DNA of 64,000 nucleotides from an uncultured candidatus Porisulfidus sp. GTDB taxonomy: Bacteria; Pseudomonadota; Gammaproteobacteria; Poriferisulfidales; Poriferisulfidaceae. Each line of letters starts with the position of its first letter. The first letter of the stretch is position 1. Location: contig OZ220480.1 of NCBI GenBank assembly GCA_965116025.1, positions 384,001-448,000 of the forward strand, read 5' to 3'. The notes under the pieces were generated by a model, which did not search any database, had not been told where the DNA came from, and was given only the letters and a program-made list of their open reading frames with translations. Of this stretch, positions 1 through 64,000 are shown piece by piece. Both the position numbers and the translations under genes were made by a program.

Positions 1-1823
1 CGCGCCCGACCGTCCCCCGGCTGAACCGAGAAGCCGGCCGGCTTCTCCGGAACCGACAGCTCGCGCACCGTCACCGACACGCTCCCCGCGTCCGCGAACG
101 CCGCCGCCGACTTCCCCGCGTACGTGAACCCGTGCGTGAGCGTCGCCGTCCCCGCCGCCACTCCGGTCACCGTCACCGTCTGCGCCACGTTCCAGCTCGA
201 CGACGTGAACGTCAGCCGCGACGGCTCGACCGTCGCCTTCCCCGCGTCCGAGCTCGACGCCGACACCACCCCCGACAGCGCCTCCGACAGCGCCACCGCG
301 TAGGTCGCGCCGCCCGTCCGCTCCACGCTCACCGTGGCGGGAGTCAGCGACAGCAACGGCTTGTTCGCGTTGACCACCGTGGCCTCGACCGTGTCGCTCC
401 AGGGCCCGGGGTCCGAGGCGTTCACCCCCCGCGCCTGATACTCCAGAACCTCGCCGTTGAAAAACCCGGACGTCACCACCTCATGCGATCTCGCGCTCCC
501 GTCCGACCCGGGGATCGAGACCTCCGTCCAGTCGGCTTCCCCTTCCCCCTTCCGCCGCCAGCGATAGTCGAAGCTCGTCGAGCCGTGACGCAAGCGCACG
601 CCCCAGCTCAGCCGCGCCATGTCCTCGCTCGCGGTCGCGCTCAGGCTCGTCAGGCTCAGCGGCGGCGCCACCCGAACGGTCACCGTCGTCGAGGTCGTCC
701 CCGCCGGATCCGCGCTGCCGTCCACCCCCCGCCAGCTCCAGGTCACCGTGTGCTTCCCCAAACCCAGATCCGCGCAGGGACTCAGGTTCGTGTTGGGACC
801 ACGACTCGACACGCCGGGAATCTCGCTCGTGACCTCCACGCCGATTTTCGAGTCCTTAAGCGCCGAATGCGCCGGAACCGCGGTCATCCCGGACCGCGTC
901 TCCAGATACTTCGTCCCGCCCTGCTCCACCGAAAGCAGGTTGAAGCACTCCCGCACCGTCGACTTCCCGGAAGGCTTGTTCGCGATGAAATCCGCCCTTG
1001 AGACTAGCGTCGGGGCCGGCTTCCGCGGCGTGGCCTCCACCCAGCCCTGGTTGTTGGCGGTGCTTATGGCGATCACGGTCCGGCCCCCCGGACCCACCAG
1101 CCGAACCCGGAAGACGCCTCGCTCGCCGTCGCCGTTCGCGGGCGCCCCATACGAGGCTTTTCTCGTGCTGACGCCGCCATCCAAATCGAGCCAACGGCCC
1201 TCTCCGTTCCGGTCCCGAAGCCGGATCCACTCGACCTGCCAGCTCACCGCCCCATCGGTGGAGCCCTTGTAATTCCAAAAAAGATCGAACCCACGATCCA
1301 CTCCTACCACCCTGAGGCTGACCTGCGGCAACGTCACGGAGCGCTCGCTGGAGAGACTCCCCGTGCCGCTGTCGGCATCGATCGTCTGCATCCGAAAGTA
1401 ATAGGTCTGGCCAGCGTCCAGTCCAGAAACGACGTGCGACCCCGAGCTCTTCCCCGCGGAGTCGGGAATGAGATTCCAGCCGCCATAACTTCCCGAGGAT
1501 GCCTTATACCGGTACTGCCATGCCCCAACCGAACTCGGAGACAGGCTCGTCTGGTAGTTCAGCGTGATCTCCCCGGAGTTCGGGCCCAACGTGACGCTGG
1601 TGAGGGTGGCCGCCCAGGCGACCCGCGGCGCGAGCGCGCAAAGCGCGAGAAGAAAAGCGGCGAGAAACGCCGCGCTCAGGCGGCGGGCGGCGCTCCCGAG
1701 GCGGCCATCCACCGCCTCAGCCCCGCCACCATATAGGGGGGGGGGGGGGGGGGCAGCGGATACGGAGGAGCGCGCGTCAGGCCCCAAGCGCCCGACCCGC
1801 CACGTCGCCAATACAGTCGTCAT
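1..1823 (-). CDS. Large secreted fibronectin type III / Ig-like repeat surface protein, 5' part only (runs off left edge), with poly-C tract in the leader
   Basis: Hand translation from ATG 1823 (GAGAGAG upstream) is open to the window edge: MTTVLATW...SAAPPPPPLYGG...LSAAFLAAFLLALCALAPRVAWA signal peptide, then FN3-like motifs (WQYRYK, HVVSGLDAGQTYYFRMQ, LSWGV..FDYRWRR, YQARGVNASDPGPWS) and LTFTSSSWNVAQTVTVTG. Absent from the ORF track because no stop is in the window. Confidence 0.85.
   Translation of the reverse strand, partial: MTTVLATWRVGRLGPDARSSVSAAPPPPPLYGGGAEAVDGRLGSAARRLSAAFLAAFLLALCALAPRVAWAATLTSVTLGPNSGEITLNYQTSLSPSSVGAWQYRYKASSGSYGGWNLIPDSAGKSSGSHVVSGLDAGQTYYFRMQTIDADSGTGSLSSERSVTLPQVSLRVVGVDRGFDLFWNYKGSTDGAVSWQVEWIRLRDRNGEGRWLDLDGGVSTRKASYGAPANGDGERGVFRVRLVGPGGRTVIAISTANNQGWVEATPRKPAPTLVSRADFIANKPSGKSTVRECFNLLSVEQGGTKYLETRSGMTAVPAHSALKDSKIGVEVTSEIPGVSSRGPNTNLSPCADLGLGKHTVTWSWRGVDGSADPAGTTSTTVTVRVAPPLSLTSLSATASEDMARLSWGVRLRHGSTSFDYRWRRKGEGEADWTEVSIPGSDGSARSHEVVTSGFFNGEVLEYQARGVNASDPGPWSDTVEATVVNANKPLLSLTPATVSVERTGGATYAVALSEALSGVVSASSSDAGKATVEPSRLTFTSSSWNVAQTVTVTGVAAGTATLTHGFTYAGKSAAAFADAGSVSVTVRELSVPEKPAGFSVQPGDGRA
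1736..1753. repeat. G18 homopolymer (C18 on coding strand) in leader of the FN3 gene; in frame as assembled
   Basis: Direct count; ATG 1823 and the downstream FN3 codons share a frame. Confidence 0.9.
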
Positions 1824-1865
1824 CTCTCTCGTATCTCCCTCGCTCCCACGCGCGCGGCGCGCGAC

Positions 1866-1871
1866 ATTATA
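1866..1871 (-). promoter_or_regulatory. Candidate sigma70 -10 box for the FN3 gene
   Basis: Perfect TATAAT on the minus strand about 45 nt upstream of ATG 1823 in GC-rich DNA. Confidence 0.45.
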
Positions 1872-1905
1872 AACGCATTTGGAATGGTCTCGGCGCCATC
1901 TCCGA

Positions 1906-3105
1906 TCAAAACTCGATCCGCCCCGTCACGTCGAAAACCTTGCGGTACTCCACCAGGATGTGCCGATCGCTCAGGCTGGCGATATAGTCGGCGATCACCC
2001 GCGCCCGCCCCGCATCGCCGCGCTCCTCCTCCTTCTCGCGGGCGCGTAGCCGCGACTCCGTCGGTAGCAGACCAGGCTTTTCCATGAAACTCTCGAACAG
2101 ATCCCGGATCACGCGGGCGATCTTGTTGGCGGCCCGCGCCAGCCGGTAATGACGGTAGAAGCGCTTCTCCAGAAACCGGGTCACCGGAACCATCTCGGCG
2201 CGAATCTCCTTGCCGAACGCGGCCAGCCGCTCTGGCCGGGCGCGCGCGTCCTGAACCGAGTCGGGCCGCGCCTTCTCGATTCGCTCCCGAGTGGTCAGGA
2301 TCAGGTCCGTCATCATGGCCGTGATCATGCGCCGATTGGCCTCGTGCAGCAGCGCGCGCCGAGTCAGGTTCGGGTCGCTTCTCCTCGCCGCGTCGTAAGC
2401 GTCGGAGAACAGGCGCAACTCCCGCGCGTCCTCAAGAGCGAGCAGTCCCAGCCGCAAGCCGTCGTCCAGATCGTGGTTCGTGTAGGCGATCTTGTCCGCC
2501 AGATCGACCAACTGGGCCTCCAAGGTCGGAGAGCCGCCTTTGAGAAACCGCTCCCCCAGCGGCCCAAGAGTCTTGGCGATCTCTTTCGGGCAACGCTTCA
2601 GCACGCCCTCGCGGGTCTCGAAACTCAGGTTCAGCCCCCGAAAGCTGGCGTACTTGTGCTCCAGCTTGTCGATGACGCGCAAGGATTGCAGATTGTGCTC
2701 GAATCCTCCGTACTCCTTCATGCAGTCGTCCAACACGTCTTGGCCAGCATGGCCGAACGGCGCATGCCCGAGGTCATGCGCCAGCGCGACCGCCTCGGCC
2801 AGATCCTCGTTGAGGCGCAGCGCGCGCGACAGCGCGCGCGACAGCTTGGCCACTTCAATGCTATGCGTCAGCCGAGTGCGAAAGGATCCGTCCGCGTAGT
2901 TCACCATGACCTGAGTCTTGTACTCCAGGCTCCGGAACGCGGCCGCGTGGATGATTCGGTCGCAGTCGCGCTGGTATAGAGTCCGGAACTCGTCCGGCGG
3001 CTCGGCGTGCCGGCGACCCCGCGAATGGAACTCGCTCGCAGCATACGGCGCGAGTCTGGACGCGCCTGGACCCTGGCCCCGGGATTCCAGCAGATCCACC
3101 GCCAT
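1906..3105 (-). CDS. dgt: Deoxyguanosinetriphosphate triphosphohydrolase
   Basis: RT..QRD.DRIIH.AAFR.L.YKTQV, RTRLTHSIEVA and AHDLGH.PFGH HD-domain motifs. Confidence 0.93.
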   Translation of the reverse strand: MAVDLLESRGQGPGASRLAPYAASEFHSRGRRHAEPPDEFRTLYQRDCDRIIHAAAFRSLEYKTQVMVNYADGSFRTRLTHSIEVAKLSRALSRALRLNEDLAEAVALAHDLGHAPFGHAGQDVLDDCMKEYGGFEHNLQSLRVIDKLEHKYASFRGLNLSFETREGVLKRCPKEIAKTLGPLGERFLKGGSPTLEAQLVDLADKIAYTNHDLDDGLRLGLLALEDARELRLFSDAYDAARRSDPNLTRRALLHEANRRMITAMMTDLILTTRERIEKARPDSVQDARARPERLAAFGKEIRAEMVPVTRFLEKRFYRHYRLARAANKIARVIRDLFESFMEKPGLLPTESRLRAREKEEERGDAGRARVIADYIASLSDRHILVEYRKVFDVTGRIEF

Positions 3106-3109
3106 GGGA

Positions 3110-4186
3110 TCAGCCCGTTCCCGCCAGCGTGGCCAGCAACGACCCCTCGTCCACCTGACCGGTGATTTCCGCTTGGCCGATCGCCCGCATCAGGACGAGG
3201 CGCTGTCCGCCGCCGACGTTTTTCTTGTCGTGCCGCATGTGGGCGCGCAACCGCTCGGCGGCCAGATTCCCCGGCAGTCGGGTCGGCAGCCCCGCGCGCT
3301 CCACAAGGGCCCGGATCCGCCCGACCGCGCGGGAGTCGAGCCATCCCATCCGCATCGACAAGTCGGCGGCCAGGACCAAGCCGCAGGCCACCGCCTCGCC
3401 GTGGCGCCACTCCACATAGCCCTGCTCGGTCTCGATCGCGTGCGCGAAGGTATGCCCCAAATTCAGCAACGCGCGCGCGCCGGAACGCTCCCGCTCGTCG
3501 GCCGCCACGACCCGCGCCTTGCTGGCGCAGGACGTCTTGATCGCGTAGACCAAGGCGTTCGCCTCCCGCGCCAGGACCTCCTCGATATGGTCTTCCAGCC
3601 ACTCGAAAAACTCCGCGTCGTCAATCAGGCCGTACTTGATGATCTCGGCCACTCCCGAGCGCAGCTCCCGGTCCGGCAAGCTGTCCAGCGTCAAAGGGTC
3701 GATCAGCACGACTTTCGGTTGCCAGAACGCGCCGATCATGTTCTTGCCCAGCGGATGGTTGACCCCGGTCTTGCCGCCGACCGAGGCGTCCACCTGCGCC
3801 AGCAGCGTGGTCGGGACCTGCGCGAAATCGACTCCGCGCATGTAGGTGGCGGCCGCGAAGCCAGCGAGATCGCCCACGACCCCTCCGCCGACCGCCACGA
3901 GAGCGCACCCCCGGCCCAGCCCCCGCTCCAGCAACCAGGTGTACAGTCCGTTAAGGTCTTCCAAGGTCTTGTGCCGCTCGCCATCCGGGAGGACGTAGCG
4001 CCCGCGGCAGGCCGAACCCAACTTCTCCGCGAGCGGGCGAGCGTATCGCTCCTCGACGCTCGGGTGAGTCACCAGCGCGACCTCGTCTCCCAAGAGCGCG
4101 GCCCAGCGCGCGGAATCCTCGAGCAACCCCTCGCTAATCAGAATCGGATACGAATCGCCCTTCAGGGCGACGGTCAGTTCGTGCAC
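3110..4186 (-). CDS. aroB: 3-dehydroquinate synthase
   Basis: GGGVVGDLAGFAAATYMRG, PTTLLAQVDASVGGKTGVN, LNLGHTFAHAIE. Confidence 0.97.
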   Translation of the reverse strand: MHELTVALKGDSYPILISEGLLEDSARWAALLGDEVALVTHPSVEERYARPLAEKLGSACRGRYVLPDGERHKTLEDLNGLYTWLLERGLGRGCALVAVGGGVVGDLAGFAAATYMRGVDFAQVPTTLLAQVDASVGGKTGVNHPLGKNMIGAFWQPKVVLIDPLTLDSLPDRELRSGVAEIIKYGLIDDAEFFEWLEDHIEEVLAREANALVYAIKTSCASKARVVAADERERSGARALLNLGHTFAHAIETEQGYVEWRHGEAVACGLVLAADLSMRMGWLDSRAVGRIRALVERAGLPTRLPGNLAAERLRAHMRHDKKNVGGGQRLVLMRAIGQAEITGQVDEGSLLATLAGTG

Positions 4187-4309
4187 GAGAAGTCCTTCAG
4201 CATCCGCGTCAAGCGGGATTCTATACCGATCGGTTCCGCCTCTCTCGAACGCCGCGCCAGCCGGAAGACGATTCTCCTGACGCCTCGCGCCGCGCGGAGC
4301 GACCGCGGG

Positions 4310-4849
4310 CTACGGCAACCCGGGAGGCTGATCCAACCATTCGACGATTCGCCCGCAGGCATCCCGCGCCGTCAGATCATCCATCCGGAGCTCGTGGTCG
4401 CGCAATTCCCGATACAGAGGACCACGCTCGCGGGACAGTCGCTTCAGGGTCTCCTCCGGGTTTCCGTCCAGCAACAGTGGACGGCTGCGGTCCGCGCGCA
4501 GGTTTCGCAGCTGGACCTCCAGCGACACGTGAAGATGAATCACCGTTCCGCGCGAGGCCAGAAGGCGGCGATTCTCCGCATCCAGCACGGCCCCGCCACC
4601 GGTCGCCAGCACGATGCCCTCGCGCCGCGCCAGTTCCGCGATGACCTCGCGCTCTCGACGGCGGAATCCCTCCTCTCCCTCATGCTCGAAGATCTCCAAA
4701 ACCGTCACCCCGGTCCGCTCCTCCAGCGCCGCGTCGCTGTCAAGAAACTCCCGCCCCATCGCCTTCGCCAGCAAGGAGCCGACCGTCGTCTTGCCAGCGC
4801 CCATCGGGCCGATCAGAAACACGTTGGGGTGATGCGTGGACACGACCAT
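4310..4849 (-). CDS. aroK: Shikimate kinase
   Basis: LIGPMGAGKTTVG Walker A, IFEHEGEEGFR, ATGGGAV, RPLL; upstream of aroB; start uncertain. Confidence 0.95.
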   Translation of the reverse strand: MVVSTHHPNVFLIGPMGAGKTTVGSLLAKAMGREFLDSDAALEERTGVTVLEIFEHEGEEGFRRREREVIAELARREGIVLATGGGAVLDAENRRLLASRGTVIHLHVSLEVQLRNLRADRSRPLLLDGNPEETLKRLSRERGPLYRELRDHELRMDDLTARDACGRIVEWLDQPPGLP

Positions 4850-4911
4850 GAGAGGCCTGATTATCAAGCCCACACTATACTAAAGCCCTAGCTCGGACGC
4901 CCGCCTCGGAC

Positions 4912-7299
4912 ATGGAAATCACCCGTCGTCTTCTCAGACTCGTCGCCTTGGCGGTCATGCCGGTCCTGCTCGCCACGCTTGGGGCCTATCTCTACATCCA
5001 GCCCAGCATGCCGACGGTCCAGGAGCTTCGGGACGTTCATCTGCAAACGCCGCTCCGCGTGCGTTCCCGGGACGGGACGCTGCTCGCGACCTATGGCGCC
5101 AAGCGCCGCATCCCCGTCACTCTCGACGAGATCCCGTTGCCCATGCGGCAAGCGTTCATCGCGTCCGAGGACGCTCGTTTCGAGCGCCACCACGGAGTGG
5201 ACGTCCAGGCCCTGCTCCGGGCCGCCGTGGATCTGGCGCGCAGCGGACGCATCCGGCAAGGCGGCAGCACCATCACCATGCAGCTGGCGCGCAACTTCTA
5301 CTTGACCCGGCAGCGCCATTTCATCCGGAAGCTGCGCGAGATTTTTCTCGCCCTTCGCATTGAGCGAGAGCTAGGCAAGGACGAGATTTTAGAACTGTAC
5401 CTGAACAAGATCTTTCTCGGGCAACGAGCCTATGGCGTGGGCGCGGCGGCCGAGGTGTACTATGACAAGCGCCCGAAAGACCTGACCCTGGCGCAGATGG
5501 CCACGATCGCCGGCCTGCCCAAGGCGCCTTCCGCCCTCAATCCGATCCGCGACCCCGAAGCGTCCCGCGCGCGGCGGCGCTACGTGCTGGACCGCATGGC
5601 GCAGGATGGATACATCACGAGCGCGCGACGCCAAGAGGCCGCGGAGGCCCCGGTCACCGCGCGGCGTGGCCACTACCGCGGCCTCGCTCCCTATGTGGGA
5701 GAGATGGTTCGGTCAGAAATGGTGCGGCGGTTCGGGACGGAAGCCTACACCGAGGGATACACGGCCCACCTGACCATCCACGACGACCTGCAGGAGGCAG
5801 CCCGCGCGGCCGTGCGCAGAGCGCTCATCCGCTACGACCTGCGTCACGGATGGCGCGGCGCGGAACGGCGCCTGGACCCGCTTCCAGACAGCAAGCGGGA
5901 GCTCGACCAAACCTTGGCCGGCGCCCGGACCCGGGGCGGCTTCCAGAATGGCGTCGTGGTCCACGCGGGACCCGAGGTCGCCCACGTGTACTTGGGCGAA
6001 GGTCGTTGGGCGGAGCTCACGCTCGACGAGATCCTCTGGGCGCGGCCGATGGAGCATGTCGATCGGCTCGGACCCGCGCCCCGGTCGACCACGGACGCGT
6101 TACGGCCCGGCGACCTAGTGCTTCTGACGCGCAAGGACGGCATCTGGCGTCTGCGGCAAATCCCCGAGGCCTCCGGCGCGCTGGTCGCGCTCGACCCGAT
6201 GGACGGCGCGATCCGGGCCTTGGCCGGCGGCTTCGACTTCTCCCTGAGCAAGTTCAACCGCGCGACCCAGGCGCGCCGGCAGCCCGGCTCCAGCTTCAAG
6301 CCGTTCCTGTACGCCGCCGCCCTGGCCAAGGGGTACACCCCGGCCACGCTGGTGAACGACGCGCCCGTCGTCTACCACGACCAGGGCATCGAGGGGGCCT
6401 GGCGTCCCGAGAACTACAGCGGCCAGTTCTACGGGCCCACCCGTCTGCGCAAGGCCCTGACCTTCTCGCAAAACGTGGTCTCGATTCGCATGCTCGACGA
6501 TATCGGAAGCGACTACGCGCGCCGCTACGTGGAGCGATTCGGCTTCGACGCCGAGGCCTTGCCCGACAACCTGACCCTGGCTCTGGGGACGGGCGAGGCC
6601 ACCCCGCTGCGAATGGCCACGGCGTACGCGGCGCTCGCCAATGGGGGCTACCGGGTGGAGCCATACCTGATCGAGCGCGTCGAGAATCAGGAGGGAGAGC
6701 CGGTTTACGTGGCCACCCCCCGAAGGGTCTGCGACGAGGCCTGCCAGGAGCGAGCCCTGTCGCGATCGGTTTCCCCTAGATCAGAGATGTCCGCCCTGAT
6801 GCCGGAGAGCGCCGCGCCTCGCGTGCTCGACCGGCGAATTCACTACCAGATCGTCAGCATGCTTCAGGACGTGGTCCAGTTCGGCACCGCGCGCGGCGCC
6901 TTGGCGCTGAAGCGAAAGGACCTGGCCGGGAAAACCGGCACCACGAACGACCAGCGCGACGCCTGGTTCAGCGGATTTCACTCCCGGATCGTGGCCACCG
7001 CCTGGGTCGGGCGGGACGACCATGGAAAGCTGGGACGGCGCGAGGTCGGCGGCACGGCGGCGCTGCCCATGTGGGTCGATTTCATGAAGGTGGCCCTGGA
7101 CGGAGCGCCGGAACGGCCACTGCCCATTCCCCCGGGAATCGTCCAAGCGCGGATTGATCCCGACGACGGCCTGCTCGCTCCGCCCGGCAGCGAAGACAGC
7201 ATCGTGGAGACGTTCCGGGAAGAGCGCGTGCCGGAGCGATTGTCGCGAGAGATTCGCGCGGCCCCCGGGGGCGACAGCGCCGAGATGCGACTGTTTTAG
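4912..7299 (+). CDS. mrcA: Penicillin-binding protein 1A
   Basis: Transglycosylase motifs (EDARF..HHGVD, GGSTITMQLARN, RKLRE, LYLNKIFLG) and transpeptidase SSFK and KTG motifs. Confidence 0.95.
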   Translation: MEITRRLLRLVALAVMPVLLATLGAYLYIQPSMPTVQELRDVHLQTPLRVRSRDGTLLATYGAKRRIPVTLDEIPLPMRQAFIASEDARFERHHGVDVQALLRAAVDLARSGRIRQGGSTITMQLARNFYLTRQRHFIRKLREIFLALRIERELGKDEILELYLNKIFLGQRAYGVGAAAEVYYDKRPKDLTLAQMATIAGLPKAPSALNPIRDPEASRARRRYVLDRMAQDGYITSARRQEAAEAPVTARRGHYRGLAPYVGEMVRSEMVRRFGTEAYTEGYTAHLTIHDDLQEAARAAVRRALIRYDLRHGWRGAERRLDPLPDSKRELDQTLAGARTRGGFQNGVVVHAGPEVAHVYLGEGRWAELTLDEILWARPMEHVDRLGPAPRSTTDALRPGDLVLLTRKDGIWRLRQIPEASGALVALDPMDGAIRALAGGFDFSLSKFNRATQARRQPGSSFKPFLYAAALAKGYTPATLVNDAPVVYHDQGIEGAWRPENYSGQFYGPTRLRKALTFSQNVVSIRMLDDIGSDYARRYVERFGFDAEALPDNLTLALGTGEATPLRMATAYAALANGGYRVEPYLIERVENQEGEPVYVATPRRVCDEACQERALSRSVSPRSEMSALMPESAAPRVLDRRIHYQIVSMLQDVVQFGTARGALALKRKDLAGKTGTTNDQRDAWFSGFHSRIVATAWVGRDDHGKLGRREVGGTAALPMWVDFMKVALDGAPERPLPIPPGIVQARIDPDDGLLAPPGSEDSIVETFREERVPERLSREIRAAPGGDSAEMRLF

Positions 7300-7337
7300 C
7301 GCCGCCGAGCGCTTGAATTCCGGACCATCAAGAGCGC

Positions 7338-8393
7338 TTGGCAATGACGACCGGCCTAATTCGAGCCCAGCGATACGCCGACGCGATCCGTGGCAGTGGA
7401 TTGTCGATCTACGACCCCGTTGAGGTCGGCGACCCTCAACTCTGGATTCCAACGCCGACGCTGGAACGTCTGCTCGACGCGACCATGTCTGGCGTCTCGC
7501 TCGCTGACCTCCCGCTACGCAGCCGCTCAAAGGTTGTCAAGGAACGCATCTGCCAGTCGCTCGGATACCCTGTGCCGCCCGGTTTCAAAAGGGTGAGGCC
7601 ACGCTTTCCGGGTCAACGCCTCGATGCCTACGCGCAAAAATCCAACAACCTCCAGATTTGGAATGAGCAACTGGAAGCCACCCGGCGCTACGCGATCATC
7701 CGGATTGGACCGAAGAACGAGATTCGCAAGGTCAAGGTAGTGACGGGCTCCGCGCTGGCGTCGCTCGACTCGACCGGAACTCTAACCCGGAAATATCAGG
7801 CGAGACTGATTCTTGGCGAAGCCAACGCGGAGCTGGTTAGCGAGAGGGATACGGACGCGCTCAGAGGCATTGTGGAGACGAACGTCGATCTGACGGATAC
7901 GGCTCGCCCAGCGAGCGGTCCAGGCGCAACGGGGTTATTGCCGATCCAAGGGATATTTGACCGCCTTCAGGTCCTTATAGGCGAATCGTTCGAAGATGTC
8001 GGGCGCGATCAAGAACGAAACCGAGGCGCGTTATTGCACAAACTCGTGTGTCAGATCTTGGGATGCGATGAGTATCGCGATGATGGCCAGTTTCCCGATA
8101 TTCGGAATCAGTTGTTGGAAGTGAAGCTCCAAACGTCGCCAACCATCGACCTGGGCTTGGCGCGTCCGAACAGCGAGGAAGCGTTGGACGCGCCGAGGTT
8201 TGGTAACCGGCAAGTTCGATATCGCGATGTCCGCTATGCGGTGTTCTACGCTCGGACTGATGGACGGGTCGTCACCTTGACGCATCTGTTTTTGAGCACT
8301 GGCGAAGAGTTCTTCGCTCGGTTTCCGCAGTTTCAGGGCGCGGTTCTGAATAAGAAGCTCCAGATCCCATTGCCGCCAGATTTCTTCGAATGA
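7338..8393 (+). CDS. Putative type II restriction endonuclease (PD-(D/E)XK)
   Basis: FPDIRNQLLEVKLQTSPTIDLG catalytic-like motif; convergent with a DNA methyltransferase; lower GC than the backbone. Confidence 0.65.
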   Translation: MAMTTGLIRAQRYADAIRGSGLSIYDPVEVGDPQLWIPTPTLERLLDATMSGVSLADLPLRSRSKVVKERICQSLGYPVPPGFKRVRPRFPGQRLDAYAQKSNNLQIWNEQLEATRRYAIIRIGPKNEIRKVKVVTGSALASLDSTGTLTRKYQARLILGEANAELVSERDTDALRGIVETNVDLTDTARPASGPGATGLLPIQGIFDRLQVLIGESFEDVGRDQERNRGALLHKLVCQILGCDEYRDDGQFPDIRNQLLEVKLQTSPTIDLGLARPNSEEALDAPRFGNRQVRYRDVRYAVFYARTDGRVVTLTHLFLSTGEEFFARFPQFQGAVLNKKLQIPLPPDFFE

Positions 8394-8405
8394 AAGACAA
8401 GGCTT

Positions 8406-10202
8406 TCAGCCTGATGCCCGCCCGGTAAAAGCCTTCCAGACCATCGCGTTAAGCTCTTTCTGATGCCGCCCGTTGGGCGTGGAGGATTCAACCCGATATA
8501 TCCGCTTCGCTTTGGCGATGATGGATTCGCCAAGAGACCCGCGCGGATCAGGGAGAGGGAAGTTCTCGACGTACTGCGTGATGAAACGCCTGCGCCCTGC
8601 GTAAAGCTTATTGTGGAAGCGCAGGTCGTAGAATCGTTCGATAAAGGTCGAGTTCGCGACGGCGGCCGCGAGCCATAGAAGGTCCAAGTTGGCGGGGTTC
8701 TCGACGACGAGCCAATAGCAATCCCCGTTGACGACAGAACCTTCAAGATCGATCCAGAACGTAGGCTGGTCCGCAATATCCCGAAAGACGAGCTTCGGTC
8801 GACTCCAAGAATCTGGATCTTGCGGGACCCAGATCTCATACCACTGTCGGCCCGCCTCGATGACATACCTTCGACTCTCCAGCGCGAGCCTGCGCGTCGC
8901 GAGATACGCTCGGCTACGGGGATACTGAGTCAAATCAACGGCGCGGCGACGCCCCTCCACCACCTCGTGCGGATAGAGTATCCGAGTGGGCCGGTCGAGA
9001 GAGCGCGGCTTGAAGCGCCGGGCGACATGATGAGTGGTGAGCGGCCTAAGAAGTTCTGGTCGCTCGGTCCTTGGCATATCCTGCCAATCATCGCGGATGA
9101 AGATTTTGTCCGCGCAGGTCTTCACGCCAACGCGGATTTTCCCGATATCGCGGAACGTTCCCCAACTACGCTCCGCCACGGCGCTCAACCAGTTATCGCC
9201 GGCTTCCGTCGCGACGCGCCAAACGCCATCGGGCGCGCCGTTCGTGTCGATCTTCCCATGCCGAACTTGAAAGTTGCGCCCGTCGTCTATTCTTACGACC
9301 CCTTCCGCGCGGAGAGCGGAAATCGGGTCGGCAGCTAACTGGGTCGCCGGGTCGGAGGTTTCGTAGATTGACGTGAACGCCGGAGCTTCGCGCTCGCGCC
9401 CATTCTTCCCCTGCACGAGCAAGACGGCTGGCAGAACCGCCGCCCGAAATAGTTTCGTGTCGCCCAAGTCCCAAGCATGGCGCACATTAAGTCGGTCAAA
9501 GAGAGCTCGTCGAACGGCCGATCCGGATCTGGTGGTCATGAAGCGATTGGACACGATGATTCCCGCGGTACCCTCCGACTTGAGAACTTGGGCGATGCCA
9601 AGAATGAACGCGTGATACAGATCAACGCGACCGGAAAGACCAAACCGCCTCGAGAGCGACCGCGCCTGCCGCGCGCCCATAATCTGCGCGCGCACGTAAG
9701 GAGGGTTCGCGACGATGAAGTCATACGCTTCAGGAGAGTCGGGATGAGAAAAACATCCGGTATCGTTAGGCCCGAAGTTGTCAAAAACGAATTGGAGGAA
9801 ATCGCCCGCCTCGAAACGGAGAGAAACGTCAGGAAATCGTCGTTGGATCCGTTTTCTGGCGATGTCGAGAGCTTCGGGATCCGTCTCGAACCCCCAGACC
9901 TCAATGCCTTCGCGCGGCTGGCGAGGGAGACGCTCAAGAAAGCTGACGAGAAGCTCTCCATGACCAATCGCGGGGTCCAGGACGCGAAATGAGCCTTCGC
10001 CGATCTTCTCTTCGGCGGAGCTCGCGATTTGCCGTGATACGAAATCGGCCAGCGGTTTGGGCGTGTAGACCGCGCCTTCAGCCTTCGCCTCGGTGACGAG
10101 GGCGTGACGTTTCGCGGGATGCGGCTCGCGCGGAAATTCCACCTGTGCCCAATCTCCTCTCCGTGATTCGCGCGAAGAGACCTTGATGCCACCTATAATC
10201 AT
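8406..10202 (-). CDS. N6-adenine DNA methyltransferase (gamma class, TaqI/Eco57I-like)
   Basis: GAVYTP, VLDPAIGHGELL (motif I) preceding IVANPPY (motif IV), DLYHAFI, C-terminal target-recognition region; true start may be downstream of 10202. Confidence 0.88.
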   Translation of the reverse strand: MIIGGIKVSSRESRRGDWAQVEFPREPHPAKRHALVTEAKAEGAVYTPKPLADFVSRQIASSAEEKIGEGSFRVLDPAIGHGELLVSFLERLPRQPREGIEVWGFETDPEALDIARKRIQRRFPDVSLRFEAGDFLQFVFDNFGPNDTGCFSHPDSPEAYDFIVANPPYVRAQIMGARQARSLSRRFGLSGRVDLYHAFILGIAQVLKSEGTAGIIVSNRFMTTRSGSAVRRALFDRLNVRHAWDLGDTKLFRAAVLPAVLLVQGKNGREREAPAFTSIYETSDPATQLAADPISALRAEGVVRIDDGRNFQVRHGKIDTNGAPDGVWRVATEAGDNWLSAVAERSWGTFRDIGKIRVGVKTCADKIFIRDDWQDMPRTERPELLRPLTTHHVARRFKPRSLDRPTRILYPHEVVEGRRRAVDLTQYPRSRAYLATRRLALESRRYVIEAGRQWYEIWVPQDPDSWSRPKLVFRDIADQPTFWIDLEGSVVNGDCYWLVVENPANLDLLWLAAAVANSTFIERFYDLRFHNKLYAGRRRFITQYVENFPLPDPRGSLGESIIAKAKRIYRVESSTPNGRHQKELNAMVWKAFTGRASG

Positions 10203-10979
10203 CCTATAAGCGTGGCGCTCTCCGCTTCACATCGTAAGCGTGAAAGCATTGTAACCCAGTAGAGAGTGGGAAAGCGGCGGGATGGCGGTAAGAACTGGGA
10301 GCCGAGTTCCCGCTCGCGCGCCGATAGCCGAGACGTTCCCCGAACGTGGCGACTTGGGCGGCGATGGCATGGCGAAATCCCCGCGAGCCATCCACGCCGA
10401 GCCTTTCGTCCGCTTCAGTGGACCAAACGCTCCCGACACCGCACCGGACAGCGGCGCTTTCCGGGCTCGCGATATAGAAAGCGGGACGCCAGCGCGACCG
10501 TGACGACTCGCCTTGGCCCGCATCACTGGCTCGCGGATCTAACGGGCGGCGAAGGAAGGGGCGGCGGAGGCTTCAGCATGGTGGTGAGTAAGGGCATCCC
10601 ATCTTTCTTGTCCTTTCATTTCCCCCGCCTATGCGCTTTCCTGGTGAGAGAATCGGTTCCTTCGCCATTGGTCAACCTCCCGCGTTTCGTTGGGATACGA
10701 GCCAGAATTGTCGACAGATGGCGGCCGTGGCGGCTGGCGCGAGCCTCCCGCGCTCAAGCGCTGATGAAACGCCCGCCAGAAGGAACGGGAACGCGGAAAT
10801 CCTCCTCAAACACCCAATCCACGCTCGTCGCCCTCCACCTTGGGATATCAGATAATTCATTGTAGAATCAACGGCGAAAAGCGATTCCGAGCCTTCTTCG
10901 GGATATTTCCATCTCGACTTCGCTCTTCGGCGGACTCCGCTCTCAATACCGATTTCCCTCGTTTCAGCCCTTCGTTCCA

Positions 10980-12776
10980 TTGCGCTCTGAACCCGCATCT
11001 CATTCGGTCGCGCCGTTGGACGTGGTCCTCTCTCGGAGCCGCGGCGCCCTGATCACCGTGGGCGCGCTGAGCGCGGCGGTGAACTTGCTGATGCTCACTG
11101 GACCGCTGTTCATGCTACAGATCTATGACCGGGTGCTGACCAGCCGGGCGGAGGCGACGCTCGTCGCCCTGCTCGCCATCGTCGTCTATCTCTATGGCTT
11201 GATGGGCCTGCTCAACGCCCTGCGCGGGCGCATCCTAGCGCGGATCGGAGCGGGGTTTCAGACCGCGCTCGATGAACGAGCGTTCGACGCGACGCTCCGC
11301 GCGGAACGCGAGCCGACCTTCGCCCGCGCGGGCGGACGGGCACTCCCGCAAGTGGAAACGGTACGCTCGTTTCTGGCTTCTCCGGCTCCGGGAGCGATCC
11401 TGGATCTTCCATGGATCCCGTTCTTCATTATCATCATCTTCATTTTTCATCCGCTGCTGGGATGGCTGGCGATCGCGGGCTCGATCATTCTGCTAACGCT
11501 CGCGCTGGCCAACAGATGGGCGACGAGCAAGCCACAGGCCTCGTCCGCGAAACTCTCCATTGACGCTCATATCCAGGCGGAGGACGCGCGCCGCGAGGTG
11601 GAGACGGTGCGCGGTCTGGGCATGATCGAGCCGTTGCGTGCGCGCTGGCGGGCGGTGCGGGAGGCGGCGCTGGACCAAGCGATGCGATCCGCGGACCCGA
11701 GCGGCGGATACACGTCCGCGAGCAAGGCGTTCCGGCTTCTGCTGCAATCGCTGATGCTGGCCCTCGGCGCGTGGCTGGTGCTTGAGGGCGAGCTGACGGC
11801 GGGAGCGATGATCGCGGCCTCGATTCTTCTGGGCCGTGCGCTGCAACCGCTGGAGCAAACGGTCCAGCAGTGGTCCCAGATCCGGGCCGCGCGGGCTAGT
11901 TGGCGATCACTCTCCGATCTGCTGAGGTCGATGCCACCGGAAACGCCGCCGATGGAGTTGCCCAAGCCCGTCGCGATCCTGCGCGCGCGCGACATGTCGG
12001 TATGGGCGCCAAACCGACGAGACGTGTTGCTCCGGGACGTGAACTTCGAAGTGACACCAGGCGAAGCGGTGGCAGTCATAGGGCGGAGCGGCGCCGGAAA
12101 ATCCACGCTCGCGAAAGCGCTCGTCGGGCTATGGCCGCTCAAGCGTGGAGAGATTCGGCTGGGAGGGGCGGAGCTCTCGGCTTGGGGCGAATCGCTCTGG
12201 CGCGACCATATTGGTTATCTACCGCAAGACGTGGCTCTGTTCACTGGCAGCGTGGCCGAGAATATTTCTCGTTTCGACCCGCGCGCTAGCGAGGAAGACG
12301 TGATTCGAGCGGCCATCCAAGCCGGAGCGCACGGGATGATCCTGTCTCTTCCGAACGCGTACGATACATTCCTCATGGGCGGTGGCGGACTGTCGGGCGG
12401 ACAGCGCCAGCGCATCGCCTTGGCGCGGGCGTTCTATGGCGACCCGGCCCTTCTGGTGCTGGACGAGCCGGACGCGCATATGGCGGAAGCATTCGGACTG
12501 AACCGGGCGATCGCCAAGATGAAGGCGGACGGACGGGCCGCGGTGGTTATCGCGCATCGGCGCGCGTCGATCAACGAATGCGCCCGGGTCGCCGTTATCG
12601 AAGATGGCCGTCTCCAGCTGTTCGGGCCACGTGAGGAGGTGATGGCGCGCATCGAGCAAAACCAAGTACGACAGTTGCCTACCGTGATCAAGGGAGGAAA
12701 CCGAGAGCGGGCCAAGGACGACGATGCCCCCCCCCCCCCCCCCCCCCCCCCAATGAAGCCGACGAGCGATGGTTGA
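10980..12776 (+). CDS. Type I secretion system ABC transporter (PrtD/AprD family)
   Basis: NLLMLTGPLFMLQIYDRVL, GRSGAGKST, LSGGQRQRIALARA, LVLDEP; poly-Pro tail encoded by the C25 tract. Confidence 0.93.
   Translation: MRSEPASHSVAPLDVVLSRSRGALITVGALSAAVNLLMLTGPLFMLQIYDRVLTSRAEATLVALLAIVVYLYGLMGLLNALRGRILARIGAGFQTALDERAFDATLRAEREPTFARAGGRALPQVETVRSFLASPAPGAILDLPWIPFFIIIIFIFHPLLGWLAIAGSIILLTLALANRWATSKPQASSAKLSIDAHIQAEDARREVETVRGLGMIEPLRARWRAVREAALDQAMRSADPSGGYTSASKAFRLLLQSLMLALGAWLVLEGELTAGAMIAASILLGRALQPLEQTVQQWSQIRAARASWRSLSDLLRSMPPETPPMELPKPVAILRARDMSVWAPNRRDVLLRDVNFEVTPGEAVAVIGRSGAGKSTLAKALVGLWPLKRGEIRLGGAELSAWGESLWRDHIGYLPQDVALFTGSVAENISRFDPRASEEDVIRAAIQAGAHGMILSLPNAYDTFLMGGGGLSGGQRQRIALARAFYGDPALLVLDEPDAHMAEAFGLNRAIAKMKADGRAAVVIAHRRASINECARVAVIEDGRLQLFGPREEVMARIEQNQVRQLPTVIKGGNRERAKDDDAPPPPPPPPMKPTSDG
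12727..12751 (+). repeat. C25 homopolymer at the 3' end of the T1SS ABC gene, 17 nt before the MFP start
   Basis: Direct count. Confidence 0.9.
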
Positions 12777-14067
12777 GAAAGCGCGTGGAAACTGGCCGGT
12801 GGCCGGGTCGGTGCGGATGAGCGCGGTGGCGCTTGGTATCGGATTCGCGGGCGCGCTGGTCTGGGCCTCGCTGGCGAAAATCCACGGCGCGGTGATCGCG
12901 TCGGGCAACGTGGAGGTGGAGTCTCGGCGCCAAGCGATCCAGCACCCCGACGGCGGAATCGTGGCGGCGATCCCGGTGCGCGACGGCGAGCGAGTGGAGG
13001 CGGGAGCGACGATTCTGGAGCTGGACGCCACCGAGCTTTCCGCCGAGAAAGCGCTCATGATCCGGCAACTGCAGGAAGTGCGGGCGCGAATCGATCGCCT
13101 CTCGGCTGAAGCCGGATCCGCGAAGCGGCTGGTCTTCCGAGACGGTAACGCCACGGACAACCCGACGCTCACGGCGTTGCTGGCCGACGAGCGGACGCTG
13201 TTCGAGACCGGGCGCGAGCTGCTGGCGCGAACGCTCGCGCGGATCGAGGAGCGCAAGGCCCAAGCCACGGCCTTGGTCGAGGGGATGCGGTTGCAGCTGG
13301 AGGCGACCCGAAATCAATTGGCGCTGATCGAGGCGGAAGCCCGTGATCGGGAGGCTCTGCTCGAGAAAAACTTGATCTCGAAACCAGAGGTCTCGCGATT
13401 GCTCCGGGAGGAGGCGCGCCTGCAGGGAATGATCGGGGAGCTGGAAGCGGATATCGCCCAGGGGCTGAGCGCGCGAGCTTCCTTCGATATCGAGCGGTTG
13501 CGCACCCTCGCGGAACGCCGCGAGAAGGCGCAAGACGAGATGCGCGAGCTGCAACCGCGCGAGGATGAGCTCGCCGAGCGCCTTCGGGTGCTGGAAACCC
13601 GTCTTTCTCGACTCGTTCTGCGCGCGCCGATGGCGGGCGTGGTGCATGGGCTCAGAGTGTTCACCGTCGGCGGGGTGATCCCGGCGGGAGCGGAGGTGGC
13701 GGCGATCGTGCCCGAGGGCGTGCCGCTGGTGCTCAGCGTCCGGGTCGCGACCGCGCAGATCGACGAGGTCCACGCCGGACAAGACGTGACGGTGGTGTTC
13801 CCCGCGTTCAACATGCGCACCGCCCCGGAGTTCATCGGACGAGTGCGCACCATCTCGGCCGACGCGCTGGTCGACGAGAACAGCGGCGAGCGATTCTACG
13901 CCGTCGAGGTCGCGTTGCTTCCTGAATCCGAGGAGGAGGCCCGCGCGCGCGGCATCGTCTCCGGCATGCCGGTCGACGCGTTCATCCAAACCCGCGTCCG
14001 CACGCCGATCTCCTTCTTGCTCGACCCCTTCACCGACTATCTGCGGCACGCCTTCCGCGAAGAGTGA
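12769..14067 (+). CDS. Type I secretion membrane fusion protein (HlyD/PrtE family)
   Basis: N-terminal TM helix, [19 protein letters not shown], coiled coil, [23 protein letters not shown]. Confidence 0.93.
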
Positions 14068-14188
14068 TCCAGAGACGGCGGCGCCGCGCCAACGCGCCGA
14101 ACGGTGGACATCGACCGCAAGAATCCTCTCGAACACTAAAAACCCTGGCGTGACGATTTCTTATAATAAGCTGAGAATTGGCGAAACC

Positions 14189-14734
14189 ATGGCGAAACTC
14201 GAAGTCCTCCGCTTTCCGGACCCGCGCCTGCGCGCGGTGGCTCGGCCCGTCACCAAGGTGACGGACGAGACCCGGCGCATCGTCTCCGACATGCTGGAAA
14301 CCATGCGCGACGAGTTCGGAATCGGACTCGCGGCCGTGCAGGTCAACATCCCGCAACGCATCGTGGTGATCGACCTCAGCGAGGACGGAAGCGAGCCGAT
14401 GGGCCTGATCAACCCGGAGATTCTCGAGGCCAAGGGAACAAAGGAGATGGAGGAGGGCTGCCTGTCGGTCCCGGAGTTCCGGGCGCTGGTGCGACGCGCC
14501 GAGAGAATTCGTTGCCGAGCCCTGAACGAGAACGGCGAGGAGATCGAGATTGAGGCGGACGGCCTGCTCGCCGTGTGCATCCAGCACGAGATCGACCATC
14601 TCGACGGAAAACTGTTCGTCGACTATCTTTCCCCACACAAACGCGAGCGGATCGCCGAACGCCTCCGGAAAATGGCCCGAACCGGGCGGATCCCGAGACG
14701 AACCCGGCGCCCAGAGTCCTACGTTCACGCCTGA
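14189..14734 (+). CDS. def: Peptide deformylase
   Basis: [22 protein letters not shown] motifs. Confidence 0.97.
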
Positions 14735-14744
14735 CTCCGAAGGC

Positions 14745-15686
14745 GTGGAGCCTCTGCGACTAATTTTCGCTGGCAGCGGGCTCTTCGGCGCCTTGACGCT
14801 GGAGCGGCTACGGGCCAGCCCCCACGCCGTCCAGGCGGTCCTGTCGCGACCGGACCGGCCCGCGGGCCGCGGGTTGCGGTCACGGTCCACTCCAGTCGCG
14901 GAAGCCGCTCGAGCGGCGGAGCTGCCATTGCTGCGCCCCGACGCGCTGGACGCGCCGGCGCGCGACGAGCTCGCGTCCCTCCGTGCGGATGTGATGGTGG
15001 TCGCGGATTTCGGGCGACTGATTCCGGAATCCTGGCTCTGGCTATGCCCGGGCGGCAGCTTGAACGTTCACGCCTCCCTGCTACCCCGGTGGCGCGGAGC
15101 GGCTCCGATCGCGCGCGCGATCGAGGCCCGCGACCCCATCTTCGGATGCACCGTCATGCTGATGGACTCGGGGCTTGATACCGGGGATATCCTGACCCAA
15201 GAGTCCCTCCCGCTCGCGCCCGACGAGACCACGGCCTCAGCGCGATCCCGTCTCGCCTCGCTAGGCGCGGACCTTCTGGCGCGGTATCTGTCCGATTTCG
15301 ACCCGAAGCATCCGACTCGCCAACCGCAGGACGAAGCGCGGGCCTGCCATGCGCCCGCGCTCCGCAAGAGCGAGGCTTCGGTCATCTGGTCGGAATCGGC
15401 GCGCCGCGTCGCCGCCAAAATCCAGGCGTTCAACCCTCACCCCGTCGCCACCACGCGATACGGCGACGAGACCTTGCGACTGTGGCGGGCGCGGGCGAGC
15501 GCGTCGCCCGCTGACGATCCACCAGGAACGGCGCTACGCTGCGACCACGATGGCCTGTGGGTCTCGTGCGGAGAGGGGCAGGTCGCTATCGCCGAGCTGC
15601 AACGCCCGGGCGGGCGAAGAATGTCGGCGCGGGATTTCTGCAACGCCCGTCCTATGACGGGGGCATTGCTGGGATGCCACGCTTAA
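14745..15686 (+). CDS. fmt: Methionyl-tRNA formyltransferase
   Basis: LIFAGS, PDRPAGRG, NVHASLLPRWRGAAPI, GLDTGD; follows def; GTG start inferred. Confidence 0.95.
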   Translation: MEPLRLIFAGSGLFGALTLERLRASPHAVQAVLSRPDRPAGRGLRSRSTPVAEAARAAELPLLRPDALDAPARDELASLRADVMVVADFGRLIPESWLWLCPGGSLNVHASLLPRWRGAAPIARAIEARDPIFGCTVMLMDSGLDTGDILTQESLPLAPDETTASARSRLASLGADLLARYLSDFDPKHPTRQPQDEARACHAPALRKSEASVIWSESARRVAAKIQAFNPHPVATTRYGDETLRLWRARASASPADDPPGTALRCDHDGLWVSCGEGQVAIAELQRPGGRRMSARDFCNARPMTGALLGCHA

Positions 15687-15694
15687 CGGCGCGC

Positions 15695-15718
15695 GGCCCC
15701 GGCTTGAACGCCGGGGCC
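15695..15718. terminator. GC hairpin between convergent fmt and autotransporter 1
   Basis: GGCCCCGGC-TTGAAC-GCCGGGGCC, 9-bp perfect stem; no U-tract. Confidence 0.45.
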
Positions 15719-15733
15719 ACGATCACAAGCCGG

Positions 15734-18700
15734 TCAGAAGCGAACCTTCAGCAGGACGCTCGCGCCGTAATCGTGATTGTCGCCATCCGACGCCGCGTAG
15801 TACGCGTCCGCCGAGAGCGTCGACTCCCCCTGCGCGTCCAGCGTCATCACGCCCCCGACGCCCAATCGCGCCCACGTCGACTCCACTTCCGAGCGCAGCC
15901 GCGCTCCCGACGCCATCACCTCCCGGCTCTCCGAGAGATCGCGTTCCAAATCCAGAGAAGCGTACGTCTGGCCATTCTCCAATAACGCCCCGATCCGCGC
16001 CCTCACGCTGTCCTCCGAGCGAAACGACACCCGACCGCTCCCAGTAACCCCCGACACGTCGGCGAAGCCATCAACGTCCACCCAAATCCACGTCAATCCC
16101 CCGCGCGGAACCAGCGCGAAGCCGTCCATCTCCAGTCGCCTGCCAACCTCCACGCCGATCGCGTGACCCTCTCCGTCCAGACCGGACGCCACCATCCCGC
16201 GCGCCTCCGAACTCAAGTCGACGTCCTTGAAACGCGTGTACGAGAACTCCCCGTCCGCGTACCAGCCGTCCTCTCCCCGCCAGGTCGCCGAAGCCCCAAC
16301 ACCAACGCCCGAGACCTCGATCTTCCCGCCGCGCGCGACGTCCGCCTCGCCATCACGGTAGTGCGCGCTCACCCCCAGCATAAGCCCCGGCGCGTCCGTG
16401 GGAACGACGAAGCCCGTCTCCACGCCCCAGCGCTCGAAGTCCCAAGACAGCGCGCGACCCGCATCGTCCATCTCGGTCGTGGACATATCCGCCTCCCGCT
16501 CGCCGTCGCTCGCCAACACCCGCGCCCACGCGCGCCCACCATCTCGCGTCGCCGACAAGCGCGCCTGGCGACCGCCCGGAGCGCTCATCTCCAGCAGCAC
16601 CGACGGCAACGCCTCGTACACCCGAGCCCGGGCGTGGTACGTCCGACTGATCTCCTTCTCGGAGTCCACCTGGAACTGGTGCCCGCCCGTGATCGACTTC
16701 AGCGTGACCATCCGCTCGAACACCGCGTCGTACACCCCATGCGTCCCCGTCTTCCCCGACGTCGCCTTCACCGCGTCCCCCACGGCTATCGTCTTCGCCA
16801 TGCCGGCCGTCGACTCGCGCTGGAAGACGTTCGGCGTTTTATCGCCACTATTCAGGAATTTCCCCTTGACGAACGCGATCTGCCCATGCGCGTTCTCCTT
16901 CAGGGTGACATGCAGCGCCTTGTCCGCGCTCACCGCGATCCCCGACGTCGCGCCAATCTCCGCCTTCGGCCCGATCACCAGCGTCCCGCCGTTCACCATC
17001 CGAACGCCGGCGTGCTCGCCGGCGCCGCCCATCACCTTGCCGTTGATCGTGACCGTCTGGTCGTATTGCCCTTTCCGGGCGTGGTCGGACGCGAAGGTCC
17101 GCATCCCCTTGACATGCACCCCGTCCTTCTTGGCCCGGATCGTCGCCATCTCCCCCACCGTGACCGTGATCTTCCCGGCCGTGGGCGCTTCCATTTCCGT
17201 GTAGGCAGTGGCGGTCTCCGCGTAGACTCCGTATCCATCAGCCATGATCACACCGCCCGACACATCGATCATGATTGGGATGATCATCTTTCGAGCGTCA
17301 CCATCATCCGAATCGTCCAGGTCTTTCACGTAGGCCAGAATGCCGTCGCCCCTCGACATGATGTCCGCCTTCGACATGATCTTGATCTCCCCGATCTCGG
17401 TGGTGTAGGTCTCGGGGTTCCCCTCATCGAGCTCCTTGCCGGGAAGTGGCTGGGACTCCGCGCCCCCATGGATGGCGAGAATGCCGGCGGTCCGATCCTT
17501 CAGGTCCGCCAGCTTCGTCTGGTGATCCGCCGAGAGCGAGGAGGAGGAGAATACGTCGGACAGGTCGCCCGCGGTGATCTTCCCCGCCAAATGCTTCACG
17601 TCCACCTCGCCCCAACCGGTATGCAACGCGAAGACCCCGGAGCCTTTCGCGTGGATGAGGCCCTCGTTGGTAATCATGACGGGGATCTCGTTGTCCGAGG
17701 ATATGGTCTCGGCGAACACGCCATGCCCGCCGACTGGAGCGCCGGCGGTCCCGATCCGCGCTCCCTCGGAGACGGTCACCCGAATCGTTCCCCCGTGGGT
17801 CTGGTGGAGGGCGTACACGCCATGTCGACCCACGGTCGGCTCGTCTCCTTCCATACCGATCCGCGCCCCCGACTTCAGCGTCACCTCAATGTCTCGGTTG
17901 ATGTCGCCGCGCTGGCTGTCGTCGTGCGTCGTGCCCCGGTAAACGTAGATCCCGTCCCCGCCAGTTCCCGTCGAAGCGATCTCGCCCGCGAGATCCACCT
18001 TGACCAGACCACCGTTGTGGCCAGCGGAATTAACGTAAATTCCGTCTCCCACGATCTCCGTGTTCCGCCCGCCCGCCGTGATGACGCCCCCCGTCACGTC
18101 GACCGTCACCGGAACCACGGAATCGGAGTCCCCTTGCGTAGTGACGGAGATGCCATAAGTGCGGGCCCAAATATCTCCGCTCGAGGTGATCATGATCGTG
18201 CCGCTAGGAACCTCGGCGGCGCCCATGGTCGTGTCCCTATGATCAACGGTTATACCATTTTCGTGGATAAACGCGTTATCGGCTAAATCCAGCGTGGCCT
18301 CATCGCCCGAGAGCGTTCGCGGGTAGAGAGGCCATTGCCTCTTGCTGACAAGCGTCCCGTGGTTCGTGACGGTGATGTCGCCCCCCTTGAAGAGGTTGAC
18401 TAGAATGCCCTTGCTGGTCACGCTGCCCTTCGCCGTCTCGATGGCGACGTCTCCAGACCCCTCGTTGTACACGTAGATTCCTCGGTAATATCCGTAAATC
18501 TCGCCCCGGTTCATGATCGAGACGTCGCCCTCGGCGGACGCGTTTCTGTAATACGCGAACACCCCATAAAGCCCCACCGGAATCTCCTCAGTGCCGATCC
18601 GCGCCTCGGCCCCGACCGTGATCTCGATCTTGTCCGCCCTGTTGGTTTTGGAGGCTTTCTTGTTCCAGACGGTGATCCCGTAGTTCCTGTTGCCCCGCTG

Positions 18701-19248
18701 ATACTGGGGATCAATGAACGTCCCACTGAGCCGCTGGCCATTCTCCGTGTACATGGCCGTGGTGGGCGGAGTCCAACCGCCCGCCTCGTTCACGATCCTC
18801 ACCTTGCCTTCCAGATTCACCGTCAGCGCCCCGTCGCCGACCACCGCGACCCCGGGATTCCGGCCTTGGGTGGGACTGTCGGCAGAAGTGGGAGTATTGC
18901 GAGGAAGGAACGACTTGATGGTCGTCATCTCCCCGGAAGGCTTCACGGTCAGCGTCAAGCCGCCTGTCTGACCCGTGTACTCGATAGGATTGGGAGTGGC
19001 GCTGGTGCCGCCGTAGGTCGAGGCGGCGCAGGTGACCGTTTTGGTGGCGCCGACATCGCCGCACTGGTTCGCCTTGGCGGAATGCGGAATCAGTGGGATC
19101 GAGAGAGCGGCCGTCAGCCCGGCCAGAGCGATCAGGAAACGAGGGCTATGCCCCCCCCCCCCCCCCCCCCCCCCCCTACGCGGGAAGACGACGAGGCGAC
19201 GCGACGCGCGGCGCGCACGGTATCAGAAAAATGCGGGTTGACTCTCAT
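15734..19248 (-). CDS. Autotransporter 1 (beta-helix passenger plus beta-barrel), frameshifted in leader at G26 tract; putative phase-variable OFF state
   Basis: ATG 19248 reads MRVNPHFSDTVRAARRVASSSSRV-(G)n; the main frame resumes at 19150 with HSPRFLIALAGLTAALSIPLIPHSAKA signal peptide and continues into ORF 15734..18958, ending YGASVLLKVRF. With 26 G the leader stops at TGA 19132-19134. Confidence 0.87.
19151..19176. repeat. C26 homopolymer (G26 on coding strand) in autotransporter 1 signal-peptide region
   Basis: Direct count; a multiple of 3 is needed to restore the frame. Confidence 0.9.
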
Positions 19249-19283
19249 TGAGAAATCCTGATGGCGATGAATGATTGGAGCGG

Positions 19284-19289
19284 ATTATA
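19284..19289 (-). promoter_or_regulatory. Candidate -10 box for autotransporter 1
   Basis: TATAAT on the minus strand about 36 nt upstream of ATG 19248; equivalent box at 33751-33756 for the paralog. Confidence 0.5.
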
Positions 19290-19384
19290 CCCAAAACCCA
19301 CGCGCCCAAAAATCCTCACCGGATGGCCAGAGACCGATTCCATCCGAGCAGATCAGGTTTTCGAGGGCATGATTTGGCCCGTAC

Positions 19385-19702
19385 TCTCTAAAGATCGGGA
19401 CTTCCCACGCTTGCCCGGGTCGCGCCTCGTCAATCGCTGTTCGGATATCTTCAATCTTATGCCGCGCCCATGCCATGCCGTAGCCATCAGCACGATGATT
19501 TCCACCCTTCTTCCAGCCAAATTTCGCTGATACCGTATATTTTTCCGTGGCCACTATGACCTGATACTCGCCGTCTTCGGCTTTTTGCATCAGCTCCCCA
19601 TTCTCAAGCGATTCCCAACCCATCTCCGCGGATCCGTCTACGGAATATCCTGTCAGATGTCCGCGAGGTGCACTGGAACCCCATGGATCGAACAGGACTT
19701 TA
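19385..19702 (-). pseudogene. Decayed PIN-domain toxin (DUF5615/VapC45-like)
   Basis: Fragments across frames: KVLFD, GHLTGYSVD..EMGWESLENGELMQKAE, IRYQRNLAGRRVEIIVL, IEDIRTAIDEARPGQAWEVPI; multiple frameshifts; ends approximate. Confidence 0.65.
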
Positions 19703-19927
19703 CTGCTTCATGATTGCATTGAGGGACTCGATTTCGCGCTTGAGCGCCGCGGTCATTTGCCATGGCTTGACCTCGGGCTACCACTCCAAAAACTCTTTCA
19801 CGGAAGCACCGCTCTCGAGGTTCTTGAAGAGCGCGCAAACAGGCGCCCTGGTTCCCGTGAAGGACAAGGCTCCGCTAATCTTGCGGGAATTGCGTTCCAC
19901 CGCGGAACATGTCGTCCAGTCGGCTAT
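19700..19927 (-). pseudogene. Decayed DUF433 antitoxin
   Basis: DWTTCSAVERNSRKISGALSFTGTRAPVCALFKNLESGASVKEFLEW*PEV; no ATG start and an in-frame TAG at 19778-19780. Confidence 0.7.
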
Positions 19928-20377
19928 TTCTTCATCTCTTGCCAGTTCGCGACCGGTCTTTGGCCAAGCGCGCCACTTTCCTCCCGTTTCGCCTCGAAAG
20001 CGGACGGATTCCGCGGGGATAGACTTCGCAAGTAATTGATTTTTCAACGTTCTCTTTTTTCGAGGTCCGATGCGGCAAATACGATAAAGACGAGAGCGCA
20101 ACCCTCGCGCCAAGAGACTCGTTCGTAAGACTATGTTTATACTAGAATTTTAATACGCTACAATACCTGCCCGGATCACGAGAACCCTCATGCGCGCGCT
20201 CAGGCCTTCGCTGTCGCTCTCGAGCGCGTCGCAACGCGTCGATCCCATCCGCGAGACCAGCCGAATCGCCCGATTCGGCCATCGGGAGCGCCAAGACTTC
20301 CTAGGCTTGACCGAAGCCTTGGCGCGTCTCAGTTGGTTGTCGAAAGACCTTGATCGATACCAGGGCGAGGCCCTCCG

Positions 20378-22603
20378 ATGGTTCCTGCCCTGAGGTGGTT
20401 CCTGGCCGGCCCCTGGCCGGTCCTCGGGATCTTCTTGCTGCTGGCCGGGTCGCTGGCGATCATGGCCGAGGCGACCCAAAGTTCCGGGCATTTCCATCGC
20501 TGGCAGTGGTGGGTGGCCGGTTTCAACGGCGCGCTGGCCCTGGCGCTTCTGGCGCTGATCGGGCTCAGCCTTTCCGGCTTGATCCGCAGGCTGCGCCTGC
20601 GCGAGGCCGGCTCGCGCCTATCGTTGCGCATGACGGCCATGTTCGCCGGCTTCACGCTGATCCCGACCGCGATGGTGTTCGGCTTCTCGGTCTGGCTGAT
20701 CTCCAGCGGAATCGACAGCTGGTTCGACGTGGGAGTCGACGATACCTTGGGCAAGGCGATGGAGTTGAGCCGAACGTCCATCGACATGCAGATGCGGGAG
20801 CGCCGCGGCCAGGTGGAGCGTCTGTTGCGAGAGCCAGCGGACGTGGGCGACCCCGAGACCATGGTCGTGCGCATGAACGACCTGGTGGTCCAGACCGGGG
20901 CGCTGGAGGCGACCCTGCTGGATTCCAGCAATAAGATCGTCGCCTCCCAAGGAGAGGTTCCGGACATTCTTCCAGACCTGCCAGGCGAGGCCCAGCTCCA
21001 GCTGTTGCGGGAAAGCGGCGTTTACATGGCGCAGGAAGAGCACCCGGAGCACGGCCCCATCGTCCGCGTCCTGGTTCAGGTCCCGTCGCTGGTCCAGGAA
21101 CTGCCTCTGGCCACCGAGGATTCGCCATTGTCCCTGAGTCGGGAAATGCCCCTGATGAACCAGGAGTTGCCCCTGACGCTGCAAATCCTGTACCCGGTGT
21201 CCGAATACATGCTGGGCCTGACCGACAGCGTCGAGAAGGCGTCCGACACGTATCGGTTGCTTCTGGAGCTTCGGGGCCCCCTGAAATACAACCTCACCTT
21301 CGCGATGTCCCTGGCGGTCCTGCTGGGACTGCTGTTCGCGATATGGGCGGCCCTTTATTCCGCGCAACGCATCCTCTCCCCGATCGCGGAACTCTCGCGA
21401 GGCATCGAGGCCGTGGCGGCGGGCGAGTACAGCCAGCGTCTTCCGGCCGGGCGGCGCGACGAGCTCGGCCAGATGACGCGCTCTTACAACGGCATGATCG
21501 AGCGCCTGGCCAACGCCCGGTACGTGGCGGAGACCCGCCGCCTGCTGATCGAGCGCCAGCACGCCTACCTGCATACGGTGCTGGAGCATCTGTCTTCCGG
21601 AGTCATCAGCGTCAATGATCGCGGCGAGGTGGTCACCGTCAACCACGCCGTTAGCTCGATTCTGGAACTGGAGATCGGGCGATACCTCAAGAAGCCCCTC
21701 GGTCTCCCGCGCCAGGAGCATCCCCGGCTGGAGCCGCTGTGGGATTTGATGGACCGCCAACAGCATAGCGACGACGACCTCGGGGAGCAAGTGCAGATCG
21801 ACGACGAGCTCAAGATTCTGCATTGCCATGGCGCGCGACTGCCGAACGAGGCCGGCTACATAGTGGTGTTTGAGGACATCACGGACCTGCGGCAGGCGCA
21901 GCGGCAGGCGGCCTGGGGCGAGGTGGCCCGGCGAATGGCGCACGAGATCAAGAATCCGCTGACCCCCATCCGCCTCTCGGCCGAACGAATGCGGAGCCGC
22001 CTCCAGCCGCTCCTCGCCGCGAAAGACTCCGAGATCCTGCTGCGCTCCACGCGAACCATCGTGCGCCAGGTGGAATCGATGAATACCATGATCGACGAGT
22101 TTCGCGAGCATGCCGCCGCGCGCTTCACGCCCGAGAGGATGGATCTGAACGCTTTGAGCAGGGAGGTCCTCGATCTGTACATGAGCGACCGCGCGCGAAT
22201 CTCCATCCACGCCGATCTGAGCCACGCCCCGGCCTGGATCCGGGGCGACCCGGACCGAATGCGCCAGTTGCTGCATAACCTGATCAAGAACGCCCGGGAA
22301 GCGCAGGAGCGGCAGGCTAAAGGGTCGATCATCCTGAGCACCCGAGCGCGAAAGGGCGTGGTGACGCTGAAGGTGCGCGACTCCGGCCCCGGCTTCGCGC
22401 CAGAAATCCTCGGCCGGGCTCTGGAGCCGTACGTCACCACCAAGACCAGCGGGCATGGCCTGGGGCTCGCCGTCGTGTTCCGCGTCACGGAAGATCATCA
22501 AGGACGGATTCGCGTATACAATGACCCGGACGGAGGCGGGTGCGTGGAAATCGAGTTCGACGCGGCATCGCGGGAAGATCTGAGCCAGACGAGTCTCTTC
22601 TGA
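20378..22603 (+). CDS. NtrY-like sensor histidine kinase (HAMP, PAS)
   Basis: SGIDSWFD, HAMP RRDELGQM, AWGEVARRMAHEIKNPLTPI, EPYVTTK..G.GLGLA. Confidence 0.9.
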   Translation: MVPALRWFLAGPWPVLGIFLLLAGSLAIMAEATQSSGHFHRWQWWVAGFNGALALALLALIGLSLSGLIRRLRLREAGSRLSLRMTAMFAGFTLIPTAMVFGFSVWLISSGIDSWFDVGVDDTLGKAMELSRTSIDMQMRERRGQVERLLREPADVGDPETMVVRMNDLVVQTGALEATLLDSSNKIVASQGEVPDILPDLPGEAQLQLLRESGVYMAQEEHPEHGPIVRVLVQVPSLVQELPLATEDSPLSLSREMPLMNQELPLTLQILYPVSEYMLGLTDSVEKASDTYRLLLELRGPLKYNLTFAMSLAVLLGLLFAIWAALYSAQRILSPIAELSRGIEAVAAGEYSQRLPAGRRDELGQMTRSYNGMIERLANARYVAETRRLLIERQHAYLHTVLEHLSSGVISVNDRGEVVTVNHAVSSILELEIGRYLKKPLGLPRQEHPRLEPLWDLMDRQQHSDDDLGEQVQIDDELKILHCHGARLPNEAGYIVVFEDITDLRQAQRQAAWGEVARRMAHEIKNPLTPIRLSAERMRSRLQPLLAAKDSEILLRSTRTIVRQVESMNTMIDEFREHAAARFTPERMDLNALSREVLDLYMSDRARISIHADLSHAPAWIRGDPDRMRQLLHNLIKNAREAQERQAKGSIILSTRARKGVVTLKVRDSGPGFAPEILGRALEPYVTTKTSGHGLGLAVVFRVTEDHQGRIRVYNDPDGGGCVEIEFDAASREDLSQTSLF

Positions 22604-22637
22604 TGACGAGACGTGAGCCTGAGAGAGAGATGGCGGC

Positions 22638-23987
22638 ATGAATCGGGAATCCATCCTGATCGTCGATGACGAATCCGACATTCGGACCCAAATCCAGGAT
22701 ATCCTTTCCGACCAGGGCTATCAGGTCCTGCAGGCCCCCTCCGCCGCCGTCGCCCGGGAGACCGCGAGGCGACAGTCGGTGGACCTGGCGTTGCTGGATA
22801 TCTGGATGCCGGGCGAGGACGGGATGAGCCTGCTACGGTCCTGGCTCCACGACGACAGCCTGGAGTTCCCGATTCTCATGATGTCCGGACACGGCAACGT
22901 CGAGACCGCGCTGGAGGCCACCCGGCTCGGGGCCTGGCATTATCTGGAGAAGCCCTTCGCGATGGACAAGCTGCTGCTAAGCGTCGCGCGGGCTCTGGAG
23001 ACCCACCGGCTTCGCCGACAAAACCAGAACCTGTTCGAGGACACGGCGGCCGCGGAGCGGCTCATCGGCGACAGCCCAGAGATCCGCCGCTTGCGAGAAC
23101 GGGCGAAAGCGCTTGGCAACAGCGGGGATCCGGCCCTGATCCTGGGCGAGCCCGGCAGCGAGTTCCTGGCGCTCGCCAACTACATCCACCACAACGGCGC
23201 CCGCCACCACTGGCAGGTCGTCGTCGCCAGCGGGCAGAATCTGGATCAGGGACTGTTCGAGAGGTCGCTGGGCCACGACGCCCCCCTGCTGCTCGAGGCG
23301 CATGGCGGCACCCTGCTGATCGATCCGCTGGACCAATTGGCGATCACGACTCAGCGGCGCCTGCTCTCCGTGCTCGAGAACCGCCACCTCCTGCTGGAGG
23401 ACGGCACGGCCACCCCCATCGACGCGCAACTCCTCGCCACCCTGCACCAGAGGCCCGAGACGGCCTTGGCGGCGAAGACGCTGGACCCCGCCCTGTACGC
23501 CCGGCTGGCGCCTCACACACTGACCCTCCCGCCATTGCGCGAGCGCGCCCAGGACATCCCGCAACTGGTCGAGCATTACACCACCCGCTATTGCGCGCGG
23601 GACAACCTTAGCATGCGAAGCTTTCCGCCCGACGTGCTGGAATTGCTGCGCCAGCACGACTGGCCGGACAACGCCCACGAGTTGCGCCGCGTCGTCTATC
23701 AGCTGCTGATCAGCGGCGAGGAGAGCGAGATCAGCCGGGAGCGAACCCGGAGCCTGCTGCGCCCGGCCCCATCCGACGACGCTCTCCCCAAAGAGATGGA
23801 GGATCTGGTGGATCTGCCCTATCGAGAGGCCCGCGCGCGGTTCGAGCGGATGTACTACCAATTCCAGATCGAGCGCTGCGGTGGCAGTATCAGCCGCCTG
23901 TCCGCCAGCACCAGCATGGAGCGCACCTATCTGTATCGGAAACTGCGTAGCCTCGGTATCGAGCGGCCAGGGGACTCCTCTTCCTGA
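22638..23987 (+). CDS. NtrX-like response regulator with degenerate AAA+ domain and Fis HTH
   Basis: ILIVDDE, LLDIWMPGEDG, MSGHG, MERTYLYRKLR; no GAFTGA motif and a degenerate Walker A. Confidence 0.88.
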   Translation: MNRESILIVDDESDIRTQIQDILSDQGYQVLQAPSAAVARETARRQSVDLALLDIWMPGEDGMSLLRSWLHDDSLEFPILMMSGHGNVETALEATRLGAWHYLEKPFAMDKLLLSVARALETHRLRRQNQNLFEDTAAAERLIGDSPEIRRLRERAKALGNSGDPALILGEPGSEFLALANYIHHNGARHHWQVVVASGQNLDQGLFERSLGHDAPLLLEAHGGTLLIDPLDQLAITTQRRLLSVLENRHLLLEDGTATPIDAQLLATLHQRPETALAAKTLDPALYARLAPHTLTLPPLRERAQDIPQLVEHYTTRYCARDNLSMRSFPPDVLELLRQHDWPDNAHELRRVVYQLLISGEESEISRERTRSLLRPAPSDDALPKEMEDLVDLPYREARARFERMYYQFQIERCGGSISRLSASTSMERTYLYRKLRSLGIERPGDSSS

Positions 23988-24014
23988 GCGGGAACTGACC
24001 CTCTCTCCCGACAC

Positions 24015-25376
24015 ATGAAGATCATCATTCTCGGGGCGGGCCGGATCGGTAGCTCGCTGGCGGTCGGACTGGCTCAGGAAAACAGCGAGATCACGCTGGT
24101 GGACCTGGAGGAGAGCAGCCTGAGCGCCGTCTCCAGCCACGTGGACCTGCGCGCCATCTGCGGCAACGGGGCGCACCCCAACATTCTGCGGCAGGCCGGC
24201 GCCGAGGATGCCGACATGCTGGTCGCGCTGACCCGCAGCGACGAGGTCAACATGATCGCCTGCCAAGTCGCCTACAGCCTGTTCAACACGCCCCAGCGGA
24301 TCGCCCGGGTGCGGGCCTCGGAGTACCTGACGCAGGGCGATCTGTTCATGACGGAGTCCCTGCCCATCGACGTTCTGATCAGTCCGGAGCAGATCGCGGC
24401 GCGCAACGTCGAGCAACTGATCCGCCATCCCGGCCCTCTGCAGGTGTTCGAGTTCGCCGACGGTCTGGTGAAGCTCGCTATGGTGCGCGTCTCCCCCGGC
24501 GCCGAGGCCGCCGGGCGCAGCCTGCTCGACCTGCGCCACAGCCTTCCGGACATCCAGCTGCGCGTGGCCGCCGTCTACCGGGACCAGCGACTCCTGAAGC
24601 CGGAGCCCGAGTTGCGCCTCAAGGCGCACGACGAGATCTTCGTTCTCGCGCGCGCGGAGCAGCTCGGCGCGGTCGTCAAGAAATTGCGCGTCCGGGTCGG
24701 TCGGAGCCGCCACATCGTCATCGCCGGCGGCGGCAACGTCGGCCACGGCGTGGCCGCGCGGCTGGAGTCGGTCTGCCACGTCAAGATCATCGAGCACGAC
24801 GAGCACCGCGCCCGCTATCTGTCGGAGCAGCTGTCCCGGGCCACGGTGCTGCAGGGCAACGCGACCGACGACAAGCTGCTGCTCGACGAGAACATCCGGG
24901 ACATGGACGTTTTCTGCGCGCTGACCAACAACGAGGAAGCCAATATTCTGTCGGCCATGCAGGCCAAGCGCATGGGGGCGTCCACCACGATCGCCCTGAT
25001 TGACCGGCCGATCTACCTCGACCTGATCGAGCGCTCCATCGATATCGCGGTCTCTCCCCAGCAGGCCACGTTGAGCGAGCTGCTGACGCACATTCGCCAG
25101 GGAGACGTGCTCGCGGTGCACTCGCTGCGGCGCGGACGCGCCGAGGCTCTGGAGGCCAAGGCCCACCGCACGGCCGCGGCGATCGGCAAGCCGATCGGAG
25201 AGCTCGACCTTCCAGCTGGCGCCGCCATCATCGCGCTGGTCCGCGGCGGCGAGATGATTCTGCCGAACGCGCTCAGCGCGATTCAGCCAGATGATCGCGT
25301 CATCCTGTTCATCAGCGACAAGCGATACCTGAAGGACGTCGAGCGCCTGTTCCAGGTCAGCGCCACGTTTTTCTGA
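24015..25376 (+). CDS. trkA: Trk potassium uptake NAD-binding subunit
   Basis: MKIIILGAGRIG, second GGGNVG RCK domain, SLRRGRAEALE. Confidence 0.96.
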   Translation: MKIIILGAGRIGSSLAVGLAQENSEITLVDLEESSLSAVSSHVDLRAICGNGAHPNILRQAGAEDADMLVALTRSDEVNMIACQVAYSLFNTPQRIARVRASEYLTQGDLFMTESLPIDVLISPEQIAARNVEQLIRHPGPLQVFEFADGLVKLAMVRVSPGAEAAGRSLLDLRHSLPDIQLRVAAVYRDQRLLKPEPELRLKAHDEIFVLARAEQLGAVVKKLRVRVGRSRHIVIAGGGNVGHGVAARLESVCHVKIIEHDEHRARYLSEQLSRATVLQGNATDDKLLLDENIRDMDVFCALTNNEEANILSAMQAKRMGASTTIALIDRPIYLDLIERSIDIAVSPQQATLSELLTHIRQGDVLAVHSLRRGRAEALEAKAHRTAAAIGKPIGELDLPAGAAIIALVRGGEMILPNALSAIQPDDRVILFISDKRYLKDVERLFQVSATFF

Positions 25377-25379
25377 CCC

Positions 25380-26846
25380 ATGCCGATCCAGTACCGGGTC
25401 GTCCAGCGCCTGCTCGGCTACCTGCTGACCGTTTTCAGTCTCGGAATGCTGCCTCCCTTGGCGCTGAGCCTGGCGCTGGACGACGGCGAGGCGTTCTCGT
25501 TCCTATACACGTTCTTCCTGCTGTCCCTCCTAGGCATCGCCCTGTGGGTCCAAGCCGCGCGCCGGGCCCCGCGCCGGCAACCTCTGCGACTGCGCGACGG
25601 CTTCGTGGTCGTCTCTCTGTTCTGGATCGGTCTGGGGCTGGCCGGGTCCATTCCCCTGTACATCTCGCCTTCTCTGCGACTCAGCGGAACCGACGCCGTG
25701 TTCGAGGCGGTCTCGGGGCTAACCACCACCGGCGCGACGGCGCTGTCGGGTCTGGACGGTATGCCTCCGTCCATCCTGTTCTACCGCCAGCTCCTGCAGT
25801 GGGTCGGCGGCCTCGGCATCATCGTGCTTGCGGTCGCCATCCTGCCTCTGGTCGGCATGGGGGGCGTGCAACTGTACCAGGCGGAAGCTCCGCACTCCCT
25901 AGCCGAGCGGCGTCTAACCCCGCGCATCGCCGAGACCGCCAAGGTGCTGCTGTATCTGTATTCCGGCCTGACCCTCGCCTGCGGACTCGCGTACTGGGGA
26001 GCCGGCATGAGCCCGTTCGACGCCGTCTGCCACGCGCTCTCCACCGTCGCCATCGGAGGCTTCTCCACCCACGACGCCAGCCTTGGACACTTCGACAGCG
26101 TTCTGATCGAGGCGACCGCGATCATCTTCATGATCTTGGCCGGGGCGAATTTCGGGCTGCATTATCTGGCGCTGAGCCGGCGCGGCCTCCAACCGTACCT
26201 CCAAAACGGGGAATTCCGCGCCTATATCACGGTGCTGGCCACGGTGGCCATCATCTGCGTCGGCTATCTTTGGGCCACGTCCTTCTCCGAAGACCCGCTC
26301 GAGACCGCGCGCCACGGACTCTTCCAAGCCGTGTCCATCGCCACCACCACCGGATACGCCACGACCGGATACGACCACTGGCCCGCGTTCGCGTCCACGC
26401 TGCTCTTGCTCGCCAGCTTCATCGGCGGATGCGTCGGCTCCACTGGCGGCGGGATGAAGGTGATCCGATTCTTGCTGATGGTCAAGCACGGCGGCAAGGA
26501 ACTGTACCGGATCATCCACCCCTCCGTGCAGGTCACGGTCCGGATCGGAGACCGCGTGATGCCGCAAAGCGCCCTGCAGTCGGTCTGGGGATTCTTCGCC
26601 GCCTACATCACGACCTTCACCGCGCTGTTTCTGCTGCTGATGATGACCGGGCTGGACCAAGTCAGCGCGTTCTCGGCGGTGGCCGCCACCCTCAACAACC
26701 TAGGGCCCGGACTCGGAGAGGTCAGCCAGAACTACGCCTCGGTGAGCGACTTCGGCAAGTGGCTGCTGTGCGCCAGCATGGTGTTCGGGCGCCTGGAGGT
26801 CTTCACCCTGCTGGTGATCCTGACACCGGCGTTCTGGCGCCGATAG
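25380..26846 (+). CDS. trkH: Trk potassium uptake membrane subunit
   Basis: FEAVSGLTTTGAT, AIGGFSTHD, TTTGY, LNNLGPG, GRLEVFTLL..TPAFWR. Confidence 0.95.
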   Translation: MPIQYRVVQRLLGYLLTVFSLGMLPPLALSLALDDGEAFSFLYTFFLLSLLGIALWVQAARRAPRRQPLRLRDGFVVVSLFWIGLGLAGSIPLYISPSLRLSGTDAVFEAVSGLTTTGATALSGLDGMPPSILFYRQLLQWVGGLGIIVLAVAILPLVGMGGVQLYQAEAPHSLAERRLTPRIAETAKVLLYLYSGLTLACGLAYWGAGMSPFDAVCHALSTVAIGGFSTHDASLGHFDSVLIEATAIIFMILAGANFGLHYLALSRRGLQPYLQNGEFRAYITVLATVAIICVGYLWATSFSEDPLETARHGLFQAVSIATTTGYATTGYDHWPAFASTLLLLASFIGGCVGSTGGGMKVIRFLLMVKHGGKELYRIIHPSVQVTVRIGDRVMPQSALQSVWGFFAAYITTFTALFLLLMMTGLDQVSAFSAVAATLNNLGPGLGEVSQNYASVSDFGKWLLCASMVFGRLEVFTLLVILTPAFWRR

Positions 26847-26885
26847 CGCGACGAGTCTCCGCTTCCTGAAACGCGGCGGAAACGC

Positions 26886-27767
26886 TTATCGATACAGCGA
26901 TTCGGGAGGAACCAGCCGCTTGCGAAAGCGCGGGTAGCTCCACCAGTACTGGGTCACGTCCTCGGCAATGGCCGTCTCCACCATGGCGTTGATCCCGGCC
27001 GCGGCCTCCTCCCGATCCGGGGAGTAGACGCGCGGGTCGGCCGCGCGGAACGTGACATGGAACCCACCGCGGCGGCGGCTCGACTGAATCATGAGCGCGA
27101 CGACATCCTGCCGCCGCGCCAGACGGGCGGCCAGACCGCCCGTGTTCGCCAGCACCCCGAAGAACGGCGCCATCACGCCGTCCTCCTTCCGGCGCGGGAC
27201 GTGGTCCGGCAAGATGCCGACCGCGCGCCCCTCCCGAAGCGCCTGCAAGAGCATGCGCACGCCGCCGCGGTCCGCGGGAACCAGAACCGCGCCGGTGTGC
27301 TGCCGTCCCTGGCGGACGAAGCCATCGATCCTGCGGTGCCTCAGCGGCCGGTACATGCTGCGCATGGCGACATGCCCGGTCAGGTACAGGCCGCTGAATT
27401 CCCAATTCCCGAAATGCGGCGTCACCAGAACGATTCCCTTGCCGCTCGCCCGGGCCCGCTCCAGCAAATCCAGCCCCGTCACCCGAACCGCGAGAGACTC
27501 GATCCGCGCCGGCGACAGGCGCCACAGGCGCGGCATCTCCAGCAGGGTGCGGGCCTCATGGATCAGACTCTTGCGCGCCACGCTCCAGCGCCAGGCATCG
27601 CTTTTCTCCGGGTAGCAGAGACGTAGATTCGCCAAGCAGATTTCGAGCCGGCGACCCGGCACGTAGCCGAGCCAGAGCCCCGCGAGGCCACCCAAAAGGC
27701 GCGACAGGGGCAACGGCGCCAGCGAGAGAAGCCGTAGCAGAAACAGGGAAAAACGCGAATCGAGCAC
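26886..27767 (-). CDS. Lipid A biosynthesis acyltransferase (LpxL/HtrB family)
   Basis: HFGNWE, ILPDH, APFFG, QYWWSYPRFR. Confidence 0.88.
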   Translation of the reverse strand: MLDSRFSLFLLRLLSLAPLPLSRLLGGLAGLWLGYVPGRRLEICLANLRLCYPEKSDAWRWSVARKSLIHEARTLLEMPRLWRLSPARIESLAVRVTGLDLLERARASGKGIVLVTPHFGNWEFSGLYLTGHVAMRSMYRPLRHRRIDGFVRQGRQHTGAVLVPADRGGVRMLLQALREGRAVGILPDHVPRRKEDGVMAPFFGVLANTGGLAARLARRQDVVALMIQSSRRRGGFHVTFRAADPRVYSPDREEAAAGINAMVETAIAEDVTQYWWSYPRFRKRLVPPESLYR

Positions 27768-28271
27768 GAAACTCTGGTCCCCGCGCGGCGGGTATAGGCT
27801 GGACTTCCCGGGATTGATCGAGGCGGGATTCGTCCTAGCCGGAACGCGGTGTCGGCCAGCACGGGGCCATGGAACGGGCGGCCATGAGTCTTCCGTCCTC
27901 TTTGGTCATTTAGAGTCTAGAGTCGCGCCCTACGCGCCATACAAAACGTCCGTTATCAGATACGCGAGCCACGCGAACACCGCGAGGATCGGAGCGTACA
28001 GGCACAGCAATATTATCGCCCAATGCCGCAGTTTCCGCATCATACCTACAACGTGGCCAGCTTGCGACCTAGCGCCAGCGATTGTCGCAGGCACCAATCG
28101 TGCCGTCCGCGTGCGTGAGCAGCAGGTCGTGCTCAGCAGGCTTGAGCTGCTCCCCCGCGCGCCAGCACCGATGCAGAACTTGCACTCTCGATGCCTCGCC
28201 ATTCCCCACCAGACTGGGCGAGTCTTCGGGATCTTCCCGAAATTGAATAACGTCGTCGTGCTTGCCGCCCA

Positions 28272-28415
28272 TCATCCCAAGAAGTCAAAATCGGACTCGA
28301 CCAACTCGTCCGCGCTCACGCCCATAAGCGTGACGCTCACGCCTTCCCGGCACTCGGTGATCACCGCGTTACTGGCTTCGCTGTCCGTGATCGTCAAGTC
28401 TTTGTATTTCGCCAT
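28272..28415 (-). other. 47-aa mini-ORF consisting only of an RTX/T1SS-type C-terminal secretion region (remnant or microprotein)
   Basis: MAKYKDLTITDSEASNAVITECREGVSVTLMGVSADELVESDFDFLG*, matching the C-termini (..SDLT(E/D)SDFDFMG) of the two RTX genes at 48850 and 50072. Confidence 0.7.
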
Positions 28416-28620
28416 ACTAATTTAGACGCGCTCCGCGAGGCCGGTGCTAGTGTAGCAGACTATCCCGACCGGGAATCCGCGCTAGGAAAACTTGGAATAA
28501 GCAACCTTGAAACTGGCTTTATGAACCGCGCGTGCCATCCACTCATCGATTAGCGTATCCGCGTCCAGCCCCGCCCCCGCGGGAACGCCGTTATAGAATG
28601 AGCGGCGCTCACCCACCCCG

Positions 28621-29571
28621 ATGCTCTACCCCGCGATCCGCCCCTATTCGACCCGTCGCCTGCAGGTCGACGGGCGACATGCATTGCATGTGGAGGAGTG
28701 CGGCAGTCCAGAGGGCGTGCCGGTGGTGTTCCTGCACGGCGGCCCGGGCGCAGGTTGCGAGGACTACCATCGCCAGTTCTTCGATCCGGAGAAATACCGA
28801 ATCGTGCTGTTCGACCAGCGCGGCGCCGGACGCTCGACGCCCCACGCGGACTTGACCGACAACACCACGGCTCATCTAGTCGAGGACATCGAGAAGATCC
28901 GCGAGGAGCTGGGAATCGACCGGTGGCTCGTGTTCGGCGGCTCCTGGGGCTCCACCCTCGGGCTGGCCTACGCCCAGAGCCACCCGAAACGCGCGCTGGG
29001 CCTGATCTTGCGCGGCATCTTCCTGTGCCGGCGGCGCGACCTCCTTTGGTTCTACCAGGAAGGCGCGGACAATATCTTCCCCGATTACTGGCGGGACTTC
29101 TTGGAGCCCATACCGGAAGCGGAGCGCGGCGACCTGATGCGGGCCTACCACCACCGACTGACCGGGCCTGACGAGCTGATCCGCATGAAGGCGGCCAAGG
29201 CCTGGGCGCTCTGGGAGGCGCGCTGCTCGAATCTGCAGCACGACGCCCGGGTCGTGGAGGCGTTCAGCGACCCGCACATGGCGCTCGGTCTGGCGCGCGT
29301 GGAGTGCCACTACTTCGTCAACCGAATCTTCCTGCCAGAGAACCAGTTGCTGAAGCGAATCGGGAAACTGACGGGGGTTCCGGGAATTCTGGTGCATGGA
29401 CGCTACGATATCGTCTGCCCCATCGATCAGGCTTTCGCGCTGCATCGCGCCTGGCCCGGGTCGCGCCTGGACCTAATTGCCGAAGCGGGGCACTCGGCCC
29501 GAGAGCAGGGCATCACCACCGCCCTGATCGCGGCCACCGAGGAGATGCACTCGCGCCTGACTCGGGCGTGA
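28621..29571 (+). CDS. pip: Proline iminopeptidase
   Basis: HGGPG, FDQRGAGRSTP, GGSWGSTL, GRYDIVCP. Confidence 0.95.
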   Translation: MLYPAIRPYSTRRLQVDGRHALHVEECGSPEGVPVVFLHGGPGAGCEDYHRQFFDPEKYRIVLFDQRGAGRSTPHADLTDNTTAHLVEDIEKIREELGIDRWLVFGGSWGSTLGLAYAQSHPKRALGLILRGIFLCRRRDLLWFYQEGADNIFPDYWRDFLEPIPEAERGDLMRAYHHRLTGPDELIRMKAAKAWALWEARCSNLQHDARVVEAFSDPHMALGLARVECHYFVNRIFLPENQLLKRIGKLTGVPGILVHGRYDIVCPIDQAFALHRAWPGSRLDLIAEAGHSAREQGITTALIAATEEMHSRLTRA

Positions 29572-30117
29572 GGCCTGGACGGCCTAGCCCAGCGCTAGTC
29601 CCCGCCTGTCCGGCGGCATCCGGTTCCGGTCGGCGACCCTCGCGGCGCGGTGCCAGCTGGAGGCCCTCTTGGGAAAAACTTCGCGGTCAGCTCGACTTCG
29701 CTCATGCCGACACCCATCCCACGGGAGGATTCTCAATTTCCGAGCTAACGCCGATTTTGAGGAAATTCCTAGATGGTTTCTCGCCTTCACGGACGCGCTA
29801 GGAAATGCGGGTAGGTATTTGGGGCGGCCGAGGACGGCTCGGGTAGATTTTCGCGAGAAAAACTCGGATTCCACCCGATTCTCGTAGAGCGTAGCTTGGC
29901 CTCTCGCGCGCCTACGCGAGCCGCGTCTTCCAAATGGCCCGTCTTTTCCCTGAAAGCGCCAGCTTCGAGCGGTCAGAACGTGTCCCAAGCCGGAAGACCA
30001 GATATTCGGCGCGACACGCTCCTGACATCCAGCACGTGATCCCTCCGGAAGCCCACCCACAACTTCCGGACTCGTCGGATCAGTTTCGCGCCGAGGCCGG
30101 CCGCGATCACAAGTCGG

Positions 30118-33100
30118 TCAGAAGCGAACCTTCAGCAGGACGCTCGCGCCGTAATCGTGATTGTCGCCGTCCGACGCCGCGTAGTGAGCGTCACCCGATA
30201 GCGTCGACTCCCCTTGCGCGTCCAAGACCATCACGCCCCCGCTGCCCAAACGCGCCCACGTGGACTCCACCTCCGAGCGCAGCCGCGACCCCGAAGCCAT
30301 CACGTCCCGGCTCTCCGACAGCTCGCGCTCCACGTCCAATGAGGCGTACGTCTCGCCGTTCTCCAACAGTACCCCGATACGCGCCCGCGCGCTGTCCTCC
30401 GAGCGAAACGACACCCGACCGCTTCCAGCAACGCCCGAAACGTCGGCGAAGTCGTCGACATCCACCCATGTCCACGTCAATCCTCCGCGCGGGATCAGCG
30501 CGAAGCCGTCCATCTCCATGCGCCTGCCGACCTCCACGCCGACCGCGTGACCCTCTCCGTCCAGACCGGACGCCACCATCCCCCGAGTCTCCGAGCTCAG
30601 GTCGACATCCTCGAAACGCGTGTACGAGAGCTCCCCGTCCGCGTACCAGCCGTCCTCCCCCCGCCAAGTCGCCGATGCCCCGACGCCCACGCCCGAGACC
30701 TCGATCTTCCCGCCCCGCGCGACGTCCGCCTCGCCGTCGCGGTAGTGCGCGCTCACGCCCAGCATCAGCCCCGGCGCGTCCGTAGGAACGACGATGCCCG
30801 TCTCCACGCCCCAGCGCTCGAAATCCCAAGACAGCGCGCGACCCGCATCGTCCATCTCGGTCGTGGATGTCTCCACCTCCCGCTCGCCGTCGCTCGCCAA
30901 CACCCGCGCCCACGCGCCCCCGCCGTCCCGCGTCGCCGACAAACGCGCCTGACGACCGCCCGGCGCGCTCATCTCCAGCAGCACCGACGGCAGCGCCTCG
31001 TACACCCGAGCCCGGGCATGGTACGTCCGGCTGATCTCCTTCTCGGAGTCCACCTGGAACTGATGCCCGCCCGTGATCGACCTCAGCGTGACCATCCGCT
31101 CGAACACCGCGTCGTACACCCCATGCGTCCCCGTCTTCCCCGACGTCGCCTTCACCGCGTCCCCCACGGCGATCATCTTCTTCGCGCCGGCCATCAACTC
31201 CCGCTGGAAGACGTTCGGCGCGTCCTTTCCACTGTTCAGGAATTTCCCCATGACGAAAGCGATCTGCCCATGCTCGTTCTCCTTCAGGGTGACATGCAGC
31301 GCCTTGTCCGCGCTCACCGCGATCCCCGACGTCGCGCCGATCTCCGCCTTCGGCCCGATCATCAGCGTCCCGCCGTTCACCATCCGAACGCCGGCGTGCT
31401 CGCCGCCGCCGCCCATCACCTTGCCGTTGATGGTGACCGTCTGGTCGTAGTGCCCCGCCCGGGTAGCGTGATCTTCCGCGAAGGTCCGCATGCCCTTGAC
31501 ATGCACCCCGTCCTTCTTGGCCCGGATCGTCGCCATCTCCCCTACCGTGACGCTGATCTTCCCGGCTTTCGGCGCGTCCTCGTCCTCGTAGGTGGTGGCC
31601 GTCTCCGCGTGCACGCCATGCCCGTCCGCCATGATCGTTCCGCCAGCCACGTCGATCTTGATCGGGACGATCATCTCGATGTCCTGTACCCCCTCCGCGT
31701 CGTTCAAGTCTTTCACATAGGCGAGAATGCCGTCGCCCTTCGACGTGACGCTCCCTTTCGACGTGATCTCGATCTTCCCGATCTTGGCCTCGTAGGTGGA
31801 GGGGGCTTGAGAGTCGACCGCCGTCTCGTCGGAAGCCGCCTGGGGCCGCGAACTCCCATGAACGGCGAGGATGCCGGCGGTCCTGCCTTTCAGGTCCGCC
31901 AATTCCATCTTTTCAGACTCCGTTATGGAATCCACGTCACTGTCCAAGATATCGAGCGCGTCGCCCGCGACGATCTCGCCCTTCAAGTGCTTCGCGACCA
32001 CGTCGCCCCAGCCGCGATGCAGAGCGGCCACCCCCGAGCCCTTCGCGTGGATGAAGCCTTCGTTGGTGACCGTGATATCAGTCTCGTCAGTAGAATTGAC
32101 CACATTAGTGAACACGCCGTGTCCGCCAACCGGAGTCCCCGCGGTCCCGATCATCGCTCCCTCGGATACCGTCACCCGGATCGCTCCCCCGTAGATTTGC
32201 TGCTGGACGAGCACGCCATGCCGACCCACGGTCGGCTCGTCTCCCTCCACGCCGATCCGCGCCCCGGACTTCAGCGTCACCTCAATGCCGCTGGGTTTCA
32301 CGACGGCCGCCGGTTTGGTCGGTCGGAACCGATACGCATGGATGCCATCGCCACCTTCGCCAGCTGTGCCCGTCCGGGTGATCGCGCCCGCCAGATCCAC
32401 CTTGACGAGACCCCCGTTATGCTCATGATGAATTTTGATCCCGTGGCCGTTCAATCCGCCCCCCATGAGGCTCCCTCCCGTCACGTTGATCGTGACCGGA
32501 ACCACGGAATCGTCGTCCCCTTTCGTCGTGACTCGAATGCCTTCCGTCCACCAATAGGGCGCGACGCCCGGGTCCGTCACGACCTCGATGTCGCCGCTCG
32601 ACGTGATCGAGACCTCGCTGCTGGCCTGCCCGTCCGCGGCCGGAGCGCTCTTGTCCTCGTGAAACACGTGAATCCCGGCGCGCGCGTACGCGCTTCGAGT
32701 TTCCACATGCCCGCTCTCCGTCGGATTCGCCATTTTCAGATAGCGGAGCGGATGGCTCTGAACCACGATCTTGCCCTCATGGACGATCGTGATGTCACCG
32801 CCGCCAGAAGACGAGCCCGGGGCTATCCAAACATCCCTAAGCCAGCGCTCTTCCAGACCCTCGTCCTGGAGATTCCCCGCCGACGCCCGGATCCCTTGCG
32901 AGGTCACGCTATTCTTCGCCGTCTTGATCACGGTGTCGCCCCCGCCCGAGCGATGCGCCAGTATCCCGGCATACGTCCCGTAAATCTCGCCCGCGTTCGT
33001 CACGCTGATGTCCGTGTCATGCTGAAAGTACGCTAGAACGCCGTACCCGCCCATCGGTTTGTCCTCGGTTCCGATCCGCGCCTCGTCTCCCACCATCACC

Positions 33101-33710
33101 TCGGCGCGGTCCTTCTGAGCGTCGGCGTCGCTTCCCAAGTGCTTCACGTAGACGCCGTGGTTGAGCCCCGCCCCGCGGTCCCTCGAATCAATGGCCTTCC
33201 CGATGCGCGTGACCGTCGTGGACAGCCCCGTCACGAGCCTCCGGGTCGCCCCGCTCTCAATGCGGACCCGCCCATCGAGAACGACTTTCTTCAGGGCGCC
33301 GGGCCCGCTCAGGACGATCCCCGGCCGAGCGTCGCTCGCGCCACTGGGTATTCCACTGGACGTGATGGTGACCGTGCCCGCCCCGGAAGGCTGGACCGTC
33401 AGCGTCACGCTCCGGCCTGGCGCGGCGAGATCGTATCCGATCGGCGGGCCGTCGGCCTTGGTGTAGGTCGGGTCGTCGCAAGTGACTTCGGCGGCGCCCG
33501 AGCCGCTGGGAAGGTCGCCGCAGTTTCCCGTGTCCGCCGCCATGGCGGAGTGCGGAATCAGCGGAATGGAGAGAACGGCCGTCAATCCGGCCAGAACGGT
33601 CAGGAAACGGAGGCTATGCCCCCCCCCCCCCCCCCCCCCCCTACGCGGGAAGACGACGAGGCGACGCGAAACGCGGCGCGAATCTCGGAAACGGACAGGT
33701 TCTTGGTCAT
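30118..33710 (-). CDS. Autotransporter 2, paralog of autotransporter 1, frameshifted in leader at G23 tract; putative phase-variable OFF state
   Basis: ATG 33710 reads MTKNLSVSEIRAAFRVASSSSRV-(G)n then stops at 33600; the main frame resumes HSLRFLTVLAGLTAVLSIPLIPHSAMA into ORF 30118..33585, ending YGASVLLKVRF. Confidence 0.87.
33619..33641. repeat. C23 homopolymer (G23 on coding strand) in autotransporter 2 signal-peptide region
   Basis: Direct count; same flanks as the 19151 tract (GGCTATG-Cn-TACGCGGGAAGACGACGAGGCGACGCG). Confidence 0.9.
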
Positions 33711-33860
33711 TATTCGTCCCTTTTCAAGGATCAATCTCGGATGGCCGCGCATTATACCCCCAGCGCCCGCGCGCTTCCAAACCAAAATAATCGCGCCGAA
33801 TCGCCACCGCCGAGCGCGCCCTGTATAATGCCACGCTCCGGCTAGCGGCCCCGGACCAAA

Positions 33861-33936
33861 GGCCAGGTAGCTCAGTCGGTAGAGCAGGGGACTGAAAATC
33901 CCCGTGTCGGCGGTTCGATTCCGTCCCTGGCCACCA
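33861..33936 (+). tRNA. tRNA-Phe(GAA)
   Basis: GGCCAGG acceptor stem, anticodon loop CTGAAAA, GGTTCGATTCC, CCA end; TATAAT at 33824-33829. Confidence 0.97.
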
Positions 33937-34003
33937 GATCTCTCTCCGCAACCTCGTCAAGAGCCTCGTGGGCATCCTTCGATCGAGGTCCGGCCCGCGC
34001 CCT

Positions 34004-35393
34004 TCAAAATTCTTGCGAGAAGCTGATCTCGAGATCGAATTGATAGATCTCGATCTCGATCATTTGCGAGGGATCGAACGGATTCGGGCCTCTTTGCCGC
34101 TCCGTCGGAGAGTACATGAAGGCGGCGCTGATCTCCCGATCACCGGACAATTTTTTGGCCAGGCCGATGGTGTAGTGGTTCTCCACGACCGCCGGTGCCA
34201 AGATGTTCAGCAACGTCTCGTCGCGCGGAATGGGGTGCTCGGCGAAGCTCGCGCCCACGCGAAGCGTCAGGTCCGGAGAGATCGCGTACCGCGCGCCGAT
34301 CCTGTACACATTCATATCCTCCCAGCCGAACCCCGCTCCATGGTCGCCCCCGAGGCGGCTTTCCGGTCGTCCCCGCCCAGCGTCGGACAGCGGAAGACGT
34401 TCGAGACCGGATTCGCCACCGAATCGATCTCGCCGTACCAGATTTTCTGGAAATCGAAGACCAAGACCAGACCGCTTGATGATTTCAGGGCGAAGCCAGC
34501 CGTCATCGAGGGTGGAATGTCGAAATCCCCGTCCTCGGCGAACAAACTCGCGTAGTCGTCGAGCTCGGTCATGAACATCCGCGACTGATACGCCAAGCCG
34601 ATGTCCAGATACGAGACCGGGCTCCACAGCATTCCCACCCTCGCTCCGTAGCCGAACGAGAAATCCCGGCCCTTGTCGGTGAGACCGTCGGGCCACTTCT
34701 CTCCGTCGCTTCGCGCGACATCCTCGGTATACCCGGTGAACGCGGAAAGCCCCTTCCCTCGGAACGCCTGGACCGCCAGTACCGGGCTCACGCCCAGCGA
34801 AAGTCGCTCGCCGACCTTCCGCGAGTAGATGATCACCAGGAACAGCTGGGTCAGATCCACGCCGGCGACGCCCCTCCATACGTCCCTGGAAAGCTCTGGA
34901 CAGGCTTGGGCCCGGAGCCATCCGGGTCGAACGTGGCGATTCCCTCGTTCCACACCGTGTTCATCCCGCCATTCGCGTACAGGGTGATGCCCAGCGAGCT
35001 TCGCTCGTCCAACGGGTGGTTGTAGCCGACTGGGGGGACCGGAAAGCAGTCGCGGTCGCTGTCCATGTCGTTGGGCCCCACCGTGAAAGCGACGCCCGGG
35101 CCATTCGCCGCGCTCGCGCCCTTCTCGTAGGCCTGCCGGGGGCTGAAAATGGCCAAGCCCGCGTCGAGTCTTCGTCCTAGATGGACCATTCCCGCGGGAT
35201 TCGTCGCCGCCGCGATCGCGTCTTGCGGAAGCATCACCCCCGCGCCCGCCATACCCTTGCTTTTCGTCCCGTATCCGTGCGCGAAATAGCCATTCGTCGC
35301 CATCGCGCACGGCACCGCCAGCGCGCAAGCCACGCACGCCCACAAGACGCCAGGCCAGATCCCGTCGCGCATGACGTTCCTCCGCGCGCGCAT
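34004..35393 (-). pseudogene. FadL/TodX-family outer membrane transport protein with two frameshifts
   Basis: Three consecutive frames: signal peptide-TNGYFAHGYGTKSKGMAGAG..NPAG..GGMNT; then AGVDLTQLF..DFDIP; then GFGWEDM..LLNILAPAVVENH..SQEF. Single-base losses near 34872 and 34365; could be sequencing errors. Confidence 0.8.
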
Positions 35394-35477
35394 CCCGGAC
35401 GTCTCGAGTCTACCGAACGCCCCCCGCGAGTCAATTCTCGCCTCTGGCGTCCGCGCGCGCTCGGCCGCGCCTAATTG

Positions 35478-37873
35478 CAGACATCCTGACCTGGTAGTCT
35501 GATATCGCGGGCGGGCGGCCCCTCGAACCGCCTTGATTTTCCTGTTTTCTCTGGCGTTCCGGGTCGGCGCGCGCTGGCGTTTTTCCCGGTCTCGTGATAT
35601 AATATTATTATGACGCATAATGTAGGAGATCGCGTGTCCGGACTTCCCCTCAGCCCGACCGAGGCCACCCCCATCAGCGGCTCCCTCTCGTGGGCCGTCA
35701 TCGACGACATCGTCTGGTACTTCTCCGGTCTCCAGCCGATCGACTTCCATCTCGCCGGAGACCGGAAATCCCGGTTGCTGCGGGTGGCGAAGCTACGCCT
35801 GGCCAACCGGGTGCCAGAGGGCGATCTGGCGCGCGCCTTCGACCTATCGCGCTCGACGGTCACGCGGGCGGCGCGGAAGCTTCGCGAGCGGGGCGAGGCG
35901 GCGTTCCGGGAGCCGACGCTTCGGCCCGGGGCCGGGCGGCGGCGCAGCGTGGTGACCCCGGAGAAGGCGCGCCGCGCCGAGCGCATGCTGGCCGAGGGGG
36001 AGACCCGCGGCGCGTGCGCGGCGGCCCTCGGCATCCCGATCAGCACGTTCTACGAGAACCTGCGCGCCGGGGTCATCCACAAGCCGGCGCCCGACCCGGG
36101 GGCGTCCGAGCGCTCCGAGCGCGCGGAGCGAGACCGTAAGCCGGCGCGCGGGCGCGCCTGCCACGACGACGAGCGCCGGCGGCTCGCCGCCGCCGGAACG
36201 CTGGCCGAGGCCGCGCCCCGCTTCGACCGCCCGGCCCGCTCGGTCGCCGGCGGCGGCGTCCTCGCCGCCCTTCCCGCCCTGCTCCGGGAAGGACTGCTGG
36301 AGCCCGCCCGCCGCATGCTCCGCCTGCCCGACGGCTACTACGGACTGTCCGCCGTGCTGCTCACCTGCGCCTTCCTGACCCTCTCCCGCGCCCGCGCCCC
36401 CGAGGCCCTGCGCCACCAGGCGCCCGGAGAGTGGGGCCTCCCGCTCGGACTCGACCGCTGCCCCGAGGTCAAGACCCTGCGCCGGAAGACGGCCCTGATC
36501 ACCGATGCCGAGGAGACCGTCCACGCTTGGCAGAGCGCCCTGGCGCGCGCCTGGATGGAGGACGAGCGCGACGACTGGATGACCTTGGCCGTGGACGGCC
36601 ACGTCAAGGTCTACCACGGACGAAAGGGGCGCTTGCCCAAGGGCTTCGTCTCGCGCCAGAAGCTGTGTCTGCCGGCGTCCGCCAGCTACTGGGTCAACGT
36701 CCTTGGCGGCAAGCCCCTGCTGTGCCTGCATAAGAAGCTGGACCCGAAGCTGACGCGCGCCCTGGAGGAGGACGTCCTGCCCGAGCTGGAGCGGATGGGT
36801 CAGGTTCCCGCGTCCGCGCCAGACCTGCGCCAGGGCGGGCGCCCGATGGCCACCCTGGCGTTCGACCGCGAGGGCTGGAGCCCGCAGCTGTTCGCGCGCC
36901 TGGCGCGCCGTGGCGTCGCCTGCGTGACCTGGCGCAAGGGCTCCCGAGAGGACGACTGGCCGCGCGCCGAGTTCCACTCATGCGCGGTTCCGGTTCACGG
37001 CCCGGTCGGGAGAGGCGGCTCGCTGACCGTCTCGCTGGCCGAGCGCCGGGTCGAGCTGCGCGACGGCCTTCAGGTTCGGGAGATCCGCCGCCTGCTGGAG
37101 AGTGGGCGGCAGGCGGCGCTGATCACGACCCACCCGGACATGCCGACCGAGGAGGTCGCCGGCGCCATGTTCTCGCGCTGGTCGCAGGAGAACTTCTTCA
37201 AATACATGCGCGAGGAGTTCCGGCTCGACGCCTTGCCGGAGCATGCCGTGGAGCCGCTCGACCCGGAGACCCGGGTGGTCAATCCCGAGCGGCGGGAGGC
37301 GCGGAAAGAAGTCGAGCGGATCAAGCGGAGGCTTCAGTCCGTCGAGACGCGGGCTCGCCGGAAGCGCGCGAGGGGAACGGACGCGACCGGGCTTGAGGCC
37401 GAGGCGCGCGCGCTTCGGAAGCGTCTTGAGGAAGAGACGCTCCGCCGCGACGGGCTGCCTGCCCACGTGCGCGCCGGGGAGCTCCCGAAAGAGCGGCGGC
37501 TCGACGCCTTGCCGGTCGCCCGGCGCCTGTTCGCCGATCTCATCCGCATGATCTGCTACCGCGCCGAGACCCGCATGATGGCGGCCTCGGTCGCGGCGCC
37601 GGGGCGGAAGCCCTTGGCGCGCAAAGCGCTCGCCGCCCTGATGCGGGCCGACGCCCATCTCCGGCCCGACCCGGAGCGCGGCGTCCTTGAGGTTGAGCTG
37701 CTCGGCTTCGCCAACGCCGCCGCCGAGCGAGCCCTCCGCCCGCTGCTCGACGAGCTCAATCGAACCGAAACCCGCTACCCCGGAACCGACCTCCAGCTCG
37801 TCTATCGCGTCGCCGGCGAGCCGCCCACCGAGGAATAGCGCGTCATCCTATAATCATTAGGTCAGGATGTCTG
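35478..37873 (+). mobile_element. Complete 2396-bp insertion sequence, family unassigned
   Basis: Perfect 15-bp terminal inverted repeats CAGACATCCTGACCT (35478-35492 and 37859-37873); 5-bp target duplication AATTG (35473-35477 and 37874-37878); one large transposase ORF. Confidence 0.92.
35610..37838 (+). CDS. Large putative DDE transposase with N-terminal HTH domains
   Basis: HTH-like segments, LGLDRCPEVKTLR, VDGH, FDREG, RWSQENFFKY acidic triad candidates; lies within TIRs. Confidence 0.85.
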   Translation: MTHNVGDRVSGLPLSPTEATPISGSLSWAVIDDIVWYFSGLQPIDFHLAGDRKSRLLRVAKLRLANRVPEGDLARAFDLSRSTVTRAARKLRERGEAAFREPTLRPGAGRRRSVVTPEKARRAERMLAEGETRGACAAALGIPISTFYENLRAGVIHKPAPDPGASERSERAERDRKPARGRACHDDERRRLAAAGTLAEAAPRFDRPARSVAGGGVLAALPALLREGLLEPARRMLRLPDGYYGLSAVLLTCAFLTLSRARAPEALRHQAPGEWGLPLGLDRCPEVKTLRRKTALITDAEETVHAWQSALARAWMEDERDDWMTLAVDGHVKVYHGRKGRLPKGFVSRQKLCLPASASYWVNVLGGKPLLCLHKKLDPKLTRALEEDVLPELERMGQVPASAPDLRQGGRPMATLAFDREGWSPQLFARLARRGVACVTWRKGSREDDWPRAEFHSCAVPVHGPVGRGGSLTVSLAERRVELRDGLQVREIRRLLESGRQAALITTHPDMPTEEVAGAMFSRWSQENFFKYMREEFRLDALPEHAVEPLDPETRVVNPERREARKEVERIKRRLQSVETRARRKRARGTDATGLEAEARALRKRLEEETLRRDGLPAHVRAGELPKERRLDALPVARRLFADLIRMICYRAETRMMAASVAAPGRKPLARKALAALMRADAHLRPDPERGVLEVELLGFANAAAERALRPLLDELNRTETRYPGTDLQLVYRVAGEPPTEE

Positions 37874-38189
37874 AATTGTGGCGCCCGCGCGGGACGTACC
37901 GTCCGTCCTCGAATCCGCTGAAGATCTGGTCGACCAGCGGATGCCGGATCGGGCGCGGGTCCTCCTCCCGCTCCAAGTTGCGCTCCGCGACGTACGTCTC
38001 GACCGGCCGCTCGTCCACCAGAACCCGATACCAGGGCCGGTCCCGGGGTGGGCGGGACCGCGCGTTGCGCTCGTACCACTCGTCGCTCCCCCGGAACGTC
38101 GGGTCCACGTCGAAGACCACGCCCCGATAGCCGAACAGTCGGTGCGCGACCAGTTGTCCCGGGGCGAATAGCGCCTGACTCTCGCGCAT
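37857..38189 (-). CDS. hspQ: Heat shock protein HspQ (YccV-like), C-terminus extended by the IS
   Basis: F..GQLV.HRLFGYRGVVFDVDP, PWYRVLV, TYVAERNL, HPLV. Confidence 0.9.
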   Translation of the reverse strand: MRESQALFAPGQLVAHRLFGYRGVVFDVDPTFRGSDEWYERNARSRPPRDRPWYRVLVDERPVETYVAERNLEREEDPRPIRHPLVDQIFSGFEDGRYVPRGRHNSDILT

Positions 38190-38249
38190 CTCCCTCAGCC
38201 CTGCTCCCGCCACTTGCTATACTGGCGAAAATCGCTAGGCGCGACGCTT

Positions 38250-38519
38250 ATGGAACGCACCGTCGAACAACGAGTTTTGGTCATGACGCGCAAGATTTTG
38301 GCACAGATCGTGCGGGAAGTCACGCCGCCTCCCGGCATGAAGAGTCCCTTGTCCCCCCAGACCATTCAGGACATACGGAAAGCGTTCGAGCTGATCTCCG
38401 CGCGGGAGCGAGAGTTGATGGAGGCCGCCGGGAACCCAACCCAGGAGCGGCCCCGATACGCGGACGAGCCGAAAACCGCGGCGACCGCGCCGATGCCCAA
38501 GCGAAAGCTGGACTCATGA
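38250..38519 (+). CDS. Small hypothetical protein
   Basis: EQRVL..TRKILAQIVREVTPPPGMKSPLS.QTIQDIR..FELISAREREL; ATGA overlap with the next gene. Confidence 0.7.
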   Translation: MERTVEQRVLVMTRKILAQIVREVTPPPGMKSPLSPQTIQDIRKAFELISARERELMEAAGNPTQERPRYADEPKTAATAPMPKRKLDS

Positions 38520-38914
38520 TCGCCACGTCGGAATCGCGGGAGCGGATGGCGCGCCAGGCCATGGCGGCGCTCGACCAATGGCGCCTCAACACGGACGAGA
38601 TCGTGGCCATTCTGGCGTTGCCGGAGAAGACCCGCGGCGCGCAGCTGGAGCGCTTCCGCCACGGCGAGGCCCTGCCGAACGACCCGCCCCTGATGACGCG
38701 CGCGGAGCACATCGTCGGCATCGCCGACGCCCTGCGCACATCGTTTCCCCGCAACAGCCGCATCGGGGCCCGCTGGCTGGTCACCCCGCATCGGCGGTTC
38801 CGCAAGCGCACCCCTCTGTCGCTGATGATCGAGGATGGCGTCAACGGCCTGTGCCGGGTGCGAGCGGAGCTGGACTGCTCCTTCTCCTGGACGCGGTCGC
38901 AGGAGGCCCCCTGA
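38516..38914 (+). CDS. Xre/MbcA/ParS-type (DUF2384-like) antitoxin-domain protein
   Basis: C-terminal W..TPHRRFRKRTPLSLMIEDG..GL.RVRAELD pattern; translationally coupled on both sides. Confidence 0.65.
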   Translation: MIATSESRERMARQAMAALDQWRLNTDEIVAILALPEKTRGAQLERFRHGEALPNDPPLMTRAEHIVGIADALRTSFPRNSRIGARWLVTPHRRFRKRTPLSLMIEDGVNGLCRVRAELDCSFSWTRSQEAP

Positions 38915-39324
38915 TGTCCGAGATCTCCATTCCGGTGGTCGCCGAGGGGGTCGAGATCACCTTGGAGAACAAGTGCGGCTTCTGCACCAACTCCCTGTGC
39001 TGCCACTACGTCACCCAGGAGATCGACACGCCTCGGTCCAAATACGACTACGAGCACCTGCTCTGGCAGGTCTCGCACGACCGGGTCAGCGCCTACAAGG
39101 ACTCCGACGGCTGGACCCTGATGTTCGAGACCGCCTGCGCGCACCTGCGGGAGGACGGGCGTTGCGGGATTTACGAGGCCCGCCCGCAAATCTGCCGCGA
39201 TCATCGCAACGATTTCTGCGAGTACGACCAGCCGGCCGAGGAGGGCTTCGACCTGTACTTCCCGGACTATGAGAGTCTCCTCGCGTACTGCAAGAAGCGC
39301 TTCAAGCGATGGGAGCGGGGCTAG
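38914..39324 (+). CDS. YkgJ-family cysteine cluster (Fe-S/Zn) protein
   Basis: CGFC...CC, CAHL..DGRCGIYEARPQICR; AGGAGG RBS. Confidence 0.85.
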   Translation: MSEISIPVVAEGVEITLENKCGFCTNSLCCHYVTQEIDTPRSKYDYEHLLWQVSHDRVSAYKDSDGWTLMFETACAHLREDGRCGIYEARPQICRDHRNDFCEYDQPAEEGFDLYFPDYESLLAYCKKRFKRWERG

Positions 39325-39973
39325 GCGGCATGATCTCCGAGAAGTCCCGGATCGCGGGATACGGCAGGCTCCTCCGCTCCGGCTGGCCGCTGTCCGGACG
39401 CCGGACCGTGAGCAGGCAGCCGATGCCCGCCCTTCTCGCGTGCGCCAGAACGTCGACGTCGTCGTCCACCATGAGCGTGCGGGCCGGCTCGTGCGGCACC
39501 GCGTCCCGCAACGCCTTCCAGAATCCCGCGCTTTCCTTAGGCGTCTGGAACTCGTGGGAGCTGATGACCTTCCGGAAATAGGGACGGATCTGGGATTCCT
39601 CCAGCTTGATGTCGACGAACTTCGGGTGCGAGTTGGTGACGAGGTAACAGGGCCTGCGACTGTCGTTGATCCGTCCCAGAAACTCCTCGATACGGGGCAT
39701 CCGCGTCACCCGATGGCGGATTTCCCGCTTCAGCGCGACCACGTCCAGACCCAGCTCCTCGCTCCAGTAGTCGGCGCAATACCACTGCAACGTGCCCCGG
39801 ATCTCGCGGTAGCGCGCGGTCAGATTCGCCCGGGCTTCCGCAACGTCCATCCCGTACGCCTCGGCGAAGCGCCGCGGCAGATGGTGAAACCAGAAGTGGG
39901 AATCGAACCGCAGGTCCAGCAACGTCCCGTCCATGTCCAGAAAGACGGTGTCGATGGCCTCCCAGTCGATCAT
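39302..39973 (-). CDS. yrfG: GMP/IMP nucleotidase (HAD)
   Basis: IDWEAIDTVFLDMDGTLLDLRFDSHFW, GTLQWYC.DYWS, LVTNSHP. Confidence 0.9.
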   Translation of the reverse strand: MIDWEAIDTVFLDMDGTLLDLRFDSHFWFHHLPRRFAEAYGMDVAEARANLTARYREIRGTLQWYCADYWSEELGLDVVALKREIRHRVTRMPRIEEFLGRINDSRRPCYLVTNSHPKFVDIKLEESQIRPYFRKVISSHEFQTPKESAGFWKALRDAVPHEPARTLMVDDDVDVLAHARRAGIGCLLTVRRPDSGQPERRSLPYPAIRDFSEIMPPSPAPIA

Positions 39974-40047
39974 GCGTAATGGCGCTCCGCGCCGGATTCT
40001 ACACTCCCTTCCGCCGCGATTTGCTACGATGGGCGCGAACTCGACCA

Positions 40048-40869
40048 ATGGATTCCGAACAGCTCTCCCGACTTCTGCCCGAGGCCAAGCGAATCGCCAA
40101 GGAGGCCGGCGCGCGCGTCCTAGCCACCCTCCGCGCGGGCTACGAGATCTTCGAGAAGGCCGATCGCTCTCCGGTCACCACGGTCGACCTGGAGGCCCAC
40201 CGGCGCATCGTCGAGCGGTTGCGGGCGCTGAACGAGCGGTGGCCGGTTCTGTCCGAAGAGGCTTCCGTCCTTCCCGCCTGGAAAGTCCGCCGGGACTGGG
40301 AGACGTACTGGCTGGTCGACCCTCTGGACGGCACCCGCGAGCTGTTTCGGCGAAGCGGGGAATTCACCGTCAACATCGCCCTGATTCACCGTCGACGATC
40401 CGTGCTAGGGGTCGTCGGCGCCCCGGCTCTGGACCTCCTCTATCACGCGCGTCGCGGTGGCGGCGCCTGGCGGTCGCGGGCGGAAGAACCCCCGGTCGCC
40501 ATCCGCGCCCGGCCCTTCCCCACCGATGGATCCGCCATCGTGGCGGCGAGCTTCCGTCACGCGCGCCCCGAAACTCAGCGGCTCCTCACGCGGCTGGGCC
40601 CGCACCGGGAGAGGCGCGTCGGGAGCTCGCTGAAGAGCTGTCAGGTCGCGGAAGGCTCCTTGGACCTGTATCCGCGCCACGGCCCCACTCACGAATGGGA
40701 CACGGCGGCGGCCCAATGCGTCGTGGAGGAGGCGGGAGGCCAGGCGCTCGACTGGCGGCTGCGCCCGCTTCGCTACAACGCGGGACCGAGCTTGGTCAAC
40801 CCCAGTTTTCTGGTGATCGGCGACCCCGGCCACGACTGGGCCTCCCTGCTGGATCCGGCGCCGCGATGA
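40048..40869 (+). CDS. cysQ: 3'(2'),5'-bisphosphate nucleotidase
   Basis: K.DRSPVT, LSEE, WLVDPLDGTRE, GSSLK, EWDTAAAQ. Confidence 0.93.
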   Translation: MDSEQLSRLLPEAKRIAKEAGARVLATLRAGYEIFEKADRSPVTTVDLEAHRRIVERLRALNERWPVLSEEASVLPAWKVRRDWETYWLVDPLDGTRELFRRSGEFTVNIALIHRRRSVLGVVGAPALDLLYHARRGGGAWRSRAEEPPVAIRARPFPTDGSAIVAASFRHARPETQRLLTRLGPHRERRVGSSLKSCQVAEGSLDLYPRHGPTHEWDTAAAQCVVEEAGGQALDWRLRPLRYNAGPSLVNPSFLVIGDPGHDWASLLDPAPR

Positions 40870-41067
40870 CCGCGCGACCGGATCCACCGGCGAGGCGAGA
40901 AAGAGCCCCGCGTCGCCATCTCCGAGAAATCTGGACATCCGCCAAGAGAGGATCCGGGAATCGGCGTGGGACCCGGTACAATGCTGTCCCCGTGACCGCC
41001 CCCTTCCACGCCGCGGACTCCGCGAGCGTTCCGTGAAAGAGACGGCGCGTTCCCGCAAGCCGATCTC

Positions 41068-42822
41068 GTGACCGCCGCTCTCACCGCTGACTTGGCCCAG
41101 GCCTGGCGCGCCCTTCACCAGCAGGGACTATTGCCAGCCGCGAATCCAGACCGCATCGAGGTCACGCCGACCAAGGATCCGCGCCACGGCGACCACGCCT
41201 GCAACCTGGCTCTGATCTTGGCGCGAGAAGCGAACGTCGACGCCCGGGAACTGGCTGAGAGGATCGCCGCGCGTCTCCCGGAGAACCCGGACGTGCAGGC
41301 CGTGGAGGTGGCTGGCCCAGGATTCCTCAACTTTCGGCTGCGGCCGGAAGCCAAGGCCGGGGTGGTGGACCGCGTCCTGGAGCGAGGCGCGAATTACGGC
41401 GCCCGCCCTCCCGGCAGCGAGCAGCGCGTCCTGATCGAGTACGTCTCCGCCAACCCGACCGGCCCTCTGCACGTCGGGCATGGCCGCGGAGCGGCGCTCG
41501 GCTCCTGCCTCGCCCGGATCCTCAGAGCGGCCGGCCACTCGGTCGAGAGCGAATATTTCATCAATGACGCCGGACGGCAGATCGACATCCTGGCGCTTTC
41601 CGTCTGGTTGCGCTATCTGGAACTGTGCGGCGAGCCGGTCGTCTTCCCCGAGGCGGGCTACCGGGGAGACTATATTCTGGACATCGCGGCCGACCGCCAT
41701 CGCGAGCGAGGCGAGGAGTGGCGCGCCTCTTTCGAGAACATCCAGGCGGGCGCGCCGGACGATGGCCCGGACGAGGACGGACGCGACGCGAGCTTGGACT
41801 TCCTGATCCTGCGGGCGCGGGATTTCCTGAGCGATTCGGCGTGGACCGAGCTCGCCTCGACCGCGACCGATACCCTGATCGAGCGCATCCGCCGCGATCT
41901 GGACCACTTCGGCGCGAGCTTCGACCAATGGCGGTCCGAGCGCGCGTTGCTGGACAGCGGCGCGGTCGAGCGGACGATCCGCCAGCTACGGGAGGCCGGC
42001 CACCTGTACGAGATGGAAAGCGCCCTGTGGTTCCGCTCGAGCGAGTTCGGCGACGAGAAGGACCGGGTCGTCCAGAGAAGCGATGGGCGATGGACCTACT
42101 TCGCGACCGACATCGCATACCACGCCGACAAGATGGCGCGTGGCTACGGCACCGTCATCAATATCTGGGGAGCCGATCACCACGGCTACGCCGCGCGGAT
42201 CCGCGCCGCCATCCAGGCGCTGGGGATCGACCCGGATCGGCTGGAAGTCCTGCTGGTCCAGTTCGCCAGCCTCCGTCGGGGCGAGCGGAAAATCTCGATG
42301 TCCACGCGCGAGGGAGAGTTCGTGCCCCTAGAGTCGTTGCGGCGCGAAATCGGACGAGACGCGGCGCGGTTCTTCTACGTCATGCGCAAGTCGGGGCAAC
42401 ATCTCGATTTCGACTTGCGGCTCGCCGCCGAGCGAAGCGCGGACAACCCGGTCTACTACGCGCAGTACGCGCACGCGCGAATCTGCAGCATCCTCAAGCG
42501 GGCGGAAGACGAGGATATCGACGTGCCCGACGCGCCTTGCGACCTTTCGCCCCTGACCGAGGCGGGCGAGCGCGCTCTGCAAAAACGTCTGTCACGCTAC
42601 CCGGACCTGATCCTGCGCTCGGCCCGGGAGCGCGAGCCCCACCATCTGACCGTCTATCTGCGCGAGCTGGCGCAGGAGTTTCACTCGTACTACAACGCCA
42701 TCGTGGTGCTCGCGGACGAGGCCCCGGTCCGTCGGGCCCGGCTTCGGCTGGTCTTGGCGGTGCGCCAGACGCTCGCCAACGGACTGAGCCTGTTGGGCGT
42801 CGACGCTCCCGAGAGCATGTGA
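41068..42822 (+). CDS. argS: Arginine--tRNA ligase
   Basis: SANPTGPLHVGHGRG, WGADHHGY, MSTREG, NPVYYAQYAHARI. Confidence 0.97.
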   Translation: MTAALTADLAQAWRALHQQGLLPAANPDRIEVTPTKDPRHGDHACNLALILAREANVDARELAERIAARLPENPDVQAVEVAGPGFLNFRLRPEAKAGVVDRVLERGANYGARPPGSEQRVLIEYVSANPTGPLHVGHGRGAALGSCLARILRAAGHSVESEYFINDAGRQIDILALSVWLRYLELCGEPVVFPEAGYRGDYILDIAADRHRERGEEWRASFENIQAGAPDDGPDEDGRDASLDFLILRARDFLSDSAWTELASTATDTLIERIRRDLDHFGASFDQWRSERALLDSGAVERTIRQLREAGHLYEMESALWFRSSEFGDEKDRVVQRSDGRWTYFATDIAYHADKMARGYGTVINIWGADHHGYAARIRAAIQALGIDPDRLEVLLVQFASLRRGERKISMSTREGEFVPLESLRREIGRDAARFFYVMRKSGQHLDFDLRLAAERSADNPVYYAQYAHARICSILKRAEDEDIDVPDAPCDLSPLTEAGERALQKRLSRYPDLILRSAREREPHHLTVYLRELAQEFHSYYNAIVVLADEAPVRRARLRLVLAVRQTLANGLSLLGVDAPESM

Positions 42823-43424
42823 TGGCGACTCCCAAAACCCGAGCGACGGCTCCAAAACGCCACGCCGCGTCCCCCAAGCGCGGGGCGGCGACCAAGCGGC
42901 GACGCGAGACCCGCAAGCCCCTGCCCCCGTGGCTCCTGCTCGGCGTCGGCCTGTTCCTCGGCGTCATCTGCGCGCCGCTGGCGCTCAACGTGGCGAAGAA
43001 GGTGGACTGGGCCGGTCTCTGGAGCAAGGCGTCGGCTCCCGTAACGGCCATCGCGCCAGAGCTTCCGAGCGTCCCGCGATTCGACTTTTACACCATCCTT
43101 CCGAACCAAGAGGTCGTGGTGCCGGACCCGGCGCCCCCGGCCGAGCGAAAAGCGAAGCCGGACGAGAAGAAGGCCCCGGCCGCGCCCCAGGGCGTCTACT
43201 ACCTTCAGGCGGGCTCTTTCCGAAAGATCGACGAGGCCAACGGCAGAAGGGCCCAAGTCATCCTGCTCGGAACCGAGGCGTCCATCCAATCCGTCACCAT
43301 CGACCGCGACACCTGGCACCGGGTCCGGATCGGGCCCTACGGAGACCTGGAGCGGCTACGCGAGGCGCGGCGGCGGTTGCGCGAGAACAACATCGATACC
43401 TTGCTGATCCGCGCCCACCGGTAG
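42822..43424 (+). CDS. SPOR-domain cell division protein (FtsN-like)
   Basis: Basic N-terminus, TM helix, FDFYTILP, YYLQAGSFR, WHRVRIGPY; typical position after argS. Confidence 0.85.
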   Translation: MATPKTRATAPKRHAASPKRGAATKRRRETRKPLPPWLLLGVGLFLGVICAPLALNVAKKVDWAGLWSKASAPVTAIAPELPSVPRFDFYTILPNQEVVVPDPAPPAERKAKPDEKKAPAAPQGVYYLQAGSFRKIDEANGRRAQVILLGTEASIQSVTIDRDTWHRVRIGPYGDLERLREARRRLRENNIDTLLIRAHR

Positions 43425-43429
43425 CGCCG

Positions 43430-43648
43430 TCACCGCGTCCGGATCTCCCCCTCGACCACCACGCGCAACGGTTCGGCCGGAGGCGAGCTCCCATAATCCG
43501 TCACGTCTTCCAGCGCGCAACGCAGCCGGAGAGGTCCTCCCTTCCCGTCCTCTAATAGCGCCAGATGACGGATGATCGCCTCGTCCGCCCGCACTCCAAA
43601 TGTTTTCAGTAGCATTCGAACGTCTTTCCTGCTCTCTTCGGCCATCAT
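43430..43648 (-). CDS. Small hypothetical protein
   Basis: 72-aa ORF with GAGAGAGG RBS, convergent with the SPOR gene. Confidence 0.55.
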   Translation of the reverse strand: MMAEESRKDVRMLLKTFGVRADEAIIRHLALLEDGKGGPLRLRCALEDVTDYGSSPPAEPLRVVVEGEIRTR

Positions 43649-43819
43649 CGCCTCTCTCGGGATGCCCCGGATATCGTTATCGAGAAGCCCATTGTAGGCG
43701 CGTCTCGGAAACGCGGAAGCTCATCCTCCGCGAAGCGGGATCCAGGCTGTCGGGAATTCCATGGATAAGGCCGAGCGCTCCTCGGGCTCACGCCGCCGTG
43801 GAACCACCGTCGGGCGGGA

Positions 43820-43895
43820 TGGTGGGCCATCAGGGACTCGAACCCCGAACCTGCTGATTAAGAGTCAGTTGCTCTACCAATTGAGCTAATGGCCC
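43820..43895 (-). tRNA. tRNA-Lys(CTT)
   Basis: Cloverleaf on the minus strand, anticodon arm CTGAC-TCTTAA-TCAG, CCA end. Confidence 0.95.
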
Positions 43896-43904
43896 ATCCT
43901 GGGA

Positions 43905-43981
43905 TGGGGTGAGCGACGGGACTTGAACCCGCGACCTCAGGAGCCACAATCCTGTGCTCTACCAACTGAGCTACGCTCACC
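43905..43981 (-). tRNA. tRNA-His(GTG)
   Basis: Anticodon loop TTGTGGC, G-1, CCA end. Confidence 0.95.
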
Positions 43982-43991
43982 ATCGACCGGC

Positions 43992-44068
43992 TGGCGCGCC
44001 CGGCAGGACTCGAACCTGCGACCCTCGGTTTAGAAGACCGATGCTCTCGTCCACTGAGCTACGGGCGC
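43992..44068 (-). tRNA. tRNA-Arg(TCT)
   Basis: GCGCCCG stem, anticodon loop CTTCTAA, CCA end. Confidence 0.95.
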
Positions 44069-44101
44069 GATTCCCAAACGACCTCCGCGGGTTCCGACGA
44101 C

Positions 44102-44178
44102 TGGTCGGGGCAGCGGGATTTGAACCCACGACCCCCTGCTCCCAAAGCAGGTGCGCTACCAGGCTGCGCCATGCCCCG
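44102..44178 (-). tRNA. tRNA-Pro(TGG)
   Basis: CGGGGCA stem, anticodon loop TTTGGGA, CCA end; first gene of the Pro-Arg-His-Lys cluster. Confidence 0.95.
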
Positions 44179-44380
44179 CCGCGCGCAGTGTATCAGATGC
44201 CCGGCGCGGCGTGGGAATTCTCTTCCGACGACCCGCGAGTCCCACGTCCTCGACGGAACGCTCCGTCAGGCCGAATGACCCGTTTCTGGCGGACCGGAGC
44301 GAAAGCCCGGCTCACGCTTTCCGGAAGCGCCAGCCGTATGTAGCGGACAACATGATCGCTCTCCAGCAAGTCGTCTCTTT

Positions 44381-44797
44381 TCATTCGTAGAGTAGCGCGC
44401 TCAGATCGAAAGCGTCAATCTGTCGCGATACGCCGTCGAAAGAATCACGACCGACGACGCGGGAAATTCGCCGCTTGGCCCCGCGCCGCTTGAAGATCAC
44501 GTATTGCGCCATTCCATCGCCAAGGAACTGCACCCCGAGGTGTGACCCATGCCCATCCTTCCAAACCGCGCGGAGGTTGCCGTTATCCATCAGCAGAAGG
44601 CCGCCCTTTCGAAAGCGAGGTGTTAACTTGATAAAGGCCCAGAAGTCGGCCTCCGACTCCGAATTCAGACGATATCCGTCATCCCTCGCGTAGGCTTTCA
44701 ATTCATCAATTCTAGAGGCATAGGCCCGCGCCCGAAGCGACGCGCGCGTTAGACCATCGAGATCGAATGCGAAACTTGGGACATTGCTATCGGTCAT
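44381..44797 (-). CDS. Hypothetical protein
   Basis: 138-aa ORF with protein-like composition, ATGA-coupled to a short downstream ORF (44193..44384). Confidence 0.6.
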   Translation of the reverse strand: MTDSNVPSFAFDLDGLTRASLRARAYASRIDELKAYARDDGYRLNSESEADFWAFIKLTPRFRKGGLLLMDNGNLRAVWKDGHGSHLGVQFLGDGMAQYVIFKRRGAKRRISRVVGRDSFDGVSRQIDAFDLSALLYE

Positions 44798-45399
44798 CTT
44801 GGCGGGTCAAGCGAGAGATGATGTGGGGAGTGATCCTCTATTCGCTCCCGGATGGCCTAATGCTTGCCATCAAGAGCGGAGCGCCGTAAAACGGAAACCG
44901 GGCGCGCCAAACTGGCCCGCGAGACCACTCCCCTCGCGCTTTTAGCGACCCCATAAAGACGCGCCCGCCGCCGCACGGCGTTGATAGGCGACGGGCACTA
45001 GCCGGGCCTCGCGCGACACGATATAAGCGCGGCGGCCCGGATTCTTTCATTATCTCATCTCCACCCCAATCGCCAGCGCGTCCGCCGCATCATATATGGT
45101 TCGTCCCCTCCCTGCAAGCCGGAAGCTGAAGCGACGGTCGACTGGCCACGCGCATATACCCGGTCTCTCGGTAGAAGGGCCACCGCCTTCCGGGCCCCGA
45201 TGGGTTCCACACGCTCCGGCCTTATCATTCAAATGGCCTTGAAGGCCTGTGTGCAATCAGGCGGTTCGCGTTTTAAATGGCGTTCGCATGGCTTTCATAT
45301 CTCCATTTGCTGGACTCCCTCGGTAGAGTCGGCGTGACCGGGACCTCCCTTCTTTGCAGATAGATCAGATATCGGAGTCATCGAAACCCTGGACGCGTG

Positions 45400-45424
45400 G
45401 GAACAAACAGGCGACAATGCTGTC
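45400..45424 (+). promoter_or_regulatory. Possible ECF-sigma promoter of the bufferin-like operon
   Basis: GGAAC-N17-GTC spacing about 50 nt upstream of ATG 45473. Confidence 0.3.
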
Positions 45425-45472
45425 CATAGTCCCTGCGGCTATCGCCCCCCTTTATCTCACCCTGAGGCTAAC

Positions 45473-45757
45473 ATGAAAAAATCTCCTTCTCTGGCATCCA
45501 GCCTGATCGCGCTGGCCCTGGGCTCCGGCCTCGCCTCCACCTCCGCGCTGGCGGTTCCCGACGCTCCCAAGAACTGGGAGAAATGCGCTGGCGTCTCCAA
45601 GGCGGGCATGAACGATTGCGGCGCGACGGATGGCGCGCACGGTTGCGCTGGAGCTGCTCCGGAAGACGGCATGGAAACGGAATGGATCTACGTCCCGGAA
45701 GGCACCTGCGAGAAAATCGTGGGCGGGTCGGTGTACGCGACCAAACCCGCGAAGTAA
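45473..45757 (+). CDS. DUF2282 / BufA1-type bufferin precursor peptide
   Basis: Sec signal, [34 protein letters not shown] four-Cys signature. Confidence 0.9.
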
Positions 45758-45767
45758 GTCTCGCTTG

Positions 45768-46607
45768 ATGCCACCGGGCGCGAATCGGACGACCTCGCTC
45801 GCGGGAATGGGGGTCGGCTTGCGCGGCCCCCATGTCCCGGATATCTTGCGGCAAAGTCCCGCTGTTCCTTGGTTCGAGCTGCTGACCGACAATCACTTGC
45901 GCGACGGGGGCGCGCTCCGGTTCCAAGCCGAGGCGGTCGCGGAACGATACCCCGTGGCTCTGCACGGCGTCAACCTGTCACTCGGCGGCATCGACCCGCT
46001 GGATCATGAATATCTGGGTCAGGTCCGGGACCTCGCCCACCGCGTCGATGCCCGCCACGTCTCCGAGCATCTGGCCTTCGCAGCCTGCCAAGGCATCCAC
46101 AGCCACGACCTGCTGCCATTGCCATGGACGGAAGAAGCGCTGGGACATGTGGCGGACCGGATTTCGAACGCCCAGGATTTCCTCGGCCAAACCATCTTGG
46201 TCGAGAACATCTCCACCTATCTGGAGTACCAGCATTCCACTATGACCGAAGCCGACTTCTTGCGAGAGCTTTGCGCGCGAACCGACTGCGGGCTGCTTCT
46301 GGATATCAATAACGTCTACGTCAACTCAGTCAACCACGACCATGACCCGCGAGACCTGTTGGACTCCATTCCCTGGGCCCGGGTCCGCGAGGTTCATTTG
46401 GCGGGCCACGAGGAGCGCGACGGGCTCCTGGTCGATACGCATGGAGGACCCGTCAGCGATGACGTGCTGAATCTGTTTCTGGACGTGGCCCCCAAAATCC
46501 CGGAGGTTCCCGCGCTGTTCGAATGGGACACTTCTCTGCCCGCATGGCCCGTCGTCTGGCAGGAAGCCCAACGGCTTGACGAGGCCTTCCGGGCCGCGCG
46601 CGCGTGA
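45768..46607 (+). CDS. DUF692 multinuclear non-heme iron oxidase (BufB-like)
   Basis: GVGLR.PH, LHGV.LSLG, VSEHL, HDLLPLP, ILVEN.STY, LLLDINNVYVN, HLAGH, DTHG, EWD. Confidence 0.93.
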   Translation: MPPGANRTTSLAGMGVGLRGPHVPDILRQSPAVPWFELLTDNHLRDGGALRFQAEAVAERYPVALHGVNLSLGGIDPLDHEYLGQVRDLAHRVDARHVSEHLAFAACQGIHSHDLLPLPWTEEALGHVADRISNAQDFLGQTILVENISTYLEYQHSTMTEADFLRELCARTDCGLLLDINNVYVNSVNHDHDPRDLLDSIPWARVREVHLAGHEERDGLLVDTHGGPVSDDVLNLFLDVAPKIPEVPALFEWDTSLPAWPVVWQEAQRLDEAFRAARA

Positions 46608-47380
46608 ATCTCGCGGACCTCCAGGCCAAAATGCTGGAGGCGGTCACCGGAGCGGCGCGTTCGGATCCTAAGCTCGCCTCCCTGATTCCGCCAGCCCGCG
46701 GAATCGCCCCAGAGACGAGGCTGAACGTCTACCGCGCCAATATCCGGGAAGCGCACCTGAAAGCGCTCGACGATGCCTATCCGGTCACCCGGAAGGTCTT
46801 GGGTCCCCGCTATTGGCGGCAGCTGCTGGCGCGGGAAATCCCGGCGTTCGGGTCCCGATCTCCCGATCTGCATGACTACGGGGGCTTCCTGCCAGAATTA
46901 CTTGACCAAGCACAGAAGCGCCGGGAAGAATTGGCCGACTTCGACTATTTGGGCGAGCTCGCGCGGCTCGAGTGGCTGGTGCGCATGGCGGGATTCCAAG
47001 CCCCCGATCCGGATTTCGACTGGACCGCCTTTCGATCACTGGGAAAGGACCGCCAAGCGCGAGTCCGGTTCGTCTTGAGCGACGCGCTACGCTGGACTCG
47101 ATTCTCCCAGCCCGTCGACGCGCTGTGGCATTCGCACCAAGAAAACGGACAAGACCTTCCCCCGCAAGCCCCGGTCGCCTGCTGCGTCTGCCGGAAACAA
47201 CGCTTCGATGTCACGGTCCGCCGGCTATCCGAGCGCGAATGGACGCTTCTGGAAGCCATCGGCGAAGGCCGATGCCTGGAAGAAATTCCCCACAGTGCTT
47301 CCGAGACCACCGCGAGAACCCTGCTCGACTGGATTCGACGAGGATGGATCAGCGGCTTTCAGGAAGAGCCGCCCGGCTAA
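46604..47380 (+). CDS. DUF2063 partner protein (BufC-like)
   Basis: [29 protein letters not shown]; GTGA-coupled to DUF692. Confidence 0.88.
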
Positions 47381-48570
47381 CTCTCAATCAGGCGCACCTT
47401 CGCCACGCGGCGGCGGCCGACCTGTAGCACGAAAGAATGATTGAGGGCAATCTCCCGCTTCAGGTCCTCAACTTTCTCACCATCCACTCGAACAGCGCCA
47501 GCCTCGATCATCCGGCGCGCCTCCGAGGTCGAGGAGCACAGCCCAACTTTTTGGAGGACGTTCGGTAGCGGCAACGTTTCCTTCGCTGGCAACGTGACTT
47601 CCTCCATATTCTCGGGGAGCTGGTGATCACGGAAGCGCGACGTGAAATCCGCTTGGGCCCGTTCCACGGCCTCCTCGCCGTGGAATCGGCCAACCAGCTC
47701 CCGCGCCAATTCCATTTTGGCATCGCGGGGATTGGCTCCAGCCTCCACTCGCTGGCGCAAACCCTCCAGCTCCGACTCCGGGCGCAGGCTCAGCAAATCG
47801 AAATACCGCCACATCATCGGATCCGACAGCGACATGAGCTTGCCGAACATCTGCTCGGGAGCCTCTTGGATCCCGATGGCGTTATCGTAGGATTTCGACA
47901 TTTTGCGCACGCCGTCCAGCCCCTCCAGGAGCGGTAAAGTCATCACGATCTGCGGAAGCATCCCGCGCCGCTTCTGCAACTCCCGCCCCACCAGAAGATT
48001 GAACGTTTGGTCCGTCCCGCCCAACTCCACGTCCACCTCCAGCACGACCGAGTCGTAGCCCTGGATCAGGGGGTACAGAAGCTCATGGATCGAGATAGGC
48101 TGGTTCTCGCTATAGCGCTTGGAGAAATCGTCCCGTTCCAGCATGCGCGCGACCGTGTGTTCCGAGGCTAACCGCACTAGGTCGTCTGGAGTCATTTGGT
48201 CCATCCACTCCGAATTGAACCGCACCTCGGTCTTTTCCCGATCCAAGATCTTGAACGCCTGATCCAGATAGGTTCGCTGGTTGGCCCGCAACTCTTCCGA
48301 TGTCAGAATTGGGCGGGTAGCATTGCGCCCGGACGGGTCCCCAATTCGGCCGGTGAAATCCCCGACCAGAAAGATCACATGATGTCCCAAATCCTGAAAC
48401 TGTCGCATTTTATGCATCAGGACCGTGTGGCCGAGATGCAGGTCGGGCGCCGTCGGGTCGAAGCCCACCTTGACTCTCAGCGGTCGCCCGCTATCCAAAC
48501 GTTCGAACAAGTCTTCCTTGTGGAAAACTTGTTCAGTTCCGCGAAGGATATCTGGGGGTTGGGCGTTCAC
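47377..48570 (-). CDS. tyrS: Tyrosine--tRNA ligase
   Basis: [26 protein letters not shown]4 domain QVGRRR. Confidence 0.97.
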
Positions 48571-48849
48571 AAGTGTAGGAGAACAGGTGGATAACTGCTG
48601 AGGACACCGCTACCCAAGAAGCCATCCGTGGAAAGACTGGATTTTCCTGAAAAAATCCTTAAGCAAGCAGTATTGGGAATAAACGGAGAAGGCTTAGAAA
48701 GCGAAGCCCCCGGACACGACGACACGAGGGCTTCTGGCGTGGACAGCATCTAACATGATTCTCATGGATCCACGGACTCCGCGGCGAAGCGAGGCGGAAT
48801 GCCATCCATGAATGATCGCCGCCTGATCACGCGCCTGGCCTGCCGCCTA

Positions 48850-50022
48850 TCAGCCCATAAAGTCGAAGTCAGACTCCGTCAGATCTGAAACGTCGAAATT
48901 CTCAAGCGTGATCGTCCAGTCCGGATTAGGGTCTCTCACGTTCGGACCCGCCGCCGCCTCGCCAGGCTTCGGCTGGTAATACTCTTGAATGATCGTGTGC
49001 TTGCCGTCTTGACGGATATCCAAATCATCCTTCGAGTCGATCCCATCCATCACGATTTGGATTTTGTCATTGCCGGACTTCTTGAAGTCTAGGATGTCAT
49101 CGTGTCCGACCAGCTCTGTAAGGGTGTAAACAAAAGTGTCATCGCCACTTCCGCCAACCATATCGTCATCGCCCTTGCCGCCTTCTATAGTGTCATCGCC
49201 CGCGCCACCGTTTATAAGATCGATGCCGTCCCCCCCGCGCAACGTGTCGTCGCCCGCGCCGCCAGCGATCCCGTCGTCGCCCGCGCCGCCGTCCATAATG
49301 TCGTCGCCATCATTACCGGACATAGTGTCATCGCCGGCGCCACCGTCCATAGTGTCGTCGCCCTTGCCGCCATGTATCTCGTCATCGCCATCGCCTCCCT
49401 TCAGCGTGTCGTCGCCGCCCCCGCCGTATATAGTGTCAACGCCTTTGCCGCCGTCAATCGTGTCGTTTCCTTCGGCGCCATTTTGGCTTTCGCCTTCGGG
49501 AGTCAGCTTCGGGTTGGAGCCGTCCGCGAGCGTGTCGCCGTACAGCTCGTCGTTGCCATCGCCTCCCTTGATCGTGTCATCGCCCGACCCTCCGCGTATC
49601 GTGTCCACGCCCTCGCCGCCAGTGATCACGTCATTTCCTTCATCGCCGTTCATCGTGTTCCCGTCACCGCCACCGGTCATCGTGTCCACACCCTCGCCGC
49701 CGGCCATCGTGTTATAGCCAGCGCCACCTTCCATCGTGTCGTTGCCCGCTCCACCTTCCATATAGTCGTCGCCATCGCCACCGCGCAACGTGTCGTTGCC
49801 ATCACCGCCGAATAGGTCATCGTCACCCGCGCCGCCGAACAGACGATCGTTGCCCCCTTCCCCATATAGCGAGTCATTGCCCAAGAACCCGTATATCCAG
49901 TCGTTTTGATCGTCTTTCCCCTTCAGATTCCCAGCACCAGAACGATAGTTATCGGGGTCACCTGGACCGTAATAGTCTTCAAAATCGGACTCGGGGGTAC
50001 CTTCAGTTTTTTCTCTAGCCAT
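48850..50022 (-). CDS. RTX calcium-binding repeat protein, likely T1SS substrate
   Basis: Many GGxGxDxUx nonapeptides; no Sec signal; C-terminus [14 protein letters not shown]. Confidence 0.9.
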
Positions 50023-50071
50023 TTTGTTCTTCAGTAGCGTTGTTGTTATCAGACAGGGCGAAGTCAGCGCC

Positions 50072-50761
50072 TCACCCCATGAAGTCGAAATCGGAATCGG
50101 TCAAGTCCGAAACATCTACTATCCAGAGCTCGATGCTCCAGTCACCGTCGGGCCCGGTGATTATCGCGCCGCCTGTTCTGCTCTGCTCGATGGTCAAGTC
50201 CTCGAACGTCAAGCCCATTTCTTCCGCGAACACGATCATGTCCTCGCCGTCTTGGAAGTCCTTGATTATGTCGTCACCTTTATGGCCTGCGAAAGTGAAG
50301 CTATCAGCGCCCTCGTCGCCGGACATCCGATCATCGCCCTGGCCGCCGTGCAGAACGTCATCGCCCTTGCCGCCGCCCAACCGATCATCGCCCTGGCCAC
50401 CGAGCAACGTGTCATCGCCGTCGTGGCCTTCCATCATGTCATCGCCCCGGCCGCCTTTCATCCAATCGTCGCCATCATTGCCGAACAGAAAGTCATCGCC
50501 CCGGCCGCCTTTCATCTTGTCGTCGCCGGCGCCGCCGTGCAACATGTCGTCACCCTTACCGCCTTTCAGAACGTCATCGCCCCCGCGCCCCCCTAGCCGG
50601 TCGTCGCCGTCACCGCCGAACATCTTGTCGTCGCCATCGCCGCGGCCGACAAAGTCATTGCCTGCGGTACCAACGTAATCGTAGTCCGCGTTGTAATCCT
50701 GCCACCATTTAAGGAAAGAATCGTCCGTAAGGATCGGGTGTCCTGTTTTCCAGCTGCTCAT
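50072..50761 (-). CDS. RTX calcium-binding repeat protein, likely T1SS substrate
   Basis: GGxGDD repeats; AAGGAG RBS before ATG 50761; C-terminus [14 protein letters not shown]. Confidence 0.88.
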
Positions 50762-51004
50762 GGTTTGCTCCTTTGTAGTTCCAGTGTGATCCAGCGAGAC
50801 TCGCGCCTCATCTATAAGATATAGCGGTATAGAAATTATAGCAAGACACAAAAACCCCCAAACTTGCTCTCAAACCCATGCCATCCCGAAAAAACTCGCG
50901 CTAGTCCTAGTCATTTTGCCCGTTAAGCCTTACAATTTACCCCCCCGATATAGAATGGGAGAGGGTTTTTTCATTCGCGCACAGCTAGGCGACAGAACTT
51001 CCCT

Positions 51005-52411
51005 TTGGCCCACGCCGCCCACTTAAGCATGCTTTCATTTCGATTCCCCGAAACCACCCTTTCGAGACCGCATTGGCGGCATGTGACGACTATTTGCGCC
51101 TCACTCTGCCTGGCCGGAGGCATGCTGGCACTCATTCCGAAATCCAGCGAGACCCACGCGTCCATCGCGCCCGCCACGCCACAGCATTCCTCTCGCTTGA
51201 CGCAACCATTAGCTCTCCCACCGAAACTGGCAAAAAAACCGTCCGGCGCTCCTGCCGCCTTACCCAAAAAAACCATCCAAAGCCCCGGAGCCCCGGCCGT
51301 CGCGCGCGAGTGGGACGAGAAAGTCACGGTGCGATCAGGCGATTCTCTGAGCGTTATCCTCAACCGGCTGGATCTGGATCACGCCGTCCCGGCCCTATTG
51401 CGCCTCGGGTCTGGCTCCAAGCCACTGCACCGGTTGCATCCCGGCCAAGTTCTCCATATTCAGCAAGACGAGCAGGGACTGCGCCGCCTAATGTTCCAGC
51501 CGACCCCCTTCCGGGAAACCAGTTATTGGCGCATGCCCGGAAAAGCCTATACGGTTGGGCATATCGATCTGCCTGTGGAGCACAAGCGACGATCCGTCAG
51601 CGGCACGATCAAGCGCACGCTGTTCGAGTCCGGGGATGAAGCGGGTCTCAGTCACTCCCTGATCCAAGAGCTCGCGCATATCTTCGGTTGGGATATCGAT
51701 TTCGCCTTGGAAATCCAGAAAGGCGATCAGTTCAAGCTGATTTGGGAAGAGCGTTGGGCGGGAGGCCGCCATGTCGAGGATGGACCCATTCTCGCTGCCG
51801 AATTCGTGAATCAGGGAGAGACGTATCGGGCCTTGCGCTATGTCCGAAAGGACGGCCAGGCCGACTACTACACGCCGGACGGCCAGCATTTGCGCAAGCA
51901 GTTCCTGCGCACTCCCGTGGACTTCGCTCGCATCAGCTCGCATTTCAACCCGCGCCGGTTGCACCCGATCCTCAAACGAATTCGTCCGCACCGCGGCGTG
52001 GACTATGCCGCCCCGGCAGGCACTCCCGTCTACGCGGCCGGAGACGGAACCGTCACGCATCGTGGCTGGAAAAGCGGCTATGGCCGGGTGATTTTCATTC
52101 AGCACGGCGCCCGCTACACCACCGTCTACGCGCATCTCTCGAAATATGCCAAAGGCGTAAAGGTCGGTAGCAAAGTCGCCCAAGGGCAGATCATCGGCCG
52201 GGTGGGACAGTCCGGCATGGCGACCGGCCCGCACCTGCACTACGAATTCCGGATCGACGGCGTTCACCGCAACCCCGTGAAGGTCAGGTTCCCCTCCATC
52301 AAGCCTCTCCGGCAAGCCGACCTCGCTGACTTTCGGCGACAGGCCTGGCCCATGCTGGTAGCCTTGGGGACGACCTATGACTTGCAGGCGGCTTACGCCA
52401 ATGCCGAATGA
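51005..52411 (+). CDS. M23 family murein DD-endopeptidase (MepM/OapA-like)
   Basis: VTVRSGDSL, FGWDIDF, HRGVDYAA, YAHL, TGPHLHYE; start uncertain. Confidence 0.92.
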   Translation: MAHAAHLSMLSFRFPETTLSRPHWRHVTTICASLCLAGGMLALIPKSSETHASIAPATPQHSSRLTQPLALPPKLAKKPSGAPAALPKKTIQSPGAPAVAREWDEKVTVRSGDSLSVILNRLDLDHAVPALLRLGSGSKPLHRLHPGQVLHIQQDEQGLRRLMFQPTPFRETSYWRMPGKAYTVGHIDLPVEHKRRSVSGTIKRTLFESGDEAGLSHSLIQELAHIFGWDIDFALEIQKGDQFKLIWEERWAGGRHVEDGPILAAEFVNQGETYRALRYVRKDGQADYYTPDGQHLRKQFLRTPVDFARISSHFNPRRLHPILKRIRPHRGVDYAAPAGTPVYAAGDGTVTHRGWKSGYGRVIFIQHGARYTTVYAHLSKYAKGVKVGSKVAQGQIIGRVGQSGMATGPHLHYEFRIDGVHRNPVKVRFPSIKPLRQADLADFRRQAWPMLVALGTTYDLQAAYANAE

Positions 52412-53502
52412 GCGCGCTGTACGTCGGCGCCTTGTCCGGCACCAGCATGAATTCCATTGACGCCGCGCTTTTCGATTTCTCTTCCGAACGCCCGAAGCTC
52501 CTCGCCCACCACGCGATTCCCTTCCCCGAAATTCTCCAAGAGAAGCTTCGGCACCTGATCCTCAATCCGCACTCGTTGCGGGAGTACGCGCTGGCCGAGC
52601 GCGCGCTCAGCCAAAGTTTCGCACGGTGCGTCCAGACTCTGCTCGAAGACAGCGCGACGGCGCCGAGCCAGGTCGCCGCGGCGGGCATCCATGGCCAAAC
52701 CCTTCTTCATCAAAAAGGCGACGGGGCCGCGCTGACGCTGCAACTTCTCGACCCGAACCAGATCAGCGCCCAGTGCGGGATCCCGGTGATCAGCGATTTT
52801 CGGCGACGCGACCTAGCGGAGGGCGGGGAAGGAGCCCCGCTCGCGCCTCTCGCCCATCACCGCCTGTTTCATTCCTCCACCGAAAACCGGGCCGTAGTGA
52901 ACATCGGCGGCATCGCGAACATCACCACGCTACCTGCCGAAGGGCCCGTTCGGGGCCACGATACCGGCCCGGGTTGCGGGTTGCTGGATGAATGGAGCCA
53001 ACTGCACCTCGGCGAGAATTACGACCGCGACGGCCAATGGGGAAGAACCGGAAAAATTCAGGAAGAACTCCTGGAGATGATGTTGCGCGATCCGTACTTC
53101 ACCCAGTCCCCGCCCAAGAGCGCGGGCCGCGAATATTTCTGCCGTTCCTGGGTCGAGGGCATGATCGTGGAACGGCCAGCCAGCCCTGTGGACATACAGG
53201 CGACCTTGACCGAACTGACCGCGCGCAGCGTCGGAGCCGCGGCGCTCGCCGCCTCTCCAGCCGTGAAAAGAGTGTTGCTCTGCGGCGGGGGAGCGCGAAA
53301 CGCCTATCTCAGGGAGCGCGTCGCCACCCAGCTGTCCACGCCCGTCGAGCTCACAGACGAGCGCGGCCTGGATGCCGAATGGGTGGAATGCTTTTTGTTC
53401 GCCCTGCTCGCCCGTCTTCACGCGCGCGGCGAAGTCATGGACTTGGCGAGCGTCACGGGCAGTCGAAAGGCCACCGCGTTGGGCGCCACCTGGCCCGCTT
53501 GA
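52408..53502 (+). CDS. anmK: Anhydro-N-acetylmuramic acid kinase
   Basis: SGTSM..ID, HGQT, DFRRRDLA.GGEGAPL, NIGGIAN, DTGPG. Confidence 0.95.
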   Translation: MSALYVGALSGTSMNSIDAALFDFSSERPKLLAHHAIPFPEILQEKLRHLILNPHSLREYALAERALSQSFARCVQTLLEDSATAPSQVAAAGIHGQTLLHQKGDGAALTLQLLDPNQISAQCGIPVISDFRRRDLAEGGEGAPLAPLAHHRLFHSSTENRAVVNIGGIANITTLPAEGPVRGHDTGPGCGLLDEWSQLHLGENYDRDGQWGRTGKIQEELLEMMLRDPYFTQSPPKSAGREYFCRSWVEGMIVERPASPVDIQATLTELTARSVGAAALAASPAVKRVLLCGGGARNAYLRERVATQLSTPVELTDERGLDAEWVECFLFALLARLHARGEVMDLASVTGSRKATALGATWPA

Positions 53503-53511
53503 GAAACGATC

Positions 53512-53877
53512 TTACGGAGAGAACGACGACCCGCAACCGCACGTCGTGGTGGCGTTGGGATTGCGAATCACGAACTGCGCGCCTTCCAGCCCCTCGGTGT
53601 AGTCGATCTCGGCTCCCATCAGATACTGGAAGCTCATCGGGTCAATCAACAGGGTGACCCCCTCTTTCTCAACCCGGGTGTCTCCATCCTGCGTTTCCTC
53701 ATCGAACGTGAACCCATACTGAAACCCGGAGCAGCCACCCCCGCTGACGAAAACGCGCAGTTTGAGCGCGTCGTTTTTTTCTTCCTCAATCAATTGTTTC
53801 ACTTTCCGGGCGGCGGAATCGGTAAAGATCAAGGGCGCCGTCGAATCCGTCTCGACTGAGAGCATCGTTTCGGCCAT
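53512..53877 (-). CDS. erpA: Iron-sulfur cluster insertion protein
   Basis: [31 protein letters not shown]. Confidence 0.95.
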
Positions 53878-54347
53878 TATCGGTCCTCGGGGTTCTTTCG
53901 TCCAGAGAGAACAATATAGCACACGGGCCAAGGTTCACGCGACTCGGACCGCGCTCCACGAACCATCTCTTCGTGAGATATTCGTCTGTAAGCCAGAAAC
54001 CGGGATCACCGCGCGCCAGCGGGCATTCTCGCTATGGCGTCCAGGCTCTCGACAGTTTGGAAGCGCCGCGGTCTCAATACGCTCAAGCATCGAAAAATCT
54101 GGCAACGGAAACTTCCCGTCCAGCTCCACGAAATAATGGAAAATCGCTCCCATCCAGCTCCCGCGAGATCCGAAAGGCGGTATCGCTTCAGGCCCCCTCC
54201 GCGCGACCGTGCGGCGAAAAGATCATAGCAACCCACGACGACACTGGGATAATGTCTTTGGTAAAGAATCAGACGATATCCCGGTGCCCGCTTTCTACAC
54301 CAACGAAAGCCTCCAGCGCGGCCAAGCCGCTGACGAAAGATGGAATC

Positions 54348-55376
54348 TCACGCTGGCAACGCGATCTGCGACAGCCCGGTCCGCTCTGGAAGATCAAACA
54401 TCAGGTTCATGTTCTGGATCGCCTGCCCCGCCGCGCCCTTGACCAGATTGTCGATCACGGAAACGATCACCATCGGCTCGCCATCGCCAGGATGCAAGGC
54501 GATCCGGCAGACGTTCGATCCACGCGCGTTCTTGGTCTGCGGCAGACTCTCCGGCGGCATCACGTCGACGAATGGCTCTTCCGCGTAACGCCGCTCATAC
54601 AGCGTCCGCGTCACTTCCCCAGACAGATCGGTCCATGCGTACAAAGTCGCCAAGATGCCTCGGACCATCGGAGCCACGTGGGGCGTGAACGTCAATCGCG
54701 CTGATTGACCAGAGATCTGCTCGAGAACTTGGGAGATTTCTGGGCCATGCCGGTGCTGATGGATTCCGTACGCCCGGAAGTTCTCCATCGCCTCGCTCAT
54801 CAGCAGGGGCGTGCTAGCCTGGCGGCCAGCCCCGCTGATGCCGGATTTCGCGTCCGCGATCAATCGCTCGAAGTCCGCCGCGCCGGATTCCAGCAATGGC
54901 AAGAACCCTAAGATCACGGCCGTCGGATAGCAACCTGGATTCGCCACCAGCCGCGCCTGGCGCACCCGCTCCCGGTTTAGCTCCGGTAGCCCATACACGG
55001 CTTCCCCCAGCAAATCTGGGCAAGCGTGAGGCATTTGATAGACCGACTCCCAAACTTGCGGGTCTCGTAGACGAAAATCGGCCGCGAGATCAATCACCCG
55101 ACGCCCTCGCTCCAGAAGCCTCGGGGCCTGCCGCATCGCGGTTCCGTTGGGCGTCGCGAAGAACGCGACCGCGCACTCCGTCTCATACAGTCGGCGGTGC
55201 GGCACATAGGAAAGATCCACCCGTCCGCGCAAATGCGGATGCGCGTCCGCGACAGGCCTTCCCGCCTCGGAATCCGAGCTGACCGCCACCACCTCGACAT
55301 CCGGGTGGTCGGTAAGCAGGCGGAGCAACTCCACGCCGGTATAGCCGGTCGCCCCCACGATGCCCGCTTTAATCAT
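54348..55376 (-). CDS. argC: N-acetyl-gamma-glutamyl-phosphate reductase
   Basis: [35 protein letters not shown]. Confidence 0.97.
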
Positions 55377-55440
55377 CCGTTGACCCGATACAATGCAGGC
55401 GTTCATCTTATCCGATTGGCCGCCGCTCAATACCGGGAAA

Positions 55441-55884
55441 ATGCTCTGGCTCAAGGCGTTGCACCTGATTTTCATGGTGACCTGGTTCGCCGGGCTGTTC
55501 TATCTGCCGCGCCTGTTCGTGTACCACGCGATGAGCGACGACGAGACCAGCCTCCAGCGCTTCCACGTCATGGAACGGAAACTGCTTTGGGGGATCGCCA
55601 CCCCGGGCGGAGCGCTGACTCTGTTGTTCGGATTCTGGTTGCTCGCCGACTATCGGCCCGACCTGCTTTCCGCGGGATGGATGCAGTGGAAATTGATCTT
55701 GGTCGGGGCGCTGGTCGGATATCACGCGTGGTGCGTCCTCCTGCAACGAAGATTCGCGCGAGGAGAAAACCGGCATGGACATATCTGGTATCGCTGGTTC
55801 AACGAGGCTCCGGTCCTCATTCTGATCGCGACCGTGATCTTGGCCGTGCTGCGCCCGCAAGCGGGTTTCGACTTCTTTACCTGA
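55441..55884 (+). CDS. hemJ: Protoporphyrinogen oxidase HemJ
   Basis: [37 protein letters not shown]. Confidence 0.92.
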
Positions 55885-56037
55885 TATGCCCGATTGTTAC
55901 AATAACGGCTGGGCGACTGGCGACCCCTCTTCTGGCCAGAACTCCCTCATGCCTCCGCGCCATTCCGCGCATCGCGAAAGAGAAATCTTAGACAAGCCGA
56001 AACGATCAACCCGATAATTCAATCCGAGCCGAAGCAA

Positions 56038-56868
56038 GTGAGTCCCGTTCAAATTCCACCGTTGAAGATACAGGGAATCAAGACTAGAGCGATACCGTTT
56101 ATTCGGGATCGTGTTGATTGGGAAGGTTCTGGCCGTTGGATAGAACCTTTTGTTGGTTCGGCCGTCGTCCCTTTCAACATAAAGCCGGACCGCGCTCTGC
56201 TTGGCGACGCCAACCCGCATTTGATCCGCTTTTATAAATCCATACAGCGAGAGACCGTCACCAGCGCGACAGTCCGTATTTTCTTAGAACGAGAGGGCGC
56301 ATATCTCCTACGCGACGGACAAGAGCATTATCATCGAGTTCGGGAGCGCTTTAACGACGCGCATGATCCGCACGATTTCCTATTCCTGAATCGCGCCTGT
56401 TTCAATGGCATGATGCGCTTCAACAAGAAAGGATACTTCAACACTCCCTTCTGCCGGAAGCCAGAGCGCTTTCGGCCCGCCTATGTAACGAAGATCTGCA
56501 ATCAAGTTCAGAGAATCGCGGATGTTATGGCCAATACATCATGGAAGTTCGTTTGCGCTGACTGGTCCGACATTATCAGCGAAGCGCGGGAAGGCGATTT
56601 TGTGTATTGCGATCCGCCATACGCTGGACGCTTCGCGGATTACTTCAACTCCTGGGATGACGGCGACGCATCGCGGCTAGAAGACGCTTTGAAGGCATTG
56701 CCATGCCCATTTCTTTATTCCATGTGGTCAGAAAACAAGTACCGGAAGAATGATCGGCTGCATGAATCGTTTTCCCAGTATCGAATTGAGACGTTCTCTC
56801 ATTTCTATCATTTGGGCGCGACCGAGAACTTGCGCAACAGGATAATTGAAGCCTTGGTTTCTGGATGA
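56038..56868 (+). CDS. Dam-family (D12 class) N6-adenine methyltransferase resembling M.EcoRV
   Basis: PPLK.QGIKT, EPFVGS, FLFLNRACFNG, YCDPPY, HFYHLGA; similarity to M.EcoRV is recalled from memory, not computed. Confidence 0.88.
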   Translation: MSPVQIPPLKIQGIKTRAIPFIRDRVDWEGSGRWIEPFVGSAVVPFNIKPDRALLGDANPHLIRFYKSIQRETVTSATVRIFLEREGAYLLRDGQEHYHRVRERFNDAHDPHDFLFLNRACFNGMMRFNKKGYFNTPFCRKPERFRPAYVTKICNQVQRIADVMANTSWKFVCADWSDIISEAREGDFVYCDPPYAGRFADYFNSWDDGDASRLEDALKALPCPFLYSMWSENKYRKNDRLHESFSQYRIETFSHFYHLGATENLRNRIIEALVSG

Positions 56869-57003
56869 AAGATTATATTCTGAATGCGCTCGCGCAAATT
56901 CAAAACGGCTATTCTCAATGTGGAATCGCTGATCGTATAGTCTCGTGTTCATCCACTTGGTTTGGACGCGAAAGCATGTCCGAACGCATCAAGTCCTGGT
57001 TGA
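56865..57003 (+). pseudogene. Truncated, frameshifted EcoRV-like endonuclease remnant
   Basis: MKDYILNALAQIQNGYSQCGIADR, then in the +1 frame SRVHPLGLDAK; resembles the R.EcoRV N-terminus as recalled (LINALYDENQKYDVCGIISAEGKIYPLGSDTK); ATGA-coupled to the methylase. Confidence 0.6.
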
Positions 57004-57121
57004 AAGAAAACTCTAGTGACGCGCGGCGACTTTCATCACGACCCTCACTCAGGTCCAAGAAGGCCATGATGCGAACGCCGATCAAGGAAGCGGATATCTG
57101 CCATTTATCTGGGCAGCCGTA

Positions 57122-59758
57122 ATGTACGGTTTGACCCTGTTCCGGGACTTAAAAGAAGCCACCATCTCGTGGCGCGAAAATGGCTACCCTTGCGAGGACC
57201 ACCCCTACATCAGCTTCATTCTTTCGCACCAAACCAGAGATGCGCGAGAAACCCTCAAGGAGGACGAGGCCATTGAGTTGAAGTACCTGCGCGAGCCGCA
57301 GTTTCTAGCCCTGGAGATTTATTGGTATGTTCGATTGATCCTGAAAACCCCCAAGATCGTGGATTTGTACAAGCATTTTTACGGGAACGACAAAAGCGAA
57401 TTCTTCGACGCCATCGGACTCCCCTTGTCGCCAGACGCCTTCGACTACGCTACCATTGACCAGGTCATGGAAAAGGTCAAGCATGACCAGGAGTTCGTGA
57501 AAAGAAAAAGAGCGGACGCGCTACATGAATCAATTCGCCTGGAATATCCGAGCTACATTCTGGCCTTGGCTATGGGAGCGGGAAAGACCGTTCTGATCGG
57601 AACGATAATCTCGACGGAATTCGCTATGTCGATCCGGTATCCTGACAGCGAAATCAAATTCATGAGAAACGCCCTCGTCTTCGCCCCGGGCACGACCATC
57701 ATCGAAAGCCTGCGAGAGCTCAGCGACTTGGCATACGAAGAGATATTGCCGCCGGACGCACGGCGAGACTTTCTCGCGAACCTGAAAATCGAATACCCTG
57801 GAAAGGGAAAGGATATCCAAATCCAGGCCGGTAGCTCCTACAACTTGATCGTCACCAATACCGAGAAGATCAGCCTGCGGGCCAAAACGAGAAAGAATCG
57901 GACGGATTTCGAACGCGACCAAGTGCTCGCGAATCTTCGGCTCCAGAAAATCGCGAGCCTGCCAAATCTCGGAGTGTTCTCGGATGAGGCGCACCACACT
58001 TTCGGAAACGCTTTCGAGAAAATCAAGAGAGTTCGAGAAACCATCGATTACATCAATGACCATGGCGCGCCGATCGTGGCGGTCGTGAACACGACCGGGA
58101 CCCCGTACTACAAAAAGAAACCGCTAGTAGAAGTGATCGCATGGTATGGACTCGGAGAGGGAATCAAGGACAACATCCTCAAGTCTCTGACGAATGGAAT
58201 CCACCGGTATGACATGAGAAACGAGCCCGAAGAGACCGTGATCAACGATATCGTGCGCGAATTCTTCAAGACCTACGGGGACGTGACTCTTCCCGACGGT
58301 GCCAAAGCGAAGATCGCCTTTTACTTCAAGACGCAAGAGCATTTGGAAACGTCCAAGAATTTTATCGAGAAGGCGATGACGGAAATCGGGGAAAGCGTCT
58401 CCCAAATACTGGTCAACACGCAGAAATCTGACAGCTGGCAGCTGGACGCCTTCCGGCGCCTCAATGACCCTGGTAGCCTAATGCGGGTGATTCTTCTTAT
58501 TGGGAAGGGGGTCGAGGGCTGGAATTGCCCCAGCCTGTTCGCCTGCGCCCTGATCAAGCCGCAAACCAGCAAGACCTATGTGCTGCAGGCTTCCACGCGG
58601 TGCTTGCGGCAAGTACCCGGAAATTCGCTCCCGGCGAAGATCTTTTTGGATCACCAGAACTCCGGCATCCTCAATCAGCAACTCCGGGACAGTTTCTCCA
58701 CTGACCTGACAGACCTTATGCTTGGAGCGAGCCAGAAGAAACACGTCGTCTTGCGCATCAGGAAGCCCGATCTACCAAAACTAGAAATCACCAGGAAAGT
58801 CAGAAAAGCCGTAAGAACACGCGAATCAAGCGCGCCCATCCATCTGGCGAGACCGAAATCCAAAGCTCCTCCCACGGTGCTTCGAAACATATTGACCCCC
58901 GCGTTCAGCAGCTCGTTCGATTTGCTCATGCCCACCGGCGAGACGAAAAAACTTGTCGTGGCGGAAAAATCCACGGATCGCTACACCGTCGCCAGAAGAA
59001 TCGCTTCCAGATACCATCTCCCCCTTCTGCAAGTCCTGCAAAGCTTGAGAAAACTCTATCCCAAGGGAACGATTCCGAATGGTCACCTGTATGGACTGCA
59101 TAAGCAGGCCGAGCGGCAACAAGCGAACTATGAAATCGTTGAGGAGGATGTGACCGAGGTGATGGCGCTGATCCGGATTCAGGACGAGAACGGCAACAAT
59201 TTATTCGAGACGGAAGCGGACGACGATGGCGGTAGCGTTTACGTTCACCGGCTACGCATGTTGCGGCGCACTTATGAAAGAATGGAGCAGCTCGACCTTT
59301 TTCAGGATGCGGCGACATGCGCGGATCGTCACGACCTGAGCTATCACTACGTCCCGTACAATTTCGATAGCGGGCCGGAAAGCTCTTTGTTCAAGCAGAC
59401 CCTGTCCGCGCTCAACGCCGACCCTCGCGATGTCGAAGCTTTTCTTTTTACCGGGGGCCTGACGAATCCGAGCATGACCGACTTTCACTTTGAGTACATG
59501 GGGGAAAACGGGCAATACCACCGCTACTTCCCTGATTTCGTGGTGGTCAAAAAGAAAACCCGGGAGTTTTACGTCGTCGAGGTCAAGTCTGAGCGCGATC
59601 GCGAAAACCCTACCGTTGAAGCGAAGAAAAAGGCTGTGGAACGATTGCGGAACATGCAGCCAGAGAAGTTCAAGTATCACATCGTCTACACTGGCGAGGG
59701 AGAGGTTCCACCTAACGAGATTCAACATATTCTGGACTGGGCAGAATCACGGCGATGA
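57122..59758 (+). CDS. Type III restriction-like helicase/endonuclease subunit (Res)
   Basis: AMGAGKT, DEAHH, TGTP, EGWN, Q..TRCLR, C-terminal YFPDF...EVK. Confidence 0.88.
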   Translation: MYGLTLFRDLKEATISWRENGYPCEDHPYISFILSHQTRDARETLKEDEAIELKYLREPQFLALEIYWYVRLILKTPKIVDLYKHFYGNDKSEFFDAIGLPLSPDAFDYATIDQVMEKVKHDQEFVKRKRADALHESIRLEYPSYILALAMGAGKTVLIGTIISTEFAMSIRYPDSEIKFMRNALVFAPGTTIIESLRELSDLAYEEILPPDARRDFLANLKIEYPGKGKDIQIQAGSSYNLIVTNTEKISLRAKTRKNRTDFERDQVLANLRLQKIASLPNLGVFSDEAHHTFGNAFEKIKRVRETIDYINDHGAPIVAVVNTTGTPYYKKKPLVEVIAWYGLGEGIKDNILKSLTNGIHRYDMRNEPEETVINDIVREFFKTYGDVTLPDGAKAKIAFYFKTQEHLETSKNFIEKAMTEIGESVSQILVNTQKSDSWQLDAFRRLNDPGSLMRVILLIGKGVEGWNCPSLFACALIKPQTSKTYVLQASTRCLRQVPGNSLPAKIFLDHQNSGILNQQLRDSFSTDLTDLMLGASQKKHVVLRIRKPDLPKLEITRKVRKAVRTRESSAPIHLARPKSKAPPTVLRNILTPAFSSSFDLLMPTGETKKLVVAEKSTDRYTVARRIASRYHLPLLQVLQSLRKLYPKGTIPNGHLYGLHKQAERQQANYEIVEEDVTEVMALIRIQDENGNNLFETEADDDGGSVYVHRLRMLRRTYERMEQLDLFQDAATCADRHDLSYHYVPYNFDSGPESSLFKQTLSALNADPRDVEAFLFTGGLTNPSMTDFHFEYMGENGQYHRYFPDFVVVKKKTREFYVVEVKSERDRENPTVEAKKKAVERLRNMQPEKFKYHIVYTGEGEVPPNEIQHILDWAESRR

Positions 59759-61512
59759 GCGAGAAAGCGATCAAGATACGGCCTATCAAAGGGCGCGCCA
59801 TGCTTTCCTGGGTCGGAAAAAAGGTCTTGGATTCCGTTCGGTATTTTCCTCCTCAACTATGCGAAAGCGTCGGAGTGAAGACCCCACCCGCCGAACCTTC
59901 TTACAAAGAGTTTGAGCGTGGGGGATTCAATCTGCTTTTTCACGGAGACAACAAGGAGACGCTATCCTCTCTCATCAACCTTGGATTCCGGGCAAAAGTC
60001 GACTTGATCTACATCGATCCTCCCTTCGATTCTGGCGCTGACTACGTCAGGAAAATCAAACTGCGTGGCACGAAGCGCGTTTATAGCGGAAAACTTGACG
60101 GAGCGGAACACACGGCGATAGAGCAGGCGCAGTACGAGGACATCTGGGCGAACGACAACTACCTTCAGTTCATGTACGAGCGCTTGATTTTGATGCGAGA
60201 GTTGCTGAGCGATCAAGGAAGCATCTATCTGCATTGCGACGAGCACAAGGGACATCAATTGCGTCTTTTGCTGGACGAGGTTTTTGGAGAGGAAAACTTC
60301 AAGCGGGAAATCGTCTGGGACATAACGGTTCTATCCGGCTTCAAGACAAAGGCCCGCAACTGGATTCGCGGACATGACACGATCCTTTTCTACACGAAAG
60401 GCCAGAGCCAGAAATGGAATTCCCCCAGGATTCCGCACGATCAGAAATACTTGGCTCGTTTTGACCAGATAGATGAGGATGGCCGAAGGTATTTCGGGGG
60501 CAGAGGCCCGCGCCGATATCTGGATGAAGTCAAATCGAGGGGCAAGGCGGTCGGAGACGTATGGTCGGACATTATGTCCTTTCAGCAACAACCAACTTCC
60601 ACGGAAAATGGGCAATATCCCACGCAAAAGCCAGAGAAGCTGTTAGAGCGAATCATTCAAGCGTCCAGCGACGAGGGATCCATAGTTTTGGATTGCTTCT
60701 GCGGCTCCGGGACGACGGCCGCCGTGGCGGAAAAACTTAATCGCCGCTGGATCATGGCGGATCTCAACAAGGGCGCCATCCAAACCACCGTCAAAAGACT
60801 GCAGAAGGCGCATGCGGAAAATGAGGGCGGCAAGTTGATTCATTACCGCGTCAACAACTATGACGCCACGAAGCAAAACGCTCTAAAGAAAGTCATTATC
60901 GCGAAATACGGCATCCAGTCAGATCGCAAGGATCTGTTTTTTGATGGCACGGTGGGCGGGCAACTGGCCAAGATCGTGGAGCTGGACAAGCCATTGACCG
61001 TTTTGGATATCCAAAACATCAAAGAGGAAATTCGGAGCAATAGGCCAGAGGACACTCGGAACGTGGTCGTTTTCTGCAACGGGTCAGAAATAGAAACGCT
61101 GGAAGCTCTGGAAAAAGAGAAAAGCCCAATTAACCGGATCGTCGCTCTCGATATTCAGCGAGACTCGGTGTTCACGAATCAACCCGCGGAAGCGGAAGTT
61201 GAGGTACGCAAAGCCGGGAAGCGCGTCCAAATTGAAATCTCGGACTACATCAGCCCGACCATCCTCGCTCGATTGGACGTTGACCGAACACTGCTTGATG
61301 AGCAAATAGACGATTTTCGAGCGCAAATCGATTATGTGCTGATCGACACGGATTACCGCGAAGAATATTTCCAAATAATGGAAAGCGATGTGCCACGCGC
61401 GAAGAGCGATTTGATTAAAGGCGCATATGACCTGCCTCTGCCTCGAGCCAACGCGACCGTGGCCGTGAAAATCGTGGATATGGTCGGAGAGGAAGTCCTA
61501 GTCGTGAAATAG
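59755..61512 (+). CDS. Type III-like DNA methyltransferase subunit (Mod, beta class)
   Basis: LIYIDPPF before YPTQKPE.LL and DCFCGSGTT; ATGA-coupled to res. Confidence 0.9.
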   Translation: MSEKAIKIRPIKGRAMLSWVGKKVLDSVRYFPPQLCESVGVKTPPAEPSYKEFERGGFNLLFHGDNKETLSSLINLGFRAKVDLIYIDPPFDSGADYVRKIKLRGTKRVYSGKLDGAEHTAIEQAQYEDIWANDNYLQFMYERLILMRELLSDQGSIYLHCDEHKGHQLRLLLDEVFGEENFKREIVWDITVLSGFKTKARNWIRGHDTILFYTKGQSQKWNSPRIPHDQKYLARFDQIDEDGRRYFGGRGPRRYLDEVKSRGKAVGDVWSDIMSFQQQPTSTENGQYPTQKPEKLLERIIQASSDEGSIVLDCFCGSGTTAAVAEKLNRRWIMADLNKGAIQTTVKRLQKAHAENEGGKLIHYRVNNYDATKQNALKKVIIAKYGIQSDRKDLFFDGTVGGQLAKIVELDKPLTVLDIQNIKEEIRSNRPEDTRNVVVFCNGSEIETLEALEKEKSPINRIVALDIQRDSVFTNQPAEAEVEVRKAGKRVQIEISDYISPTILARLDVDRTLLDEQIDDFRAQIDYVLIDTDYREEYFQIMESDVPRAKSDLIKGAYDLPLPRANATVAVKIVDMVGEEVLVVK

Positions 61513-61593
61513 CCCTCGATTTCGGAACCCTCCAAGATCGCGATAAGGCATGAGCCCGCGCGTCCTGCCCCGTCCCATCTCGCGCACGTCCGC

Positions 61594-62283
61594 ATGAACG
61601 CGACCGCCTTCTACGATTTGGACCACACGCTGATCGGTTGCGACAGCGATTACGAGTGGGGACAGTTTCTGGCGGACTCCGGGGAGATCGATGGAGATGC
61701 CTACCGTTCGCGCAATCAGGCTTTCTACGACGATTACCTCGGAGGAAGACTGGACTCCCTCGCGTATCTGGAATTCGTCCTGACTCCGCTTGGGCAAATC
61801 GATGGGCGACGTCTGCTGGAGCTTCGCGCGCGATTCATGGAAGAGCGGATCCGGCCAGCTTTGCGACCAAAAGCGGAACGGCTGATCGCGAAGCATCGCG
61901 CGCGCGGCTTTCGTCAGATTGTCGTGACCTCGACCAACGCTTTCATCGCGGAACCGATCACGAGGATATTGGGCATCCCAACCTTGATCGCGCCACGACC
62001 CAAACTACAGTCGGGACGATACACCGGAGAGTTGCTCGACGCGCCGTGCTTCGCCGCCGACAAGCCAAAGCGAATTCGAGCCTGGGCGGAGCGCGCGGGG
62101 ATCCAGTTGGAGGAAACCTGGGGGTATTCCGATTCCTTCAACGACATCCCGTTGCTGGAGTTCGTCGATCATCCGGTGGCCGTGGACCCGGACCCATCCC
62201 TGCGCGCGCGCGCCCAGGAGCGGAAGTGGGAAATTATCAGCCTGAGCGAAGCTACTCCGGGGAATACCCGAACGCCTCCTTGA
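61594..62283 (+). CDS. HAD-IB family phosphatase (SerB-like/histidinol-phosphatase-like)
   Basis: DLDHTL..DSDYEW, YSDSFNDIPLLE, AVDPD. Confidence 0.88.
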   Translation: MNATAFYDLDHTLIGCDSDYEWGQFLADSGEIDGDAYRSRNQAFYDDYLGGRLDSLAYLEFVLTPLGQIDGRRLLELRARFMEERIRPALRPKAERLIAKHRARGFRQIVVTSTNAFIAEPITRILGIPTLIAPRPKLQSGRYTGELLDAPCFAADKPKRIRAWAERAGIQLEETWGYSDSFNDIPLLEFVDHPVAVDPDPSLRARAQERKWEIISLSEATPGNTRTPP

Positions 62284-63187
62284 AGCGCTCCCTCATCTCC
62301 TCCAGCGACAGGGTATGGTTTTGCGCGCCCTGGCGTCGCGCCTTGCAGGCCCCCATCAGGGAACCGACCCGCCCACAAGTTCCCCAATCCATGTCGCTCA
62401 GGATGCCGTACAGCAAACCGGCCCGATAGGCATCGCCGCACCCTGTCGGATCCACGTCCTCTTCCACCGGCACCGCCGGGATCTCGAGAATCGGCTTTCC
62501 TTCGCGGTAGATGCGGGAGCCCTGCTCGGAGTGCGTCACGACGACCGCGTCCAGCCGTTCCGCCAGCTTCTCGATCGTCAATCCGCTTTTCTCCCGCATC
62601 ATCTCGGCCTCGAAGCCATTGAACGCGGCCCAAGTCGCCAGTTCCACGAACCGCAGGAGATCCTCTTTCTGGAACATTGGCATCCCTTGGCCGGGGTCGA
62701 AAAGAAAGGGCATGCCCCGATCCGACATCTGCTCGGCGTGCTGGATCATCCCCACGCGGCCCTCTGGAGAGATCAGGCCCAGCCGAACGTCGGCCGGATC
62801 CACTTCCTGCTCGTGGCAGAAATCCATCGCGCCGGGATGGAACAGGGTGATCTGGTTGTCGTCCAGGTCCGTCGAGATGAACGCTTGGGACGTGAACATG
62901 CTTTCCAAAGTCTTCACTCGGCTTCGCGAGACCCCCTTTTGATCCATCCACGTGGCGTAGTCCTGGAAGTCCCGGCCCACCGTCGCCATCGGATAGCCCG
63001 TCACGCCCAAGAGATTCAGGTTGTAGGCGATATTCCCGGCGCATCCCCCGAATTCGCGACGCATGTGGGCGGCCAAGAACGAGACGTTCAGGTGGTCCGC
63101 CGCTTCTGGGAGAATGTTCTCCCGGAAGCGACCATCGAACCGCATGATGGTGTCGTAGGCCAGAGAGCCGCAGATCAGGACGGACAT
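62252..63187 (-). CDS. PfkB-family carbohydrate/nucleoside kinase (adenosine kinase-like)
   Basis: GSLAYD.IM, GGCAGNIAY, FDPGQ, DPTGCGDAYRAG. Confidence 0.9.
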   Translation of the reverse strand: MSVLICGSLAYDTIMRFDGRFRENILPEAADHLNVSFLAAHMRREFGGCAGNIAYNLNLLGVTGYPMATVGRDFQDYATWMDQKGVSRSRVKTLESMFTSQAFISTDLDDNQITLFHPGAMDFCHEQEVDPADVRLGLISPEGRVGMIQHAEQMSDRGMPFLFDPGQGMPMFQKEDLLRFVELATWAAFNGFEAEMMREKSGLTIEKLAERLDAVVVTHSEQGSRIYREGKPILEIPAVPVEEDVDPTGCGDAYRAGLLYGILSDMDWGTCGRVGSLMGACKARRQGAQNHTLSLEEMRERFKEAFGYSPE

Positions 63188-63272
63188 GGAATGATTAGAA
63201 TTCCGGCGAAGCCGGGGCAATTATAGAGAAGCCCGTTCCTCACGGTCTCAGATCCTCGCGATAGCGCGCGGG

Positions 63273-64000
63273 CTATCGACTCCCCGACACGAACCCGCCG
63301 GTTCGCTCGATTTTCCAACTGTAATACCCAAGCGTCGCGCCGCGCGCGACCATGAAGCCGATCAACGCCAGCCACAAGCCGTGATTTTCCAGACTCTCCG
63401 CCGTCGCGAACCAAAGAGACAGATACGCCAGAATCGAGAGGACCATGCTGTCGCGGATCTCTCGAGTTCGCGTGGCGCCGATGAACAGGCCGTCCAGCAG
63501 AAAGGGTGGAAGACAGAACGCGGGCAACGCGATCAGCCAGGGAAGATACAGAGCCGCCGCGTCCCGAACGTCGGGCAGTGAGGTGAGCCAGCCGATCAGG
63601 ATCGCCCCGGCTGTCGCGAAAATCCCGACCAGCAGAACCCCGATCAGCGCGCACCAGAGCGACGCGGCCACGACGACGCGCTCAAGCCGTCGTCGATCTC
63701 GCGTTCCGACGGCCTGGCCGCAAAGCGCCTCCAGACCATGGGCGAAGCCGTCCATGCCATAGGCCGTGATGTAGAAGAAGTTGATGAGCACGGCGTTGGC
63801 GGCCAGCGTGACCGCCCCGAAACTCGCCCCCTGAGCCATGAAGAACGCGAAGGCGAAGAGCAGCAGAACCGTGCGCGCGAACAGATGATGGTTGACCGTG
63901 AACAGCTTTTTCCATGCTGGCGCGCTCCACAAGTCGCGCCGCGTCATCCGCGGCATCGGCCGGAGCATGCGCCACAGGATCCAAGCGCCCAGGAGCGCGC
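63273..64000 (-). CDS. MATE family efflux protein (DinF-like), 3' part
   Basis: LF.RT, LAANAVL, DGFA...E...G, DGLFIGAT, NHGLWLAL; continues past the right edge. Confidence 0.88.
   Translation of the reverse strand, partial: ALLGAWILWRMLRPMPRMTRRDLWSAPAWKKLFTVNHHLFARTVLLLFAFAFFMAQGASFGAVTLAANAVLINFFYITAYGMDGFAHGLEALCGQAVGTRDRRRLERVVVAASLWCALIGVLLVGIFATAGAILIGWLTSLPDVRDAAALYLPWLIALPAFCLPPFLLDGLFIGATRTREIRDSMVLSILAYLSLWFATAESLENHGLWLALIGFMVARGATLGYYSWKIERTGGFVSGSR

Follow-up and report, generated by a model that had tools for sequence, protein, structure and literature searches.

Introduction

In Chlamydia pneumoniae, poly-G frameshift sites are found in only some members of the pmp autotransporters. 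The sponge-associated Candidatus Porisulfidus is comparable in that a large paralogous autotransporter family is present in the small genome of a host-associated bacterium, but here 24 of the 25 full-length paralogues bear a tract, at one and the same codon and of far greater length. In Neisseria, poly-G or poly-C tracts of about 7-17 nt occur in the 5' coding region of pilC, within its signal-peptide region, and in the autotransporter genes nalP and mspA/ausI. As in Porisulfidus, the tract comes after the start codon but before the sequence of the mature protein, an arrangement in which length modulo 3 decides expression; moreover, the main targets are surface proteins and restriction-modification (RM) genes and mismatch repair is present. 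However, the Porisulfidus tracts are much longer than those of Neisseria, and where the latter has single genes or small families, the former has 24 near-identical switch modules in one family. The phase-variable genes of Neisseria are the subject of a phasome survey (PMC5084427).

Campylobacter jejuni is a pathogen whereas Porisulfidus is a sponge symbiont. Furthermore, C. jejuni is to our knowledge without MutS/MutL mismatch repair, unlike Porisulfidus, which has both MutS and MutL. According to a review of C. jejuni, its poly-G contingency loci comprise, among others, a phase-variable autotransporter gene, capA (cj0628), and one gene of a Type II restriction-modification system, and the tracts are held mainly at G9-G10 by mutational biases (PMC8355987). 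The review describes, as is seen in Porisulfidus, G/C homopolymers within the coding regions of surface, glycosylation and RM genes, with many loci per small genome, combinatorial 'phasotypes' and an autotransporter among the loci; but in contrast to G9-G10, the Porisulfidus genome has no tracts of 9-14 nt, a mode of 23 nt and a range of 15-39 nt (PMC8355987). In Bartonella, badE encodes a trimeric autotransporter adhesin with mononucleotide repeats whose length shifts during host passage (PMC11466379). There too the homopolymers lie in the first part of the adhesin frame, but they measure ~9-12 nt, the adhesin is trimeric (type Vc) and switching is proven by experiment, whereas the Porisulfidus loci are known from sequence alone (PMC11466379). 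In the literature outside subscription journals on sponge-symbiont phase variation or homopolymeric tracts, no description of such loci was found.

The four tracts described below are probably members of a larger set of slipped-strand contingency loci, spread over the genome of the sponge-associated Candidatus Porisulfidus.

Results

Long G/C tracts in the window and in the genome

The window, which is the whole 64 kb stretch of DNA analysed, holds four long homopolymers, G18 at 1736-1753 (T1), C25 at 12727-12751 (T2), C26 at 19151-19176 (T3) and C23 at 33619-33641 (T4), and the runners-up are five homopolymers of 7 nt each. With the base composition of the genome, ~0.0025 G/C runs of at least 15 nt would be expected per 64 kb, compared to the four observed. 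The tracts and their surroundings are the following.

3..1823, minus strand: 5' part of the gene of an FN3-repeat surface protein, an open reading frame with its ATG at 1823-1821
1736..1753, minus strand: T1, G18 on the plus strand and C18 in the sense direction, read as Ala-Pro5-Leu in the N-terminal leader of the FN3 adhesin
10980..12776, plus strand: T1SS permease/ATPase of the PrtD subfamily, with ABC_membrane and ABC_tran (TIGR01842, 598.7 bits, cut-off 510)
12727..12751, plus strand: T2, C25 near the 3' end of the ABC gene, at residues ~583-591 of the non-conserved C-terminal tail
12769..14067, plus strand: HlyD-family T1SS periplasmic adaptor (TIGR01843, 322 bits, cut-off 209, residues 15-432)
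15734..19248, minus strand: autotransporter gene of family A bearing T3, ATG at 19248-19246 (PF03797, E=1.6e-25)
19151..19176, minus strand: T3, C26 on the plus strand and G26 in the sense direction, beginning 24 codons past the autotransporter ATG
30118..33710, minus strand: autotransporter gene of family A bearing T4, ATG at 33710-33708 (PF03797, E=1.8e-25)
33619..33641, minus strand: T4, C23 on the plus strand and G23 in the sense direction, beginning 23 codons past the autotransporter ATG
33751..33780, minus strand: promoter-like site, TTGGAA, an 18 nt spacer and TATAAT, with only 10/12 consensus matches

The original prediction had held that these were the only long homopolymers in 64 kb, that T1 lies in an FN3 leader, T3 and T4 in autotransporter leaders and T2 at a T1SS junction, and that none falls in a housekeeping gene; the window agrees with it on each of these points. 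It had also proposed a genome-wide listing of G/C runs, which was carried out and gave 45 runs of 15-39 nt in a genome of 2.02 Mb against 0.078 expected from the base composition. All 45 are within one contig of 2.02 Mb. The spectrum of G/C runs falls from 62 at 7 nt to 9 at 8 nt and none at 9-14 nt before the tracts, whose lengths (mode 23 nt) are those of a consensus assembly of an uncultured population, known from contigs.

By class, the 45 tracts are divided into 24 at autotransporter genes and 5-6 at FN3 genes, the remainder being at RM/defence genes, glycosyltransferases and two secretion junctions. Altogether 43 could be assigned to surface, glycosyltransferase or RM-type classes, the other two being at genome positions 808735 and 858333, and no housekeeping coding sequence contains a tract. 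The targets are hence surface structures, glycosyltransferases and RM systems. A fixed strand for G was ruled out: the leading strand carries G at 32 tracts and C at 13, and the sense-strand base is G in the autotransporters (family A) and C in the FN3 genes (family B). In the window, all four tracts exceed chance length and all except T2 sit where length governs the reading frame or expression. T1, T3 and T4 each follow the start codon and precede the hydrophobic signal-peptide core, so that tract length sets the frame.

The autotransporter family

More than half of the genome's tracts (24/45) share the same codon position, ~24 codons into the signal-peptide leader of a single autotransporter family. 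A Shine-Dalgarno-like sequence and an ATG are present upstream, the ATG at 69-75 nt from the tract, and a signal-peptide core is found directly downstream; this putative signal peptide, a hydrophobic core followed by an Ala-x-Ala site, was judged by eye, and the Pfam ESPR model gave no match to the autotransporters at E<=0.001. In the T3 gene the order is ATG, leader, tract, signal-peptide core, variable passenger and beta-barrel. Both window autotransporters have the C-terminal PF03797 barrel (E about 1e-25) and are candidate classical (type Va) autotransporters, with a C-terminal 12-stranded beta-barrel as translocator domain. No Pfam match and no PDB sequence match were obtained for the passenger, for which the atlas leads are the pectate-lyase-like BigA and pertactin clusters, weak at 0.85-0.88 and under the 0.9 line.

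As assembled, the T3 and T4 genes are out of frame and their products end at 38 and 36 codons respectively, while the open stretches that follow the tracts run for 1,138 and 1,166 codons. The same is observed across the family: in the wrong frames a TAG or TGA is reached 2 or 7 codons past the tract, open frames of 889-1,166 codons follow all 24 tracts, and no copy has an internal stop. Autotransporter genes with a tract of OFF length are therefore otherwise intact, and an in-frame copy is a single 1,186-aa protein with a C-terminal beta-barrel and a TIGR01414 match. In total 20 of the 24 genes are out of frame as assembled, both window copies included, a count which could be one base off for any gene since runs of 15-39 nt are difficult to size. 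The four in frame compare with eight expected under random frames, and the 4/9/11 split over the three frames does not differ significantly from it (chi-square ~3.25, 2 df).

A promoter-like site is found ~40 nt upstream of the ATG of the T4 gene, which would place T4 within a transcribed and translated region; T4 is the only tract at which the promoter scans gave a supporting site. Tract length appears to evolve faster than the flanks, and in the five closest autotransporter pairs (flank identity 0.93-0.97) the tract lengths differ in all five. An exact pattern scan for the tract with its conserved flank in genome and metagenome contig collections, the own genome being left out, gave 0 matches. 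A protein search of 15 sister genomes found 0-2 distant autotransporter homologues per genome, in 6 of the 15, at 29-35% identity in the barrel part.

The FN3 adhesins

The T1 gene is in frame as assembled (ON). The whole gene (G000:378870-385823) encodes 2,317 aa with an fn3 match at E=8e-34 on the whole protein, and a Pfam search with the in-window 566 aa alone gave no match. Downstream of T1, a signal-peptide core is followed by an AWA-A cleavage-like site. Of five FN3 tracts, four have lengths divisible by three and keep the gene in frame with the upstream ATG, while a paralogue with C19 (genome position 1747365) is out of frame; in the closest FN3 pair the tracts are 18 and 19 nt. In this family a GTG follows the tract, and in the giant gene an ATG is present 22 nt past it. 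Translation of the FN3 genes may consequently start downstream of the tract, which would put those tracts in the 5' UTR.

Restriction-modification, defence and glycosyltransferase genes

The other tracts are in or beside genes for a Type ISP enzyme, an Eco57I-like enzyme, an N6_N4 methylase, GmrSD, N6_Mtase, DUF499, a GHKL ATPase and GT2/GT1 glycosyltransferases. These RM, defence and glycosyltransferase genes belong to classes typical of contingency loci and were absent from the original prediction. The GHKL-ATPase gene has C20 here and C19 at the same 5' position in another species, with a protein identity of 57% (E=8e-176); by reading of the frames, the copy of the other species is in frame and that of Porisulfidus is out.

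The T1SS junction

At T2, a PrtD-type ABC protein and an HlyD adaptor are encoded side by side, as in a T1SS gene pair. The conserved part of the ABC protein stops at residue 557 of 598, and the three possible frames terminate 1, 8 or 22 codons past the tract. The hlyD ATG is 17 nt past T2 and overlaps the stop codon of the ABC gene when the tract has the length of the assembly. Since all frames end within 1-22 codons of the non-conserved ABC tail and hlyD begins after T2, this tract is not an on/off switch; unlike the other tracts, it can only affect the ABC tail and where ABC translation stops relative to the hlyD start. At most, hlyD expression would be tuned. The original prediction of a combinatorial switchboard that spans unrelated adhesin families and a secretion system is thus kept in part only: the design is repeated at 24 autotransporter genes and 5-6 FN3 genes, and long tracts occur as well at RM/defence/glycosyltransferase genes, and T2 does adjoin secretion genes, but it cannot turn either of them on or off. 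When the 901 nt of the T2 junction were searched as DNA against 15 genomes of the genus, short ABC motifs and other poly-C runs alone were returned, with no full-length match, and no orthologue of the ABC protein was found in them at E<=1e-40, the single match having 26% identity.

Tracts and mismatch repair in related genomes

Runs of at least 15 nt are present in 17 of 31 related genomes. Five complete ones have 6-14 tracts of at least 15 nt each, the longest being C70, and five further ones have 3-31 tracts of at least 12 nt each. The relatives' tracts precede similar genes: among 19 ORFs downstream of them, 10 have adhesin-type repeats (Calx-beta, PKD, fn3, Big_9, SWM), two of these scoring under Pfam's cut-off, and one is a methylase-HNH. 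Loss of mismatch repair as the origin of the long tracts was ruled out, given that MutS and MutL are intact in the Porisulfidus genome and in the tract-bearing relatives, and that the small genomes without MutS/MutL have no tracts.

Discussion

Proposed switching

In the autotransporters, translation would proceed from the upstream ATG through a leader of ~24 residues, the G tract read as poly-glycine and, last, the signal peptide's hydrophobic core and its cleavage site. One of the three length frames would give the full protein of ~1,150 aa and the other two an early stop. In the FN3 adhesins, the C tract at the equivalent position would be read as poly-proline. On runs of such length, replication slippage should alter the length often, and each cell lineage would then express a different random subset of the 24 autotransporters and ~6 adhesins, with RM/defence genes and glycosyltransferases varying alongside. 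Such slippage would be reversible, the loci hypermutable, and the presumed benefit an evasion of phages and of phagocytosis or recognition by the host.

Alternative explanations

A different explanation, which we regard as unlikely although several observations fit it, is that the tracts act at the RNA level as a dimmer and not as a DNA switch. Being longer than the RNA-DNA hybrid, they would yield transcripts of mixed lengths, about one third of which would be in frame at any DNA length, with the expression of all copies lowered and randomised; simultaneous DNA slippage is compatible with this. Transcriptional slippage is known to occur on homopolymers (Wagner et al. 1990, as cited in PMC5084427). 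An RNA-level effect would agree with the ORFs being intact in 24 of 24 autotransporters though 20 are out of frame in the DNA, and with tract lengths of 15-39 nt in this genome and a maximum of 70 nt in a relative. However, the multiples of three among the FN3 tracts suggest that the DNA frame matters, and slippage is held to be commoner on A/T than on G/C runs (PMC5084427). As an addition to slipped-strand switching, RNA polymerase slippage on runs longer than the hybrid may blur the DNA-level switch.

It is improbable that the conserved tract block, possibly aided by a G-quadruplex (at least 15 G), is mainly a crossover point at which promoters and leaders are shuffled with passengers among the 24 paralogues, so that gene conversion would generate antigenic variation. 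Leader type and mature N-terminus do assort independently: identity at -72 to -31 and over the first 60 nt past the tract have a correlation of 0.09 (276 pairs), and a leader identity of 90% or more is combined with 75% or less at +61 to +150 in 16 pairs, the reverse pattern being found in 3. Furthermore, passengers are 40-67% identical compared to 85-94% for the barrels. However, conserved flanks suffice for such mosaicism and the tract is unneeded, the G run changes strand from sense in the autotransporters to antisense in the FN3 genes, and single-copy RM and glycosyltransferase genes bear tracts while they have no recombination partner.

The 20 out-of-frame autotransporters could also be viewed as pseudogenes, with the tracts as mutational accidents. 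Such decay is highly improbable, as none of the copies has a second lesion over ~1,100 codons, the tract is at the identical codon in 24 of 24, the orthologous GHKL-ATPase tract is kept between species in spite of 57% protein identity, and tracts are limited to gene classes typical of contingency loci. Finally, long homopolymers are error-prone on every platform and the genome is apparently a metagenome assembly, but it is scarcely conceivable that a platform or assembler made the runs or their lengths, given that they lie inside a single 2.02 Mb contig, on both strands and at one defined codon of 24 paralogues, vary in length, recur in many independently assembled relatives, and that an artefact has no reason to select signal-peptide leaders and RM genes.

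Implications

How sponge symbionts escape a host that eats bacteria is an open question, for which the usual suspects are eukaryote-like surface proteins. Slipped-strand contingency loci would bring to this setting an on/off switch design known from pathogens, here in a sponge symbiont and at exceptional scale: the ~30 surface proteins behind tracts represent roughly 6.5% of the genome DNA (summed ORF lengths). Restriction and defence genes sit behind candidate hypermutable tracts alongside them, from which we predict that the symbiont populations within one sponge are mosaics of surface types and phage-resistance types.

It is possible, though doubtful when all parts are taken together, that sponge symbionts including Ca. 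Porisulfidus have evolved a distinct contingency-locus regime. In such a regime, tracts two to four times as long as any studied pathogen's would be kept despite mismatch repair, with a set-point length specific to each species, about 12-14 nt among sister species, 15-39 nt in the present genome and, in one relative, as much as 70 nt. The switch would operate in DNA and in RNA alike, and the tract module would also be a crossover point, shuffling leaders and passengers among the 24 autotransporters. The resulting coat of eukaryote-like adhesins, ever randomised, would allow escape from the phagocytosis of the filter-feeding host and from phages.

The view that poly-G is held near 9-10 nt by mutational bias is hard to reconcile with tracts of 15-70 nt in bacteria proficient in mismatch repair. 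Such tracts also call for caution in annotation, as a standard pipeline would label at least 22 genes of this genome as pseudogenes or truncated ORFs.

Long G/C tracts form a length class of their own

Four long homopolymers were found in the window, as the original prediction had stated, and are referred to as T1 to T4 (plus-strand bases, window positions):
T1: 1736-1753, G18
T2: 12727-12751, C25
T3: 19151-19176, C26
T4: 33619-33641, C23

The next longest homopolymers of the window reach 7 nt (n=5). From base composition 0.0025 G/C runs of at least 15 nt are expected per 64 kb, so that four is far beyond chance. The source genome, G000, is a single contig of 2,018,984 bp with 62.7% G+C, of which the window represents positions 384001-448000, and the genome-wide list of long G/C runs that had been called for contains 45 runs of at least 15 nt against 0.078 expected. 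Their lengths range from 15 to 39 nt, 23 nt being the commonest (9 runs). The short runs number 9,497 (4 nt), 2,327 (5 nt), 459 (6 nt), 62 (7 nt) and 9 (8 nt), and none has 9-14 nt; hence the lengths fall into two separate parts, a decaying background and the 15-39 nt set. A/T runs reach a maximum of 10 nt genome-wide.

In the G-run orientation, a TA dinucleotide lies immediately 5' of 7 of the 21 tracts outside the main autotransporter family (family A, below) and of most family A copies, counts that are inflated by paralogues, while it directly precedes 1.7% (49/2,848) of ordinary 5-7 nt G/C runs. Together with the G of the tract it forms a TAG stop, which closes one incoming frame.

Genes adjoining the tracts

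All 45 tracts were oriented and the adjoining ORFs were examined and assigned by Pfam, which gave a class for 43 of them.

Gene classes adjoining the long G/C tracts of G000 (43 of 45 tracts assigned)
Class; tracts; position
Family A, one autotransporter family; 24; 5' coding region
Family B, FN3 proteins of 1,255-2,317 aa; 5; gene heads
Giant FN3 protein, 7,325 aa; 1; 22 nt upstream of first ATG
Restriction-modification or defence genes; 8; inside or adjoining
Two tandem GT2-GT1 glycosyltransferase pairs; 3; G000:88191-90919 and 95586-97971
Secretion-gene junctions; 2; T2, and 110 nt upstream of another HlyD-like gene

One of the five family B proteins has an autotransporter barrel in addition. 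Three of the restriction-modification and defence genes are split by the tract in the assembly, those for a Type ISP enzyme, an Eco57I-like enzyme and an N6_Mtase; the other five tracts concern an N6_N4 methylase, GmrSD, a GHKL-type ATPase and sites beside BglII and beside DUF499. The absence of tracts from housekeeping genes, first proposed for the window, extends to the whole genome, since none of the 45 lies inside a housekeeping coding sequence. As described in PMC8355987 and PMC5084427, the same gene set defines the contingency loci of Neisseria, Haemophilus, Campylobacter and Helicobacter.

Each GT2-GT1 pair carries a very long tract (30 and 39 nt) located 24-72 nt ahead of the GT2 stop codon, that is, in the tail of the upstream gene as for T2, and one GT1 copy has an extra 16-nt tract close to its 5' end.

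A tract-bearing 5' region shared by 24 autotransporter genes

Two minus-strand genes contain T3 and T4 as G runs in their sense strand, and both encode a C-terminal autotransporter beta-domain (PF03797, E about 1e-25), the beta-barrel of type Va autotransporters; the predicted location of both tracts in autotransporter leaders was thus borne out. From the ATG at 19248, the reading frame of the T3 gene runs through a leader of 24 residues and the tract, read as glycines, to a stop (38 codons in total), and the T4 gene, read from the ATG at 33710, stops at 36 codons in all. The post-tract frame encodes a hydrophobic core and an Ala-x-Ala site and stays open for 1,138 (T3) or 1,166 (T4) codons. 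Because neither gene has a start codon upstream of the tract in that frame, both assembled genes are out of frame by one base. A sequence match to a promoter-like site is present ~40 nt upstream of the T4 gene's ATG. A single tRNA gene adjoins this autotransporter gene (window 33861-33933), and a four-tRNA cluster lies on the minus strand at window 43823-44178.

The layout is common to 24/24 family A copies: an SD-like sequence, an ATG 69-75 nt 5' of the tract, a leader of one of about four types followed by a Ser-rich motif, the G tract and a signal-peptide-like core. The two wrong frames terminate at a TAG after 2 codons and at a TGA after 7 codons. By arithmetic on assembled tract lengths, which rest on the consensus of an uncultured population, 4/24 copies (genome positions 1062605, 1471950, 1498267 and 1586276) are in frame, while 9 deviate by one base and 11 by two. 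One of the in-frame copies translates without interruption into 1,186 aa, beta-barrel included. Over the full alignment, pairs of copies are 58-90% identical (median 67%), with variable passengers (mean pairwise identity 0.40-0.67 over the first ~750 alignment columns) and conserved barrels (0.85-0.94).

A protein query of 15 other genomes of the genus returned 0-2 distant homologues, in 6 genomes only, and family A is by this sequence comparison an expansion of the source species. A 25th full-length paralogue (G000:508081-511000) starts with another leader, lacks a homopolymer at the corresponding site and may be expressed constitutively.

FN3 genes

T1, predicted to lie in the signal-peptide region of an FN3 adhesin, was indeed found within the leader of an FN3-repeat protein of 2,317 aa, as a C run in the sense strand of its gene. 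The gene is in frame: the ATG at 1823 opens a frame that runs through a leader of 24 residues and five prolines into a classic signal peptide. In a near-identical copy at genome position 1747365 (flank identity 0.94) the tract is one C longer. An upstream ATG is in frame with four of the five family B tracts (18, 21, 21 and 18 nt) but not with the 19-nt tract. Translation of the FN3 genes may also start just after the tract, which would then act from the 5' UTR, given that start candidates exist downstream of it (GTG in family B, ATG in the giant gene); however, the excess of multiples of three among the family B tracts weakly favours translation through the tract, the sample being five genes, two of them recent duplicates.

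Tract-length differences and occurrence in related genomes

In all five closest family A pairs (flank identity 0.93-0.97) the tract lengths differ, being 17/20, 23/19, 19/25, 23/21 and 23/25. The GHKL-ATPase gene carries C20 in G000 and C19 at the same 5' place in another species of the genus, the latter gene being in frame from its ATG and that of G000 out of frame (flanks read by eye). The two proteins are 57% identical (E=8e-176), a divergence that a neutral homopolymer would not be expected to outlast. PBP1A identity to the closest public genomes is at most 81%.

Runs of at least 15 G occur in 17 of 31 related genomes, including 11/15 of the genus, 5/7 of a second family and 0/8 of two families with genomes of 0.9-1.2 Mb. 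Five complete relatives have 12, 14, 12, 6 and 8 tracts of at least 15 nt, counted once each, and lengths in relatives reach 45 and 70 nt. With a threshold of at least 12 nt, five other complete genomes of the genus show 5, 31, 17, 3 and 11 tracts; sister species hence keep shorter tracts, whereas G000 has none of 9-14 nt. Length regimes look species-specific (G001, G006, G009, G010 and G013 compared with G000), although such differences may come from sequencing or base calling. One sister genome has 31 tracts of at least 12 nt but two or three of at least 15 nt, compared with 45 of the latter in G000.

From 28 ORFs of at least 150 aa following tracts of relatives, 19 were submitted to Pfam, nine of the shortest being omitted. 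Adhesin-type repeats were found in 10 of the 19 (Calx-beta 3, fn3 3, PKD 2, Big_9/cadherin 1, SWM 1), two of these matches being below the curated cut-off; methylase-HNH, FGE-sulfatase and sulfotransferase domains were found once each and six ORFs gave no Pfam match. By eye, signal-peptide-like sequence directly follows several of these tracts.

Candidate mechanism and alternatives

Judging from gene anatomy, the tracts probably serve slipped-strand phase variation by frameshift: slippage would shift the reading frame in the 5' coding region, and each copy would be in use from time to time. A serious modifier is slippage at the RNA level, where the polymerase would slip on runs longer than the RNA-DNA hybrid and all copies would be leaky. 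The tract may in addition be a recombination junction. Among the 24 family A paralogues (5' ends that include window 19100-19250 and 33560-33710), leader types and mature N-termini occur in mixed combinations and flank identities are uncorrelated (r=0.09, 276 pairs), a pattern that suggests recombination breakpoints within the conserved block that holds the tract; conserved flanks alone could however account for this. Decay of the tract-bearing genes is unlikely, as no family A copy has an internal stop and such intact frames are hard to reconcile with it while being expected under intermittent use by frameshift switching, and an artefact of sequencing or assembly is equally unlikely.

G000 encodes MutS and MutL domains, in open frames of 871 and 583 aa, and every tract-bearing relative has both domains too, so mismatch-repair loss does not explain the tracts. 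This cause was rejected, the domains being present in tract-bearers and missing in tract-less small genomes: the reduced relatives of one family (0.9-1.2 Mb) have no detectable MutS/MutL domains and no long G/C tracts.

The mechanism suggested by the sequence is the same as that of known contingency loci. According to PMC8355987, mutational bias keeps the tracts of C. jejuni mostly at G9-G10, compared with 15-39 nt in G000 and up to 70 nt in relatives. A literature search at abstract level found no published description of the present tracts. Four features set them apart from known loci: the length regime, the number of loci (45 in 2 Mb, with 24 copies of one putative switch module), the retention of mismatch-repair genes and the sponge-symbiont lifestyle.

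The T1SS gene junction

T2 encodes residues ~583-591 of a PrtD-type T1SS ABC protein (598 aa, conserved as far as residue 557) and lies 17 nt upstream of the ATG of the HlyD adaptor. The original prediction was thus right to place it at a T1SS gene junction, but its role as an on/off switch does not hold. The three frames 3' of T2 end after 1, 8 or 22 codons and the hlyD frame has a stop between T2 and the hlyD ATG; therefore T2 is unable to turn either gene off. From the sequence, it would only be able to alter the ABC tail and to shift the point at which ABC translation ends with respect to the start of hlyD. With the tract length of the assembly, that start and the ABC stop overlap, and T2 may affect translational coupling of the two genes.

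The PrtD/HlyD pair (window 10980-14067) has no orthologue at E<=1e-40 in the 15 other genus genomes and is therefore accessory to the source species. Contigs from three public runs of one study cover the region, and those of one run are identical to the window and may represent its source. A related strain, represented by contigs of another public run, lacks window 7300-10614 and has 161 other letters there instead. Since this segment encodes an Eco57I/TaqI-like methyltransferase gene (8406-10202, minus strand), it is a strain-variable restriction-modification island beside the T1SS.
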